A stretch of 63,748 bases of DNA, the filler included, from Kipferlia bialata (lineage: Eukaryota): the NCBI GenBank assembly GCA_003568945.1. It is 5 parts of 4 records of this genome, joined end to end, with 100 filler letters (N's around TTAATTAATTAA, not from the genome) between each part and the next. Parts side by side here need not be neighbours in the genome. Positions count along the whole stretch, not along the records: positions 1 to 16,467 come from BDIP01000603.1; positions 16,568 to 33,010 come from BDIP01000605.1; positions 33,111 to 49,549 come from BDIP01000606.1; positions 49,650 to 58,384 come from BDIP01000629.1; 1 more part is not named here. The stretch is one strand, 5' to 3'. Below are positions 1 through 63,748 of the stretch, one piece after another. Numbering within the stretch: position 1 is the first letter of the stretch; every line of letters starts with the position of its first letter. The notes under the pieces are model-generated. The model was not told the origin of the DNA and ran no database searches. It was given only the letters and a program-made list of their open reading frames with translations. The position numbers and the translations under genes are program-made.

Positions 1-151
1 TATGCATTGGCTATAGTCTACAGTGTGTGTGTATGGTGTTCCCTCCCCCCACACACCATGTGTCACCGTTGTATGTTTCACTGATCCTTCTTCTATCTCC
101 ATATACCTACTCTAGATACCCTTCCGTCTCTTATACCTCACTCTCTCCCAG

Positions 152-3100
152 TTTCCATACTGTCCGGAGACTTGCCCACCAGCACTCTCCTCATCTCCTC
201 TCTCTCCCCCTCTCTCTCACTTTCTCTCTGTCTCTGTCTCTCTGTCTCTCTCACTCCCAGTGGACTCTGGGTTCCTTGCCGTGCCCTATGCATATGCACA
301 GATGGGGTGGGGGGTTTATGTGTACATCAATATTGTCAGATTGTTGGATGCATATATATTCTCCACACACCCTCTCTCTTTCTATTCCATTATGGATAAT
401 ATTGAGTCTTCCCTTCCTCTACCCACCAGGTGGATCCCCGGCTGTCTCTTCTCCTGTCTAGCCTACTTCATACATACTAGTGGGTGCAGACACCTCACAA
501 ATGCAACAAGGGTACGAATCATAGTTGTGGTATATGTATTTACATATACTTGATGGTGTATCCTATATAGATGTGGTATATACTAAATTTGTATACTAGT
601 GGGTGCAGACACCTCACAAATGCAACCAGGGTGAGGGGGTGTAGTCTACCATGTCCATTACTCTGTGTCACCACCTATATCTCATTCATTCCCCTCACCC
701 TCAGTCCATAGGTGCCACTTCCTATGAAGAGGTGGTCAGAGTGGTGGGGGGGAGGGGGTGCTCAAAGCCGATAGGTGCGTGTAACACAGTGTCTGGTCCA
801 ACTCATACTACTATATGTGTCTCTATTCACTTCCGGCCCTCATCATGACCCTTGAGAACTACATGTACTCTCATATACATATATATTGATATGGATACTA
901 CTATTCATATGTGTATCTCTGCACACTAACTCTCCAGCCATCATCATGACCCTTGAGAACTACATGTACCTGGTCACCTTCATCGTGGTGGCTGGGGACT
1001 ATCTGCTGGGGTGGGTGCCACGGCTGACAGTGAAGTCATCCAGGTATGAGTGTGAATTGTGATATTATACATATATGAATATATGTATATATAGATGTAT
1101 TGGTTGGTAGGTGCCACATTGTATACACTATGTATTATATATATAATTGGAAGGCATACAACTCTCTAACAATATACTCACCCCTAGACTCCTAGCCTCC
1201 TGTTTCACCATGCTGCCCCTGTCATTCATACCAGACCTCAGGAGGCTAGGTATGTACAGCTGGATCACTCTTGTACGCTCTCTCCCATAGAGGGAATGTA
1301 TACATAGAGTATATACGACCCTATACATCCTGTTGAACCCCTTCCTCACCCCATGCCCTGTCTCTTTCCTGGCCTTGCTCTCTGCCCTGTGTATCACAAT
1401 GTCGGTGGTGGTGGTGGCTGCTCAGGTGGGTTTGTGATGTTGTCCTAGATCATGTCATGTGTCATGTCATTGTGCCCTTACCTTGCTCACCTCCCCAGAT
1501 AGCAGTAGGTGACACACCTTCCTGCATCCCCCCTCCCCTCTCCCCTGCCACACCAACCTCACTGACACCCATGCCCTGGCCACAGGGTGGGTGATATATT
1601 ATATATACACATATTATATACATATAGTAGATAGTATATATATATATATACTATATATATGTGGTGACTACACTGACACCCATGCCGTGGCCACAGGGTG
1701 GGTGACTATCATGGATATACTGTTTCTATGCTATATACTCAGTGACCTTGCATTATAGTGGAGATGCACTACTGTGACTAGAGTGTCATTCATACTGTGG
1801 CCACAGGGTGAATGATTATCTATTATCTATCCAGATTTCCATTCACATCATACCTCTCACACCAGACGGATGGCTCAGGGGTCTTGGCCAGGGGCTGCCC
1901 TTGTTGGCACTGGCTCTAGGTAGGGAGATGCATCCTGCTGCCATAACCTTCTAGTATATACTGTGTGTACGTGTCTCACCCCCAGGCCCTGAGTTTGCTG
2001 TGTCCTCTCTGTACAACTCTGTCTCTGGCACCCATACCATGAGGGGGAGGACAGTCATGAGGGGGGTCACATGGGGTGGGGGACTAGAGTATATGCATAT
2101 ACACATACTATATATATGCGTATTTATGTATGTCATAGGTCAGACATGAGGGTCACATGGGGTTGGATTCTGTCATACATGCAGTGGCCACCGTCTCACC
2201 CAGGCCTCGCCTTCACTCTTGTTATGGAGCTGTGCTTTGGGGTGGCAGGCAGCGCAGTGTTTGGAACGGAGACAAGGTGTGGATTTAGTAATAATCAATT
2301 CATTCTTCAGTATATGGATGGCCCGACGAAACGCTGACCCTTAGCGATGATCTCCTTCTCAACTTTGTGGATTCCAGTGCACTCACGTCGGTGCTCAAGG
2401 TGGGTGGGTGTTTATAGAGATATGGGGTATATATATATATGTGTATATACCTAAAGACAGTTCCCTAATTCAATTCCCGTGTCTGAATGTATGCCATATA
2501 TATCCTTACCCCCCAGGTTCTGATGGCCCTTGTTGTGACGTGTGCATACCCCCTCATAGACCACTGCTCGAGGGAGGGGGCCATATCACTCATCACATGT
2601 GGGTGGGGTGCCATTCTGTATACATCTCTCTTAGTGCATGTACCATCTCTCTCACCCCAGCCCGCACCTCAGACTTGGCCACCCTGGAGATATGCCTCTC
2701 CCTGTGCCTCTATGTGTGTGCACTGCTGGTGGCCATGGTCACACCGGACATATCGACGGTGCTGGGTATGGTGTATATATACATGTGGTAGTAGTGCATT
2801 CCTCGTGTATATGATCAGATACTGCCTCCCACAGTTGCCATCCTCTTCTATCTGAGTGTCTGTAAGTGTTCCTGCATTACCCGTCTATCCTCTTGACTCT
2901 CAATGTGAGTTTGCATATATAAACATATATATCAGTTTACCTACCCCAAGTATTCTTCTCTGCCACTGTGTTTTTCTTTTGTCTCTCTCTCTAACTCCAG
3001 TCTTCTCCTCTGCCACCTTCGGGTCTGTCCTCTACTTCTACGGACCAGCCCTCGTCGCACTGAGGTACAGCGTGGTATTGATAGGGAATGGTGTCTTCCG

Positions 3101-3497
3101 TATCAGTATTTATACCCACTTACCATATAGGTTCGTAGAGGACCCCCCCTCGGGTGAGAGGGAGGGACTGCTATCAGGTGCCTCCACACCCCTAACCAGT
3201 GGTGTAGACGGTACAGTACTTGGGTGCTACAGTGGCACCGAGACACCCCGGGAGCCCGTCCCATCTATGACCAGTCAGACCCAGCAGGCACTGGTGGATG
3301 GGGTGTGGGTGCAGTGTAGAGAGAGAGAGGGGGAGAGGGAACAGACAGAGGGGGATTATGATGCTGATGCAGTCCACCCTGAGGCGGAGGGTGTGGGGTA
3401 TAGTGTCCGGTGGCACTACAGTCTGTCTGGCATAGTGCTGGTGGGCATGGGTGTACTCAACACTGTGGTGGCACTGGGAGGCGCCATGCAGGGGTAG
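152..3497 (+). CDS. Amino acid transporter (AAAP/Aa_trans, SLC38/36-like), multi-exon, 5' end incomplete
   Basis: Spliced exons give DSGFLAVPYAYAQMGW (the family's G-x-G-x-L-x-x-P-Y-A...GW TM1 motif), SYEEVVRVVGG, YLVTFIVVVAGDYL, MLPLSFIPDLRRLG, FGVAGSAVFG..DDLLLNF, VVTCAYPLI, VAMVTPDISTVLG/FSSATFGSVLYFYGPAL and a terminal TM helix ending at TAG 3497. About 11 hydrophobic segments. Confidence 0.82.
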
Positions 3498-4104
3498 GGG
3501 TGGGGAGTGGCCATCTCTCTTGATGCCTGAGAACGGGACACCTTCTAGGACAGAGTACCTAGGTAGTGCCTACCCACAGCTGATGGCTCAATGACTGTCT
3601 GTTGGTGGATGGTCTTGTCATGCGGTACACTCCCATCACCCGTCACCCATCACGACTGTCTGCAACTGATCAGTCTGATGACCGGTCGTATTCCACAACT
3701 ATGCCATACAAGCAATGAAGACTTCCTGTCTCTGTGACAAGTGAAGCACTATATGAGAGGCCAATTTCGCAGACTCCATACCAAAATGCCCAATGGCTCT
3801 GAGACCAACAGCTACAGCTATAGCTCAGCGTACTGGAGAGAAGCATGATAGAGTTCCCGCTACTGGTCCAGACTCATAGGTGATATCACCATCTGGACAG
3901 TTACCATGTGAAACACCAGAATGGGAGTGAGAGATGCTAGTGTTGATACTTGTGATACACTCTAGGTGCATATATAACTTCCCATGCCATACATCTATTA
4001 CTCAACACATAGATTGTGGGCCTTTCTGCCTCTTTAGCCCCTTTCACCTGGTTACATCTCCCACTAACTCTTCCACTTATGTGTCCTCTCTCTCCCTATC
4101 CTTC

Positions 4105-7100
4105 CTATGCATCGTCTCTTCCTATCCCTGCGAATGTCTGTGCATACTTCATCTGCAGCAGCCTCAGCCGCTTCTTGAAGGTGGGGGTCAGGTAGTCGTC
4201 GGGTGTCCTAGGGTGTGAGAGAGAGAAGTATTCATGGGGTACTTCATGGGATGAATTTCCTCAGTGGCTTTGGTTGCATAGTGACACACATAGTACCACT
4301 CACCACTCATGTGCTTCTAGAGCTATGCCAATGGGTATCTCGTGGGTCAGCAGGCCGAGGGCCTGGTGTGAATGGAGATCGTTGATGGTCTATCGTTGGT
4401 AGTCTATCGTTGATAGTTTATCGTTGATAGTCTATCTTTAATAGTCTATCGTTGATAGATAGATAGATAGATAAATTGTGGTCAAGGTAGGTACTAGGTA
4501 GATCGGTGCATCCCACCTTAGCCCCTTCTGTGATTCTCTCCAGCACCATGTGTGTGACGGTGGGGTCTGTGTATAGAGTGGCCAGGGGAGCAGAGGGGTC
4601 AAGGGGGAGAGAGGAGGCAGAGAGCATGGACCTAGGGTGAATCATACCGCATATATATGTATAGAACATGATATGTGAATAGCAGCTGTACCTCAGTACA
4701 TCCTCATCTGGCACCACCACTGCCACGGGTCTGTCCATGTCACACTCAGAGTGCAGGTAGATCTGGGGGGGAGAGGAAGGGTGGGGCAATAGAGTTCTTC
4801 TTCCACATTCAATGAATATATGTGCATGTGCCACTCTGGGTACTTCGCATATCTCAATCTCTGTGTCTTGTATGCGTAAATATTTATACATGTACCCAGT
4901 TCCTGTACCACTATAGTAATATATACACACATATTAGTTTATATGAAAATATGAATACATGTGTATATTAACACATACATATACTGTACCTGTGCCACTA
5001 TGGGTATGTCCAACAGGGTATCCTCCACCGTCTCCAGATTGAGATACTCCCCATGCACCTGCTTCACAATCCGGCTGGACCTGGGGTCAGGGTCACTGTA
5101 CACTACATACATGTCAGGTATACATGCTTCCTTACTCACCTCCCAATCAGCCGTATCCTCCCCCCTTCCATGATCTCAACCATGTCATCTGTCTTGTACC
5201 AGCCATCCTCAAAGCAGGCGGCAGAGGCAGAAGGGTTCTGGCGGGTGAGGGGGTGTGTTAGGAGAGAGAGAGAGGAGTGTCGGCACAGGGAGGGAGGGGC
5301 CTTGGAGAGTGGCTGATACACTACGTGTCTAGTATAGATTTGTCTATCCCCACCTTGTAATACCCTGTGAACACAGTGGGCCCCCTCAGCTGGAGTTCGC
5401 CCCTGTAGGAGTGAGTAATGATATACCTAGCAGCTGCCTCGATGGCCCCACCATACCCGATACTAGTATCATAGCAAACAGTATTATCATACATATACTA
5501 TAAATGTATATACTATATATATACATATATTCATACCTCGGGTTAGTCCCATCCTGTGGACATGCCTCATACCCCAGGGGTGGGTGGGACACAACTCGTG
5601 CCTCTATGTTGGGGAAAAGGGTGCCAACACCACTAAGGGTTAGGAGGGGTGGATGGGGTGTAGGTGGGTACTGTAGTACAACCCCATAACCTGTAGTCTG
5701 TCTCTCCCTCTGTGGTAACTGACCCCAGGGACCCAGACTCGGTGGACCCATACCCAGCCACCACTCCACAGCACAGGATGCACTGGGGGTAAGAGGCAAA
5801 TGCATATAACAATATATGCATTACATTTTTAAATATTCATATTAATATATATATTATATAATTGTACACACATAAATAGACAGCACAGGATGCACTGGGG
5901 GTGTGGAACATATGTATGTTTACACACACACATATATACATATATACATAGAGAGAGAGAGAGAGGATGGAATATACCTACACGTACCTGCGTGAACCTT
6001 CCCACACTGGGTGTGAGCAGTGCAGCCCCTATTGCTATGTGCTGGAGTCTGCCACCTAGCAAGGCAGACGTCTTGGAGAAGACAAGCCTGACAGGTGAGG
6101 GAGGAGAGGGACATCGGAAGAGCAAATACATATACCAGTATCAAATACAGCGGGACACTTTCGTTTATATACACATACATGGCTCATGCCCACCTGTCCC
6201 AGAGCCAGTCCCTCCCCCTGCCCTTGTCCGTCCCCACCCCATGGGTCTGCATGCCTTTGAGCTTACGAGAGAGGGCCAGGTTGAAGACGGCCTGGGGGTT
6301 AGGAGGTGGAGAGGAGAGAGTATACAGGTATAACTGTCAACTGTAGGTTCCCCCACCTTCCCGATCCCTCCCTTCCCCTCCACCCCCTTTACCACTGCGG
6401 TATGGAGTCTGTTGGCTATCATTGGGACCATTCCCATCACCTGGGGGGTCAGGCAGGGATAGGCATATACAGTGTATATAGATATATACTATATGAGATA
6501 CAGGTGTCATGGGCACCACGCCCATCACTTATTGGGTGAGGTATAGATGTATACAGTGTACTATATCCATGTATGGTGTGAATATGCATAGGAGCCGGAG
6601 ATTTGTTCCAACAGGATACAGAGAGTATGTACCGTGGGTCTCAATGCCTGACAGTCCTCGGCCATCCTCTCCAGAGAGCCGGAGAAGTAGCCAATGCTGA
6701 GGGTGAGTACAATGAGTGGGTATGTACATATATATATATATATTGTTACAAATGTATAATATAAATATTGATGTTCCTGTAACCATTCATCAGTATGAGA
6801 ATACATACTCTCAGACACATGCACATGCACATCTATATGTGCCCGCATACCTGTACCCGTTCATGAGTGCTGTGATCTCCCCTGCATGGGAGAAGACATG
6901 GCTGGGGAGTGAGGGGAGAGACAGCATAGTATCTAACGTATATATGGTATACATACTATATATCAGTGAAACACAAAGGCATCTCTATGTACAATATATA
7001 TGGAGACATGGGTCACTCACGCTGTGGGCAGGTAGCTGTACAGGATCTGCCGAGAGGCTAGGGATGGATCACTCCTGGGGTGGGAAGGAGGGATTGCACA

Positions 7101-8150
7101 GGTATCACTATTAATATGTGATAGTGTCAGTACACCCACCACATATCCGCCTTTGTGGGTGTAACATGCGACATGCCCCTCTGAATGCCAACCTTTATAG
7201 CTACCCATACATATAGTAGTCACCCACTTGAGATCTGCCCCTGTGGGTGTGTATGGCATTGCCCCCATGAATGCAGCACTAGTGATGAGGAAGGTGCGGT
7301 GGGACTGGACAACACCTGGGGTGAGAGGGGGAGGTTAAGTGATGCTATAGCAGCATATACTCCATCCGCATATACTCTGGTCTCCCAGTTGTGCCTGAAC
7401 TGTAGAATATGGAGAGAGATGACTACTTATATACTACTTTGTACTATACATATATTGCTATCATACCCTTTGGCCTCCCCGTGGTGCCTGATGTGTAGAA
7501 TATGGCACAGGGGTCAGAGGGGGAGACAGACGCATCCTGGGGTGGGTGTCAGAGTATGCACCCTGTGTGTACAACCAATATCTCTATCTCGTGGATACAT
7601 ATTTTGCATATAGAGATGTATGCATGTCCATGTTGTAAAAAAGTATATCCATAGATACGGCACCTCTGGCACTGCCTTATAGACCATAGCACTCTGCAGT
7701 GTGTCCAGGTCAGTGAGCAGTATGGGCGAGGCAGGGGCAGAGGACAGGGCACATCCATCCTGATGGTGAGAAAGGGGACATACACATGAATGTCTATGTA
7801 CACATATGCCCCACCTCATACCCCTGAGTCTGCACCACCCTGTACCCTTCTCCACCCTCCCCCCCTGTCTCTCTCTCTGTGTCCACCACTGTGTCTGTGC
7901 CTATGTCCTCGGCTGGGTCACTGGGTACATACAGAGTAGATGCCTCATCCAGCACAGACTGCCGGTCAAAGGGCTGGAGGGAGACAAGACCACGCCTGGG
8001 GGTGAGGAGAGAGGAGAGCCATAATACCTGTCCAGGCAATAGACAAAGGTGTGTATATACACGTACACTCTTGGGCACAGGTGGAGTGCCCCCAGCAGCC
8101 TGGGCAGGTACTTGGCATCACACACGACAAGGGAGGCACATGGGTGAGGG

Positions 8151-8181
<31 letters not shown>

Positions 8182-8664
8182 GATAACCTAGAGGTACATA
8201 CCTGAGTGGTTGAGGACGTATCTCACCCTGTCAGGGCCTAGGTTACTATGGGTGAGAGGAGGAGGAGGGAGACCCACAGAATGTTACTAGACTAGTATTA
8301 TGGTCTCTCTGTACCTGTACAGAGGGACTATGTACACCTATATATATGTATATATGTATACCTGTACAGAGGCACTGTGATGGCCCCCCTGAGCTTGATG
8401 GCAAGGTCGGTCTCAGTCCACCTGGCATTGGATAGAGAGAAATACATATTTATTAGATCTATCAGTTTCAGCCCACCTGGGGGTGAGAGACAGAGAGAAA
8501 AGAAAGAGAGATAGAGAGAGAGAGAGAGGCACATGACACAAGACTGAGACAGGTGAGTATCAGAGAGGTGAGCTGAACTTGGGGTGATAGATACAGTACC
8601 TTGGCTTGTTGACTGCATACAGAGCCACCCTATCCCCCTTGGTCACACCCAACTGGAGGAGGAC
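4105..8664 (-). CDS. Long-chain fatty acyl-CoA synthetase-like protein (AMP-binding family), divergent; 5' exons not resolved
   Basis: Exons read LGVTKGDRVALYAVNKPRWTETDLAIKLRGAITVPLY, VRYVLNHS, LYSYLP, IGYFSGSLERMAEDCQALRPT, LLGGRLQHIAIGAA, VAGYGSTES, GELQLRGPTVFTGYYK, FEDGWYKTDD, IVKQVHGEYLNLETVE, and LTPTFKKRL...KYAQ to a stop at 4105. Confidence 0.88.
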
Positions 8665-8702
8665 CTGAGGGGAGAGGGGGGGGGGGGGGGGGGGGGAGGG
8701 GG

Positions 8703-8741
<39 letters not shown>

Positions 8742-9309
8742 GGGACTATTCTCCACATCTATAGACATAAGTAATACAACCCTGACCTCAGAAAATACAA
8801 ACACAATTATGTGCACGCATATATATATGAGGCGAGTATATGTATGCCAGGAGAGAGAGAGAGAGTTCATTCTCACTCAGTGAGATGGGGTAGAGTTAGA
8901 GACTGTGGGAAAGGGGGGGGGGGGACGGAAGGCTGACTGACAGACAAGAATCATGTTGCCGATATTCATGAATATAAACTAACTAATCCTATGAGAAATG
9001 GAAGTGAGATGAGGTTACAGCAGAGACAGGTACTATTTGGTCTTTTGGTACGATTATCGTTGGAACTACAGCCAGGACAACCTTACTCTAAGTTATATAT
9101 ACACTATGCACCTTAGGTAGCCTTGGCTGTGTTCTTGCAGCGCAATATTGTGTTGTCAGCTGAGTGAGAGAGACTGTCGTTGTCGAAGGTCAGATTCACA
9201 CATTTATCGTATGAAACGCGTCTTCGAGAGTTGAACTGTGTGTCATATTAATATAATGACATTAGATCTAGGAATTATTTGAGTAGTTCTGGTCGCCCTT
9301 CTTGTGTGT

Positions 9310-10460
9310 CTAGCATGTGTACCCTCAGGGACCCGAGCGACCCATCTCCCTGCATCCAACACTGCAAACAGGGCTTAGAGTCTTCGCCAGAGCGTGTCGT
9401 GGATGTTGCTCCACACCTATCTCCAAAGAGAAGGTCCTAGTCGCATGGGTTTGGATACCACATCCCGGATATAGTAGCAAACACACACACATCACCGCTG
9501 AACCCCACGCTCTTGCTCACTATGTAGCGCCCAACTGCAACCATAGCATACCCGCGCGCACAGGCAGGTATACTGGCCTCACACAACCACTCTGGTGTGT
9601 TGCCAGGGGTGTAGGAGTACAGACTCATGCCAAACGCCAGATACACCGTCGATCCAATGGTCGCACAGTGGTCCACTCTCCTAGAGTCAGCGCGTGACTT
9701 TGTTTTAAGGCATGTCGGGAAGGGAAGTTGTGTCCACTCTCGTATAGGGCGAGAAGCGACGCAGTGTGTGCTCGCTACTGTAGCTATCCCTCAGTACCAC
9801 CACATAGAGACACCCTCCAAGGGAGAAGTTGTAGACATTCCCTGGGAAGATATGGAACCGTGCCCAGTCAGGAGTGTCCCTTTTGGTACATCCGCTGTGC
9901 ATGGTCCATGAGTCTACACAGTCCCAGGGATCCAGTGTGCCCCCGACATAGTGGTAGAGGCAGTACACACACCCGCTGATCTGTGCGTAGAAGTAGCCTG
10001 TGTCGCCGAGGGGATAGGGTTAGAGAAGGCTTCAAGAGTAGATATTGTAATATAACATATACATATGTAGACACCCACTGGGTGACACCAGACACTTACC
10101 GCGAATGTACTATCAAAGTGATCTGGGTTAGGTATATCAGCCGCTGGTAGTGGTACTGGGTGGAAGGTACAGGCCTCGGAACAGACACTGGCACACCCAC
10201 GGATAGTGATGACAGGTAGTGTCAAAATACACAGTCTGTTATGAGCAGCGTCGCAGACAAGTACCTGGAAATGAATATACCACACTTCATGACGTGGTAT
10301 ATCATATATCATATACAATAGACTATTGTATTAGAGCGCTTTATTCCTACCTCAGTTGGAGTGAGGTATATGAGGCTATGAAGTGTACTTCCCCGACGGC
10401 TAAGAATGGCAGTGTTGGCACTGGAGAAGTGGACAACCGAAAGGAGAGACTGTATGTGAG
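9310..10460 (-). pseudogene. Kelch-like beta-propeller protein fragment, probably disrupted
   Basis: Kelch-like blades LYHYVGG...W, NFSLGGCLYVV, ATIGSTVYLAFG, MVAVGRYIV...VFATISGMW lie in different frames (ORFs 9705-9968 and 9437-9676), separated by stops with no room for a normal-size intron. Confidence 0.4.
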
Positions 10461-11329
10461 AGTAAGAGGGTGATACAAACACATGTGGATGTGTTTCACT
10501 TTGGTGTAGGTAATTGTCAAGTACCCTTACCGTGGATATGCATGTCCTGGAGTGATTAGACACCTTGTCCTGCCGACCACCGTAGTACCAAGCCTACCCT
10601 CTAGAGTGGCACCCTAGCTGTAGTCACACCCTCCGTCTCGGTCTCGTCAGTAGTGTATACCTCACTCTCACTCTCGGGCCTCTTTCCCTCACTCATATTA
10701 ACGCCAGCGCTCAGTATCACGATTTCTCTCCAAGTTTCTCTATCTCTTCTATGGTTGTGCCTTCAGAATGGTCTTCTTGTCTCTAGGGGTTTCCCTTGTA
10801 CCAGTGTGAAGAGAAACCTCACATATGGACACAACAATGACCGTGAGTCTCTCTGTTTGAGAATGGTAGTATTTAATAGATACACGCAAGCATCTCCAAT
10901 TATAACAATGCGGTTCATGGTTTCCCATATTACAAACACTGCCGAATGCTTTGGCCTAAAAGGGTTAACTCTCTCGGTAACCTCCAGCATCATCATCCTC
11001 CTTGACCCTATATAATAGATTATCCCCTGGATCTTCAGCACATGGTCACAAAGAACAGTGCGAGGCTGAAACTAAGATTGCCTGGTTTTCTCACTCCATT
11101 ATATATCTGATCACCCATTTGCTGCTTCTGCAGTATGGCTGGGAGGGTGCACTAAAAGCAATGCCTGTTAGACTGTCAATGGTACTACTCTGCCATCCAA
11201 TTATTCCTACTATATCCGAATTTACGCTCCCACACGCTACTTCGGTATCTGCTGGGGTAATCACTAGGCTCTTTCCCAAGCATAGGTCCTCACCACCACT
11301 CGCCATTAACCACTATGTACGCCTTCGGT

Positions 11330-13261
11330 TCACTGTCCTGCCGGCATGATTTTGTGTGCGTGCAATGCCTGCGCCCATATGTAGGGGTCCCCCTCTACCA
11401 GCATGTACCACACCCTGCTAGGTGTCACTACCATCAGACATGGCATGTCACGGGATGCAGGAGATGCATCACTTATGGCTATGTGGGTGATCTCTGAGAG
11501 GCGGAGACTCCCCTTGGAGCGCGCCGCTTCCTCGCTAGCATACCACCTCATCTGTGGGTCTCCGTTGCTGATGGTTACCCACTGTCTCTTCCATCCCCTG
11601 AGGAACCCTCTCTCAGTTACCAGCCACCCGCTGTGGTACCCTGGGTAGGGGGGCAGGGGGTGCTCAGCATTGAAGTACGGGGCGTTGGGGTCGAAAGGAG
11701 TGAAGGTCAGGAGGGAGAGGTCTACACCACCAGTGGAAGCTCTGGTCATCACAGCCTGTCTAGCCCCCACCAGTTGCTTTGCTATCGCCCTCTCACTCTC
11801 TGCCTTCTCACGGTCTATCTTCCGCCTGGCAGCAGCGGCCCCGACCATTCTGAACAGGTTGTGCACCCCCACTCCCTTCTTGGCGGACACCTCAGCGAAG
11901 TATGCTGAGTGGTGCACTGCCAGAGCACACCCCTGCATGTACGAGACCCGTCTGTGGTCTGAGAGGTCGGTCTTGTTGCCCACAATGGCGACAAATGAGT
12001 CAGGAGCAAGAGTAGCCACTCGCTCTAGGTGCTCTGCCACATTATCAAATGACCCTCTGTTGGTGATGTCGTACATGACAATGATGATATCACTGTTACT
12101 CAGGTAGGAGTCTGTCAATGAATAGTAGCGAGGCAACGACGCTGTGTCAACGATGGCGAAACTGACAATGCAGCCAGCAGTACCGTACTGTTCACACTTG
12201 CTGTCATAGTCCACCCCAATGGTGGCACCCCTGTGCGCACATGACGATGTCCAAGGTGTGTCCTTGACGTATCTGTGCATGACAGAAGACTTGCCACACA
12301 CATCACCCACGAGGCACACCTGGAGCCTCATGTCAAACCTCATACCACTCCGGGTACGGAGGTCCTTTCCCCACTGTGTTGTGTCCTCTAGTGACACTGC
12401 CATCTCCTGCAGAGACCTCTGCATCCTAGCATGGGACTCCATTATGCGTGCCGCTCTCTCTGCGGCTGTCTCTGGTGCCGCAAGGGACGCCATCTTAGCT
12501 GCACACTCACTGGCTGCATTGTTGAGTACTATCTCACATGCAGTGTGGTCACCACTCTCCATGCCCTCTAGACTGGACATGAGTGTGTGGAGGGCCACCC
12601 CCACCACACCCCAACCCCCATCCTCCACATACAGTGGAGGCACTCGGTAGCTGTCGGGTAGGCTGCCGCTGATGGACCTGAGTGTGCGCTGAAGGTCAAC
12701 AAATGCAGCAATGGCGTCCTTGCATGTCATGATGCGAGTGGGGAGAGGCATCTCTCCGTACTGGCATAGGAAGGCATGTGTCTGGTGTACCCAGTTGAGG
12801 TATGCGGCGAGGGTGGGACGGACATTGGGGCTCAAGTGCTGGGTCAGAGTCTCCAACGTGTGGCGAAGGGCACGATTCTAAATGTGAGAGTGTGGGATAT
12901 GACAACCGTCAGTAATACAATACAGCGGGTATTTACAGCATATATAGGCGGAAAACAAAGAAATACGTATAATATAACACTGATACTTGTCAATGTGGGG
13001 TCTACAGCTACATGTCAATGTCAACTTGTCAATCCTTGTCAGGCATTGTCACTGTACTGATACCCATAGACATGCATATAATCCACACAATGGCCCCAAT
13101 ACACTATGTATACTAGTGATATATATAGTGTAACACGAATGTATCACCTGCTGCACCAGAAGGCCGCACATGGGATCAGGACCCTGCCCTGTGCAGATGT
13201 CACTGATGTTCATGTCACTGACAGTGTGGGTGGCACAGATGATCTGCTTGAGGTCACGCAT
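11330..13261 (-). CDS. Rab-like small GTPase domain fused to a C-terminal PH domain, with an N-terminal helical region (~553 aa, two exons)
   Basis: Exon 1 13261-13148 (38 codons, CAG|gtgata) splices in phase 0 to the acceptor ctcacatttag| at 12877. The long exon contains LVGDVCGKSS, ATIGVDY, DTAS, YDITNRGSF, VGNKTD, EVSAK, then the PH domain HSGWLVTERGFLRGWKRQWV...KGSLRL...VVTPSRVWYM...WAQAL. Confidence 0.87.
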
Positions 13262-13502
13262 GTCTGGGGAGGTCTGTCCAGTCAGAGGTAGAGTGTACCG
13301 GTGAACTTAGTAGCTCTAAGTGAGTGACTGGAACAGATGTCAACGTTAAGGAGAGTGACTGAACCCTTTTCTGTTTTTGGCTACACGCTTTGTCTTGTCA
13401 TCCAACCCCGACCTCTTGTCAAGACCAGCACTGCATGTCATTGACCAGTCATGACGTGTAGGGCCCCATCCCACCCTCTTCTCTCCATCCTGATACCGCA
13501 GC
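13262..13502. promoter_or_regulatory. Short divergent (bidirectional) intergenic region
   Basis: 241 bp between the predicted ATG of the GTPase-PH gene (minus strand) and the ATG of the 7-TM gene (plus strand). Confidence 0.5.
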
Positions 13503-15880
13503 ATGCCGTCTCTGACCCTGACCACGTGTCAGGACCCGACCAAGGGCAATGACATTGTGTGCATGGATGAGTTAGGTATGGATAGAGCTAAACTCTCTCT
13601 CTCTCTATATATATACATATATATTGGCACTGACACTAGGGCATGCCCTCCAGATGTGGTACCTGTTACCCACTGTGGGTCTGACAGTAATTGCTCTGTC
13701 CCTACTGATAGTCGGCAAGTGCCGCACCAAGCCGGGTCAGACCCACCCCCTCACCAGTCTCTGCACTGGCCCCCTCCTTCTCTTGGTCTGCTTCCTGGTC
13801 CTCTTTGCCACAGTCAGCCAGAGGCTGTACTTCTATTTCCTCAATGTAGATGGGGTGCAGAAGTTCAAGAACATATCCACAGTCTTTGCCTATGACAAGG
13901 ATGGGCCTGTGTATACATTCATGCTGGCCCTGATACTGGCAGGGGGGGTGCATGCAGCAACATTCCTGATGGACTTGAAGGTGGGTGTACTATGGATATT
14001 ATATGTGGGTAAGAGATGACAAAGCTTAGTATTTGGTGTTGGATCCCCCCCCCCCCCTATTCACCCCCCCTTCCATGTAGGACAAACCACCTCTATTCTC
14101 CCTCTCTGTCTGACTCCAGGCAGATACCCGGACATTACCACACACGCTCTCTAAACTCTATCTACATATCCTCTCTCACCCGCAGTTGAAACCTATACTA
14201 CCTCTATCCTCTCATACACCCTCTATCACCCAGGAACGATTGACTGACATACCCTATACCCTCTCTAAACTACGCAATCTATACAACTACTTCCCCCTCC
14301 CTCTCACCCCCCAGGAGAGACCCATTATCTCTCTCTATATATACTCACATATATATCAGTACCTCTCTCACCCCTTAGGAGAGACCCCGTGTCTCCCCCA
14401 AGGACAAGACCAGGGCCATCAAGTGGGTGTTGGTGCCTGTTATACTGCTGATGTTGCTCAAGGTAGTATACATGTATATATATGGAGATGTGACCTCATA
14501 CTCTCAGTCTTTGACAAGCATATGACTTCTATTTGCCACACACACCTCATCGCACTTCCGGCCCCCTCTCTCCCCCTCTCCCTGCATCTCCCCCACCTCC
14601 AGCTCTTCTGTGTTGTTGAGATCTTCACCCTGAACACTGCATACTGTGACCCTAACAAGCCAGCACCGGAGGAAGCAAGGTACAGTGGCAGTGTGTATTA
14701 TTATGATTTGTACTCAATATATAGATGTATTTATGTACTCATGTGTGTACTGTGTATCGTGTCTGACCCCAGGGAGAGACTGGCTGCATTGATGCCTGGG
14801 GTGGAGGCACATGACCTCATGGGTGAGGAATATACACAAGCACTCTCTCTCTCTACTGCTCTCCCGCCCTCACCCCCCAGCCCTCGACCTATTGCTCTCT
14901 CTCTCCCTCACCCCCCAGCCCTCGACCTTCCTGGGTGCACCCCCGAGCAGATCAAGCAGCAGGACCTGCACTCTAACTGGGTCATACCCCTGGGGGTGGT
15001 GCATGCCGTGGAGGTGGCGTGGTACTGCAGGTGGGTGGGTATATATGTACTATAGACTGATAATTTTTACTACACACTAATTCATACACTCTACTTTTAG
15101 TATTTACTATATATACTATATACTTCTGAAGTGACAATGGTACTACAGGTGTGGATGGACTGTTAGAATAGTCTTTCATCTTTTGCAGACTACACTGTTT
15201 GGGAGATGCCCCATCCCACCCCCAGTGTGCACTGGAGGAACCCCTTCCGCTCCGGTGTGTGGCCCCTTTCCAAGATACAGCCACGGGCGGCCCTCACCAC
15301 CCTAGGCCTATGGGTGCTAGACATGATCATAGCACTTGGGGTGTCAGCGCCATTCTTCTATTGGAGGGAGAAGGATGTGGTACGTAACTCTGCCATACAT
15401 AGACTAGGACACGACATCAGTAGGCATGAGTATATTCACAATATATATCTACCCCTACCCCCAGGAGGCATGGGAGTACCAGACCCTCAGCCTCATGTCG
15501 GAGACCGCGGCCTTTGCAGCACTGACCTTAGTGGCTGTGGGGGCAGTGCCCGCTAAGGTAGGCACTACATATATGTACGACTGTATATACATATATAACT
15601 CTACTATTCATGTATATAAGTGTCCTCCATACTCACCCAGGCCTATGTGTCCCAGACCCTCTCCTTCCTCAACATCACAGACCCAGGCGAGACCACCGTC
15701 ACTGATAACCCACTCAAGGGTGGTACAGGGGGTGCAGCCAATACACCTTCTACCCCAGGGACACCCGTGGATACCTACCAGACCCGGACCTCCCCTGCCA
15801 TGCCACAGAATGGCAAGAATATGCTAGGGGGAAGTGGTCAGGGAGGGCTGAGGGCTTCTAGGGGCAATACTCTAGTATAA
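13503..15880 (+). CDS. Multi-pass membrane protein with ~7 predicted TM helices and a Ser/Thr/Pro-rich C-tail
   Basis: Spliced hydrophobic segments: WYLLPTVGLTVIALSLLIV; GPLLLLVCFLVLFATVSQ; VYTFMLALILAGGVHAATFL; AIKWVLVPVILLMLLKLFCVVEIFTL; WVIPLGVVHAVEVAWYC; AALTTLGLWVLDMIIALGVSAPFF; YQTLSLMSETAAFAALTLVAVGAV. Stop at 15880. Confidence 0.68.
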
Positions 15881-16416
15881 TAGCAAGGGAGATTTGGGTA
15901 GTTGTGTAATATGATGAGAATAGAGGTTTAGACAAAAGGGTTCAGTAAAGAAAAAACCCTACACGCAATGGTATCAGTGTGGGTAACCAGCCATACTACT
16001 CTCTCTAGAGGACTCCTGACCTCTATCGACATCTGGTAGCCGTCAAGGATGTATCTTGGCGTCCTGCTGCTGGTGTGCGTGGTGTGTGTGGTGTGTGTGG
16101 TGTGTGATGAGGTTGTGCCGCTGCAGACCCTGACCCCCAGTACCAACACTGCTGCCGAGGCAGGTATCCACAGGCAGTATAGTATAGTATATACCTCACA
16201 CCTGAATGCCGTGTCACTGCATACATAGTCTGGCCCTTACTTACACCATACTCTACCAGTAATACAGTCTAGACCTCGAGTGGGAGAGTAAATATCACAT
16301 CCTACACGCTTCTCAATTCTTATTATTCGGGTGACCCTCCCCTTAAGGTATGACAGTCTAGTGCACGGGGTCTCTCTCTCTTTACCATAATACATCAACT
16401 AGTAACAGGTTGTTGC

Positions 16417-16467
<51 letters not shown>

Positions 16468-16567
16468 NNNNNNNNNNNNNNNNNNNNNNNNNNNNNNNNN
16501 NNNNNNNNNNNTTAATTAATTAANNNNNNNNNNNNNNNNNNNNNNNNNNNNNNNNNNNNNNNNNNNN
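16468..16567. other. Artificial contig join (100-nt N spacer with TTAATTAATTAA six-frame stop linker)
   Basis: N run containing ttaattaattaa at 16512-16523, preceded by a poly-C tract. Confidence 0.95.
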
Positions 16568-17013
16568 AGAGGGGGTGTAGCTCCCTTCCCCCCCCCCCCC
16601 CCCCCCCCAACCCACCAGGCAGGATTGTCCCAACAGCCTGGGGTATCTGACGACTAATATCTCAGTGAACTCTCTCTCTCTCTCTCTCTCTCTCAGTATA
16701 TATATATATATATATATATATCCATATATACTCTCTATACTATAGACATCTCTGTCTACATATATACTCTGATTATTATAGACAAGGCTTAAACTCCACC
16801 CCCACTCTTGACCTACCTTGTCTCCAGTCAACCCTCTTTCACCCATTCTCTCTCTACTACATATGTATCATTGTATATATGTTGCAACCAATGTATTACC
16901 CACCCCAGCTAGACCTGGCCGGTCTCTCGCCTGGTGACGGAGGCGTAACCCCCTTCCCTCTCTCTATATATATTCTCATATACTCTCAGAGTACTGTATA
17001 TCTAATACCCCAG

Positions 17014-20000
17014 CTAGACCTGACCGGTCTCTCCCTGGGCGATGTAGGTGTCACATCTCTGGCTGAGGTGCTGCCACACATGGGCGTCATATACATGGTA
17101 GGTGTATATAATATACTATATTACCACAGTCCTACTAACCATTGTCACTAGGTATTGTCCCATATACTTAGGACAGGATGAGTATATTATTACAATGCAT
17201 ATGTGCTGCAGGTATAGATCCATTCTATGGCACACCAACACACTAGATACTATTTTACTATCACGTGCATGCTTTCCTCCACAAACACTCACATCTAGCT
17301 ACTCCTGAACGACAATCAAGTCGGAGACGTAGGTAAGGGTGTCCCCAGAAATTGATATATATATATATATATATTTAATTATAATGAATAAGATATATAT
17401 ATAGTATAAGATATATATATTTAATTATAATGAATATTAATTATTGGTAGTATATACATATATGTGTATATATGTGTATGTGCATGTCTCTCCAGACATG
17501 TCGGTCCCGGGTGAGGCCTTTTCCAAGAAATGTACACTAGTAAATGCATATATATATACTTCATATATGTGAATTTGTAAACTCTGCGTCTACCTCCAGG
17601 CCTGTGTGCCCTGTCTGAGACCCACGTATAGTGTATATGCATAAGTCTCTATATATGTATGTGTGTGTGTGTATTATTATTACATATCTCGTTAACAGCC
17701 TAGGCCTGTGTGCCCTGTGTGAGGCCCTGCCCCATGTCCCAGGACTGACCCTGGTACGATGAGGATATACACACGTGTATACATCAATATATGTATATAT
17801 ACACTATATACACACTATTACCATATATATGTATCACATGTCAGGACTGGCCCTGGTACGATGAGAGATATACATACAAGTATATATATATGTATACATG
17901 TATATATATGTATATATATCACACTATATACATATATATGTATCACAGCTCAGGACTGGCCCTGGTACGATGATACGTATACTTCTCCCCCTTTCGCTTG
18001 CATGTAAGTAGACATACATTATAATACATTATTAGTGTAGACATACAATGTATAGACATACACCACTGGTCCTCTCTTGATGTGGATATACAAATATATA
18101 TATATATATATATATATGTGTATACACTATTTACACATATATCACTGTCCCACGTCCCAGCACTGGTCCTGGTATGGTGTATTCGCATATACCTCTCTGT
18201 CTGTCTCAATGAGTTATAACCGGACTCCGTATTATAGTGTAGATGTATGTAGATGTGTGTACGCAAATGTGTATGTGTATACATGGGCATCATCTAACAC
18301 CAGCTGTAATTTGACCGAAACAGTATATATATTGATATAAATATATATATATTGATGTATATATGTATGGATCTATCATCTGACTGAAGCTGTCCCTTGG
18401 CAGAAACAGGATATGCAATGAGGGTGCAGCTGCGCTGGGGAGGGTACTGCCACACATGACTGACATAAGACAGGTTTGGGATACACAGGGTGTATATACA
18501 ATAGTATGTACTATACACACACACATATATATATATTTATAATGAAGGATGACCATCAGTGACATGAGACAGGTGGGGCATACACAGGGTATATACATAC
18601 ATACACTCATATTCAAATGTATGAAGGATGATTACTGTCTTGTATCTGGTTGTATAAAGGACACTCTCATTTTGAGACACCAATATGGATGAATATATGC
18701 AAGTAAATGGGCCTACAGCACCAAATATCCTACGCCCACGCGTATATTGTCTCTCAATGTTACTGCATATACATTTTCGTATTTTGCATATACCATGTAC
18801 TTAACTCCAGGTGCATATGACTGTCTATTATCTTATCATTGTACTGTATACATATATACATATATAGTTGCATATACCATATACCTATACCCAGGTGCAT
18901 GTGACTGTCAACATGTATATATTATATAAACTGTATATGAATATAGGAGTATGTATATCGTGTACCTCATACCAGGTGCATCTGACTGNNNNNNNNNNNN
19001 NNNNNNNNNNNNNNNNNNNNNNNATACCAGGTGCATCTGACTGTCAACAGAGTGGATGACTATGTACATATGACTGTCGACATGTATTTATTATATACTA
19101 TATATGAATATAGGAGTATGTATATCGTGCACCTCATACCAGGTGCATCTGACTGTCAACAGAGTGGATGACTTCGTACATCTGACTGTCAACATGTATA
19201 TATACCCTTCTAACCCCAGGTGCATCTGACTGTCAACAGAGTGGATGACACAGGGGCAGAGTCACTGGCAGAGGGCATATGCCAGATGCCAGGGGAGAGC
19301 CCGGTATGTATACATAGTAGATATATAGGTATATAGATATACAGTGGTTATATAGATATATAATATCACCTGTGCCTCTATAGAGAGGGCATATGCCAGA
19401 TGCGAGGGGAGAGCCCGGTATGTATACATCATATGGTTATACATGCTATATATATACTGCATATGTGTGTACAGCATTTGTATATACCTCTTATGTGTGT
19501 GTGGTAGAAGTGCCAACACTATATACAGTTTTACATATCTACAGTTGAGTCCAGTTTCTTTTGCATATCCTATCTCTAACCATACAGTTCAACCTGCTAG
19601 ACATCGGCTACAACTGCATTGGGGACGATGGTGTGCCACCCCTGGTCCGGTGTCTGTGGCACAGGGACGACTTGGAGGTTAGCAAACAATACTAATATAT
19701 AGTTTATAGCATAGGTTCAGGACTGCATAAGTTTATATTACGCTCTAGATATGTGTCTGTGGCACAGGGACGACCTGGAGGTTAGTATAGTGTACTGTAT
19801 TGCGTTATGTAACGATATATATATAGTATACTATATATATACAACGATATCACAGATCAAGGAGGCAAGATGGAGGACCTTGACGATTAGTTTGTCATTA
19901 TAATCCTTTGCTGCAATACTCACCCTCAGATCCATCTGCGGGGTGGGTATATCATATATGTACTTATGACACCTTGGTATGTGTATGCGAGGATATAGCA

Positions 20001-23000
20001 ATGTGTTCTGACCCTCAGATCCATCTGCGGGGTGGATATACTACCCCTGAGGGGAGGTTGATACTCGAACACACACTCCAGGAGCGAGAGGTATACACTT
20101 ATACTCTAACACTGCTGTTAATGTGAAGATGTAGCTATGTATCCTATTACTCTTGATATAGTAGCAAACATTTATGACTTCGTGTTATAATAGTATACCA
20201 TTGTACGTCGTCCTATACCTGCTGAATGGATAGTTAAATTGAGTTATATGTTATATGTATTGTGCTGTGATAGAAGAGACACCAGCGTTTCAAATAGCAG
20301 TTGCATTATCAATATCATTGACACCCACCCCAGGAGGACAAGGCCCTTAGGGCAGAGATCAATTGGTTTCATTAAGACTATATATACATATATATGTATA
20401 TATATGTGCCAGTGTATATATATCAACCCCAGGAGGACAAGGCCCATAGGGCAGAGACAGAGAGACGCATAGCAGCATGGGCTGAGGGGTGCACGGTGGA
20501 CAAGTGAGTATATATAGTAGTTCGTCTTTATATGGATACAATATTTCTTTTCAATATATATATAGTAGTAGAATATATATGACCATCAATACCTGTATAT
20601 GTAAAGAAGGGTGATGTACTAGACTGCCTTCTGAGAAGGCCCTTCTCACATTAGGGTTGTGAAGGGGGTTGAGGCCTGTAGGAGGACTGGGGGAACAAAG
20701 GTAAGGACAGGGCTCGCTCCAAACCAGACATAGGAGAGAGTGCTCCACTTGGACTTATTGACCTCTCTCTCTCCCTCTTACTGTATATATACTATCACAG
20801 AAATTTGGAACACGTTATTAATTGTAGGTTAGTTGCTTGATTAGTGTTAGCTAACCCCAGCTCTCTGTCATCTACAAGGACATTTACGGACCTCTCTCTC
20901 TCTATGGGAGTATACAGATACATGAGTATCATTGAGAATATTTGATTACCCCACGCCTACCCCAGCTCTCTGTCATGTACAAGGACATTGGCCCCGAGGG
21001 TGTGTCTGCACTGGCACAGGTACTGGCACTGCTGCCAGACTTGAGGACGGTACGGTGCTTGTATGCTATACTCTTATCTTCACTCTTATTTGTGAGTGTA
21101 TCATTCACATGTGAGAGTTCTACGTGGTTCTGCTATGTACTTCTGTCTACTATTATCTACTGTCAGACATCTGTCATCTATTACCCCTTCTCCTTGTGTT
21201 CTTCTGTAAATTCATTTCTTCTGACATAAAACTCAGGACTAACTATTTCCTTACTCATCTCTCTTTCTCTACTATCCTTAGTTACAATTCACTATGTTTC
21301 CTTTTCACTTCTTCGTCGTGTCTCGATGTAGATACCACTGTCTCCTAAATGCAGCTCTATCTGCGTAACAACCGCATTGGCGACATTGGTGTCTCATCCC
21401 TGGCACAGGCACTGCCAGTCATGGGGCTTTTGACAGAGGTAAGTGAATATATATATGCATATAATATATGCATCTACATTCATATATCAATATGTTGTCA
21501 TGGGGCACTTGACAGATATATAGTAATCAAGTTGACTAGTGAAATACATATATAGAGAGAGAGCATATGTATGATGAGAGGGTATATGAATAGGTATTTT
21601 GTATTCAGGCACTCCCAGTCATGGGGCACTTGACAGAGGTATACATAGTAGAGCGTCTACATATTGAGAGAGGATATATATGGTTTGTATATATATAGGC
21701 ACTGCCAGTGAATACACACTTGCAAGAGGTGGGTATCTGTTATAATCTCTCTGTATATGCTGTGTATATGTATACCCGCTAGAATATTCACACAGTAGAA
21801 TCGAAGTATACCCAATGTGTAAACAGTCATTAAATACATGCTTCCAAACTATATGTGTATTTGTATAGCCGCATTTACCCTCTCAGTGTGTCTGTATACA
21901 TAGCTATATGTGTATCTGCATAGTCCTGACTCAGCTTGACCTCATCTCCAACCGCATATATGGGAATGTGTAAACATTGACGCATATAGTCTCTCTCTCT
22001 ATATATATATGTATATCATTCTGACCCAGCTTGACCTCATCTCCAACGGCATAGGTGATGCTGGCATGGCTGCACTATCTATGGTACTACCCAAGCTCAA
22101 GGGACTCAGACAGGTATATAGGGTGGCATATAGCATATACTATATACTATATCATACCTTCTATACTACTGCTCTGTCCATGGTATTACCCAAGCTCAAG
22201 GGACTCAGACAGGTATGGGTATTGGATGATATGACATATATACTACTCTGTATGCTATAATATATATACTAGTGTGACGAGTTGCCTAAGCGCAAGGGGT
22301 ATAGACAGGTATATACGGTGGCATATAGCATACTATGTACTATAACCAATTAACTCAGACAAGTGTTAGTATTAATATGTGCTTAAGTCAGCGAATGCAG
22401 TATAGTAATTCTATATATTCTTTATCGTCTCTGTCCCTAGCTGAAGAGACTCAGCCAGGAATGGGTGGAAGTGTATGTACTATAGTCAACTCACACTATT
22501 TAGTGTCAGTACGTATGGGAATACTGAATATCTCATGAATATCTCTATCCGTCAGTATACATATACCTCACCACAGCCCCACCTTGCAATGACATTGGAG
22601 ACCTTGACTATATATTATATATATAATAGTAACAATATAGTAATGTATATACAAATTTATATATATTCCTCATCTTAGCTCCACCTGGCCGGCAATGACA
22701 TTGGGGACCTGGGTGCCACCATGCTGGCACAGGCACTGACACAGATGGAGAGCATATCTATAGTACGTGTGTAGAGTGTAACTGCAGAATGTACAATCGT
22801 ATATACTATGTATACATCTATGCTGGCACAGGCACTGAGGCAGATGGAGAGCATATCAACGGTGTATAAACTGCTATATACTATGTACTATGTAGATTCC
22901 TATTAGTTTGTTCGGATCATGGGTGAAACGGGTCACTATATGTATATAGAGAACTATTGTCAAGTGATTAACCCACAGCTTCGGTCTGTGTATTGAGTGT

Positions 23001-23855
23001 TAACTGTATATTAACCTCAGCTTCGGCTTCACAACCTATATATAGATAACTACTGTCATGTGACTTACCCCCAGCTCCGTCTGCACCATATATATAGATA
23101 ATATATATATAGAGATAATATATATAGATAGACAATATATATAGATAGTAGATAATATATATATAATAATAGTAATAGTATGTATTGACTTACCCCCAGC
23201 TCCGTCTGCACAACAACTCCATCGGAGAGTCAGGGGCTCAGGCACTACTGAGTGCACTGACAGACACAACAACAGTGACTGAGGTATACTATATAATATA
23301 TACATGCAGGGTACTATATATGTATAGGGGGAGAGAGGTGAAAGAGACAGGCACTGGCAGACAGTGACTGAGGTATGTGTGCCCATACAGTAGCAACGTG
23401 TGCATATGTATATATATTGTAGTACAGAGATGTGCCCGTCATACAAATATGATACCCATGATATATCTATGTGATATTCCAATAGGATATACCTGTTTGG
23501 CACTCCTCTTAATGGCTATGACGTTTCATGTTATGTGCTCCGTATGTCATATATCCCAAGGGTCTCAGAGCTCTTCATTCTATTTCTGCTGACATGTCTT
23601 TCTCCTCTACCCCGAATCTACGTATGCTAGTGTGCCATGCCTCATGACGACTGACACCAGGTCCAGTTCGCTGGAAACCCAGTGTCAGCAGAGACAATTG
23701 AGGCAATCGAGGCCGTGGTCCGCGATAGAGATACTACTAGAGAGGGAGAGAGAGAAGCAGTAGTGCCCTCTAACAAGGTTTCGCATGCGAGGAGAGTGGG
23801 TGGGGGACAGGGTACGGGAGGGAATCCTGTGAACAGGTTCGCCCACCTACTATAA
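17014..23855 (+). CDS. Ribonuclease-inhibitor-like (RI/NLRC3-type) leucine-rich repeat protein; 5' end missing at the contig edge
   Basis: 28-aa repeats LxLxxNxIGDxGxxxLAxxL on 84-nt phase-0 exons (17014-17097, 18390-18473, 20966-21049, 21355-21438, 22030-22113, 22679-22762, 23200-23283). The last exon VQFAGNPVSAETIEAIE...FAHLL ends at TAA 23855. Confidence 0.88.
17740..18180 (+). repeat. Tandem ~105-bp repeats each carrying a copy of an exon end plus donor site (caggactggccctg|gtacgatga)
   Basis: Functional copy ends at 17753; further copies near 17842 and 17951, with degenerate ones near 18065 and 18157. Confidence 0.85.
18807..19250 (+). repeat. Tandem repeats each carrying an acceptor plus exon start (ccag|gtgcatctgactgtcaacagagtggatga)
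   Basis: Copies near 18807, 18891, 18972, 19027 and 19139, with the functional copy near 19216. A 35-N gap (18989-19023) falls inside the array. Confidence 0.85.
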
Positions 23856-24157
23856 TGAGACGATCAGAGAGTTTCTGGGTATAAATTGCTGTTCATACCT
23901 ATGTATATATTTGTTTGTTGACAACAATTGTCGAGATATTATGCTGACTTAACGTTGTCATGTGTCATCTTATGTATGGTATAGAACGGTACCTTCTGAG
24001 TCCCAACATCTAACATGACTTCCAGCATTCCACACAATTATCTATTCTGTCCTGCCCTGTGACATGAGAGTCGGCATGTATACACACCTCACTCACTAGT
24101 CACGCGCATATTACACATTCTCTCTCTCTCTTCCCCTCGCTACACCTTCAATCTCCT

Positions 24158-24600
24158 CTAGAGCGTAGGCTGCACAGGCCACTCTGCAATGCCGCAGGCG
24201 TTGGTGCCACGGACAATGCGGAAGAAACCATCTTCACCTGGTATTAGGTATCCACTAAAACATGTCTAATACAGACTGTATTGCCCTGTCACCTATAGCG
24301 GCCAGATAGTACCATATATATAGAGGCGTGTGTGCACAACTCACCCCAGGATGTTCCCCATGAGTTCTTGGCCCTCCAGAAGTCTAGGCCGGTCTGGGGA
24401 TCAGAGGCTGTGATGTACAGAGGAATATATACTCACAAGAGGAATCTAGGTATATATGTACTCATACCAGGTCGTTCGATCCTCATGAGTCAGGTACACG
24501 TAAAGTGTATGTAAATTTGTGTTAACAGTGTATACCTGGTCGTCGTGTCCGTATCCCACCAGGAGCACAGTGTGGTGTATATATGGTGTGTAAATATATA

Positions 24601-24646
<46 letters not shown>

Positions 24647-27075
24647 CTGTATAATATACCTGGTCGTCGTGTCCGTATCCCACCAGGAGCACAGTGGTGT
24701 CGAGCATGTAGGGGGAGCAGAACTTGGGGTTCATGATACCACGGTGGTAGGTCTGGGGTGAGTAAGGTGTGAGACACATAAGCATATACGGTATATCAGT
24801 ATAGAATCTATACTATAGATACTGCAAGGTTCATGTTATCTGGTCGCATATTTACGGTATACATACACACCCCACCTGCATGGGAGTGGCGTTCATGGCC
24901 ACTGTGATGGGGCCTGTGGTGTACAGAGCCTCGGCAATGGTCTCCTCATTAGACTCGATGTCAGCCCAACCGGTGGGCTGGAAGGCAACCTTAGATAAGT
25001 ATATATATAGGGAGAGACAGAGAGAGAGAGAGCTTGTCCAACCGGTGGGGTGGAAGGCAACCTGAGGGGTAAGCATAGCGAGAGAGAGGGAGAGTGAGAT
25101 GAAACACATGTCAGTGAGGCACTATGATGTTCCATTTTAGAGGGAGACACGATAATTGAACTCATGTATACTATACACAAATATCCTACCTTGTCAGCCT
25201 TGTACTTGCATCTGCTATACTAACAGGACAATACTATGATATTCATGTACAACACACTATGAAGTATATGTTCAATAGCATAATTGTATCAGCTCTCTAT
25301 GTGTACCTTGTTAGCCTTGTACTTGCATCTCCCGTCCTTGGCCACGTAGGGGTAGTCGGCCTCAAGCTCGAGGCCCTGCAATCAGCAATATATTGTATAC
25401 CATAAACGACACATACACATTAGAATTGATGAATACCCATATATACAGTCGGACTCAAGCTCGAGGCCCTTGGGTTAGGGCCGGCGCCAGTGAATACCAA
25501 ATATATCAACACCTCCACACAATCAGTTGCAAATACGTAATTCAATATGAATGGTAATAGTATATGACCATCGTCCTACCTTTTCAAGAAACTGTAAGTA
25601 TATATCCACAGAATGAATATGGTCCATACCTTGTCCACTGCGTACTGGGCGGCAGTGTCGGGGTCACCTCCCTGGAGGGTGAGTCACTCACATGCGAAAC
25701 CATCACTCAGAAGGGGGAGAGAGTAGGAACAGAGTCACTCAATGCCGACATCATAGCCCCAACACTATAAACAACAAGATCTTATACATATATACACTTA
25801 CTATACCTCACATCCGGCATCCGCGGTGTCACAGTCTATCATCTGCTGTCTGGACAGACTGACCAGGGGGTTGCCCTGGGGGTTAGAACTCCATACACTG
25901 TAGACATGAAACCAGTAGATACTTGGCACACTATTCTATACTTGTCACAGATACTTGCCACACACCTTGATGGCGTTGTTGGACTCGAAGGCTGCGACTG
26001 TGGAGAAGGCCCAGCAGGCACCGCACTGCAGCTCATTCTCAGGGGGGGTGACCTTGCCCTATACGTGAGATACGGATGGTGTGCTTGTAACCCTAGCCTA
26101 TTATGCACATATGTAGATGTGTTGACATGTAATATATATATATACTACAGTGTATGTACCTGGTCGTCCCAGTCCCATGCACTGGGGTATCCAGCACCGG
26201 ATGCACTGACAGTGGAGGTGGGCAGGGTCTTGTTGACCTGGGGGTAAGGGTGTGGGGAGTATATATCCGTCTGCTATGTAAATAGGGTTAGAGCATTAGT
26301 CTATCAGGCCTCTGATCCGGAGAGAGAGAGAGAGAGAGAGAGACGTAACCTGGAGTTTGGGTATATGGTGATGCATACCATGGTACAAGAAGTCAAATAG
26401 CCAGGTAGGGGATGTTGTCTTGTCATCTCTGATACGGAGGGAGATATATATATATATATATATATATACCTGCATGGGTCTGAGGTATGTCACTGCAAAC
26501 TCCTCCTCGGTCATGTCCATGAAGGGAGAGTCGCCTGGGTGTGAGGTGTATTTGTTAGAAGAGACAGAGACAGATACTGATACAGAGGGTTGAACAGCAC
26601 AACACAGTCGGGTGAGGGCGTTCATGACGAACCGATGACACAGACATATATAGAACATGTCATGCTACATGGAGAGCTAGGGGTATGGAAGCTAGGGGGA
26701 GAGAGAGTGATGGGACCTACCGTACACGGCGGACTTGTCGAGCTTGTTGAGGAGGCGTGCGACACGGAGGGTGTCGCGGAAGGAGGCATAGCGACGGCTC
26801 TCCTACTGATAAGAAAGATAGGTATAGGATATGCGTACTACGCATTGCGTAGGATATATATAAGACAGGTTAGAGAGGCTCTAAAGACAGGAGGGGAGGT
26901 AAAGGAGCAGTGATAATCCACAATGACGTGTTAGAAAGGTGTTAAGAAGCACAGAAGACCCTACCTCGGCCTCAGAGGCGTAGTTCTTGTTGTACTTCTG
27001 CCTGAATGATGCAAAGTCAGCGGCATCACTGCACAGGACAGCCGTTACAACCACTAAGGCAATAAGCAGCTTCAT
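24158..27075 (-). CDS. Papain-family (C1A) cathepsin L/F-like cysteine peptidase homolog with signal peptide and I29 propeptide; catalytic His absent
   Basis: [15 protein letters not shown] signal; [18 protein letters not shown]-like [25 protein letters not shown]; mature region [82 protein letters not shown]. Confidence 0.93.
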
Positions 27076-27938
27076 TGTAGCTATTTGGCCAATCTGAGAG
27101 GAGAGGAGGCAGCATTCTCGGCTCCTAATTGTCACGACTGTCACAAGTTCCACACTGAGGGACACCGTACACCGTTCTTGGCGGTCCAGAAGAGTACCGC
27201 GAGTTACTAAACCTCGGTGTGGAATATGTTCCAAATACTCCAATCTCGAGGGACGAAATCATACCAACTTCAAAATGCTCTCTCTTGTCATCACTTCTTG
27301 AGGGAGTGGGTGATGTTGTGCTACAAGCCTGGGGCGCCCAAGCGGCGTGTACTGAGCCTTGACTTGTTAAGGGGCATTGCTGTGCTGTCCATGGAGTTTG
27401 GACACACACTGGGTATGTGTAATAGTATGGGTAGTGATCGTTGTGTATCCGGTATGCGTAGGTAGCAATATACCCCGTCATACACTGCAGCGTAGATCTA
27501 CATTGTTGGTATGGACTGGTTTACAAACGTGGGGAGGGGGAGTACGTACTATGTTTACACCATCCCCCTCCCCCCCCCCCCCCTATCCCCGCCCCCCCCC
27601 CCCCCCTCTTTTGGCCCTACACGCTTTGCATTCTGAATTGCATTCATTCATTTATATATGTGTGTTTATTTCCCCATCCAACTGATGCCACATTCATATC
27701 TCACTGTCAATTGCCCCTTTATGCTCTTCCCAGCCTGTTATCTCTCTCTCTTTGTACTCACCCTCTCTCTCTCTTTGTATTTCCCCTCTCCGTCACTTTG
27801 TATTTGTCCTCTCCATCTCTTTGTATTACCCCTCTCTCTGGCCACACCCATTGGGACTTCTCGTGTTCTCTAAGTCCCGCTCTCTATACATCCTCACTTC
27901 CAGAAGAGAGAGAGAGAGACAGACAGACAGATATCATT

Positions 27939-30900
27939 ATGGATGGTGAACCTTGGCACACCAGATGTTCCCTGGCCTGGGGTATGGGTGTGTGAATTGT
28001 GTATAGTGTATAGTATAGGGTGTATATACATTCTAGATACAGACTCACTGCACTGAATACATATATCTAGGTGTACGTACACTCATATTCTGTTTTTCAT
28101 ACTTATACCATGGTTTACGTATCACTGCTTCCCATTTCAGGTGTAAACTTCTTTAAAAAGAGGCCACGTGATCTGTCTCTGGTTACAATTGGTGAGAATA
28201 TATTATGTATATATACTCTATATATATACTCTATTTTTATAATACATATATATTAATGTATTCTGTATGTATATCATATATATATATAATATAGTAATAT
28301 GACAATATATATATAATATAATAATACATATATTATTTATAATACATATATATGATCTGTCGATTCTTACCATTGGTGGGTAGAGTGTATATTCGCCTAC
28401 AATGGTGTGGAGCAATATCTATTCTTACTTACTTATATTAGTTACTTTTCTAGCATGTATTCGTAATACACTCTATAGTAGTATAGTCATATGAGGGTAT
28501 ATGTATGTGTATGCCACTGATGACAGGCCTCAACACAACGAGGTAGCTATCATATATATAGTGTTGTAGTACAATACTGATCCTCTATATCCTCTATACT
28601 GTATGTATATATATATGCATGTCACTGATGACAGGCCACAACACTGCTATGTTGACATACACCATGCACAAGGGAGGGCCAAAGCAGGTACATATATACA
28701 TATATACATACATACATATATATATTGATGAATATATATATATGTATATATGCATGAATATTATACATTTGTGTATATAATGCTGACATCCACCATGCAC
28801 AAGGGAGGGCCTAAGCAGGTGTATTTATAGGTAAATATATATGTATGTGTGTGTGTGTGTGTGCATATATATATAAGTGTAAGTATATTTATACAATGAT
28901 GACATACACCATGCACAAGGGAGGCCCTTCTCAGGTATGAATATTGATATTTATATATATGTGTGCATATGTCTATATATATATGGAATATATATATACA
29001 ATACTGACATACACCATGCACAAAGGATGCCCAAAGCAGGTGCAAATGTGTTAATAATATTTCTCACAAATGTATCTATATATATATATCGATTACTATA
29101 TAATACAAAGAAGCATATATATGTATATATATATATCTCTCTATTCTTAGACATACAGCATCGCAGGGGAGGACCAAGGACATATATATCCACTTCAACC
29201 TATATATACATATATTCATATTCACACACTCTCTTATACATTTACACATACATATATGTTTTGGTATTATGTCCACTATTTGTGTATTATACACGTATTT
29301 ACCCCTAATGATGGTATCTGAGTCAAATATGTATCATTTACATACATATGTATGTGTATAGAATTCATATCCAGCGAATCCATATGTATATATATGCATA
29401 CATATATATTTGTATGTATGCGCATGTGCTGACACTCAGCTGTTTACTAAGCTTATTTCCATTCTTTAGATTTTTCATACATATTTTACCCCAGATCTGG
29501 AATGTCTTGACACTCGAAGAAGGGATACTCATAATATACATCTTTAACATCAGACACTAATGTCCACTGTTTGATTAATACATACATCTTTAACAGCAGA
29601 TCTGGAATGTCTTGACACTCGAAGAAGGGCAACTCAACAAGGTGGATATTCCAGGTGGAGACATGTCACAAATACTTATATATATATATATATACAACAA
29701 ATGTATGGAAATACTCTAACACCAGGCAACCCAGCAACCCCCAAGGGATCATGGACTAATATATATATATATATAGATGTATATGTGTATATACCAATAT
29801 AATCAAATTCCCTAACTTAAGGACCCAGCAACCCCCAAGGGATCATAGACATACAGTTATGCAGGGTGGGGGAGGTAGTTGTGGCATATGGGGGGCAGTT
29901 GCCGAAACGAGGGTAAGAGTGCACAATATGCACTGCCTATATACACATAGGTACATATTGGGTACAGTTGCCTACACGGACTGATGGGAGAACGTGTGCA
30001 TATACTAATGTATGTAAAAATGTTAATGGATATACATATACACTAATACTTAAGACTGTTGTGTCTCCCTGCTATATATATTATACTCATATATATATAT
30101 ATATATATATATATGCTGATTCTCTGTATAAATCCACGAGTAGTGGCATATGAGGACGTGTGATATATATATATATATGGCCTAATTCTTCTGACATACA
30201 GAGAGAGAGCGACTGTGGGAAGTCGCCTTCATAGATCCCATAGTGTCTGGTTTATGGCCATATACTCAATCGACTCAGATGAGTGGGAATTAGTTTCTTA
30301 CGCGGAGGGTCAGTGCCCTCAACCGCGTAGCTTTCCCCTTCTCTTTGCTGTCGAGGACACTATGGTAGTCACTGGGGCGGGTTCTGATACTATCAGCACT
30401 TCTGGTAGTATATTGAAGATGAAACCCAATGTGTTCCCGGAGGTATGTAGTACATAGTGCAATGACCACTCTATATATGATAGTCATCAATGTAAGTATG
30501 TATAGAGAGTTTCTATTCCATATATGTATATAGTGTGAATGAGAGAGGGAGAGAGAGACCCGTAGGTGCCGTCAGTTATTACATCACTATTTCTATCTCT
30601 GGGGGATCTAAGAGTGGTTTGGGGTGGTAACCTTATCCAGTACTGGCCGATACGAGTCTTTACATAGTGATTCTGACTTTGCTACTAACTATCAAGGTCT
30701 GTAGGTGTATACACTGATAGTATAGTACAGTATATTTCATTCTAGATACTAACTACCTAGGACAACTGGGAGTGGTCACTCGAGACCCCACTCTCTCTCT
30801 CGCTATATTTCATTCTATATATATACATTTAATATTATATTTTATATATCTATATTTGTATACATTCATATGTGGAGAACTAACTATTAGGACACTTGGG

Positions 30901-30939
30901 AGTGGTCACTGGATACTAGACCCCACTCTCTCTCTCTCG

Positions 30940-30989
<50 letters not shown>

Positions 30990-31059
30990 GTATGTATAGG
31001 ACTAACTATTAGGACACTTGGGAGTGGTCTCTGGAGACTAGACCACACTCTCTCTCTCG

Positions 31060-31092
<33 letters not shown>

Positions 31093-32556
31093 CATATATA
31101 TGTATAGTACTAACTATTAGGACACTTGGGAGTGGTCACTGGAGACTAGGCTCTGGACAGAGATTGATAAATGCCCTTCACACCTGAAGACCGTAGGTAC
31201 TCTCCCTCTCTATTGGTTGACGAACCATACTCTCTCCATACTATGTATTCGTCCTTCGACTGCTAGATACAAGGAATCATTGCATTGTCAGTCCCTCAGT
31301 ACACAACCCATGGAGTGTGAAGTTCGGTTTGGGTAGACATACCCTATTAATAGAGGCAGTGCGTTTGTAGCAGAATATTATATACACTGGTCTGTATAGG
31401 TGCTTGTTTGACACGTAGGTTGGAGCCACTGTGACTGTCGCCTCAGTAGAACTATGCTACGTCAAAGCGTGTCTTAAGTACTATTATGCTATCTATACAC
31501 TAGTGGGTATCACTACAATATTTCGTGTTTGACACATAGGAGTGACCCACGGAGACTGTCACCTCAGTATATACTTGTACCTGTATATTGTATAGTACTA
31601 CATACACTATTGTGTATTACTATGTATCCATATACAGTTTGACACATAGGCTTGACCCACGGAGACTGTCACCACATATACAGCAGAGGGCAGCACATAG
31701 TGTACAGGGGCAGGGAGACAACAGACACTGCGACAGAGAGAGAGAGAGAGACATGGTTGAGAGAGCCATGTGACATACCGCACGAGTCCTCTGTCATTGT
31801 GCCACTCTTCGGGGAACGCCAACTCAGGCAAGTAGGGATGAATATCGCGTACATACTATACAATTAGGGATCATTATCGCGTACATACTATAATTTTCAT
31901 CAATGCAGGTATGTATTTGGTGTGTGGTACACTGTGACCTTCTACTACCTGAACGAGTTCTGTGTAAGATAGCAGCAGTTGAAACACTCTTGGAGTACTC
32001 CCCTATGATATCACTCTCCTCTGATAATACTCTTCTATGATAGTACTCTCCTCTGATATTACTCTCTCTTCTCTATCGTGATGTCTTGTTTATGTCAGGA
32101 TTGCCAAGTATAGGACTGGTATGGCCCATAACGGTGTCAAGTGCCTCTATGTAAGTGTGTCTGACAACGTGGCGCACTCGTCTCTGTCTTATGCACCCAT
32201 TGGTATACTGAGACTGAGTCCGCCTCGGTGCCGTGACATCAACAGGTATTGATGTAGTATTGGTTAAGAATTGGTTTAGCATTGGCTTAGTATTGGTAGT
32301 ATATTGACTGAGTATTGGATGGCTATTGAATCATTCAATGAGTTCTAGTATAGGAAGTCAAAAGATTGTGTGCAAGGCCTTGAAGGAAATTATTGTGACC
32401 AATGACTAGGTCTTGTAAGTTTCTATTAGGTACTCTCTTATGACTAGGTCTTGTACAGTGATGCTCAACCCCTACACGATGCTCATTGTCTCTGGCAACA
32501 CGACGCTGCTGGTGGACATTGACCCCCGCCTCCTAGGCCCCGAGCCTATGATATAG
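27939..32556 (+). CDS. Kelch-type beta-propeller protein (divergent, probably lineage-expanded family); exon structure approximate
   Basis: Exons encode LCRVGEVVVAYGG, WFMAIYSIDSDEWELVSYAEGQCPQPRSFPLLFAVEDTMVVTG, DTWEWSLETRLWTEIDKCP and a terminal MLNPYTMLIVSGNTTLLVDIDPRLLGPEPMI*. Confidence 0.62.
28655..29180 (+). repeat. Five ~100-140-bp-spaced copies of accatgcacaagggagggcc(t/a)aagcag|gt (exon end plus donor)
   Basis: Copies near 28660, 28791, 28907, 29012 and a degenerate one near 29155, separated by (TA)n-rich spacers. Confidence 0.8.
30750..31150 (+). repeat. Four ~110-130-bp tandem units ending in actaactattag|gacacttgggagtggtcactggagactag (acceptor plus exon start)
   Basis: Copies near 30760, 30890, 31011 and 31120. 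Only the last continues into coding sequence (DTWEWSLETRLW). Confidence 0.88.
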
Positions 32557-32960
32557 ATCCTACACTCTAATGTTACCGTAGCACTCTATGATCACTGCAA
32601 TCAAGTGAGAGTCTGTGATTTGGGCTAAATGACTTAATAATTATGTGTCCTTCATATGAAATTGTTGCCCATTTAATGGTTTTGTTCTGTAGTGGTCTAC
32701 ACCAGCCCAAAGGATGATTAGTGATGGCCTCCAGTTCAATTCACTGTATACTGGGGATATCCAAAAGTTGCTCTGCAAAGTATAGTGGGCCTATATATCG
32801 ATTCCTCCCAACAAGTATACACTCTAAACCGGAGCAGGTTGTCCTAGGGCATTGAAAGACGCGCACTATCAGATGGGTACGCATATTCTTGCATTTTGAC
32901 ATAGTAATACAACCCCAAACGTCAATTTCCGACCGTTCATCGGAGAGACTTGACCGTATC

Positions 32961-33010
<50 letters not shown>

Positions 33011-33110
33011 NNNNNNNNNNNNNNNNNNNNNNNNNNNNNNNNNNNNNNNNNNNNTTAATTAATTAANNNNNNNNNNNNNNNNNNNNNNNNNNNNNNNNNN
33101 NNNNNNNNNN
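33011..33110. other. Artificial contig join (100-nt N spacer with TTAATTAATTAA linker)
   Basis: N run with linker at 33055-33066, preceded by poly-C. Confidence 0.95.
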
Positions 33111-33462
33111 TGTTGTCTGGGAGGAGAGGGTTGCCGTCCTTGTCGCTTAGGTGGACTTCCCTCTCAGTCAGAGGTCTGAAGTGTCGAGAGATTCAAACCC
33201 TTTTTCCATTTTTATACGAGTAGCGAGCCTGTCCCTTGACAAGTACATTCTTGAGTTGTGGGCAAAAGTAGATACTGAGGCACATTCAACAGGCCCTATG
33301 GTACTGAGTAGTGATAGTCTTATTGGTGTCTCTGGAAGGTAGGCCTGTGAGGCGTTTGGACCACTACGCGATAGGAGAAGGCAAAGGGTTTGTACCAAAA
33401 TGACAAAAATCACTGTGACCATCGGTTCTGTCTTCTTGCTCTCCTTACAACTTAACGAGCAT

Positions 33463-35750
33463 ATGTCGAGTGAAGAGGTGTCCCCGCCTGTGTTTGGCTT
33501 CCAAGCCGAGGACACGGAGGTAGAGAGAGAGAAGGACGTTCCCCAGATGGAGACTGTGGAGACAGAGAGAGAGGAGGAGAGAGAGGAGGAGGAGGCGCCT
33601 ACTCCCGAGGTCCAGGCTGAGTCCAAGACTGAGGCTAAGAGTGACACCAAGGGTGGTGTGGTTGGCCTTGCCCGGCACTACCTGCCCATGCTGCTGGATG
33701 CCTTCTTCACTGTGTTCAATGTCATCATGAGGCTGGAGCCATATGCACTGTGGGCATGGGGCAGGATGATGGTGGGTGTATATATATATATTGAAGATGT
33801 TGGCATGCTTACACGTGATTCATATGATATACTGGAGCCATATGCACTGTGGGCATGGGCCAAGATGCTGGTATGTGCGCGTGTATACGGGAGGATATAG
33901 TTAATATATATGTTGCGTCCCCCCCCCCCCCCCTCCCGGGAAAGCACTCTTCTCCCCACCCCATTTCACCCGCCTTCATCCTTTCTCTCTCTCCTTCTAT
34001 CCCCCCCCCCCTCTCTCTTATCTCCCCCACCTCCCCACTTTCTCTTTCACAGTGTTGTATTTGCCCCCATTTCCCCACTCTCAGGTTGTGTACAGCCTCC
34101 ATTTTCTCTCTCTCTCTGTCTCTCTCTCTGTCTCTCTCTCTCTCTCGCTACCCCCAGGTAGTGTACAAGAGGCTTGAGCCCTACCACCCCAAGGCCCTGC
34201 TTCAGATACTGACTGGTGTCACCTTGATGTTCTTTGGGGGGCAGTTCATGGTGACAGTGGCGCTCATCACTGCACTGCAGCAGGTACTTACCTTTACCTA
34301 TTCATATATGTATGGATCCTGAGTGTCTATGTATACAGACTACGCATGTACAGTTTGTGCATACTCTTACCCCCAGGGAGGTGGCAAGGAGTTGGTCCAG
34401 GGTGTGAGACAGCTCTACAACCAGGCAAAATCAGCAGCGGAGGTATGTATGTATCAATATACACGTATATACTCCTCTTACCAAGTGAAGCAACCACTTC
34501 AATTCCCTATCCTCTCTCTCTCTCTCTCTCTCTCTACCTCCCCCTCCTACCCCCAGGCCAAGGCCATCGATGACAAGGTGGACGATGACAACAACGGGGT
34601 GGCAGGTACAATAATATATCATTTATACTCTGTACTCTATACTATATCCTGTCTACTATTTTCTAACAAGTACTGAATATGATGGACGATGACAACAACG
34701 GGGTGGCAGGTGTGGATACATTCTACATACTACTAGATTCTATTTGCTATACTCTCTTCTCTGTCACCTCTGACCCCAGATGTGGAAGAGCTCTCTGCCA
34801 GTGGACGCCTTGCCCGGCGCACACTCCTGTTCCTCAGGTGGGGTCACTCTCTATCTCTATGAATATTAATATACATACGTATCTATCAGTATATATATAC
34901 ATACATGATAGGTGGAGTCACTCCCTCTCTCTTTCTGTTTGTCTCTTTCTCTATATATCTATCCATGTGATATTTATGTAAATCCATATATATCTATCTC
35001 ACCCCCAGGGTGTGTGACCCCCTTGTTGTGCAGACTGCCCTGAGGCACCTGTACACATCCATGCTGGCTGCAATGGCCACACTCAGGGTATAGCCCATAA
35101 TATATATTGTATACCGACATGGATAGATATGTATTTACATTATCCTTAATAGTGGCTGCAATGGCCACACTCAGGGTATGGGGGCATTGAAGTATTGTGT
35201 CTCTCTCCATCTCTCTCGCCCACCCCAGGTCAAGTTTGCCCGCACTGCCAGTCTGTCGCTCTCTCCCTCACTCTCACTCTCTCTCTCTTTCTCTCTCTCT
35301 CTCTCCGTCTCTCTACCTTCAGGTCAAGTTTGCCCGCACTGCCAGTCTGGGTGCCAGCATAGGCTCATACATCAACATACCAGTGCAGAGGTACATAGAT
35401 GAATAGTGTAGCACTCCAAGCATTTCTTCCTATGCACGCCTCACCCCAGGTACATCGTTCCCTCCTTGAAGGCAGTCACCCCCGATGAGTATGAGAGGTA
35501 TCTGCATCCATCACATAACCAGTGTCACTAACACTGTGGGTAGTAGGACATAGTATCAGTTGTAGTATTTAGGTACTAACCCCAGGTGGTATGCCCCCAT
35601 TGGCTCCTACATATGCAGGGTGGCTGGAGCATCCATTGCATTCACTATCCAGGTACACACATGAGAGACTATGTCTCTCTCTCTCTCCCTATGAATGCTA
35701 TTCATATCCTCTTTCATTATCTGCCTGGCTTGAGACCATCTCCACCGCTG

Positions 35751-35786
<36 letters not shown>

Positions 35787-36396
35787 TACCTCTCACCTTA
35801 GGCCTGGCTTGAGACCATCTCCACCGCTGTGTTTGGGGGTCACATGGCCATCAAGGGGTTCGGACACTTCATCAGAGGTGTGTATGCACATATATGTAAG
35901 CATGCACACAAATTCGTATATATATAACTTCATAAGAGGTGTGTATGCACAAGCACACACGTACATTATTGGTTTAGGGATAGTGTATCGACCACTATAT
36001 ATGTCAATATTTTTGTATACACATTTAGGATAACTACTCACTAGCAGCCCTCAACAAGCCCGAGCTGCTGTGGCTGACTGAGGGTGTGCTGGATGATGCC
36101 CTGGCATGGGTACTGGTGGCCATTGGTATATACGCACAGTTCTTTGTGCTGGGGAACATGCCCTTCATCCTGAGGTAGGGGATACTCGATTGAGTGTGGA
36201 GTTAAATTTTTTGTAACAGTACTATATACCACACAAGACTACTGTGATATACATAGTAACTAACCCTTCATCCGCAGGTAGGGTGGTGTGGTTTTATACC
36301 TATAGGCATATTTACATTGTCCACAAATATCTCACCCCCAGGCTACCCCTCATGCCGGTCTATACAGTGGAGACTGTGCTCAGGTGGTTTGTGTAG
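33463..36396 (+). CDS. Multi-pass membrane protein of unknown function with an acidic N-terminus
   Basis: About 12 exons splice in frame: ...ILTGVTLMFFGGQFMVTVALITAL, DDKVDDDNNGVADVEEL, DPLVVQTALRHLYTSMLAAMATLRVKFARTASLGASIG, LDDALAWVLVAIGIYAQFF...LPLMPVYTVETVLRWFV*. Resembles an uncharacterised protist membrane family (from memory, not searched). Confidence 0.8.
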
Positions 36397-36553
36397 GAGT
36401 TGGAAACAGACACAGAAGCTGTGGTTCTGAGTACTGTTAGTTTCGACCAGTAGTGTATTGGTAACTCTGAATAGACACTGTGTATAATTGAGAAATTTGC
36501 AGGATAAGAACGTTACCAACAACGATTTGATTCTATTGGACACCAGTCTCCCT

Positions 36554-39500
36554 CTACATGAATGCGGCCCTTAGATCCCCCACAGTGAGTGCGTCTGTCT
36601 CCACGGCTGCCCTGTCGACCGTGTCAAACACACTGCACACACTGGTACCCAGGGTGGGTCTGATAGGGGTGGGTCCAATGGGTGTCACACCCTCTGCACC
36701 CTCTGCACTAGGTGTGGCCACTTCGTCCACCCTACCCCTCGCACCCAGCCACAGCACAGCACCCTCTGTACCGGCACCAGCAGTGGGGGCAGGGGTGTCT
36801 GTACCTGCACCTGGCAGGCCATACGCACCCCACCAGGTGTCTGTTGTGAAGTCGGCATCCCTCCCGTGCAGCACAGAGAGTAAGGGGGAGGAGAGGGGCT
36901 GGGGGTGGGGGTGGGAGTCACCGGAGTCAGGGACAGAGAGTGACTCTACCACTGTGTGCACACTAGATGCCAGGATGGCAGCCTCTAAGGGCTGTAGGTA
37001 CGCCTCCCCACACCCAATCTCCTCATCGATGATACGGGTCAGAGCGTCGCTCCTACACTCCTCATCGTCTACATCCTCTCTCTCTCCCTCTCCCTCGTGT
37101 GTCTGTACATAGGCTAGTGCACGTGCAACAGCTACTGCAGATGCGACATACCCCCCCTTGAGCAGTGCTGCTACACTCCCCCCTGGCAGGCACCTCTCAC
37201 ACACTGCAGCATAGAGGGCAACCTGCTGGGGGACGGCTAGGCCATGGCCCGTCAGCCAGGGGGCCTGGGGGGTGAGTAACTAACAGAGCATGCATATATG
37301 AAGAGAGAGAGAGAAATGCGAAAGTCATAGCCAGTCAACCAGGGGGCTTGGGGGGTGAGGGGGAGGAATATATTGCATATAGAATATGAAGATATATACA
37401 TATACCCACCTGCATGGGTGTTCTGAGCAGTGCAGGAGTGAGCACAGCCACTGGGCCCTGGGGTGCGGCACGAGCCCTCTTCCTCTGTCTCTCTCTCTCC
37501 TTCTCTCTCTCCCTCTCCCTCTCTGCGTCTGTGGTATCAGTCGCCCTTGACCTAGGGGGACTGTCAAGGGTAGTCATCTTGTGCCTCTGTCTCTGCCTCT
37601 CCCACTCCTCACATGCCTTGACGTCCATCTCACCCTGCAGCCTACGCAGCAGCTCTGTGCCTGTCAGTGTAGTTGGTGCAGGAGCCGTGTCTCCCTGTGT
37701 CTGTGTACTGCTAGGAGGCACCACTGCTGCACATGTGAGTGCAGACACTGCCAACACGTCCTGTGCGGCAGAGGCTGAGGAGGAAGAGGCCATAGACAGA
37801 GACCTAGACAGCAACTGATACATGGACAATGGGAAGGGGGGGTGGTCGCCAGAGGCCTCTCTCTCCCTCTCCACCCTCTGCACATCCCCACTCGACTCCT
37901 CCTCAAACACAGCGGGTCTGGGCTTCCTCATCAGTCTGTACCCAGCTGGGGACAGGGCCTGGTCGAGGTCATCCATCCCTGACCTACCCGGGAGAGCCAG
38001 CTTGAGGTCGCTGTGGGTCTCCCTCTCCCTCTCCCTCGCCATGTGCTGTGCCCTTGCTAAGAGGACATCGCTACTGAGCAGGGGGTCAGGGCGGCTGCTC
38101 CCCCTCCTGCCCCTTGACACCGACCTACTCTGCCTGTCCCTCTCTCTCTCCCTCCCCTTGGTGGGGCCTGGGGGTGCCTGCCTCAGCCACTCCTTCAGCT
38201 GTGCTCTATCAGCCCTGTGGCTATGCCTCACAGGTCTAAGTGGTAAGGTATCTCTCTCTCTCTCTCTCTCTCTCTCTGTCATGCTAGTCTCCTCATAGGC
38301 ACTGTCCTCTCCCTCGTCATCATCCTCACCCCCTCCCAGGAGTGTGTCTACCAGAGGCTCTGCCCTCTCCCCTAGTAGTGCCATCTGCAAGGGGTGTAAT
38401 GCAGCCACCGAGGCCAGGGGTGCCTGGGGGTCTATCGGGTACTGGGGCAGGGCAAGGGATAGGGACAGGGGGTCTGACAGACTGTCTCCGTCCCTGTCCT
38501 CAGGGCGCATGCCGAGGCCGTGCTCAGTCCTAGTAGTGTCAGAATCAGTAGCATAACTAGCAGTATAAGTAAAAGTATATGGATCATACCTGGGCAGCAG
38601 GGTGCGAGGTGGGAAGAGGGCGGGTGAGAATGTGGTCACCGCTGACACGGCAGAGACCACCCCGTACAAGGGACCGAAGACAGAGGTCAGGCAGTTGCAG
38701 AGCCTGGTATTAGAAGTAAGCAACCACCAGAGTGAGAACTAATGTACTAATAGAGGTAGAATACATACACACACCCACCTTCCCGCCAGCCTTCCAGCAT
38801 ATAGAAGCATGTCTCTGCCCTCTCTCTCTCCCTGCTGCTCCCTCTGGTTGGACCAGCCTCTCTCTCTCTCCCTCCCTCCGAGGGTCTTGGTCTGCATAGG
38901 GGGAGAGAGAGAGGATGCAGACAGGGCATGGGCAGGCATGAGCCCAGCTGCCCTCTGCAGACATAGGTCGATCAGGTGCACAGCTGCAACCCTGGCAATC
39001 AGTATACGTAATTAATATAGTATATATAGTATATATCTATATATATATTATAATATAATATATATATATATATATATTATAGTGATATATACCTAGCTAT
39101 CTGACACACTACCGCATGGCACAGCGCGTCGCGCTTGCCCTCCCTCTCCTTCTCCTCCTGGGTCAGTCTCTCTCTCTCCCAGCCACCTGCCCTACTAGGA
39201 AGGGAGTTGCTGGGGGTGAGTGGGCAATCAGAAGAGAGAGAGAGAGAGACACTTACTGGGTATGTGTGTCACAGGGAGTAGGGAGACATAAACCATATAT
39301 ATATGCTAAGCATATAGTACACACCTAGGTGTGGGGCATGGGCTGGACACCACAGAGGGGGGCAGTACCATGGACAGAGAGTCCAGGGCAGCGGACTCAA
39401 TACCAAGCAGGGCCTAGGGTGAGAGAGGGAACACACGTAGTAGGGAAACAGGATACCGAAGTACCGGTATACATGAGTCCTCAACAAAGAGAGAGAGATG

Positions 39501-42500
39501 AATCGGGAAATGAAAGGGAGTAGTACCTGTATACATGAGTTCTATACAGACAGAGAGATGAGTGGTTGAGGAAGTTGATACCTGTATGCAGGAGTCCAGG
39601 AGTGATGACGCCAGCTCCATCCTCTCTGCCAGGGAGGGGGTGGGCTCTGGAGATGCCCTACCCACTGTGCCCACTGTGCCTACAGTACCTATAGCACCCT
39701 CTGTCTGTGCAGATGTGACAGGGGCAGCGAGGAGGTACCCCAGCACCACTGAGCGTGATAGGTACCCCCTCTCCTCCATAAGGGCAGCATCATTGAGGGA
39801 GGCACGGGTGGGAGTAGAGGCAGAGACAGGGGAGGGGGAGGACGCAGAGACAGGGGACCAGGAGTGGTCGAGGCAGGTCTGGGAGTAAGACTAATGAATG
39901 TACACAACAAATATAAGTGATGTCGCCTCCATACCTGTCTGAGTGTGTCCACTGCCTGTGCCTCAGCACCTAATGGTTGATAGAGATCACTCAACAGTGT
40001 CTCTGGCAGCACCCTCCTCCTCAGCCTATATAGAAGTCCCACAGACCCAGCACCCACACCCCTCTCACCCCCACTGGCCAGGGAGGGAGAGAGACAGGGG
40101 GAGTGACTGGGTGTGGCGAGGCCTGCCAGCACTGTATAGGCCATGTCCGGTGCGTGGCAGGGTGACCGACTCAAGGTGGAGGAGAGAGAGACAGCCGGGT
40201 TGCCAGGGTGGTGGGCGAAGATGGACGCCTGGTGCAGAGAGTCCCCGGGCCACAGGTAGCCAGCCTGGTGTCAGTAGCGTCCACATATAGATAGATAGTA
40301 TGTGTACACAGACCATAGACCTGGCCATAATACCCAGCTTGATATGTGAGTGGTATATACACACACATACACATAGAGTATGCAAATACAAAGATACTCG
40401 CTCTCTAAACATTCGCATACCTGGAAAGGCGCCAGGGATGGAGGCAGATGTGCATGGTAGGGCATGGATATGACACCCCCAACCGATGCAGCGGGTGCCT
40501 TAGAGGGTACCTCCTCCTCCCCCTCCTCCCCTCCATCTCTCTCAGTGTACTCATGCCTCCCCCCCCCCCTCGACCTCTCCATGTCCCTCTCTCTCTCTCT
40601 CAGTGATGTGGATATATCTCTCAGTGACGTGGATATGGCAGTGTGCCTCTTGGTGCGGTGGGAGAGGAGCTCTCCAGTGTGTATGTTAAAGGCATAGGCC
40701 TTGAGGGAGTCTGCCTTGCCCTCCGTCTCCCTCACCTGCAGAGTCAGTGTCAGAATCACTATCTATACTAATACATATACTGATACTGCTATTCCCTCAC
40801 CTGCAGAGTGACCACATCGTCCACAAAGCACATGTCCACACACCCTGGGGACACACTCTCTGCCCCTGGCGGTGTGTCCAGACAGTGAGAGAGGGCACAT
40901 AAGGGTTGTGGATGGACGCAGGGGAGGGAAACATCACCCTCTGCACCACAGGGGAATGTGCTGCAGGTTGAGGAGGAAGGGGGAGATGCACTGTCCAGTG
41001 TGCTAGGACTGGGTCTAGTGGCGCCAGATACACTCCTCTCCCACTCAGACACGTTACTGTGCATGGAGGCATGGGAGTGGGAGCGGCGGAGTGGTCTGCT
41101 ACCACGGGATGGGCACTCTGGGGGTGATGGGTGTGTGGGGCATACACTCCACAGCAGGGGGGGAGGGGAGGAGGAGGTGTTGCTACCGCCCCTCTTGCCC
41201 TGTGTCTCTGGGGATGCACCCTCTCTCTCTCTCTCCTCACTCTCTGTGTCGTGTAGGGTTAGGAGTATGAGATGCCCACTGCCTGGGTGTACAACAGAGG
41301 CCGTGGTGGAGGGGGGTAAGGGCACCCTGGCAACGGCACACCCTAGGGAGCACACGTCCTCCTCACCACTCAGCCACAGCATGCAGAGGGGGGTGGAGGG
41401 GGAGGCAGGGGAGTGGCCTGGGGGTGAGCGTGAGACAGACTACAAAGAGATATGGATGCATTCACACATACCTAGCAGGTAGACCCCGCCCCTTCCCCTG
41501 TGCATACCAGTCACACACATTGGCACAACATTGTCCATGCCCTCACTCCCCCCCTCCCCCTCCCCCTCCCCCTCTGCCTCCCCCCTAAACTGCATGATAC
41601 TGGTCACCATCCCAAGGTCGGCATGCCTCTCAAAGAAGTTGACCTGCCGCACAACTAGGGTGTCAATGCCAGTGGCCCTCTCCCTCTCCACCCACACTAT
41701 GCTACGGCCTAGGTCATCCAGACACACGTGCCGCAGGTCCCTGGCCCTCTCTCCCTCTGCCTCACTGGTGTCTCCACTGTCGGCAAGGAGGGGCTCCTCA
41801 CCAGCGGCCTGAGTTGAGTATCAATACTATGTGTCAAGAATAAAGGTACACAAACCTCCAGATACCTCCCTGACTGGGATTGATGTAGGTATGTGATGGA
41901 GTAACAAACTACTATGTAGGTACCCACTACAAATGCAATAATACAGACCTCAATGCGATATAGCAGTTCCTTCCGGACAGGAGGTGATGTATATATATAC
42001 AATAGTGTATATATACATATATACATTGTATCATTACCTTCCATACTGGTAGTGACGTGGGGTCTGTGGTGGTGTCACAGGTGAAGGAGGCTACGGTGCC
42101 ATCGCTAGGGGTGAGTGGAAACCGCATAATAACAGGAATGTACATGAATACCAGCAACAGAAGAGGAAGATCACTGCGACACCGACACTGATAGACTGAT
42201 ACGTATACTCGCATATGCCCACCTCTGGAACAGGAGTAGTCTCTCCATGCCTGACACGACAGTCTCTACATGTATAACCTGGGGTCAGTGTATACATAGC
42301 GAGAGAGTGTGAGTGTGTTCACAGAGGGGGGGAGAGAGAGTACACTGCCCCTACCTCACTGCCCTTAGGCACCTTGACCACCAGCATGCCACTCTCCATC
42401 ACCCACCCAGGCCCCATCGAGTCTATCTGGGTGAACAGCTTGGCAGTGTCTATGGCCACCCTCCCCGGCCCCTTCACTGCCCCCATACCCACATCGTGCC

Positions 42501-42753
42501 CATCCTCTGAGTCTGAGTCAAACACCATAGACCCACTCAGGGCCTCGGGGGCAGCGGAGGGAGCCCCGCCCCCTATATTGTCCAACACCAGCACCACAGT
42601 CCCCCCCCGGCATATCACAATGACATGGCCCTTGGAGGGTATGACACGCGTGATGGGGGCCAGGCTGTGCGGGGTCAGAGGCTGCAGCAGCTCATGGCCG
42701 CGCAGGATCGTCAGGTCCAGGTCCTCTAATGTAGTCGACGTGTCCACATACAT
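36554..42753 (-). CDS. Large multi-exon hypothetical protein (beta-strand-rich N-terminal part, helical C-terminal part, ERER low-complexity inserts)
   Basis: Long GC-rich open exons (ORFs 42319-42753, 40789-41382, 37335-38723, 36554-37204) linked by canonical GT-AG introns. No family motif recognised. Confidence 0.68.
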
Positions 42754-42933
42754 CGCTGTGGAGTGTCACTGACCACAGAGAGAGTACACGTTGTCCGCAG
42801 TGGCCTAGTGTGAGGAGACACCCAATACGTCTCTCTCTCTCGATGTTTTTGATTATCTATGAGCAATAGGGGTTCGTCTTCCCATTATCGATGAATCGAC
42901 CTCAACCTAGGCCTTTCTAGGTGTCTCAAGAGG

Positions 42934-43425
42934 ATGGAGTTTTGTGAGCACTGGTGAGAGCAATCCTGCGTACTACTCTACTCATGAATACCCTCCTGAG
43001 TGAATGTGGTGTGCGTTCCTAGCTGGAGTATCAGTTTACAGAGTTCCAATCCTTTTTGTGACTCTGTTTCTTACCTAAGCAACAACCTCCTGCTCCCAGA
43101 CATCAAGAGTGATGAGCCTGAGAACTGGGTGTACAAGTGCAGGGTTTGTGGGCACACTGTGCCTGTGGAGGACTCCACAGTGACCACTCACAGGCTCATG
43201 GAGCCTGAGGGCGACACAGACGCTGGTCTGCGGGAAAAGCTTGTGCAGGGTATTGTGTCGTGTCCCTACTACACGCGGCACAAGTCTGTGTGCAAGAACT
43301 GCTCGTTCCACACCATGGTGCTGTTCCAGGACAAGTGGGGCAGGTACGCAGAGGCCATGCGGTTCCTCGACGTCTGTCCGAGGTGCAGCAACGTGCAGCA
43401 CGTCGATGTGGAGACAGGCGAGTGA
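42934..43425 (+). CDS. RPB9: DNA-directed RNA polymerase II subunit RPB9 (two zinc ribbons), two exons
   Basis: Exon 1 ATG 42934 (MEFCEH-tg|gtgag), intron 42954-43079, then CNNLLLP...YKCRVC...CKNC...VLFQ...RYAEAMRFLDVCPRC. It lacks the RSADEP acidic hairpin of RPA12/RPC11 and has the RPB9-type AMR motif. Confidence 0.85.
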
Positions 43426-43996
43426 GCGGGCGTCCCCTTGCCCTCTTCCAGCCCCCCTCCCTTTTGTATTTGGGTGTTTAGCGTATTTTGTGTGCTGGGG
43501 TGAGATGTGTGTTTCCAATCCAGGAGGGAGATCCTCTTTTGGGTTTGCACTGCATATACACGTATGTGTGTGCACGTGCCATTCGTTATGGGAGCACGCT
43601 GCGTTCTGACTCAGCTGTGACTGTGCCTATGTGTGGATGTTGGGTGGTGACACCCAGTGTATTGTTGTGGAGGAGGTCTTTGTATATATATTGTCTACTG
43701 GCACCACCTGCAAGTAAATTACCACACGTTAGTCTACTAGAGTTTGTGTGTTTGCCTGTTCGATTCGTCGGTGTCTAAAGCATCTAAAACATGATGGCAT
43801 GATGTATATATGTGTTTGTACATTGGGGTCTGGGCCAATACCCAAGATCGGTCTGGCTTCTCTTTCACTCCATAGTCGGACACTCTCCTGACACAACCTC
43901 TCTTCACCACTCCCGAGTCCTAGTCACTGTGGACAAGGCAGTGCACTACGAGACATAGCGTGCCTAGTGACGGAGCAGCACTGTAGCTGAGTGTGA

Positions 43997-44455
43997 ATGG
44001 ACGGGTCAGTGCGAGAGACCCCCAGTGAGGGTGTGGGGGGTGAGGGTGCTGGCAGGGTGGCCAGGATGGCCCAGGCCTTCGAGGAGAGGATGGGTGCAGA
44101 GGCAGATGCCATAGGGGCAGAGGCACCAACCACTGCAGAGACTGATAGCAATGACACTGAGGGAACTGAGGGAACTGAGGGTAGTGAGGTCTCAGAGTCC
44201 TCTAGCGACAGTGACAGTGAGGATGATACATCTGTGCACATCTCTGCCTGGTTCGACCAGCACTCTGTGCTAGAGTTCGACCTGGATGCCACGGACAAGG
44301 TGGGTACTGATCATACACTGATATTTATTCTGATAGTACATGCCTTTTGTCCTATAGTCACACCAGGTCCAGGAGGCTGTGTCCCGTGCGTACAGTGAGT
44401 ATGGGGACCTGCGTGGCACTGCTTCTGACCTCGTGCCATACCTTCGGTACGATAT

Positions 44456-44490
<35 letters not shown>

Positions 44491-47400
44491 ACCCCCCCCT
44501 CCCCCCCTCCCCTTCCCCACATAATTTCATCACATTCTTACTCAGTTCTTCTTTGGTGTCGGGCTCTAATATTTTATCCTCACGTATGTATGTCAATATG
44601 TGGTTGTTCTGTACCATTTTGTTCAGACTCATATGTTGTATGTAGATTGTGCTTTAGTTTATATTATATTTCTGTATTCTTACACAGTATCCAGAGAGTT
44701 CAGGCTTGCCAAGGGGAAAGCACACCAAGAAACGCGGAGAGAGAAAGAGAGAGAGAGAGCCTTGGGGGTGGTCTAGCCTGTATCAGTAGTATTGTGGCTG
44801 GTCCTCCAGTGGATAGTGACAGGGATGGGGAGAGAGGGAGAGAGAGGGAGAGAGAGAAGAGGAACAACGAGGGAGAGGGGGAGAGAGAGAGGGAGATTCA
44901 GAAGGACACGGAGACAGAGAGAAAGGTAGATTCAGGGAGACATACATATATTATGGATGAACTACTGAATTATACACTGAGTGGAATACCTATATGTACT
45001 ATGTGTCTTCTGTTCTTTCTCTGTATTAAATATTAATCTCAGGACTTACCTCGTTTGACACAGAGGATACGGGATATGAAGCTAATGCAGTTCCTTCAGG
45101 AAGCATCAAACAAAGTGACAGTATGGTGAGAAATATGTATCTATGTCTACTATATATATATATATATATATATTCTCTACTATATGATTATAGTATATAT
45201 AAAATGTGTACAAAGGTGTACGGGTACTGAATATATATATATATATATATGTGTATGTAATTACCTATTTCTCATTCAGTAATACTATGATTACCTGGTC
45301 TGGAAAGACTTATGGTTCTCATTAATCATATATATATATATAGTATACTACTATATTATACTATACAATATGCAATGGTTCTGAATATTCATGTATATAT
45401 GATAATTTATGCCCTGACTCTGGGCGCATTGTGTATGTATATGTATATACAATATATATGTATGTATATGTATATACAATATATATGTATGTATATGTAT
45501 ATAGAATATATATGTATGTATATGTATATACAACATAGCGAATCGCTATTCGCGATACCCACTCTGTTTTTAGTCGATCCATATATATATACATAGTATA
45601 ACCCGCAGTCTGCTCTGCCGTGACAGATTCTCTCTCTCTCTCTCTCTCTCCTACCCCCAGTCTGCTATGCTTTTAGTCATTCCATATGTATTTCTTCATA
45701 TATAGTATATATAGTATATATAGTATATATATTATATATGTCCCCCAGTCTGGATAGCCATGACCACTCTCTCTTTCTCTCTCTCTCTCTCTCTTACCCC
45801 CAGTCTGCTATGCTGGTCACATGGGGTGCACAACATCTCAGACTTCTATGCATCTGTCGACACACCAGCACCTGAGGAACCAGGGTTGTTCTTCTCAAGG
45901 TATTTTCCTCAGTTTTGCATGGATGATGATTGTTTAAGATTGTTTCTTAAATTCCTGCGTATTTACACATTCGACTCTCTCTACGGTATATTTAGTGAAG
46001 AGTCTACTATGTATAATTGAAACCTAGTATTAATCCTAATTGTCAGGGCTTGGCTGAGAGACACCTTGACTCTCTTCCGTGGTCTCCTCTCGTCTGGCAC
46101 CGTTGTCGACTGCACCCCTAATATATCTGACTGCACCCCTAATACATCTGGCACTAGAGTCGATTCCCCTAGTGAGCAGCACATGGATCAGTTCGTGGAG
46201 TCACGTCTACACTCAATCATTGGACCCTTTACAGCAAAGGTGAGTGACTACTCTCTCTCTCCCCCTCTCTCTTCCTCTCTCTCGCTCCCTCTCACTGTAA
46301 GGTAGAAGAGTACTCTCGCTCGCAGCCACAGTGTTTAAGGCGACTGAGGCGCTATATCAGGCGTCTCTGCTGGGCTAGTGTATCGGTGTATGGCAGGAGC
46401 GGCAACACTCCTCCAACGCCTCGTGAGATACAGGTGAGAGTCTCTTTCCTCTTCTATCTCAGTATGATCTCTCCCCTACACCCACATTTCAGGTTGCAAG
46501 AGAGTGGGAGATGAAGCATCTTCACATTGTGATGGATATGGTCTTAAAGAGAGACCGAAAGAGAACCAAGAGGAAGAAGAGAGGTATGCTAAATTACAAC
46601 CTCACATTGGCACTCTTTATGGGTCCATATTTGTGGTAGTGTGACCTCTCCATTCGCTATGTAGGTCCTCAAGATGTGTTTCAGTTTCCTGGTCTTTACC
46701 TACTTTCCAACAATTATATATATATATATAGATAGATATATGATTATATACTATATATATATATTGAAGATAGGTGTCAGTATCTGCAAAATACAGATGA
46801 AACTTCTTAGTACTATGTATACTACCGCCCCCTACTAGTGTCCGTTGGTGTATGTCTCACATTCAGTTCGTCATATGTAGTTATAGTATATATTCATTTG
46901 ACATATAGTATCTGAGACCTGGCTCTAACCCATTCGAGCTATATCTACATGTATTGTGATATATTACTTCCATTACCTTCTCTGAGTATACTTCTCTTCT
47001 CACTATCCTTTACCCTAGGCAAGACTGATGACGGCAGGACGTATGAGGATGACGTTGTGGACTTCTTCAGCTGGGCAAAGGTTCGTTGTCGTGGTTATGT
47101 TAATGCATTAGTATCACATAGGTCCAGTGTGCTGTAACGAAGTAGTTCTCTCTGAAGGACGAACAACGATGATGTATACAACTCATGTGGTGAAATTGTA
47201 ACTATATTTTGTATGCATGATGGTTTTGAAGTGTCATTATATAATATGACAATATATATATACATTACTAGTCATTGCATGATACAAGACTCCGTAGTCT
47301 CATCGTTCTCTCTTTCTATCATATCATTGATCTTTCACATCTCGTCTCTCTCTCTACGTCTCTCACTATCTAACGCCAGATCCACCCTGACTCACTTGAG

Positions 47401-47526
47401 GATGTCCACTTCTTCATGAATCTACCGGGCATCACACTGAGACTGACCCAGTGCATATACATTATGAAGGACATGGAGAAGGAGGAGATGCTTAGAAGAC
47501 GCGCAGAGAGAAACGGACACATATAG
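43997..47526 (+). CDS. Hypothetical multi-exon protein(s); may be more than one gene
   Basis: Acidic first exon (MDGSVRETPS...DLDATDK|gt) and later exons such as VAREWEMKHLHIVMDMVLKRDRK, KTDDGRTYEDDVVDFFSWAK and IHPDSLEDVHFFMNLPG...RNGHI*. A continuous reading frame was not fully established. Confidence 0.42.
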
Positions 47527-48000
47527 ATCACACTGATATATATATATATAATGATAGGGTGTGAGTGTCTATATACTTGTAATCATGCGTACAGAAAGTG
47601 AAGAGAAGCTGTGGCGCCCTGGGGTCTGGATATAGTATCCTGGGATATAGAGGTGGGTGGAGAATACCCATTTACTCTCCATGTTCATTGTACTGGTCGA
47701 ATTTCGACAAGTTGTCGAAAGTTTCAAATTGAAGCCTTCAATACTAGTATACTGTATTGGATCTATTGGCGTTAATACTTCCTTTGCAGAGATTTGTATC
47801 TTCGACCGACTCTCAAAGGGGTATTGCATTCAAGTCCGCAACAACAATGTAATATGTCACCTCAACGATGACCCTCCACTCTATATTGCAAATCAACATG
47901 AGGAATGAGTCTATACAACTACATCTATTGATTTCCAACAACACACACAGCTGGACACATTATGTGTCACACATAGTACATATGAATAGTTTCAGACAAG

Positions 48001-49549
48001 TTACAGAGGTGTTCTTGCGCCATAGATTAGCATCTCTGTCGACGAGTAAGCGAACCCATGGTGGGTGACGTCATCAGAAACTGTGGTGGTGATTGAGTGG
48101 GTCAGCCAGTTCCACCAGTATGTCTCAAACTGGACAAGGCCAGAGTACCTGGGTGTCAGAATCACAATATAGTGTATGACATACACTGTGTATGAAAAGA
48201 GGAGAGGAGAGGATTAGACACCCTCCAGAGTAATGTATGTGAAATTGTGGTGAAAGATACATCACTCACCCAGTGTAAATGTGGTTCCTCAGGCCAACCG
48301 AGATTTGTTCTGGTGATTAGATTGATTTTGAGACCTATAGATCCAGCTGATCAAGATGTATCTGCACAAGTTAGCCTGCACAATGAGATGGAAGACCAAT
48401 AACCCAGAAGTAGACGTTGCAGGTACAAATTATACGTACTAATATACTAAATTATATGCACTACATACCTCCAGCTGCTGCATCGGCCAGTGCCACTCCA
48501 ATGTCTGAGCCTGTGGTAAGAAATCTATAATTACTATTCTGAGACTATGGTAAGGGATATATCAATGGAGAGTGACAGCCGGTGAGTGAGATTGAGATTT
48601 GACGTACCATAATCGGAGTAGTCGGGATTGCAATCGGACGCTGAATGCACGGTACCTGGAAGTGAGAAGACTCGGAAACACATATATGACCCTCTGATAC
48701 TGATACTGGTACTGATAGAGTCGCATGGACTATTGAGTGGGACATTCTGGGTACTAACCATCGGTGAAGGCTCGCAATTGGTCACCAGCCGTAACAGAGT
48801 AGGCATCCCCTGCATAGTTTGTGCCAGAGGTCACAGTGAACTCCCTAGGAATGAGAGGCGGAGGGAGGAGAGAGTGAGACAGTGAGTTCAAGGGAGACAA
48901 GGAAGAGTCCGAGAGACATAAAGGAGAAATCGAAAGATAGTAGTAGTGGATCTACAATAGATAGACACAGAGTGTCAATGCAACATAGACATATATATTA
49001 CATGCATCAAGCCGTCACGAGAGAGTGTATGTGAGAGCGCGAGGGAGAGAGAGCGTACCTCACAGTGGGGTCATCAGAAGAACCCGACGAGGGAGTGACC
49101 CAGGCAAGGGCTGAGGACTCGACACCCAGGACCTGCCATGAGGAAGATAAGAGGGCAGAGCTTAAAAGCAAGAGAAAGAGACATGCAAAGAGGAGAGAGA
49201 GAGAGAGAGTATGGCAATGAAGGAGCGTGCCTGGCCGTCTGTGCCGAGGTCGGAGGGGAGTGTGTACACGGTGGACGCTCCAGACGTCACAGACAGAGTG
49301 TCGAACTTTCCAACAGGGGAGTCCACACTAGCAGCCGTGGCAGCACCAGTGACCACCACGGAGTCTAGGGTAGAGACCCCAGAGACCCCCAGGGTGGCGA
49401 GAGAGGAGACACCGGTGACAGTGAGGGAGCCTAGGGTAGAGAGGCCAGTCACACCAAGCGTGGTAGAGAGAGAGGCGCTGGTCAGGGTGGAGGCCCCAGT
49501 GACTGTAAGAGCACTGAGAGTAGCAGTGCCACTGGGAACGGAGAGAGCG
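48001..49549 (-). CDS. Phage/bacterial fibre-like repeat protein, C-terminal part (N-terminus lost at contig end), intron-containing
   Basis: 11-aa repeats xxLxVTGxSTL, then YTLPSDLGTDGQ|VLGVESSALAWVTPSSG, then IGVALADAAAG|EQISVGLRNHIYTG|YSGLVQFETYWW...HHGFAYSSTEMLIYGARTPL*. About 7 exons splice in frame. Confidence 0.72.
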
Positions 49550-49649
49550 NNNNNNNNNNNNNNNNNNNNNNNNNNNNNNNNNNNNNNNNNNNNTTAATTA
49601 ATTAANNNNNNNNNNNNNNNNNNNNNNNNNNNNNNNNNNNNNNNNNNNN
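49550..49649. other. Artificial contig join (100-nt N spacer with TTAATTAATTAA linker)
   Basis: N run with linker at 49594-49605, followed by poly-G. Confidence 0.95.
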
Positions 49650-49706
<57 letters not shown>

Positions 49707-50147
49707 CTGATAGGCGAACTGAGCCATGAATGGCAGTGAATAGGGATGAGAGAGTACTAACTGGGTATACAGTACGGCAACCCCTTGCCCCACCTGGGTT
49801 GAGCTGTGCCAGTGCCACTCTGAGTGTTGGACTGGAGGTCAAGGACATGGGTGGGAGGCACTACAGTTGGAAGAAGAGAGACCGAAGGAGACCCCCCTCA
49901 CTCTTAAATTGTACACTCGATTCGAAAAGTCCATATCATTGACATGATGTCACATATACTTCAGTAAACTCCTGCATCCTATCTATTCTGTATGCTCTGA
50001 TATGGTTCTTCTTGTCCAAGGTCAATTGTCCTCTGCATCTTGACCTAATGGTGACATGTATTCACATGTCCTTGCCTCTGCATTTCTATTATTGATTTCT
50101 GATACCGATCCCTCCCTAGAGTGCCATCACATGTCATATGCACCCCC

Positions 50148-53100
50148 CTACATGTTGGCTATGTATGCCAGCGGGTCAAACTCGACCTCCTCACCTGGGG
50201 GTCAGTGGCAGTGTAGATACACATGGTGATATGAAGAGTAATAGGTAGAGTATGTGTAGATATATCAACGTACCGTCCCCCTCTGCCAGGGCCAGTGGGT
50301 CCATGCACATATATTGTAACACATAAATGTTGTATGGTAAGAGTATACATATATAATATATACATATGAGTATACATATACACACTATACTCACCGTCCC
50401 CCTCTGCCAGTGCCAGTGGGTCCAGTACCAGTATTAGATACTGAGCACAGTACACATATTAGAGTATATATATATATATATATATACATATACACACTAT
50501 ACGTACCGTATCCCTCTGCCAGGGCCAGTGGGTCCATATACACATAGTGTAGCATATACTATATATACAATATAGTATATATATCCACTCTATATACATA
50601 CCATCTCCCTCTGCCAGTGCGAGTGGGTCCATGGCCACACCCTGTCCCATGTCATCGGAGGACTCAGAGAAGGAGGACCCATCGCTAGACCCCTCCCCCT
50701 CCCCCTCACCCTCTACATCCACCCCGGCCAGGGGGTCAGACACCAGGGGGACAGGGGCAGAAGGGGTAGATGCCTTGTCCTGTGGCACTACAAGGTCAGC
50801 TATAGAGACAGGCTCAGCTGCAGGAACGGGAGCCTCTACCTCAGCCTCAGCAGGTGGTACCTCCTCTGCCTCTGCCTCTGCCTCTACCCCTCCATCTGCC
50901 TCTGCCTTGGGTGCAGTACCCAGGAGGTCTCCGAGCAGATCAAGCACCTTGTCCTCTCTCTGGTGCTCTCTCTCCCTCTCCACCTGTGTCTCCACCTCTG
51001 CCTCTCTCTCTCTCTCCCTCTCTGGGTAGGAGGGTATGGGTGCACCAAGAGGGTTGAACTCCTCAGCCTCAACCTCCTCAGACTCCTCTCTCAGTCTCTC
51101 TCTCTCCCTCTCAGCCTCCAACTCGGCCTGTCTCTCTCTCTCAGCCTCAGCTAGTCTCTTTCTCTCCCTCTCCTTCTCGGCCAACCGCAACACCTCCTCT
51201 CTCTCCTTCTCGAGCTGGGCCTGCCTCTCTCTCTCCCTCTCAGCCTCTGCCTCTGCCTGTCTCACAGCATCCTCGGCCACCTGTCTCACTCTCTCCTCCT
51301 CGGCCTCTTGCTCTGCCTGTCTCTGGGCCTCTCTCTCCCTCTCTGCCTCAAGGGCCCTAAGTGCCTGTGCCACTCTCTCTGCCTCTATCCTAGCAGACAC
51401 CTGTCTATCCTTCTCCCTCTGCATCTCAGTGTCCATCTGCTTAAGCCTCTCAGTCAGGGCCTCTCTCTCCACACCCCACTCCCTCTCCCTCTCCTCAGCC
51501 TGCTGTTTGTGCACTGCATCCCTCTCCTCCAGCTGCTGGATCCTGGGATCAGTATATGTATATGTATGAATATTTCTTATCCAAGTGTCACTCCGTTGGA
51601 CTCTGATGTCACTTCGTTCTCCAGAGATCTTTACAATAAGTACAAAGGTACATACTCCAAAATATTCTCACTCTATATATATGTGTGCGTACCTCGCCAT
51701 GAGCTCCTGTGTCTGTGCATGTACATACATACATATATAGTATACAAATATATATATATATATATAATGGTATAGCATACCTCGCCATCAGCTCCTGTGT
51801 CTGTTCGTCTCCTCCCTGGGTCAGGGTCTGCTGGAGGGCAGTCACCTGGGTAAGAGAGTAAGAGGGTAGAACCACAGGTAGCATAGAAGCATATGCAGAT
51901 GTACTGTCATATCCCCACCTGTGTCTGCAGCTCCTCCTTGTCAGCCAGAGCCTTCTTGACCTGGGAGGGTTAGATATGTGGTATTTACACGCTAGTCCTA
52001 TTAATAACACTACCAATGGTACTATTACTGATACACGCTGTACCTGCCTATCCTTCTGTGCCAGTGACCCCTTGAGCTCATTCACCACCCTCTTCAGCTT
52101 AAGTAAGGCAGTCTTATAGGCATCAACGTTGGCACCCTGCTTGGAGGGGGCAGAGGGGGCAGAGGGGGTGGGGGCAGTCTCTGCCAGCTTGGCTTCTCTC
52201 TCTCTCTCCCTCTCCCTGTGTGCCAGTGTCTCCTCTCTCTCTCTCCTGTACTCCCCCTCCTCCCTCTCCCTCTCCTCCCTCAGCCCCTTCAGTCTCTCTG
52301 CTGCCTCCCCGACCTCTGTCACTACACCACCCAGGGTGGACAGGGTGCTCTGGGTCTGGTCAACTGCCTCAGTCACATGGGTGGTACTCTCCACAAGGGT
52401 GTGGACGGCACTGGCTGTGGAGGTAAGGCCCTCACCGGCCTGGGGGGTCAGAGGGTAGAGGATATGAAGACATGTATATGCATCCACGTATATACTCTAT
52501 ATACATACATACTCCCAACCTGTACCATGTCTCTGAGTATATGTAAGAAATGTATACACAGTTATTCAAGCATCCATCTCTATATGTGAATATATACCAT
52601 TGATACTATATGTATATGTATATCCCACCTGTGCCATCTCTCTGAGTGTCTGTAGGAGCTGTGCCAGGGGGCCTGCCATGGCTACTAGCTCAGTGGCCTA
52701 TGGAGTTAGATACCAACTGCTATGCCACGGTTGTTAGTATTATGACACAACTGATACATATACTGACACTGATACAGCCATAACTACTAGCTCAGTGGCC
52801 TGTGGAGTTAGTCTCAAGATGGGGAGAGTAATCCTTATGACATCACTGACACTGACATTGATACACTGTTACTAATACATCCATGGATACTAGCTCAGTG
52901 GCCTGGGGTGAGAGAGAGATGGGGCCCTAGTATGCACGACTCTCTCTCTCTCTCTCAATACTGCTCAATACTATACATCAGCTATCTGTACCTGCTGCAC
53001 GGCCCCCCCCATGTCAGGCACCACCACTGGGGGTCTGGGTCTCTGCCTCCTGACCCACTTCTCGACCCTCACACTGCACATGCAGCCACACCTACATAGT

Positions 53101-55231
53101 GAGTGGTGGGTATTTGTGTAAACATATCCGAGAGGTGAATATACAAAAATGCAAATCGTTGGTAAAGCAAAAATAATATTGCGTATACACTCAATATACC
53201 TAGGGAGAGTGAGACCAGACGGGTCATCCCCCAGGAGTATGGGTGACACCATGTCTAAGGGTACAAAGGCTGTGACCACTAGGCCTGACCCTGAGACAGA
53301 CACGCCCTCGCAGGAGGAGAGGAGTCTGCGCACCAGGGACTCAGAGCCAGAGGCATCGGGGGGGGCCTGTATGTAAGTGGATGTTGAGAGGGAGAGAGAG
53401 AGAGAGAGAGAGGGAGACCACCTGAGTTGCCACGTCCGATGAATAGACACAAACACACACACATACACACACACACATATATATATATATACCTGTGCTG
53501 CCACGTCTGTGAGTGTCAGCCTCTGCTGCATTACAGGGGGTACAGACATAGGGGCATAGGGGGTGGGAGGGGGGAGGGGGGCAGACCCGTCCCCACCCTC
53601 TGCACCCTGCTGTGTCTGTGTCTGTGTCTGCATGAGTGTGTATATGCTGTGACACACAGATGGGTCATACACACTCAGGGTGCACACCGCATCCACAGTC
53701 ACATCCCCAGACGTGTCACACTTGAACACACCGCCTGGGGGTTAGGGGCATTAGTATGTATGTACATACATATATGTCTCTGTATAATGGTTGTCGTTTG
53801 TGGTATGTACTTGCTCCTCCGTTCCCTGTGACTGACCATACAATGTACATGTATACTCAAAACTATGTACACACATGTACCTGTCCCCCCGTTGCCTGTG
53901 ACTGACACGACATGCTCTGTGTCATAGGGGGAGGGGTGGGCAGAGTCCTCGGCCTGGTGTAAGATATTGTACCACAATATAGACTATACAATCGTGTATA
54001 TAGATAGTCCACACCAGTAAACATTGACATATATATATATAGGGGTGGGGAGAGTCCTCGGCCAAGTGTAAGTTACACTACACATACAATACAGTGAATA
54101 TATACATTCATACATATAGGTGGGTAGAGTCCTCGGCCTCGTATAAGGGGATATATATATTAACAGCAGGGGTGAGGACTATCGATGGTGAGTGTTATCT
54201 ACCTGTGCCGCCTTGATTGCCCTGTCTATATTCACACACTCATATATATATATATCTATATATAAAAATATACACTTTACTTCTACTGTCCTATCTACAC
54301 TCTACCTGCGCCGCCTTGATTGCCCTGTCTATCTCGTGCACTGCCTGATTATATATCTATCTACATATATTGACATCACCATCAAGTATATATCTCTCTA
54401 TATACACATTCTATTACATATCATCTACCTGAGCCGCCTTGATTGCCCTGTCTATCTCGTGCACTGTCTGTACATCTGGGGCAGTGACTAGCCACACAGA
54501 CTTGCCCTCCTGAGGATCAACAGAACGCATTAGCTGCAATTTACATATACGCACATATATATGTATACAATATCACAAAACCCCCCATACCTTGATGACC
54601 ATTGTGCCATCCCCCCCCACTCCTGTGGTGACAGACTCGGCACTCACACCCAGGCCCTTGATGGCCTTCTGGCCCTGGGGGGTGAGAGAGAGAGAGAGTA
54701 AGAGAGAGATAGAGTGAGAGAGACATAATCTCAGAAGCTGTGAGAGACTGATGACCTTCTGGCCCTGGGGGTGAGAGAGTATGGACAGAGAGAGAGAGAG
54801 AGAAGATATCATATATTGTAATCACCCAGGCCCTTGATGGTCTTCTGGCCCTGGGGGTGAGAGAGAGTAAGAGAGAGGGAGAGAGACACTTTCTCAGAAG
54901 CTCTGAGAGACTGATGGCCTTCTGGCCCTGGGTGAGGCAGAGCATAGGGAAGAGAGGATACATATATATTGTCCTCGATGGTAAGAGAGAGAGAGAGAGT
55001 CAGAGAGAGGTGGAGAGGGAGAGAGAGTAAGAGAGAGTAAGAGAGACAGACAGTATCTCAGAAGCTGTAATAGCGTGATGGATACTATAAATCATGGCGC
55101 ATACCTTGGCTGGACCACTCTCCAGCTTCATGGACAGAGAGTGTCTGGCGGTGAGAGGGGGGAGAGTGAGGGAAGAGAGGGCTGATAGTCATAGTCAGGG
55201 TGGGGGGGGGGGGGGGGGGGGGGGGGGAGGA

Positions 55232-55265
<34 letters not shown>

Positions 55266-55367
55266 GCATATATACCTGGGTTGAGGAACTCGAATGGACT
55301 GTCCTCTGGGATGATCATGGGGACCTAGAGGGTCAGATAGGGGTAGAGACAGAGGCTGATCACACAC

Positions 55368-55406
<39 letters not shown>

Positions 55407-55918
55407 CCTCTGGGATGATCATTCGGACCTGGGGGGTCAGTTATGTATATAGAGAGAGTCAGCATACACACACACAGAGTGAATGAGAGTTGTGTTGGTA
55501 TCACCATTCCCATACCTTCTCGACCTCCTCCGGTGCCTCCTGTCCAGCATCCACAGCCGGGGTCTGTGTCACAGGGGTGGCCAGGGGTGTGTCAGTGACA
55601 GTCTGGGGTGAGGGGGGACGAGTATGGATATTCAGTACCGGTACCGGTACCGGTACCGACTTGGTGAGATGTGGCCTAACTACTCCCATACATATGTCAC
55701 GCTGCCCTAACGCATACGCCTACATACAACATGCACTATATATCAAAGGCATGGGTAGAGAGAGCTCTGACCCTGGCATGTAGAAGAGATTAGTAACACA
55801 TGACTTGATACACTCTGCACACAAGAGAGAGGCAGAGCCGACATTCACTACTCTTAGTACCCAAAACACACCTAGATATACTCGGCACACAAGCACACAA
55901 TCTCACCTCGTCTGACAT
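50148..55918 (-). CDS. Large hypothetical protein: globular N-terminal region, long E/R/Q-rich coiled coil, acidic disordered tail
   Basis: Candidate start MSDE|gtgag at 55918. Exons include GQKAIKGLGVSAESV, ATELVAMAGPLAQLLQ, the coiled-coil ORFs 51609-52487 and 50459-51514, and a last exon GEEVEFDPLAYIANM* (TAG at 50148). Confidence 0.68.
50270..50632 (-). repeat. Four ~95-120-bp-spaced copies of gacccactggccctggcagagggagayg|gt (exon end plus donor)
   Basis: Functional copy near 50600-50632; echoes near 50505-50537, 50392-50425 and 50271-50304. Confidence 0.88.
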
Positions 55919-56175
55919 ATCTCAAGGTAGTGATAGAGAAAGAGCAGAGAGAGAGAGAGAGAGATGATCAATACATTTCAGATCACACGTTTCAAACACG
56001 CAACTCGTGACAGACTTCATGATGGGTCTATTGCAACTCTAATCAGCTCCAAACAGCCCATCGATGATCTAGTACATAATATGGAGAAGAATGCCATAGT
56101 TTCATGTCAGGGAGACAGACTGGGCCTATAGTTCAGTCCCCTGATCTCTCCAGTGTCTCTAGTCTATGTCTATGC

Positions 56176-58334
56176 TTAGACAGCCAGTCTGGGGTTACCT
56201 GCCCCCTCCCCCCGTGCCATCTTGCCCATGTCCCCCATCTGCCTCTGCCTCCTCTTGACCAGGGTGGACCGGAACTTGGACACAGTCAGAATGCCTGGGT
56301 TAGGTAAATACATATAAACAGGAATATGTATTGTACTCATATGTAGTGTATAAATATATGTCCCCTACCTAGCCACAGCCCCACTGCCAGCAGTGCCAGT
56401 ATGGCCCACAGGGCAGTCTCCATCTTGCCCCACCCGCCCCAGGCTGGGGTGTGAGGGAGAGAGGAGTGCAATGCATATCACAGAGTGGGTATGCATATAT
56501 AAATATATATACTCCATCCGTACCATCCTCTGTCGAGTCGAGCCATGTGGTGGCCAGGGCATCCACCTCACCAGACTCAATCAGCTCCTGGGGGTCAGGG
56601 AGTATACTATACTGCCCGAAGAAATGTACATACATACAGACGAGACACTACCTGCAGTGCCACAATATACACATATCCACAACTCCTCACCTGCAGTGCC
56701 ACGTTGAAGTCATCTCCGTACTCGCCGTATGAGGAGTTGATGTATATCACCTTGGGGTTGATGTTCCACTCACCTGGGGTCATGCTAGGTATATACTTAT
56801 TAACATATTCATAGTATGTTATGGGAAGTATATGTATGGTGTCGTATCATGACTGATAACACATCATACACATGTATATGTACTCTGCTAGTGTACATAT
56901 GGATGTACATACCGTCCACTGAGCATATGACACCCGGGTGCTCCTTGATGACCTGGGGGTGAGTGTGCATAGATATATGCATGTAATACGAATGTATGAA
57001 TGTATCTATAGAAATGGCTATCTGTGCTGTTCACACACCTGGTTGAGTGGCTCCTTGACTGATAGTATGGCGTCTGCCTCCCCACTCTCAAGAAGGGTCA
57101 GAGCATCACTGTAGTCAGCACTCATGTCCACTACATGGGCACCGGTGGACACGGCCTAGGGTGAGAGGGGATAGAGGTATCAGTACGTACCCGGACCACC
57201 CTTACACCTCTACATAGATACGTACCCATGCGTATGTGGCCGAGTTGGGCACTGAGGCAATGGTGTAGTCCTAGGGTGAGGGGTGAGAGATAGGTGGTCT
57301 CTGAGAAATATTTCCACTACTGTGATGTTGCAACCAATAGATACACCCTATATCCATACCGTGAGCGAGTCTGGGTCGAACTGGCTGTCCGATGCTGTGA
57401 TACTGACGACGGTGACAGCAGATACAAACAGGGTCATGAGCACAGACTGGAGCAGGGTGTCGATGCCTATGGGTAAAGGAGAGTGTGTCAAATAATGTAG
57501 ACAGATAGGTGGCACTGCAGTATCTTACTCTATACCTGCCAGTAGTCTGCCCAGAGATGTGTTGATCTTGGTCAGGTCATACCTGGGGTGAGGGGTATAG
57601 CTTAGAGAGAACAGTGACTTGTAATCACAAGACGTGATATATATGTTGATAGACACATACCCCAGCACACTGAAGTAGAATGCCATCAGTGCCTCCTTCT
57701 GATAGGGCTCACCCCGGGAGGAGGAGTTGCCAAAGTGCTGGGGTGAGAGGGTGTATATCTATATATTTACACATATAGACCTAGACAGGCCGAGACTACA
57801 TCTGTACAATACCTGTGTGCAGTAGATAAGGTTGGCAAAGACCATGTGGCTCAGCAGCAGGACGGCTGGGGTGAGTGTCACACAGCATATCGAGTAATTG
57901 CAGCTGAACTGAGACATGCAACGACATGGATAACAGTGGTGTGACATGCATCACTCACCTAGCAGGTTGACTGCCACCGGGTCAAAGAGGGGGGAGAACA
58001 TGGAGACAGCTGCATTGCCTGGGGGTGGGAAGGAGGGACATCGGCAAATGAATATATATGTAGAGCACACATCCAGAGTTAATTATCCCAAAGATATACA
58101 TATGACAAAAGCTGTACCTGCGCTATTGTCACAGAGTGTGGCAAACCCAACCCCGCCTGTCCTGAATGACACGGTTGGTCTTACGTTCTTCAGCATCCTT
58201 GCACTAGTCGCAGAACATGCACTAAGGTGAGGAGGGTGAGGGAGAGGGAGAGCCTCAGGAGTGTTTGGAAGTAAACGCAGTGCACTTACTAAGATCACTC
58301 ACTTTAGGTACACCGGGTACTCATCGTTGGACAC
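56176..58334 (-). CDS. Ionotropic glutamate receptor-like ligand-gated channel (S1-M1-P-M3-S2-M4); N-terminus lost at contig end
   Basis: About 13 exons splice in frame: S1 end CSATSARMLKNVRPTVSFRTGGVGF; M1 SMFSPLFDPVAVNLLAVLLLSHMVFANLIYC; P-loop EALMAFYFSVLGYDLTKINTSLGRLLAG; M3 LLQSVLMTLFVSAVTVVSIT; S2 IASVPNSAT...DYSDALTLLESGEADAIL...FNVALQELIESGEVDALATTWL; M4 ALWAILALLAVGLWLGILTV; basic tail to TAA 56176. Confidence 0.82.
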
Positions 58335-58384
58335 CTGGGGGTCAAGGGGGGGGGGGGGGGGGGGGGGGGGGGGGAAATTACAAA

Positions 58385-58484
58385 NNNNNNNNNNNNNNNN
58401 NNNNNNNNNNNNNNNNNNNNNNNNNNNNTTAATTAATTAANNNNNNNNNNNNNNNNNNNNNNNNNNNNNNNNNNNNNNNNNNNN
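58385..58484. other. Artificial contig join (100-nt N spacer with TTAATTAATTAA linker)
   Basis: N run with linker at 58429-58440, flanked by poly-G. Confidence 0.95.
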
Positions 58485-58505
58485 GGGGGGGGGGTGTGTG
58501 TGGGG

Positions 58506-58545
<40 letters not shown>

Positions 58546-58615
58546 GGAGGATATAGAGAGGCACGAGTGAGTCACATAACAGATTATTGGCTATACAAGC
58601 AACATCTCAGTCTCA

Positions 58616-59533
58616 CCTGGACCCTTGTAGAGCCTGGAACCAGCAGGCCAGCACCATTAAAGGCTATGGTTAGAGGGAATACACAAGAAGAGAGAGGAAA
58701 GAACCATACAACCCCACTGCCCAAGTACCTGCTGCGTCGGAAACCTGCTGGGACGGGTCGATGATGCCTGGGGTGAACGAGACGGTGCATGGAGGCATGT
58801 ACACCAGCGTAACAGAGTCAGATGCTATAGCATGATTGCACTGGACAGTTCATGAGTGTTAGTAGCACAAAGCATATATATATATATACCTTGAGCACGG
58901 CCAGAGATGGTCCTGCTGCCAGTGACAGTCGGCTTGTTGTCACATGCGTCTGCAGAGACCACCTTCTGGGGTCAGTGGGAGAGACATATCCACACAGAGA
59001 GAGGGAATCACTGAACACCCCAGTACCCACCGACACCCGACTGTATATGGACACTACAAGTAATGGCACTACACATACACATTCTACTCACCTGGGTCCG
59101 TCTCCTCGAGGAGGCCAGGCCTATTCTGGAGCCAGAGGCATCCTTAGGTGAGAAGACAGTGGCAGGCGTTGAGTCCCCAGGGACCAAACAGTAGAATACA
59201 CTGAGATATCAAGACAAGGACGCAGCCGATCATATGGCTTACCTCGTGGCGCCCTCGGGCGAATGATGGGCCATCCTCGATCTGAGAAGAGGACCCAAAC
59301 TGGTGTAAGAGCAGAACTAACCTAACTATGGACATAAGGGATAAGGGGAGAATGAATAAGAGGGACAGTAACGAAACCAGGGATAAAGTCCGCCTATCAT
59401 CACCATATGCAACACCCAGCGACAGAAAGAGAAGGATACACGTCACTTCACTCACCCTGGAGTTCCTTGGGCAGGAAGCGGCACGGCTGCTTCTGATCCT
59501 TGTACTAGTGACGTCGGTGAGAGTGTCAGACAT
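58616..59533 (-). CDS. 5' part of a hypothetical Ser/Arg-rich multi-exon protein running into the contig end
   Basis: Short exons with GT-AG boundaries: MSDTLTDVTSTRIRSSRAASCPRNSR, FGSSSQIEDGPSFARGRHE, DASGSRIGLASSRRRTQ, KVVSADACDNKPTV. Confidence 0.35.
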
Positions 59534-62500
59534 TCAGACTGGTGTGAGAGCACTGCTGTTGTTGCGAAGGAGTAAAGGAGTTGCAGAAATGATTAATAGG
59601 GACGAAGCTGGCCAAACACCTAGCTGTCAATTGCAGAGAAGAGTACACAAAGATAGTAGCTCAGATATTGACACTCGAGGAAGAATCCAATAAAACGAAA
59701 CACATGCCATCAAATCTGCTGTCTGCTGTTCCTGCTCCAACATAACAGGACCTCTGCCCTATAGACATCATCCTTCAAACCGTAACAGACTGTTCATAGA
59801 GAACACAGACGAAGTATTCAGAAAGAAAGAAAGCCTCAAACAATAAAACTGTAGAAGGCTCAATCAATGACTGTACAGTGCCCAACTGTAGATATAGGCT
59901 TGCTGGTTGAGACAAGGGTCCCAAAAGCCACCAGTCTCGTCATCATACCTGTATATTGTTCCGAGAACAGTCGAGACTCGAGGCCGAGGAGACTCATCGG
60001 CCATTCATTAGTTTAGGGCCTCCTGCTCTCGTTGAGAAATGGAGATCAAGAGTCGGTGTCTGGGGGTATCAAGCAACAACTATGACAACAGAGAGTCAGG
60101 TAACAACGCTGTGTAATGTCTATACCTGTGTATATGTGTTATCAACCGGTTTTAGGTATTTCAGGTGGTGACCCGTATATTCATGTACATGAAGAACACT
60201 ATTATAGCAAGACAAGAATATTGGGGGGATATGGGGGTAGAGAGGGAGAGAGACAAGTCAAATCACCCGAGAAAATACATCATGACATACTATACATGTA
60301 TATATGGCATAATTAAGGAAGAGAATTGGGATGACAGTGCAACGCGTAATAGTAGTGACCAGCACAATGGAGATACAAACTTACCTTCGTCCACACTAAA
60401 TATACACTCAATAATACATCCATTGTGGGGTGAGGAGATATAGCTAGTGGTACACAACTCCTAGTTCAGTTCAGTGCTCCCCTTATAGACATTGAAGTGT
60501 GTGAGAGTAGGTAATGTGGCGGTCATTAGACACAAGGTATTGAGAGACACATCATAACACACGTGTATTTGCAAAGAATGACGGTAACCCCACTCAATTA
60601 TACGTAATAAAGCACACACATTAAGATTCACACATGGAAGTACCTTGGAGCGACTCCCATAGCCCTGTATAGCAGTAAAGTCCAGAGTACAAGTTTGCAT
60701 TCAAATATTGTCGCGAATAGATTGCTATGACTATTAGATGGTGTATTAGTGTAAAACATACCTATATAGCTCCCAATGAATGCACTGAAGTCATCATAGG
60801 TGCCAATAGACGTGCCTGTTCTGCAGTCTTAAGGGAAGGTGGTTCTACACCCTTTTCTGTGTTTGCCATCCTGATACTTAGTCAGCCCATACACACCCAG
60901 GAAGCCACTATGGGACAATATGTACACAATACGACACCTTTGTTAGTTATATACGAACAACATACTTTTTCAACTGGCTCTGGAGGCCAATTTTAGGGTA
61001 ACTTCTGACACACGAAATTTCATCATTGTACAGTGATATACATCTGGGTACTCATTGTTCAGAGGTCTCTGACGCTGACGTTGACATAGTGCAGAGTACC
61101 CATATCATCGTCACTTGAGACATGCATTTGATATCTCCCTGAAACGAGGGAATCTCAGCCCATGTCTCAATTCATAGTCATGCACTATCATAGACACTTA
61201 CTGATAGTGTACCCTGCAGTATACTCATGAGCAACACCACATTGTGATTTAGTTGACTTCAAAGAACTGTATGGCTGCACACAAATCACTCTCCACACAA
61301 AGTATGCTGGAGTACGCCCCCACTCATCCCAACCTCTCTCTCAGTCTCCCCACAGCTTGAACCCCACATACACGCCGTCCCAGGTGTCTGGGTGATACAC
61401 ACATTAATAGTCCACGCCTGACCTATCCTTTGTATCCCCCCCCTCCCCCCACCCTCCCCCTCCCCTCTTACCTCCCCACCTCTACCAAGACTCACCCTCC
61501 CTCTCATCTCCCGAGTCTCTTGCCACTAAGTACTGACTCAGCAACTCCAACGTGTATCAATACACTACATACCCTCCGACTGCGTGACTCCCCATTCGGA
61601 CGTTCACTTGGCCTATATATACCTCGTTCTGACGTCTACCTATGGGGAGAAGAGGATACACGTTGTGTGTCATATAGCTGACTCATCAAATATATATACT
61701 CTCTCAGTGTCACTCTGTCTCTGTCAGTAAGAGTCCTGTCCTCAAGCAAACAGATATATACAAATATATATCCATATATATACTGCTTGGTATCCTTAAG
61801 AGTGTATGACAGATCTGTTGATCTACTTCTACTCAACAAAGTACCTAACATATCGTTCATGTGTATATACTGATGCTGACCTCTGCTGGGTACCTGTATG
61901 TCATGGTACCATATTCTGGGCCTAGTATTGGCATGAAGAGGCCTAAGAGTTATACTCCCACGTCCTGAGTCAGTACAAGACATGAATATGAGTATGGGGA
62001 TGAGTCTTCTCTATAGACACGTGGAGTTGCCCTAGGGGTAAGGGAAGGGGGATATAGGGCAGAAAGGGAGAGTGTGAGAGACCTGCCATGACAATTCATG
62101 ACATGGTACCACAACCCTGCGTTGAGTATCGGAGTAATCGGGTGAGAGACAACGAGGATAGGCCGCTAACTAGTCGAGTAATACTGCTCGAAACATCAGC
62201 ATACTTACATCTATATCATACAATGTTATCACCTCAACTACAGAACAAGCCACCTGCAATAATAATCATGTGGGGGAAGCGCAACAGTATCAGTGAACAC
62301 CAGATGAGGCAGATGGGCGACCTGGTGATGAGACGGAGGGAGGCTCCTATTCAACCACGTGCCCTATCAATGGTTCCGTGCATAACACAACACACATACT
62401 GTGAAACGGTAACCTGCCTGAAAAAGACCAGGAATGTATAATAATTCATAGTATAGGAGGTTCCCAGTTAGTGTACTCACTGTGAATGTGACAAACGATT

Positions 62501-62542
62501 GTGTGTCTGTGTGTGTGGAGTGGGGGGGGGGGGGGGGGGGGA

Positions 62543-62574
<32 letters not shown>

Positions 62575-62742
62575 TGGGGGGGGGTGGGGGGGGGGGGGGG
62601 GGGGGGGGGGGGTGCCCGATTAACACAGGTAACACGCCAATCTTACGCCTTCACACAAATCAAGACATCAAGCAACCAGTAACACTACTATAGGCACATA
62701 CATCATACATATATATATACCCTGGTCCCAAGCGTGTAGGCG

Positions 62743-63500
62743 ATGACACAGAGGTTTAAATGCAGTGCTGCCTATTGTCTCCCTCTCACACCACCCAGAA
62801 AGGCCAAAGGCTATTGTGACGTACCTGATTCCAACAGTTTCTTCACTGATACTATGGAAGTGGTCTGTCGTAAAGAGTTAGATCGGCAGTTCGACCCTTT
62901 GTCCCTCTCCACAAGTAATGTTTTTGTGCCACTTCCACAGAGTGGCGTTCCCGTCTCTATCACCCCATATCGAACTCTATCCGCCATCTATCAACTGCAC
63001 ACATGTTCTCTGTGCTTCTCCCTAGTGAGGAGGCCCTGTTCTGGGTCACCCTCCTCTGCATGGGGTGTGTACTCATTAGCTATGTCACATTACTAGTCAA
63101 GAGGAGGAGCACCAGCTGGTCAGGCATGTCCATGGTGATACTCACTCTGCTGGCATGCCTTGCTGTGCTCTCTGATGCCTCTGCCTCTGTATACAACCTC
63201 CCATCCTACTGGCACACACTCTCTGACAGGGACCTGTTCGACAGGCTGCCTCTCTTTGCTGTCATGCTCTACATGTCCCTAGGTACGCATAGGGGTATAC
63301 GCATATCTCTATAAACACTTGGTGTCCGTAAGTATGTACGCAGGGTCTAGTGATGCCCTGTAATCTATAGTTTCGTGCATAGCTGGGTATATATCTACCA
63401 CTTAGAATTTGTAGTCTCTCTCTCTCTCTCTCTCTCTCTCTCATGCCCCCAGGGGTCAAGGCAGCCATATGCAGTCTGCTGGCAGTGCTATACCTACAGG
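62743..63500 (+). CDS. Partial multi-pass membrane protein
   Basis: Hydrophobic segments ALFWVTLLCMGCVLISYVTLLV, MSMVILTLLACLAVLS and LPLFAVMLYMSL|GVKAAICSLLAVLYL in GC-rich exons. Truncated by the poly-C window end. Confidence 0.45.
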
Positions 63501-63704
63501 TACTCCCATGAGTCTCTCTCTCTCTCCCTCCCTCGATCTATCTCTCTATTGATTCTGACCGTCAATGCATCTCGTGGTCCACAGCCACTACCACACACTC
63601 TATCTCTTGTTATCAGATATAACTAGGATGTTCATCTTTCTGGCTTGGACTACATTCCTATGCGTCTCTCCTTTATGTCTCTCTCCCTATCCCCCTCTCT
63701 TCCC

Positions 63705-63748
<44 letters not shown>

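Follow-up and report, generated by a model that had tools for sequence, protein, structure and literature searches.

Genes and echoes in the window

The window, a stretch of 63,748 nucleotides from the free-living protist Kipferlia bialata, was built from five stretches joined by runs of N with linker, and hence samples five loci. Next to splice junctions, a short piece of the exon end with its splice signal recurs inside the adjacent intron, and we refer to these copies as donor and acceptor echoes. Intron statistics were based on 129 curated introns within the window. The echo set contains 69 copies, grouped as 48 families by an exon-only threshold, after removal of 3 of 72 hits that were of low complexity or without a junction anchor. 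Presumed echoes were masked before gene parsing, except in the LRR gene, where alone polarity was checked against RNA; elsewhere, polarity therefore rests on open reading frames. An unmasked parse was dropped because it took echoes for exons and called them micro-exons. Read and contig evidence spans 19250-27200 only, and splice-site use in 33400-44440 was accordingly deduced from reading frames. The labels LRR, acyl-CoA-synthetase-like, cathepsin-like, kelch-like and membrane-protein are putative assignments from the translations. The label of the RPB9-like gene is backed by PF02150, and its 126-nt intron (42954-43079) was found as previously described. Every group of echo coordinates in the earlier note likewise carries the repeat, within a few bases.

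At the start of the window, on the plus strand, exon 430-511 has a donor echo at 593..632 (38 nt of exon plus GT, offset 119) in intron 512-704. The acceptor echo of exon 938-1043 lies at 832..868 (offset 101) and has lost its AG, which is now GG; the change from CCAG to CCGG noted earlier at 833 holds. In 1671..1820, a donor echo at 1671-1705 (offset 111) is followed by a second, older copy, which ends at about 1820. The acyl-CoA-synthetase-like gene, on the minus strand, contains an acceptor echo at 5880..5902 (offset 112), an old donor echo at 7369..7412 (offset 93) and weaker echoes at 8312-8332, 6528 and 4825. Two plus-strand acceptor echoes with a short exon part, at 14301-14331 (offset 64) and 14859-14890 (offset 38), fall under the exon-only threshold and stand outside the 48 families.

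The LRR gene, on the plus strand, is the richest in detail. Exon 17014-17097 has an acceptor echo at 16902..16949 (offset 105), outside the curated introns. Intron 17333-17703 has an acceptor echo at 17598, and intron 17754-18389 has donor echoes at 17856, 17965 and 18172, of which the first two form a true whole-unit tandem repeat. The 746-nt intron at 18474..19219 carries a donor echo at 18573, whose intron part can still be aligned, as well as an array of up to seven acceptor echoes that includes an N gap (18989-19023); the range of one to five copies per junction given earlier may be exceeded at this one acceptor. Six RNA-checked introns of 284, 341, 342, 151, 265 and 305 nt in 19304..21354 use their outer sites, with echoes at 19418, 19781, 19930, 20334 and 20861. 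The 591-nt intron at 21439..22029, with boundaries taken from the RNA contig, has donor echoes at 21518, 21639 and 21729 and an acceptor echo at 21935. In the 565-nt intron at 22114..22678, donor echoes lie at 22213, 22309 and 22459 and an acceptor echo at 22573; the donor echo at 22213 is in frame and stop-free, and is nonetheless skipped. Intron 22763-23199 contains a donor echo at 22862 and acceptor echoes at 23075 and, older, at about 23020 and 22980. The donor echo at 23373 in intron 23284-23660 has lost some internal sequence where a short repeat occurs.

The cathepsin-like gene (24394..25629, minus strand) has a donor echo at 24531-24572 that is identical at 42/42 positions and has an unrelated spacer; the contigs end at this echo, so that it is not bridged. 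The same gene has acceptor echoes at 25038-25066 and 25447-25470 and a donor echo at 25187-25213. The plus-strand kelch-like gene (28497..29850), where a suspected frameshift was dismissed because the frame is open, has acceptor echoes at 28497, 29495 and 29735 and donor echoes at 28819, 28935, 29040 and 29183. Two plus-strand acceptor arrays in 30758..31676, outside the curated introns, comprise copies at 30758, 30888 and 31010 before 31118, with alignable spacers, and copies at 31405 and 31526 before 31637. In the membrane-protein gene (33772..36283, plus strand), donor echoes lie at 33832, 34683, 35153, 35927 and 36264, and acceptor echoes at 35226 (30/30 identical) and 35723 (33/33, AG absent).

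A long minus-strand gene (37326..40744) contains an acceptor echo at 37326-37359, old donor echoes at 39460 and 39522, and a donor echo at 40728-40744. A plus-strand acceptor echo at 45629..45671 has a short exon part and an offset of 143. The remaining echoes are on the minus strand. They include donor echoes at 50506, 50394 and 50273 in a 407-nt intron (50195..50601), and donor echoes at 51692, 52519 and 53810 with acceptor echoes at 52799 and 52902 in 51543..53880. Intron 54428-53954 has donor echoes at 54305 and 54202 and acceptor echoes at 54062 and 54137, intron 55104-54675 has acceptor echoes at 54764, 54850 and 54927, and intron 55515-55325 has one at 55428. A short donor echo in 56588..56690 (offset 39) is the sole echo in a gene with 17 introns.

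Frequency of echoes and use of splice sites

The junction echoes are real. Direct-repeat pairs outside low-complexity sequence numbered 108 at spacings of 40-450 nt, versus 0, 2 and 0 in three equally wide control bands, and 99 at spacings of 45-170 nt, versus 1 and 1 in controls. These pairs collapse to 62 loci, of which 53 (including five at junctions added by hand for uncurated exons) touch a splice junction, versus 43% by chance. The other nine loci consist of three junction echoes recognised by eye, one that may be another, three short-unit minisatellites and two coding repeats. In total, 39 of the 129 introns (30%) carry the 69 copies. The earlier statement that most genes have echoes is fair at the level of genes, but does not extend to introns, and the distribution is very uneven: 11 of 14 introns bear echoes in the LRR gene, versus 1 of 17 and 0 of 6 in others (chi-square, p = 6e-5).

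The step from copy to copy had a median of 99 nt (quartiles 86-109) and was tight, with a standard deviation of 14 nt for 44 of the 48 families. Hence, the spacing is periodic as claimed, but with a mode of about 100 nt rather than 110. Each copy added 106 +/- 6 nt to the length of the intron (r = 0.84), which bears out growth in quanta of about 100 nt. Of the 22.8 kb of intron in the window, about 6.1 kb consists of echo units. It is highly improbable that the echoes are artefacts of short-read assembly or library chimeras. The spacing is close to short-read length, one array contains an N gap and the data are short-read only. However, a read-derived contig of 3,904 nt at depth 447 matches 19250-23085 across 13 echoes with 0 differences and 0 gaps, so that for these echoes the suspected artefact did not materialise, with the reservation that the run behind this contig may itself be the source of the window's sequence. 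Moreover, the copies have diverged with the substitution pattern of real evolution, and their spacers are unique.

Splice-site use was read from one RNA-like contig of the LRR gene, whose RNA origin is presumed from its GT..AG joints, as its run is not recorded as RNA. The outer site was used at all 10 introns crossed and 12 intact decoys were skipped. The main transcript thus ignores the echoes, as predicted; alternative or recursive use of inner sites was not seen in this contig, which cannot show minor isoforms. If used, 48 of 53 intact inner sites would cause a frameshift or a stop; the echoes at 22213, 25061, 33871, 54764 and 56651 are the five that keep the frame and contain no stop. GT or AG was intact in 56 of the 69 copies, and the expected excess of loss did not appear (13 of 69 lost versus 10.9 expected, p = 0.51). 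Echo splice sites still resemble natural sites, with acceptor scores of 4.5 for echoes, 6.0 for real sites and -7.3 for random AGs. Used acceptors with an echo were weaker than others (3.9 versus 6.1, p = 0.012), and the paired strength of innermost echo and used site did not differ significantly (p = 0.22 and 0.30). The branch A lies 7-9 nt from the intron end in 69 of 90 introns, and several acceptor echoes begin near it. Compared with the used donor, the echo at 22309 has kept 23 of 24 nt of intron, whereas its exon part is 25% diverged; introns therefore do not simply decay faster. At 22114, the intron start of the used donor matches the second echo and not the nearest one.

Anatomy of the echo unit

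The exon part of an echo measures 12-44 nt (median 24, maximum 44); exon parts above 45 nt occurred in 0 of 48 families, versus 19.9 expected under uniform tandem duplication. Among internal exons, only 7% are 44 nt or shorter. The intron shared at the junction has a median of about 5 nt, close to the 3-4 nt given by chance, and the whole duplicate, exon plus intron, a median of 32 nt. In young donor echoes, identity of about 0.95 drops near background 4-8 nt past the junction. The rest of the unit is a spacer of about 74-75 nt, which is AT-rich and unique to its locus within the window.

The spacer aligned with its would-be source intron beyond matched controls in 2 of 35 single echoes (mean rank p = 0.50), in 1 of 22 young single echoes and in 3 of 9 arrays. 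A surplus of spacer similarity in a first comparison (mean z 1.0) disappeared for single echoes under these controls. Intronic homology was kept in a minority of 5 to 8 of 44 families (significant in 5), 20-60 nt of intron persist in some units, and a residue of diagonal identity is seen in acceptor echoes (0.39 versus 0.29, p = 3e-8). Even echoes identical across 23-37 exon nucleotides nonetheless have unalignable spacers, and spacer similarity did not track echo age (rho -0.10). In 32 of 41 pairs, AT content was higher in the spacer than in the inner intron (p = 3e-5; medians 72% versus 63% and 61%), and spacers also exceeded position-matched intron ends in AT (0.73 versus 0.64; 0.67 versus 0.60). 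The inner remainder looks like an original intron of normal size, at 104 versus 99.5 nt for normal introns (p = 0.51).

No spacer family was found within the window, the best cross-locus matches being TA runs only. Spacers were not enriched in snap-back palindromes (z -0.2) and showed no reverse-strand similarity, and an intron-birth signature was not found (p = 0.68 and 0.89). Intron-only duplicates gave 3 hits in 15,945 nt, versus about 81 expected from implants; two were junction echoes and one a minisatellite, hence at most 1 was seen. With total unit length set against filler length as the fixed quantity, the slope was 0.5-0.7 +/- 0.3. Besides the deletion at 23373, restarted partial copies at 19176 and 29536 are slippage-like marks. 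The synonymous share of echo mismatches was 0.43 versus 0.41 expected, a pattern that fits a neutral echo beside a selected exon. Differences were mostly non-synonymous in young echoes (20 of 30) and half synonymous in older ones (25 of 51). The most diverged copy was the farthest one in only 5 of 10 arrays.

Origin of the echoes

Of the two routes of intron growth proposed earlier, insertion with a long target duplication gives a good account of the product. Plain junction-spanning tandem duplication is not supported as the main route, because the intronic part, three quarters of the unit, usually does not copy the adjacent intron, even at 95-100% exon identity. In our judgement there is an even chance that echo units are scars of error-prone, template-switching repair of breaks at or near junctions, with selection keeping the products spliced at outer sites. 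A DNA break would occur at or near the junction, and a template-switching polymerase would extend the broken end, the best candidate being polymerase theta-type alternative end joining. Copying would be faithful through the GC-rich exon end with its splice signal and would then slip out of register in the AT-rich intron, and about 100 nt would be synthesised in all before rejoining. The unit would usually be placed beside the exon, so that the inner echo would preserve the former splice site and the outer one would be newly made. The resulting direct repeats may favour a recurrence of the process at that junction, in some cases as an exact duplication of the unit. Survivors of selection would be those that still splice correctly, with a copy shorter than a normal exon; the spliceosome may pick the exon-nearest site (first donor, last acceptor), or nonsense-mediated decay may remove wrong products.

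Local duplication with filler and slippage marks, as left by alternative end joining, are present in the echoes. Metamonads are described as lacking NHEJ (PMC8516963), and the supplement of that study lists one PolQ, five Rad52 entries and no Ku70 for K. bialata; it lists no PARP for this species, which counts against break repair. Insertions by alternative end joining are described as favoured by AT-rich flanks (PMC7407515). The alignable intronic homology in 5 of 44 families and the diagonal identity of acceptor echoes are what plain duplication predicts instead, and the paired site strengths, the position of the most diverged copies and the palindrome counts also speak against break repair. 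The intron start at 22114 argues against a simple rule by which outer sites are the newer ones. The insertions known from theta usually fall far short of 100 nt, again to the detriment of this explanation, which does not by itself account for breaks sitting at junctions. Neither an ancestral, pre-event allele nor a relative was found (a metagenome scan gave 2 weak matches among 335 candidates, 44-48% over about 33 residues), and we therefore infer the direction of events.

A splicing- or RNA-guided process could aim at the junction itself, through R-loops or splicing intermediates that mark the exon end, or through a retroelement-type staggered cut after which reverse transcription would put AT-rich RNA between long target duplications. 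Such a process would suit a duplicate with one end pinned within a few nucleotides of the junction, the missing intron-only events, the strongly differing rates between genes, the acceptor echoes that start near the branch A and the five Rad52 entries (PMC8516963). We consider it unlikely, since the spacers, TA runs aside, fall into no family, consensus would also give the shared acceptor length, no echo clearly carries on into the following exon in the way expected of a spliced template, and some units retain 20-60 nt of intron. It is possible, though doubtful, that a junction-targeted mutational process of K. bialata, guided by splicing or nascent RNA, repeatedly rewrites intron ends: the exon end would be duplicated, a new flank of about 75 nt with a splice site written, and the old site buried as a decoy. 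Tolerance of this would come from the spliceosome, which is reduced, U1 proteins, SF1 and U2AF35 not having been detected, and which would nevertheless go on defining exons and choosing the sites that lie farthest out, although these are often the weaker ones.

Ordinary tandem duplications of about 100 nt could also arise anywhere, with only the junction-spanning ones with short exon parts surviving and their intronic parts then diverging rapidly by slippage. Polarity and a normal inner intron would follow automatically, and whole-unit repeats at arrays 17740, 30818 and 55297, alignable spacers at 18573, 52799, 29495 and 50506 and the acceptor diagonal identity agree with it. Yet exon-identical echoes have unalignable spacers, spacer and inner copy differ in composition, inner splice signals are undecayed, spacing is tight, intron-only duplicates are missing and similarity is unrelated to echo age, which makes this origin quite unlikely. 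Repair that captured a piece of a divergent allele, copying the exon end plus about 75 nt of a different intron from the homologous chromosome, would explain why both copies often have natural but different splice signals, and the synonymous half of differences in older echoes. This is improbable, as differences in young echoes are mostly non-synonymous, spacers are AT-richer than matched intron ends, and exon-identical alleles should have alignable introns.

We found no description of such junction-echo introns in the literature. The 37-bp VNTR over the exon 7 donor in intron 7 of human F7 (PMC1557585) likewise spans a junction and provides identical downstream donors, and its most upstream donor is used, as are the outer sites of the LRR gene (one contig, ten introns). 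That report concerns one locus, donor only, with a head-to-tail minisatellite. In K. bialata, in contrast, 30% of introns are involved, at donors and acceptors, with units of about 100 nt and mostly unique spacers; head-to-tail whole-unit copies form a minority (2/35 single echoes, 3/9 arrays). Daphnia-type intron gain, as presented in PMC3443670, also involves tandem genomic duplication or double-strand-break repair at or near splice sites, and its direct repeats are likewise read as scars of staggered breaks. There, new introns are flanked by short repeats, whereas in K. bialata introns already present have grown longer, the repeat consists of 12-44 nt of exon, and a signature of intron birth was not found. 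Templated insertions of alternative end joining or SD-MMEJ, including partial tandem duplications in rice, combine local duplication and filler too, but the account in PMC7407515 does not describe them as tied to splice junctions or as coming in a quantum of about 100 nt across many introns. Introner elements also insert with a target duplication able to supply a splice site; they are described as falling into sequence families, as duplicating 3-9 bp and as creating introns anew (PMC9860276, whose main text does not mention Kipferlia). Our spacers differ in forming no family in the window, in their duplicates of median 32 nt and in lacking an intron-birth signature.

For K. bialata, 124,912 introns have been reported (PMC5874029). 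U1 proteins were reported nearly absent (PMC6679479), and SF1, U2AF35 and Prp40 were not found for this species. On a practical level, echoes trap gene predictors, as they did our parser. If junction rewriting is true, tens of thousands of introns would be inflated genome-wide. Should the window be representative, a dated repair scar would sit at the junction of a large share of all introns, giving a route of intron growth without transposons and an end-joining record that can be counted in a lineage devoid of NHEJ. There would also be thousands of competing splice-site pairs, inner original versus outer new, in identical exon context, and exon definition could be tested directly against intron definition in a protist with short introns and, as reported, hardly any U1 proteins.

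Echoes in the window

Two runs contained the stretch 19250-27200: the DNA run X1 and X2, a run guessed to be RNA. A single X1 contig (3,904 nt, depth 447) matched 19250-23085 with 0 differences and 0 gaps and spanned 13 echoes. Because the window may itself derive from X1, the match is independent of the assembler but not of the sample. The collapse to single copies that the earlier note gave as the mark of an artefact was not seen in this contig, which may stem from the same sample; as far as tested, the echoes are no assembly artefact.

A seed-and-extend scan of the window yielded 115 repeat pairs. With a complexity and GC filter, 108 pairs were found at 40-450 nt, compared with 0, 2 and 0 in the control bands, and a second detector found 99 pairs at 45-170 nt, compared with 1 and 1 in the controls. 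These 99 pairs formed 62 loci, of which 53 touched a junction (43% by chance). Every echo coordinate of the earlier note was recovered. After masking of presumed echoes, a self-trained parse served to curate 129 introns; doubtful exons were excluded, as were the last stretch and the kelch-like gene's 3' part. With the threshold set at a score attained by 0.9% of 5,842 unrelated comparisons, 40 of the 129 introns were flagged; 3 of 72 matches were discarded, leaving 69 copies in 39 introns, grouped into 26 donor and 22 acceptor families (48 in all). This count excludes about eight further families whose exon part is short or that lie in uncurated exons. Matches occurred on the correct side in 46/218 cases, on the wrong side in 5/218 and in reverse complement in 2/258. 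The echoes are a real phenomenon in the window, and their rates differed between genes (p = 6e-5).

Kipferlia bialata is a free-living fornicate. The RPB9-like gene of the window has a second exon whose product shows 100% identity over 107 residues with a database protein attributed to this species. Between the five stretches of the window lie N runs that contain a 12-nt stop-codon linker (16468-16567, 33011-33110, 49550-49649 and 58385-58484); as the stretches are separate, no gene should be read through these joins. Introns in the window are GT-AG, with the acceptor fused to the branch motif; of 90 introns free of echoes, 69 have the branch A 7-9 nt from their end. In the curated genes of the window, the median internal exon is 78 nt and echo-free introns are about 100 nt. 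Two candidate GT-AT introns, 1250-1354 (+) and 8201-8140 (-), both begin GTATGTAC, and at their end AT stands in place of AG after a perfect branch-fused motif; judged from the sequence, the proteins obtained by removing them would be sensible, one transporter-like and the other acyl-CoA-synthetase-like, and no AG nearby offered an obvious alternative. The LRR gene at 17014-23283 (+), in which most exons are exactly 84 nt and encode one 28-residue repeat apiece, was the most echo-laden, with echoes in 11 of its 14 introns. Among these intron-dense genes, a long reading frame at 11330-12877 (-) is apparently without introns and without echoes; judging by resemblance, it presumably encodes a small-GTPase domain and, after it, a PH-like domain. 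Short-unit minisatellites at 4378-4458 (14 nt), 27741-27839 (23 nt), 31996-32066 (16 nt) and 45432-45537 (27 nt) lie in introns or spacers and have no relation to the junction echoes.

Anatomy and divergence of the units

The median distance between copies was 99 nt, and an intron gains 106 ± 6 nt per copy. Copies share a median of 24 nt of exon (maximum 44) plus 5 nt of intron, at an overall identity of 92%. None of the 48 families had an exon part above 45 nt, whereas 19.9 were predicted for uniformly placed tandem duplication. The remainder of the unit, the spacer, had a median length of 74 nt and was 72% AT, compared with 63% in the inner remainder of the intron and 61% in echo-free introns; in 32 of 41 pairs of spacer and inner intron, AT content was higher in the spacer. 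The inner remainder had normal intron length (104 vs 99.5 nt in echo-free introns). Within the window, spacers showed neither a common sequence family nor palindrome enrichment. One acceptor echo, at 35723-35755 (+), is 33/33 identical, begins exactly at the exon start and lacks the AG; the bases 5' of it bear a loose resemblance to the preceding exon's end, such as a spliced-RNA template would leave; this is a single case that may be chance.

Echo mismatches comprised 35 synonymous and 46 non-synonymous changes (pN/pS 0.46), a synonymous share of 0.43 compared with 0.41 expected for a neutral echo adjoining a selected exon. Young echoes had 10 and 20, respectively, which speaks against a captured functional allele. 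The excess loss of GT/AG for which the earlier note proposed a test was not seen: 13 of 69 sites were lost against 10.9 expected, the neutral rate, and echo splice sites still look natural. Used acceptors with an echo were weaker than average (p = 0.012; used donors, p = 0.076), and a paired test of echo against used-site strength gave no significance. Copies were older toward the intron interior in only 5 of 10 arrays, and at 22114 the second echo shares the intron start of the used donor; the direction of growth is thus not uniform.

Origin of the unit

The earlier note allowed that duplications of the same size might be equally common away from junctions; those lying entirely within introns were almost absent. 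Only 3 matches turned up in 15,945 nt (two echoes and one minisatellite), whereas about 81 were expected on the basis of 600 simulated implants, of which 454 were detected; this expectation assumes only a 1.6-fold faster divergence of intronic copies. Of the two proposals in the earlier note, insertion with a long target duplication describes the product, the duplication having one end at the junction. The other, plain tandem duplication, fits about five families that are clear duplicates of the whole unit, but against composition-matched controls the spacer aligned to its would-be source in only 2 of the 35 single echoes (1 of the 22 that are young) and in 3 of the 9 arrays, among the 44 of 48 families long enough for alignment. 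Plain duplication followed by fast decay would also leave the residual diagonal identity of acceptor echoes (0.39 vs 0.29), which together with the whole-unit families counts against error-prone repair; we nevertheless regard it as quite improbable. An origin guided by splicing or RNA also seems unlikely.

We infer that the simplest source of the unit is error-prone repair synthesis, involving a presumed break and enzyme. Synthesis would copy the exon end and splice signal, lose register in the AT-rich intron and then rejoin; selection would discard copies long enough for exon function (7% of exons measure at most 44 nt) and misspliced products. According to PMC8516963, metamonads lack NHEJ; its Supplementary Data 2, as far as available, has PolQ and five Rad52 entries for K. 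bialata and does not list Ku70 or PARP. PMC7407515 describes more alt-EJ insertions with AT-rich flanks.

The nearest known kinds are the F7 intron 7 VNTR, intron gain through tandem duplication or through the repair of breaks, alt-EJ insertions and Introners. Echo units behave like alt-EJ scars, but differ from the F7 kind in whole-unit copying and, within the window, from Introners in family structure. A literature search, beyond whose reach lay subscription papers, found no account of a junction-echo intron architecture, and the main text of the K. bialata genome paper has no match for 'duplicat'. Junction echoes are a real and apparently undescribed variant of junction duplication, of unusual density.

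Splice-site use

PMC6679479 reports that U1 proteins are nearly absent in metamonads and that snRNA candidates were not found in K. bialata; SF1, U2AF35 and Prp40 are scored as not found there in its supplement. An X2 contig of 1,385 nt contained nine GT..AG joints, with a tenth boundary from contig pieces, and in every case linked the first donor with the last acceptor. The introns crossed hold 15 counted echoes, 12 with an intact GT or AG, all of them skipped, although contigs lose minor isoforms. In the cathepsin-like gene (24156-27200), RNA-like contigs gave partial cover and had dissimilar loose ends, a hint of paralogues.

If used, 48 of the 53 intact echo sites would cause a frame shift or a stop. 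All five intact acceptor echoes in the X2 introns would introduce a stop, and decay may also account for the skipping of acceptor echoes. The donor echo at 22213 is in frame, stop-free and outscores the used donor, yet is skipped; being in frame and stop-free, its skipping is not explained by decay. The use of the first donor and last acceptor over a normal-sized inner pair with good signals is a prediction of exon definition, not of intron definition.

Follow-up and report, generated by a model that had tools for sequence, protein, structure and literature searches.

Kipferlia bialata, a free-living, anaerobic flagellate of the fornicates, carries a family of phage-type fibre proteins, to which the gene KIPB_003243 (partial; its protein is P0001 below) belongs. 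The family is real, expressed and apparently undescribed, and its members are, with fair probability, viral fibres that were domesticated and now stand on the cell surface as trimeric stalks. Fibre proteins of the tailed-phage type are the likely source of the shaft, knob and head modules, a direction of transfer that we infer. A search of the published literature by the locus tags, accessions and Kipferlia combined with viral terms, which covered few subscription journals and main texts without supplements, returned no paper on the family.

The window, that is, the whole stretch of DNA that was analysed (63,748 nucleotides), is composed of contigs joined by an artificial spacer of the form N44-TTAATTAATTAA-N44, which is found four times (16468-16567, 33011-33110, 49550-49649 and 58385-58484). 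The non-biological copy at 49550..49649 cuts the 5' end of KIPB_003243, so that the DNA past 49649 need not adjoin the gene, and the N-terminus, lost at the contig end, is unreadable here. Between the spacers on either side of the gene's contig lie 16,439 bases (33111-49549), exactly the length listed for the contig of P0001. Every peptide quoted in the initial annotation was present in the translation of the minus strand at 48001-49549, where the gene comprises seven exons and six introns, with 756 nt encoding 251 amino acids and the stop codon and with no internal stops. The approximately six spliceosomal introns that had been proposed are thus six, each bridged by contigs of the sequencing run X1 (RNA by guess, no public run being recorded as RNA) and each joint having exactly one GT-AG or GC-AG register; the intron sequence is largely uncovered by these contigs, as expected for spliced RNA.

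On the minus strand, exon 1 (49231..49549), whose 5' end is cut by the contig end and which is defined by the sequence and a partial RNA contig (49230-49363 only, with 49364-49549 uncovered), encodes the beta-repeat shaft at about 49273-49548 and the first half of the knob, YTLP..GQ, at 49231-49266. It is followed by intron 1 (49133..49230, GC-AG, 98 nt, phase 0) and by exon 2 (49059..49132), with the second half of the knob (VL..LAW), a Ser/Gly hinge and the start of the head at about 49072. The head domain continues through exon 3 (48759..48844), exon 4 (48608..48655), exon 5 (48469..48510, with IGVALADAAAG) and exon 6 (48270..48309) to exon 7 (48001..48148; sequence and RNA), which holds the end of the head (YSGL..Y..GFAYSSTEMLI) and the stop codon. 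The intervening GT-AG introns are intron 2 (48845..49058, 214 nt), intron 3 (48656..48758, 103 nt), intron 4 (48511..48607, 97 nt), intron 5 (48310..48468, 159 nt) and intron 6 (48149..48269, 121 nt), and all six introns, as well as exons 2 to 6, are placed by RNA joints. The NCBI model of P0001 uses a later intron 1 donor, giving 16 extra residues unsupported by the RNA joint; the genome paper, in its accessible text, counts GU-AG introns only (PMC5874029). One contig of depth 6 keeps part of intron 5 (48282-48421), and one non-canonical joint in the run X1 contigs connects 48421 to 48764, both of which may be due to incomplete splicing or an assembly artefact. The RNA contig with the last exon covers 47700-48146 and more than 1 kb further, toward a convergent plus-strand gene ending at about 47526; its transcribed 3' region at 47700..48000 (minus strand) is likely the 3' UTR and may overlap that gene, which suggests overlapping 3' ends of the two.

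The initial annotation took the introns to exclude contamination, and the introns themselves were confirmed; as the sole proof of a host gene, however, they do not suffice, since intron-rich mirusviruses exist, and the host setting therefore rests on the neighbours as well (PMC12768974). A homolog of the RNA polymerase II subunit RPB9 lies on the same contig at 43003-43425 (plus strand), 4.6 kb away (E 1e-6), the matched part sitting in a single open frame. In a Pfam scan of eight ORF pieces of the contig, the seven besides RPB9 were without a match, and no capsid, packaging or integration genes were recognised among the eight. The other neighbours look like host genes interrupted by many short introns. 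On its contig, KIPB_003243 is surrounded by RPB9 and intron-broken unassigned genes rather than by a viral head-gene module, and the gene itself is a spliced one on a eukaryote contig rather than one encoded by a virus genome. The genome of K. bialata contains 124,912 introns and was obtained from a monoxenic culture, with the bacterial scaffolds removed (PMC5874029). Contamination is therefore unlikely in view of the spliced gene, the RPB9 on its contig, the intron-rich genome, the monoxenic culture and the removal of bacterial scaffolds. Several of the neighbouring genes also contain short exon-plus-splice-site units in two to four tandem copies with intron-like DNA between them (34560-34720, 35140-35350, 50270-50620 and 54200-54450), and another contig has at 11333-12877 (minus strand) a 515-codon open frame in which long flanks enclose a Rab-like GTPase domain that matches Rab6 best (E 1e-22). 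No second member of the KIPB_003243 family was found in the window.

The Thr/Ser/Gly beta-repeat shaft occupies residues 1-92. The 11-residue periodicity, first described as strict, is real, the lag-11 identity being equalled by 5 of 2000 shuffles and the lag-22 identity by none of 2000, but the repeat is short, with the core motif at residues 14, 31, 42, 53 and 64, i.e., only four copies in the 11-residue register and the first one 17 residues away. Most matches of the exon 1 search (15 of 20) were proteins from outside Kipferlia that have a repeat of this type, several of them with tail or virion PHROG matches; the shaft-type repeat was found in P0017, a fibre ending in Peptidase_S74, and, in the shorter match P0031, before a YadA anchor (PF03895). 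Both the Peptidase_S74-ended fibres and the YadA-anchor proteins are trimeric. Relatives of P0007 were located on 281 viral stretches, and the single one of these loci that was annotated has a major head protein gene upstream. As the shaft is of low complexity, its viral matches may be partly compositional and so weigh less as evidence. The locus scan with the Kipferlia alignments A2 and A7 gave no close relative, with no viral locus for A2 and with three viral, three bacterial and two metagenome loci for A7, all of them weak shaft-only matches; shaft-like repeats were present in an Acidimicrobiaceae MAG, and the PDB sequence search with A7 returned no match. Modelled with low confidence as a single chain (pLDDT 41-61), the shaft forms a solenoid similar to those of leucine-rich repeats (Z up to 6.9), which speaks against the fibre reading; the 11/22 periodicity and the occurrence of the repeat in trimeric families would suit an interwound trimeric shaft.

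The phage-fibre-like motif YTLPxxxGTxGQVL..W, noticed from the start, was borne out by its distribution: about 520 viral stretches (an estimate from 16 of the 64 parts of the collection) contain Y[ST]LPxxxGTxGQVL, versus 1 for the reversed pattern, and KIPB_003243 possesses the YxLP..G..GQVL..W knob of phage tail and head fibres. From 120 knob loci fetched, 88 fit the stricter peptide form, with ORFs of at least 200 aa in 83 of them and the Trp nine residues after GQVL in 55. When 12 of the Trp-bearing knob ORFs were compared with PHROG, four matched tail fibre or spike families (E<=1e-6), two matched unknown families only, and six had no match; one viral knob locus (L178) is a giant-virus MAG contig. 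The shaft, knob and head were found together in none of the 88 viral knob ORFs, while among 151 head matches and cluster members the knob was present in two and two shaft repeats in none.

The cement-like beta domain that had been supposed at the C-terminus gained support both from its predicted structure and from profile matches to viral decoration proteins. The AF2 model of the head is all-beta, with pLDDT 78; when a deeper alignment was used, most of the head reached 85-95. The top rows of VIA-align in two head models were beta-tulip capsid proteins (Z 5.7-7.2, rmsd 2-3), including the base of phi29 gp8.5 (Z 6.6, rmsd 2.7, 55 aligned) and the Pam3 cement protein (Z 7.2, rmsd 2.1, 66 aligned), both halves of the head resembling tulip units. 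The best Foldseek matches were likewise beta-tulip capsid proteins (E 0.005-0.1), and among viral predicted structures the cement, capsid-fibre and fibre proteins matched the head at E>=0.0016. All the structural Z-scores were below 8, and no Foldseek row was at E<=0.001. Taken singly, the scores are moderate, and it is because the top rows agree with one another that the head is predicted to have the beta-tulip barrel fold of cement proteins. The weak rows of the structural comparison included MoeA and gephyrin. In the ESM Atlas, the neighbours of the head were Uroviricota-dominated clusters (score 0.93-0.94, TM 0.69-0.76), some with PF09956.

In sequence, no direct match of P0001-P0005 was obtained against Pfam (E<=0.1) or PHROG, nor of the exon pieces of KIPB_003243, and when P0001 and P0003 were compared by tblastn with 50,697 phage records, none was found; only viral relatives, and none of P0001-P0005, pass the PF09956 cut-off. 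The viral-contig relatives of the head carry PF09956 in five of ten (best E 3.7e-5) and phrog_122, head decoration, in three of ten. The exhaustive head profile search gave 386 matches at E<=1e-3, among which, with the four seeds from Kipferlia set aside, the highest-scoring single head domains reached about 53 bits (to E 1e-9). Twenty of the 386 were looked up, the organism being given for four: two K. bialata, one Brevibacillus agri and one Paulinella. In keeping with the initial annotation, the matches with an organism given did not include a broad eukaryotic family. P0046, from Paulinella, and P0044 were rejected as relatives, being sums of weak repeats (13 bits at best for P0046). Among 142 newly listed head matches, 105 exceed 300 aa, and in 39 of these the domain is at the C-terminus, so that a cement-like domain ending a long protein is a common plan there. 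The profile comparison of A2 with A5 reached 97.6% (E 3e-12), partly by circularity, as the members of A5 were reached through an A2 match. In the PDB sequence searches, the best match of A5 was a mycobacteriophage minor capsid protein (E 0.03), and the ricin-B-type lectin chains returned for A2 (E>=0.05) were dismissed as chance, the model not being a beta-trefoil. A terminase was found in one of five records carrying head relatives, so that their tailed-phage identity mostly rests on IMG/VR and PHROG.

Database searches revealed eight distinct family proteins in K. bialata (P0001-P0005, P0036, P0053 and P0055), which bears on the paralog count called for in the initial annotation. Some of the eight may be alleles or recent copies, judging by P0002, a protein listed with two accessions whose sequence matches the end of P0036 at 97% identity. 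The identity of P0001 to P0002, P0003, P0005 and P0036 is 45-56%, and the paralogs are found on different contigs, which range from 5 to 52 kb. The complete-looking P0036 (938 aa) begins with a 72-residue low-complexity tail, basic residues and a hydrophobic helix, beyond which about 840 residues comprise shaft repeats, three knobs and the head; P0036 showed no PHROG match. P0004 has the same plan with a different head, common to the end of P0053 (28% over 120, E 5e-13; 48 bits versus 24 for the best of 100 shuffles). In both these proteins with intact-looking N-termini, the hydrophobic helix is near residue 72-100 (the 19-residue hydropathy peaks at position 75 of P0036, with 2.63, and at position 72 of P0004, with 2.31, in each case just after basic residues), and a type II topology, i.e., a tail, one helix and a large ectodomain, is predicted without a signal peptide. 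The position that holds the attachment domain in phage fibres is taken by a predicted membrane helix in P0036 and P0004, while KIPB_003243 is 5'-truncated by the contig end, and we infer its surface anchor by extension from these two paralogs. The annotated models of P0003, P0005, P0053 and P0055 lack a membrane helix; that of P0005 starts where a P0036-type membrane helix is ending, and the start of P0005 and P0053 inside conserved elements suggests that these two models are truncated.

P0053 (KIPB_002469) and P0055 (KIPB_008896) form a second subfamily, with knobs and cement domains split by large beta-repeat inserts, and they are colinear with environmental fibre-like proteins of 1500-2400 aa over 750-1000 residues (for P0053 against the environmental P0041, P0023 and P0025, 785-1020 columns at 24-27%, E<=2e-27). 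This colinearity argues for the transfer of whole multi-domain genes, and the two proteins are better material for dating and placing it. In the unrooted head tree of 20 rows, which was built without P0053 and P0055, the four Kipferlia heads form one group (support 100/99, stem 1.89), and within its pair the head of P0001 has diverged further (branch 1.03); being unrooted, with so long a stem, the tree gives no transfer direction.

The initial proposal of a domesticated, horizontally acquired viral or bacterial fibre is thus upheld as to the viral kinship of the modules, the splicing and the existence of paralogs, and its surface use is supported in part, by the N-terminal membrane helix predicted in P0036 and P0004. 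In the mechanism that we envisage, the N-terminal signal-anchor, present in these paralogs and cut off in KIPB_003243, would place the long C-terminal part outside the cell, where three chains would wind their 11/12-residue Thr/Ser/Gly repeats into a beta-stranded shaft interrupted by the YTLP..GQVL..W knobs. The C-terminal beta-tulip cement-like head would trimerise and initiate the shaft folding, and it would form the distal tip contacting substrate, prey or neighbouring fibres. The paralogs would vary the stalk length and swap the heads in the manner of phage fibres. The family is probably trimeric by analogy with the cement proteins, the S74-ended fibres and the YadA-type adhesins, and the stalk of KIPB_003243 probably serves in adhesion. 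Kipferlia has unexplained tape-like hairs on its flagellar vane and attaches to surfaces. A more tentative and rather doubtful extension is that these hairs, or a posterior attachment patch, are built from captured phage fibre genes, in which case the cement heads of anchored trimeric stalks could interlock in a lattice like that on capsids. A single stalk would measure only tens of nanometres, by a rough estimate from the triple beta-helix rise, and the vane hairs would therefore need the heads to polymerise.

Several other explanations of the same data should be weighed against domesticated fibres on the cell surface. The captured fibre might serve as an internal or secreted structural protein, in an extrusome, a cyst or an organelle scaffold, an unlikely role that would agree with the four paralog models annotated without a membrane helix and with the fact that a type II anchor can face an organelle lumen, as exemplified by MYRF (PMC3742443). 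However, both intact-looking N-termini carry the helix, P0005 and P0053 start inside conserved elements, and a fibre of 840 residues with variable heads would best suit the surface. It is still less probable that KIPB_003243 is a remnant or a working gene of an endogenous intron-bearing virus with phage-like fibres, such as an HK97-capsid mirusvirus, a polinton-like virus or a giant virus. In favour of such an origin, some large DNA viruses also have RPB9 homologs, introns are plentiful in the virion genes of mirusviruses (PMC12768974), phage-like fibres are borne by polinton-like viruses that reside in protist genomes (PMC12220804), and the knob locus L178 lies on a giant-virus MAG contig; but the paralogs are dispersed over separate contigs and have a cytoplasmic-type tail with a membrane helix, the gene is spliced in culture RNA, and its contig neighbours are host-like, with many short introns.

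Convergence or ancient inheritance, in which a Thr/Ser/Gly solenoid of eukaryotic origin and low complexity, ending in a beta-barrel, would resemble viral fibres by composition or by a pre-viral fold such as the MoeA-like beta-tulip, would account for the lack of a direct Pfam or PHROG match, for the LRR-solenoid-like monomer model of the shaft and for MoeA and gephyrin among the weak structural rows. It is made very improbable by the specific knob motif (520:1 versus the reversed control), by the head profile matches of single domains to E 1e-9 and by the colinearity of P0053 and P0055 with environmental fibre-like proteins, and the only other named eukaryote match, from Paulinella, consists of weak repeats summed. 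The least credible alternative is a bacterial immediate donor, either a prophage or a trimeric surface protein, with a recent, decaying and functionless acquisition. The shaft-like repeats of the Acidimicrobiaceae MAG, the head domains of Brevibacillus agri and the divergent head of P0001 could be read in its favour, while the six gained introns, the open frame, the expression and the existence of paralogs that are 45-56% identical and have kept their head motifs speak for long retention.

Viral gene domestication in eukaryotes has so far mostly concerned single domains or fusion proteins, while here a bacteria-eating protist appears to have acquired near-whole phage-type fibre proteins, furnished them with introns, expanded and shuffled them and fixed them to a membrane. 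If the surface-stalk reading holds, the beta-tulip cement fold would be in cellular use in a eukaryote, and the family would provide named candidate genes for surface attachment and for the vane hairs, a species-specific structure; were the latter reading true, a eukaryotic surface organelle would be made of virion parts. It would also add a surface-protein family absent from the surface-protein section of the genome paper, as far as its available text goes (PMC5874029).

Among known systems, the beta-tulip cement proteins (lambda gpD, phi29 gp8.5, Pam3, YSD1, HFTV1; PF09956, phrog_122) share the predicted head fold, and their sequence link to the Kipferlia head runs via viral relatives. These decoration proteins are trimeric, and the tulip of phi29 gp8.5 is N-terminal (PMC7602432), whereas the Kipferlia head is C-terminal, at the tip of a host fibre instead of on a capsid, and P0001, unlike the PF09956 cement proteins, has no PF09956 match and has six introns. 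In the accessible part of a 2020 review, MoeA is the sole non-viral example of the fold (PMC7602432). With the tail and head fibres of tailed phages (YxLPxxxGTxGQVLxxxxxxxLxW knobs and TLGVTG repeats), the family shares the knob, the repeat type and the modular swapping of heads; however, phage fibres start with a virion-attachment domain and the Kipferlia paralogs with a cytoplasmic-type tail and a membrane helix, and the combination of shaft, knob and head of KIPB_003243 was not found in the viral proteins examined. The YadA-type trimeric autotransporter adhesins are similar in the membrane-anchored stalk with a head, and P0031 has the repeat before a YadA anchor, but the bacterial anchor is a C-terminal beta-barrel and that of the Kipferlia paralogs a predicted N-terminal helix, i.e., of opposite polarity; in KIPB_003243, Pfam gave no match to the YadA anchor PF03895, the C-terminus being the cement-like head. 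The fibre genes of polinton-like viruses are also phage-like, modular and situated within eukaryote genomes (PMC12220804), but they belong to viral elements, while KIPB_003243 is intron-rich and none of its neighbours on the contig was recognised as viral. Among the systems compared, the nearest eukaryotic precedent is MYRF, a eukaryotic type II membrane protein with the ICA domain of phage tailspikes, a fibre-related trimerisation module (PMC3742443); MYRF is, however, a widespread transcription factor with one borrowed domain, whereas Kipferlia has, in one species, a near-whole fibre-like ectodomain with a cement fold.

Follow-up and report, generated by a model that had tools for sequence, protein, structure and literature searches.

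The Kipferlia bialata gene analysed here belongs, as judged by sequence comparison, to a real, expressed-looking, unannotated and divergent gene family inside the iGluR superfamily, and this family lies outside the GluR0, AMPA/NMDA, GLR and IR families as these are defined. Kipferlia bialata is a free-living anaerobic flagellate, a fornicate metamonad (Fornicata). The encoded protein is likely a cell-surface chemical sensor that would admit cations on binding a small acid, for instance an amino acid.

The gene is located on the minus strand of the window (the whole stretch of DNA that was analysed, 63,748 nucleotides including filler) and runs from 58334, the first exon base, to 56176, the end of the stop codon, and both ends given in the original prediction were exact. 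It consists of 14 exons of 32-119 nt, where about 13 small exons had been predicted, and 13 GT-AG introns of 69-139 nt with acceptors that are all pyrimidine-rich and of the ..AC..C[CT]AG type. The spliced sequence of 1023 nt encodes 340 residues with zero internal stops and is a 100% match to residues 117-456 of the public Kipferlia bialata protein P0001 (KIPB_003325, "hypothetical protein"), whose residue numbering is used throughout. The domain order is S1-M1-pore loop-M3-S2-fourth helix, and the three membrane peaks in the hydropathy profile correspond to M1, M3 and a segment beyond S2. The motifs quoted previously were all recovered: the pore motif FYFSVLGYDLTKINTSLGR, which is interrupted by intron 5, the M3 motif LFVSAVTVVSIT, and TSAR in S1 with its arginine (R135) at 58199-58197. 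The features are as follows.

58303..58334, minus strand: exon 1 in the window; S1 lobe, residues 117-127 of P0001, phase 0
58118..58221, minus strand: exon 2; last part of S1, which includes S130, T132 and the Arg135 (58199-58197) that binds the carboxylate
57959..58018, minus strand: exon 3; pre-M1 segment and start of M1, from hydropathy
57813..57865, minus strand: exon 4; remainder of M1 with the invariant His188 (57848-57846)
57661..57737, minus strand: exon 5; M1-P loop, predicted pore helix Y211-S222 (57704-57669) and filter start V223-L224-G225
57536..57582, minus strand: exon 6; remainder of the filter (Y226-D227), loop, and the GR that opens M3
57360..57466, minus strand: exon 7; M3 with the invariant Asp243 (57461-57459) and LFVSAVTVV replacing SYTANLAAF, M3-S2 linker
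57226..57270, minus strand: exon 8; start of S2 with S286-A287-T288
57039..57155, minus strand: exon 9; S2 with Val324 (57059-57057) at the conserved S2 Asp position
56913..56952, minus strand: exon 10; S2
56691..56773, minus strand: exon 11; S2 hinge strand and helix
56524..56587, minus strand: exon 12; final S2 helix
56369..56443, minus strand: exon 13; fourth (M4-position) membrane helix, hydropathy peak 2.4
56176..56294, minus strand: exon 14; helix end, basic cytosolic tail, C-terminal P-x-[LM]-x-V and stop
58617..59533, minus strand: exons used by the public model as residues 1-116; likely a different gene, outside the channel

The exon chain was compared with contigs from a single run, X1, whose RNA nature was guessed and which possibly derives from the window's own sample. 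Thirteen joints were found over the channel gene and 12 of these, all with CT..AC ends, have the lengths of predicted introns, so that the joining of the exons is bridged for 12/13 introns given that X1 is RNA as guessed. The thirteenth joint (56296-57364, GG..TG ends, 24-letter side) matches no predicted intron, and the X1 backing for intron 4 consists of two loose ends matching the adjacent exons only.

Because exon 1 adjoins a poly-G run followed by an N gap (58385-58484), the 5' part of the channel gene is absent from the window, and the true 5' exons, encoding the signal peptide and the first half of S1, lie outside it. The KIPB_003325 model crosses this gap with 116 low-complexity residues taken from the exons at 59533-58617. 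These residues were rejected as part of the channel on three lines: the 644-nt X1 contig holding exons 1-4 extends, by arithmetic from the contig table, about 380 letters past exon 1; the contig over the 58617-59533 exons departs from the window at 58616 and continues with 544 letters of other sequence; and the 116 residues gave no match to the first S1 half in the N-terminal fragments of the family. The interval 58617-60790 on the minus strand contains a separate spliced transcript with seven joints (CT..AC ends) and a Ser/Arg-rich low-complexity frame from 59533, preceded by a multi-exon 5' leader, that runs 544 nt past the window. Thus KIPB_003325 appears to be a chimera of the channel and this neighbouring transcript, the public model having likely fused another gene onto the channel 5' end; alternatively, there may be a single long transcript spanning the 58385-58484 gap. 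A partial Kipferlia protein of 119 aa (P0144, KIPB_010455, 357 nt) combines a hydrophobic start with the first S1 half; it is nearest to the subclade of the channel gene (59% to P0003), and has as its final residue the one before the first residue of exon 1. By these alignments P0144 is likely the missing N-terminal part of the channel gene.

The N gap is one of four identical 100-base spacers in the window (N run, TTAATTAATTAA, N run; 16468-16567, 33011-33110, 49550-49649 and 58385-58484), and given that these mark joins of separate pieces, the neighbourhood across them is unreliable. One plain N run is present at 18989-19023.

The prediction of an iGluR-superfamily protein in a protist, with split binding lobes flanking M1-P-M3, was supported by profile matches to GluR0-type proteins from S1 through S2, which revealed split SBP-family-3 lobes and a homologous M1-P-M3. 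A profile of eight Kipferlia copies was searched against 1.84 billion representatives and gave 437 matches at E<=0.001. Among the best 150 of these, the full-span non-Kipferlia matches were GluR0-type proteins, mostly of 330-400 aa; one was named as cyanobacterial and most were metagenomic. A profile built solely from the ten Kipferlia copies matched that of 62 GluR0-type proteins over 326 columns, S1 through S2 (99.95%, E 3e-38). Since these 62 comparison proteins had been picked by the Kipferlia profile itself, the membrane part was also compared alone, and it matched the GluR0-type membrane part at 97.9% with a score of 69.7, whereas 60 column shuffles reached 18.7 at most and the reversed profile 9.5. 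Against the PDB the Kipferlia-only profile matched, with E values of 1e-9 to 1e-8, chains of GluR0, AvGluR1 and NMDA receptors, with amino-acid-binding proteins beside these iGluR chains and periplasmic binding proteins as the top matches.

The SBP_bac_3 curated cut-off was passed across the membrane insert in 4/10 Kipferlia copies, and the two other Pfam models proposed for the check, Lig_chan and Ion_trans_2, matched in 0/10; both Lig_chan and SBP_bac_3 were found at E<=0.001 in all 26 of the 26 non-Kipferlia matches scanned. The channel copy alone fails the SBP_bac_3 cut-off because half of its S1 is missing. Given that the full-span and membrane-only profiles match GluR0-type proteins, the missing Lig_chan and Ion_trans_2 matches would reflect the limits of detection, and such a match would not be what defines the superfamily. 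In NCBIfam there were weak matches to ABC binding proteins and nothing stronger, and a weak PKD_6 match in Pfam, below the cut-off, was discarded. Look-alikes by protein language model, a single source that provides no alignment, were Lig_chan clusters (0.94 for the channel core and 0.96 for a full paralog), and the neighbours in the ESM Atlas were Lig_chan clusters of algae, diatoms and plants together with SBP clusters of giant viruses. AlphaFold models were of low confidence (mean pLDDT 41.6 for the single protein and 38.0 with an eight-sequence alignment); a Foldseek search with the low-confidence model gave no match at E<=0.001, and all 41 rows listed were iGluRs. No relatives were detected in metagenome, prokaryote-genome or viral contigs or in plasmids, in scans that are insensitive to intron-rich or distant genes.

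Two further observations were made during these searches. The giant-virus clusters in the ESM Atlas (360-370 aa, SBP_bac_3) score 0.92-0.95 against the Kipferlia family, and no relative was found in the viral contigs. Four of the proteins found (P0041, P0045, P0076 and P0081) are GluR0-type channels located behind a CAAX-protease-like, an ABC-2 membrane or an OpuAC betaine-binding domain.

The gene is a member of a multicopy family, which the original prediction did not mention. Word-based protein searches recovered eight Kipferlia proteins only, and the searches together gave ten Kipferlia proteins with the membrane domain and three N-terminal fragments. Some of these fragments may derive from truncated copies and the family size is therefore given as at least ten copies; the public labels go no further than "solute-binding protein family 3". 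For the filter region and M3 the ten copies had mean identities of 0.77 and 0.69, compared to 0.33 in S2 and 0.37 at the end of S1; the corresponding values for the 62 GluR0-type proteins were 0.43 (filter region), 0.29 (M3) and 0.32 (S2). The pores in the family are thus conserved and the binding lobes divergent, a pattern that resembles that of the insect IRs. Three family members begin with hydrophobic signal-like stretches with S1 close behind, the paralogs have 77-107 residues upstream of the point where the channel gene starts in the window, and no amino-terminal (LIVBP) domain was found in them. From these paralogs we infer that the channel protein probably lacks an amino-terminal domain. 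P0002 and P0003 are located on contigs of equal size (14289), which suggests a tandem pair, and gene models seem to have been joined wrongly both at the P0002 N-terminus and in P0012, where an S1 half is combined with an RRM label.

The filter of the channel protein reads V-L-G-Y-D (residues V223-D227), with Gly225, Asp227 and Leu228 invariant across the Kipferlia copies. The original prediction of a degenerate K-channel-like pore was correct in that the pore is homologous to that of GluR0-type proteins, 44/62 of which have a TVGYG-like filter. It did not hold for the signature itself: 10/10 Kipferlia copies lack two residues of TxVGYG, its Thr and its second Gly, the latter being replaced by the invariant Asp, and a K+ signature was therefore rejected. 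In its place is G-x-D, found in 10/10 Kipferlia copies, 9/12 distinct animal-type pore exons and 4/62 GluR0-type proteins, so that by its residues the Kipferlia filter resembles the animal-type QGxD pores over those of the GluR0 type, and VLGYD would accordingly not be classed as a K+ filter. The distance from Tyr211 to the filter Gly is 14 residues in Kipferlia compared to 17-19 in GluR0-type proteins (3-5 shorter), indicating that the pore may be built differently, and that from the filter Gly to the M3 Arg is 12 residues, likewise in 61/62 GluR0-type proteins. The absence of SYTANLA from M3 was borne out, LFVSAVTVV occupying the position where animal-type proteins have SYTANLAAF. His188 in M1 and Asp243 in M3 are invariant in Kipferlia and not among the common GluR0-type residues at these positions; it is our guess that they form a pair.

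A helix following S2 was present in 9/10 Kipferlia copies and in 0/62 GluR0-type proteins. The claim of an M4 helix is supported as regards its presence and position. Homology to animal M4 was not detected in a weak test, the profile score of 12.2, obtained against three animal-type sequences only, being within that of the shuffles (maximum 14.5). Behind the helix is a basic tail (8 K/R in residues 424-445), and the charge bias fits lobes outside and tail inside. The C-terminus P-x-[LM]-x-V (56176-56193 in the channel gene; also P0002-P0007) occurs in 7/7 full-length main-clade copies, on tails of differing length, and may be a PDZ-type or sorting signal.

In the binding lobes, S1 retains Ser130, Thr132 and Arg135. 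The arginine, correctly predicted to be kept for the alpha-carboxylate, is present in the 8/8 Kipferlia copies that cover the site and in 61/62 GluR0-type proteins. The S2 acid that contacts the alpha-amino group is present in 57/62 GluR0-type proteins; in the channel copy this position is Val324 and the acid is also missing from six other Kipferlia copies, an Asp being kept in 3/10. Hence the proposal of an amino-acid chemosensor is favoured by the S1 Arg and weakened by the loss of the S2 acid here and in most copies, and an amino acid is a likely ligand, not a given one. From these residues the ligand would be a carboxylate-bearing small molecule, likely an amino acid.

Taken as a fairly probable reading, the protein, with its split lobes, a putative re-entrant pore loop and a fourth membrane helix, would be one subunit of a Kipferlia family of the iGluR superfamily that forms a tetrameric, ligand-opened and non-K+-selective cation channel in the plasma membrane. 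If it works by the mechanism established for iGluRs, the signal peptide would place S1 outside the cell, the ligand carboxylate would dock on Arg135, and closing of the clamshell would pull the M3-S2 linker and open the M3 bundle. Asp227 would stand in for the acid that AMPA-type receptors have where the pore opens to the cytosol, K+ selectivity would be abolished with the filter Thr and second Gly gone, and entry of Na+/Ca2+ would cause a depolarisation by which flagellar movement or feeding is steered. The various copies may be tuned to different ligands on a shared pore, like the insect IRs; a constant pore combined with variable lobes, many of which lack an amino-acid contact, is in line with how insect IRs are defined (PMC2924276, accessible text) and suggests a chemosensory repertoire. 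Non-selective cation passage is suggested by the absence of a K+ signature together with the acid, which in AMPA-type pores supports the passage of cations from this position, according to the accessible text of PMC11479355.

Selectivity cannot be read from the motif, however, given that AvGluR1 has TXVGYG and yet conducts Na+ (PMC3483616, accessible text), and a GluR0-like, K+-preferring amino-acid-gated channel, in which the G-Y carbonyls form K+ sites and opening hyperpolarises the cell, has to be considered. Such a channel would agree with the retained G-Y (or G-W), with the GluR0-type spacing between the filter Gly and the M3 Arg, and with the best full-span matches, which among those listed are GluR0-type proteins mostly with a TVGYG-like filter; we regard it as quite improbable when both the Thr and the second Gly are missing from every copy, an invariant Asp has taken the place of the latter, and the pore segment is shortened. 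Somewhat less improbable, although still unlikely, is a receptor that is non-conducting or not ligand-gated (compare GluD, some GLRs and the IR tuning subunits) and that binds ligand but signals through its conformation, through a partner at the cytosolic C-terminus or only as part of a heteromer. The hydrophobic Val-Leu at the filter entrance, the shortened pore segment, the invariant intramembrane His188 and Asp243 unlike those of GluR0-type proteins, the lost S2 acid and the conserved C-terminal motif would all fit this, whereas the filter region is the best conserved part of the protein, which is most easily explained if the pore conducts.

That the protein is no channel at all, but a bacterial-type solute-binding sensor or transporter part that is iGluR-like in its lobes only, is very improbable. 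The public labels, the periplasmic binding proteins at the top of the PDB matches and the SBP-plus-helix modules of bacterial sensor kinases among the matches point in that direction, but the membrane insert interrupts the binding domain just where it does in iGluRs and, taken alone, matches the GluR0-type pore far above shuffles, which largely refutes it.

The origin of the family was examined with trees of 52 sequences, including 22/44 K-filter proteins, 9/10 Kipferlia copies (P0008 left out) and three animal-type sequences, with no plant, algal or rotifer sequences. The animal-type sequences came from a scan for the SYTANLAAF pattern that gave 117 metagenome loci, with the motif in frame in 89/118 loci, only three of which had open frames long enough for the tree and the M4 test. 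Kipferlia formed one group on a long stem (1.4) with no supported sister, and a tree forcing Kipferlia together with the three animal-type sequences was not rejected (AU p 0.65), its score exceeding that of the quick free tree by 12 log units. No donor or event order was read from the tree. The architecture had been described as intermediate between GluR0 and eukaryotic iGluRs; this is true of the domain content and does not extend to ancestry, because the tree gives no decision between grouping Kipferlia with the animal-type sequences and keeping them apart, and the fourth helix has no detected homology to M4. An independent origin, in which Kipferlia took up a GluR0-type channel from bacteria that then evolved a fourth helix and tail of its own, had its pore rebuilt around a short new G-Y/W-D filter and a buried pair of His and Asp, and was amplified to more than ten copies that diversified only in the lobes, is a tentative and rather doubtful scenario; if true, it would be a protist counterpart of the insect IRs by convergence.

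GluR0 (Synechocystis Slr1257) and the prokaryotic iGluR groups 1 and 2 have the layout signal peptide-S1-M1-P-M3-S2 and no amino-terminal domain, and prokaryotic iGluRs without the K+ filter are known (Ger et al. 2010, PMC2950845, accessible text). GluR0 and Kipferlia proteins are alike in the S1 Arg, the lack of SYTANLA and the profile match over 326 columns. They differ in the helix and tail after S2 (9/10 in Kipferlia and 0/62 in GluR0-type proteins), VLGYD instead of TxVGYG, the pore segment that is 3-5 residues shorter, the mostly lost S2 Asp and the low identity (about 16-20%), and in that Kipferlia has an intron-rich eukaryotic multigene family. AvGluR1 of the rotifer Adineta vaga is, like the Kipferlia proteins, a eukaryotic iGluR with a fourth helix and a GY filter, and its binding domain was matched at E 2e-8; it has an amino-terminal domain, which Kipferlia proteins lack. 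Judging from the accessible texts, AvGluR1 keeps TXVGYG (PMC3483616), absent from Kipferlia, has a modular GLR/iGluR architecture (PMC11479355) and has already been described as a transitional form (10.1101/2021.01.27.428399, PMC11479355).

Animal AMPA/kainate/NMDA receptors and plant GLRs share with Kipferlia the order S1-M1-P-M3-S2-M4-tail, and the animal-type pore exons share G-x-D (9/12). Kipferlia proteins differ from both in having no amino-terminal domain, no SYTANLA, no Lig_chan match and a fourth helix without detected homology. The insect/protostome IRs are similar in their lineage expansion, the loss of the ATD and lobes missing some glutamate-binding residues (Croset et al. 2010, PMC2924276, accessible text), but IRs keep Lig_chan and have N-termini of about 200 residues, and the likeness is one of analogy only, with no evidence of kinship. 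Short Lig_chan clusters of green algae and diatoms (430-490 aa) and the SBP_bac_3 clusters of giant viruses (360-370 aa) are similar to Kipferlia in length and model features (0.92-0.96). These clusters are leads only: the comparison comes without alignment, most of the cluster members match Lig_chan whereas Kipferlia does not, and none was identified among the 150 matches listed; with such clusters known, the short layout of Kipferlia is unlikely to be unique.

In the accessible text of a 2010 survey, iGluRs were absent from the unicellular eukaryotes examined (PMC2924276), and according to that of a 2021 preprint an N-terminal domain is part of the layout common to all eukaryotic iGluRs (10.1101/2021.01.27.428399). 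A literature search, with subscription journals mostly and supplements outside its scope, turned up no publication that connects Kipferlia with iGluRs or with ion channels, and among the listed papers on Kipferlia and glutamate there was, judged by title, no receptor paper.

A minimal iGluR-like family of at least ten genes that is invisible to Pfam in a metamonad would provide a deep-branching data point on the origins of these receptors, and it illustrates that standard searches miss such families. With about 450 residues, a filter that stands midway from TxVGYG to QGxD and a fourth helix, its members would constitute a small natural test of how K-type selectivity is lost and of the role of M4 in receptors without an N-terminal domain. 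For the organism itself, the family represents a set of candidate chemoreceptors for an anaerobic flagellate.
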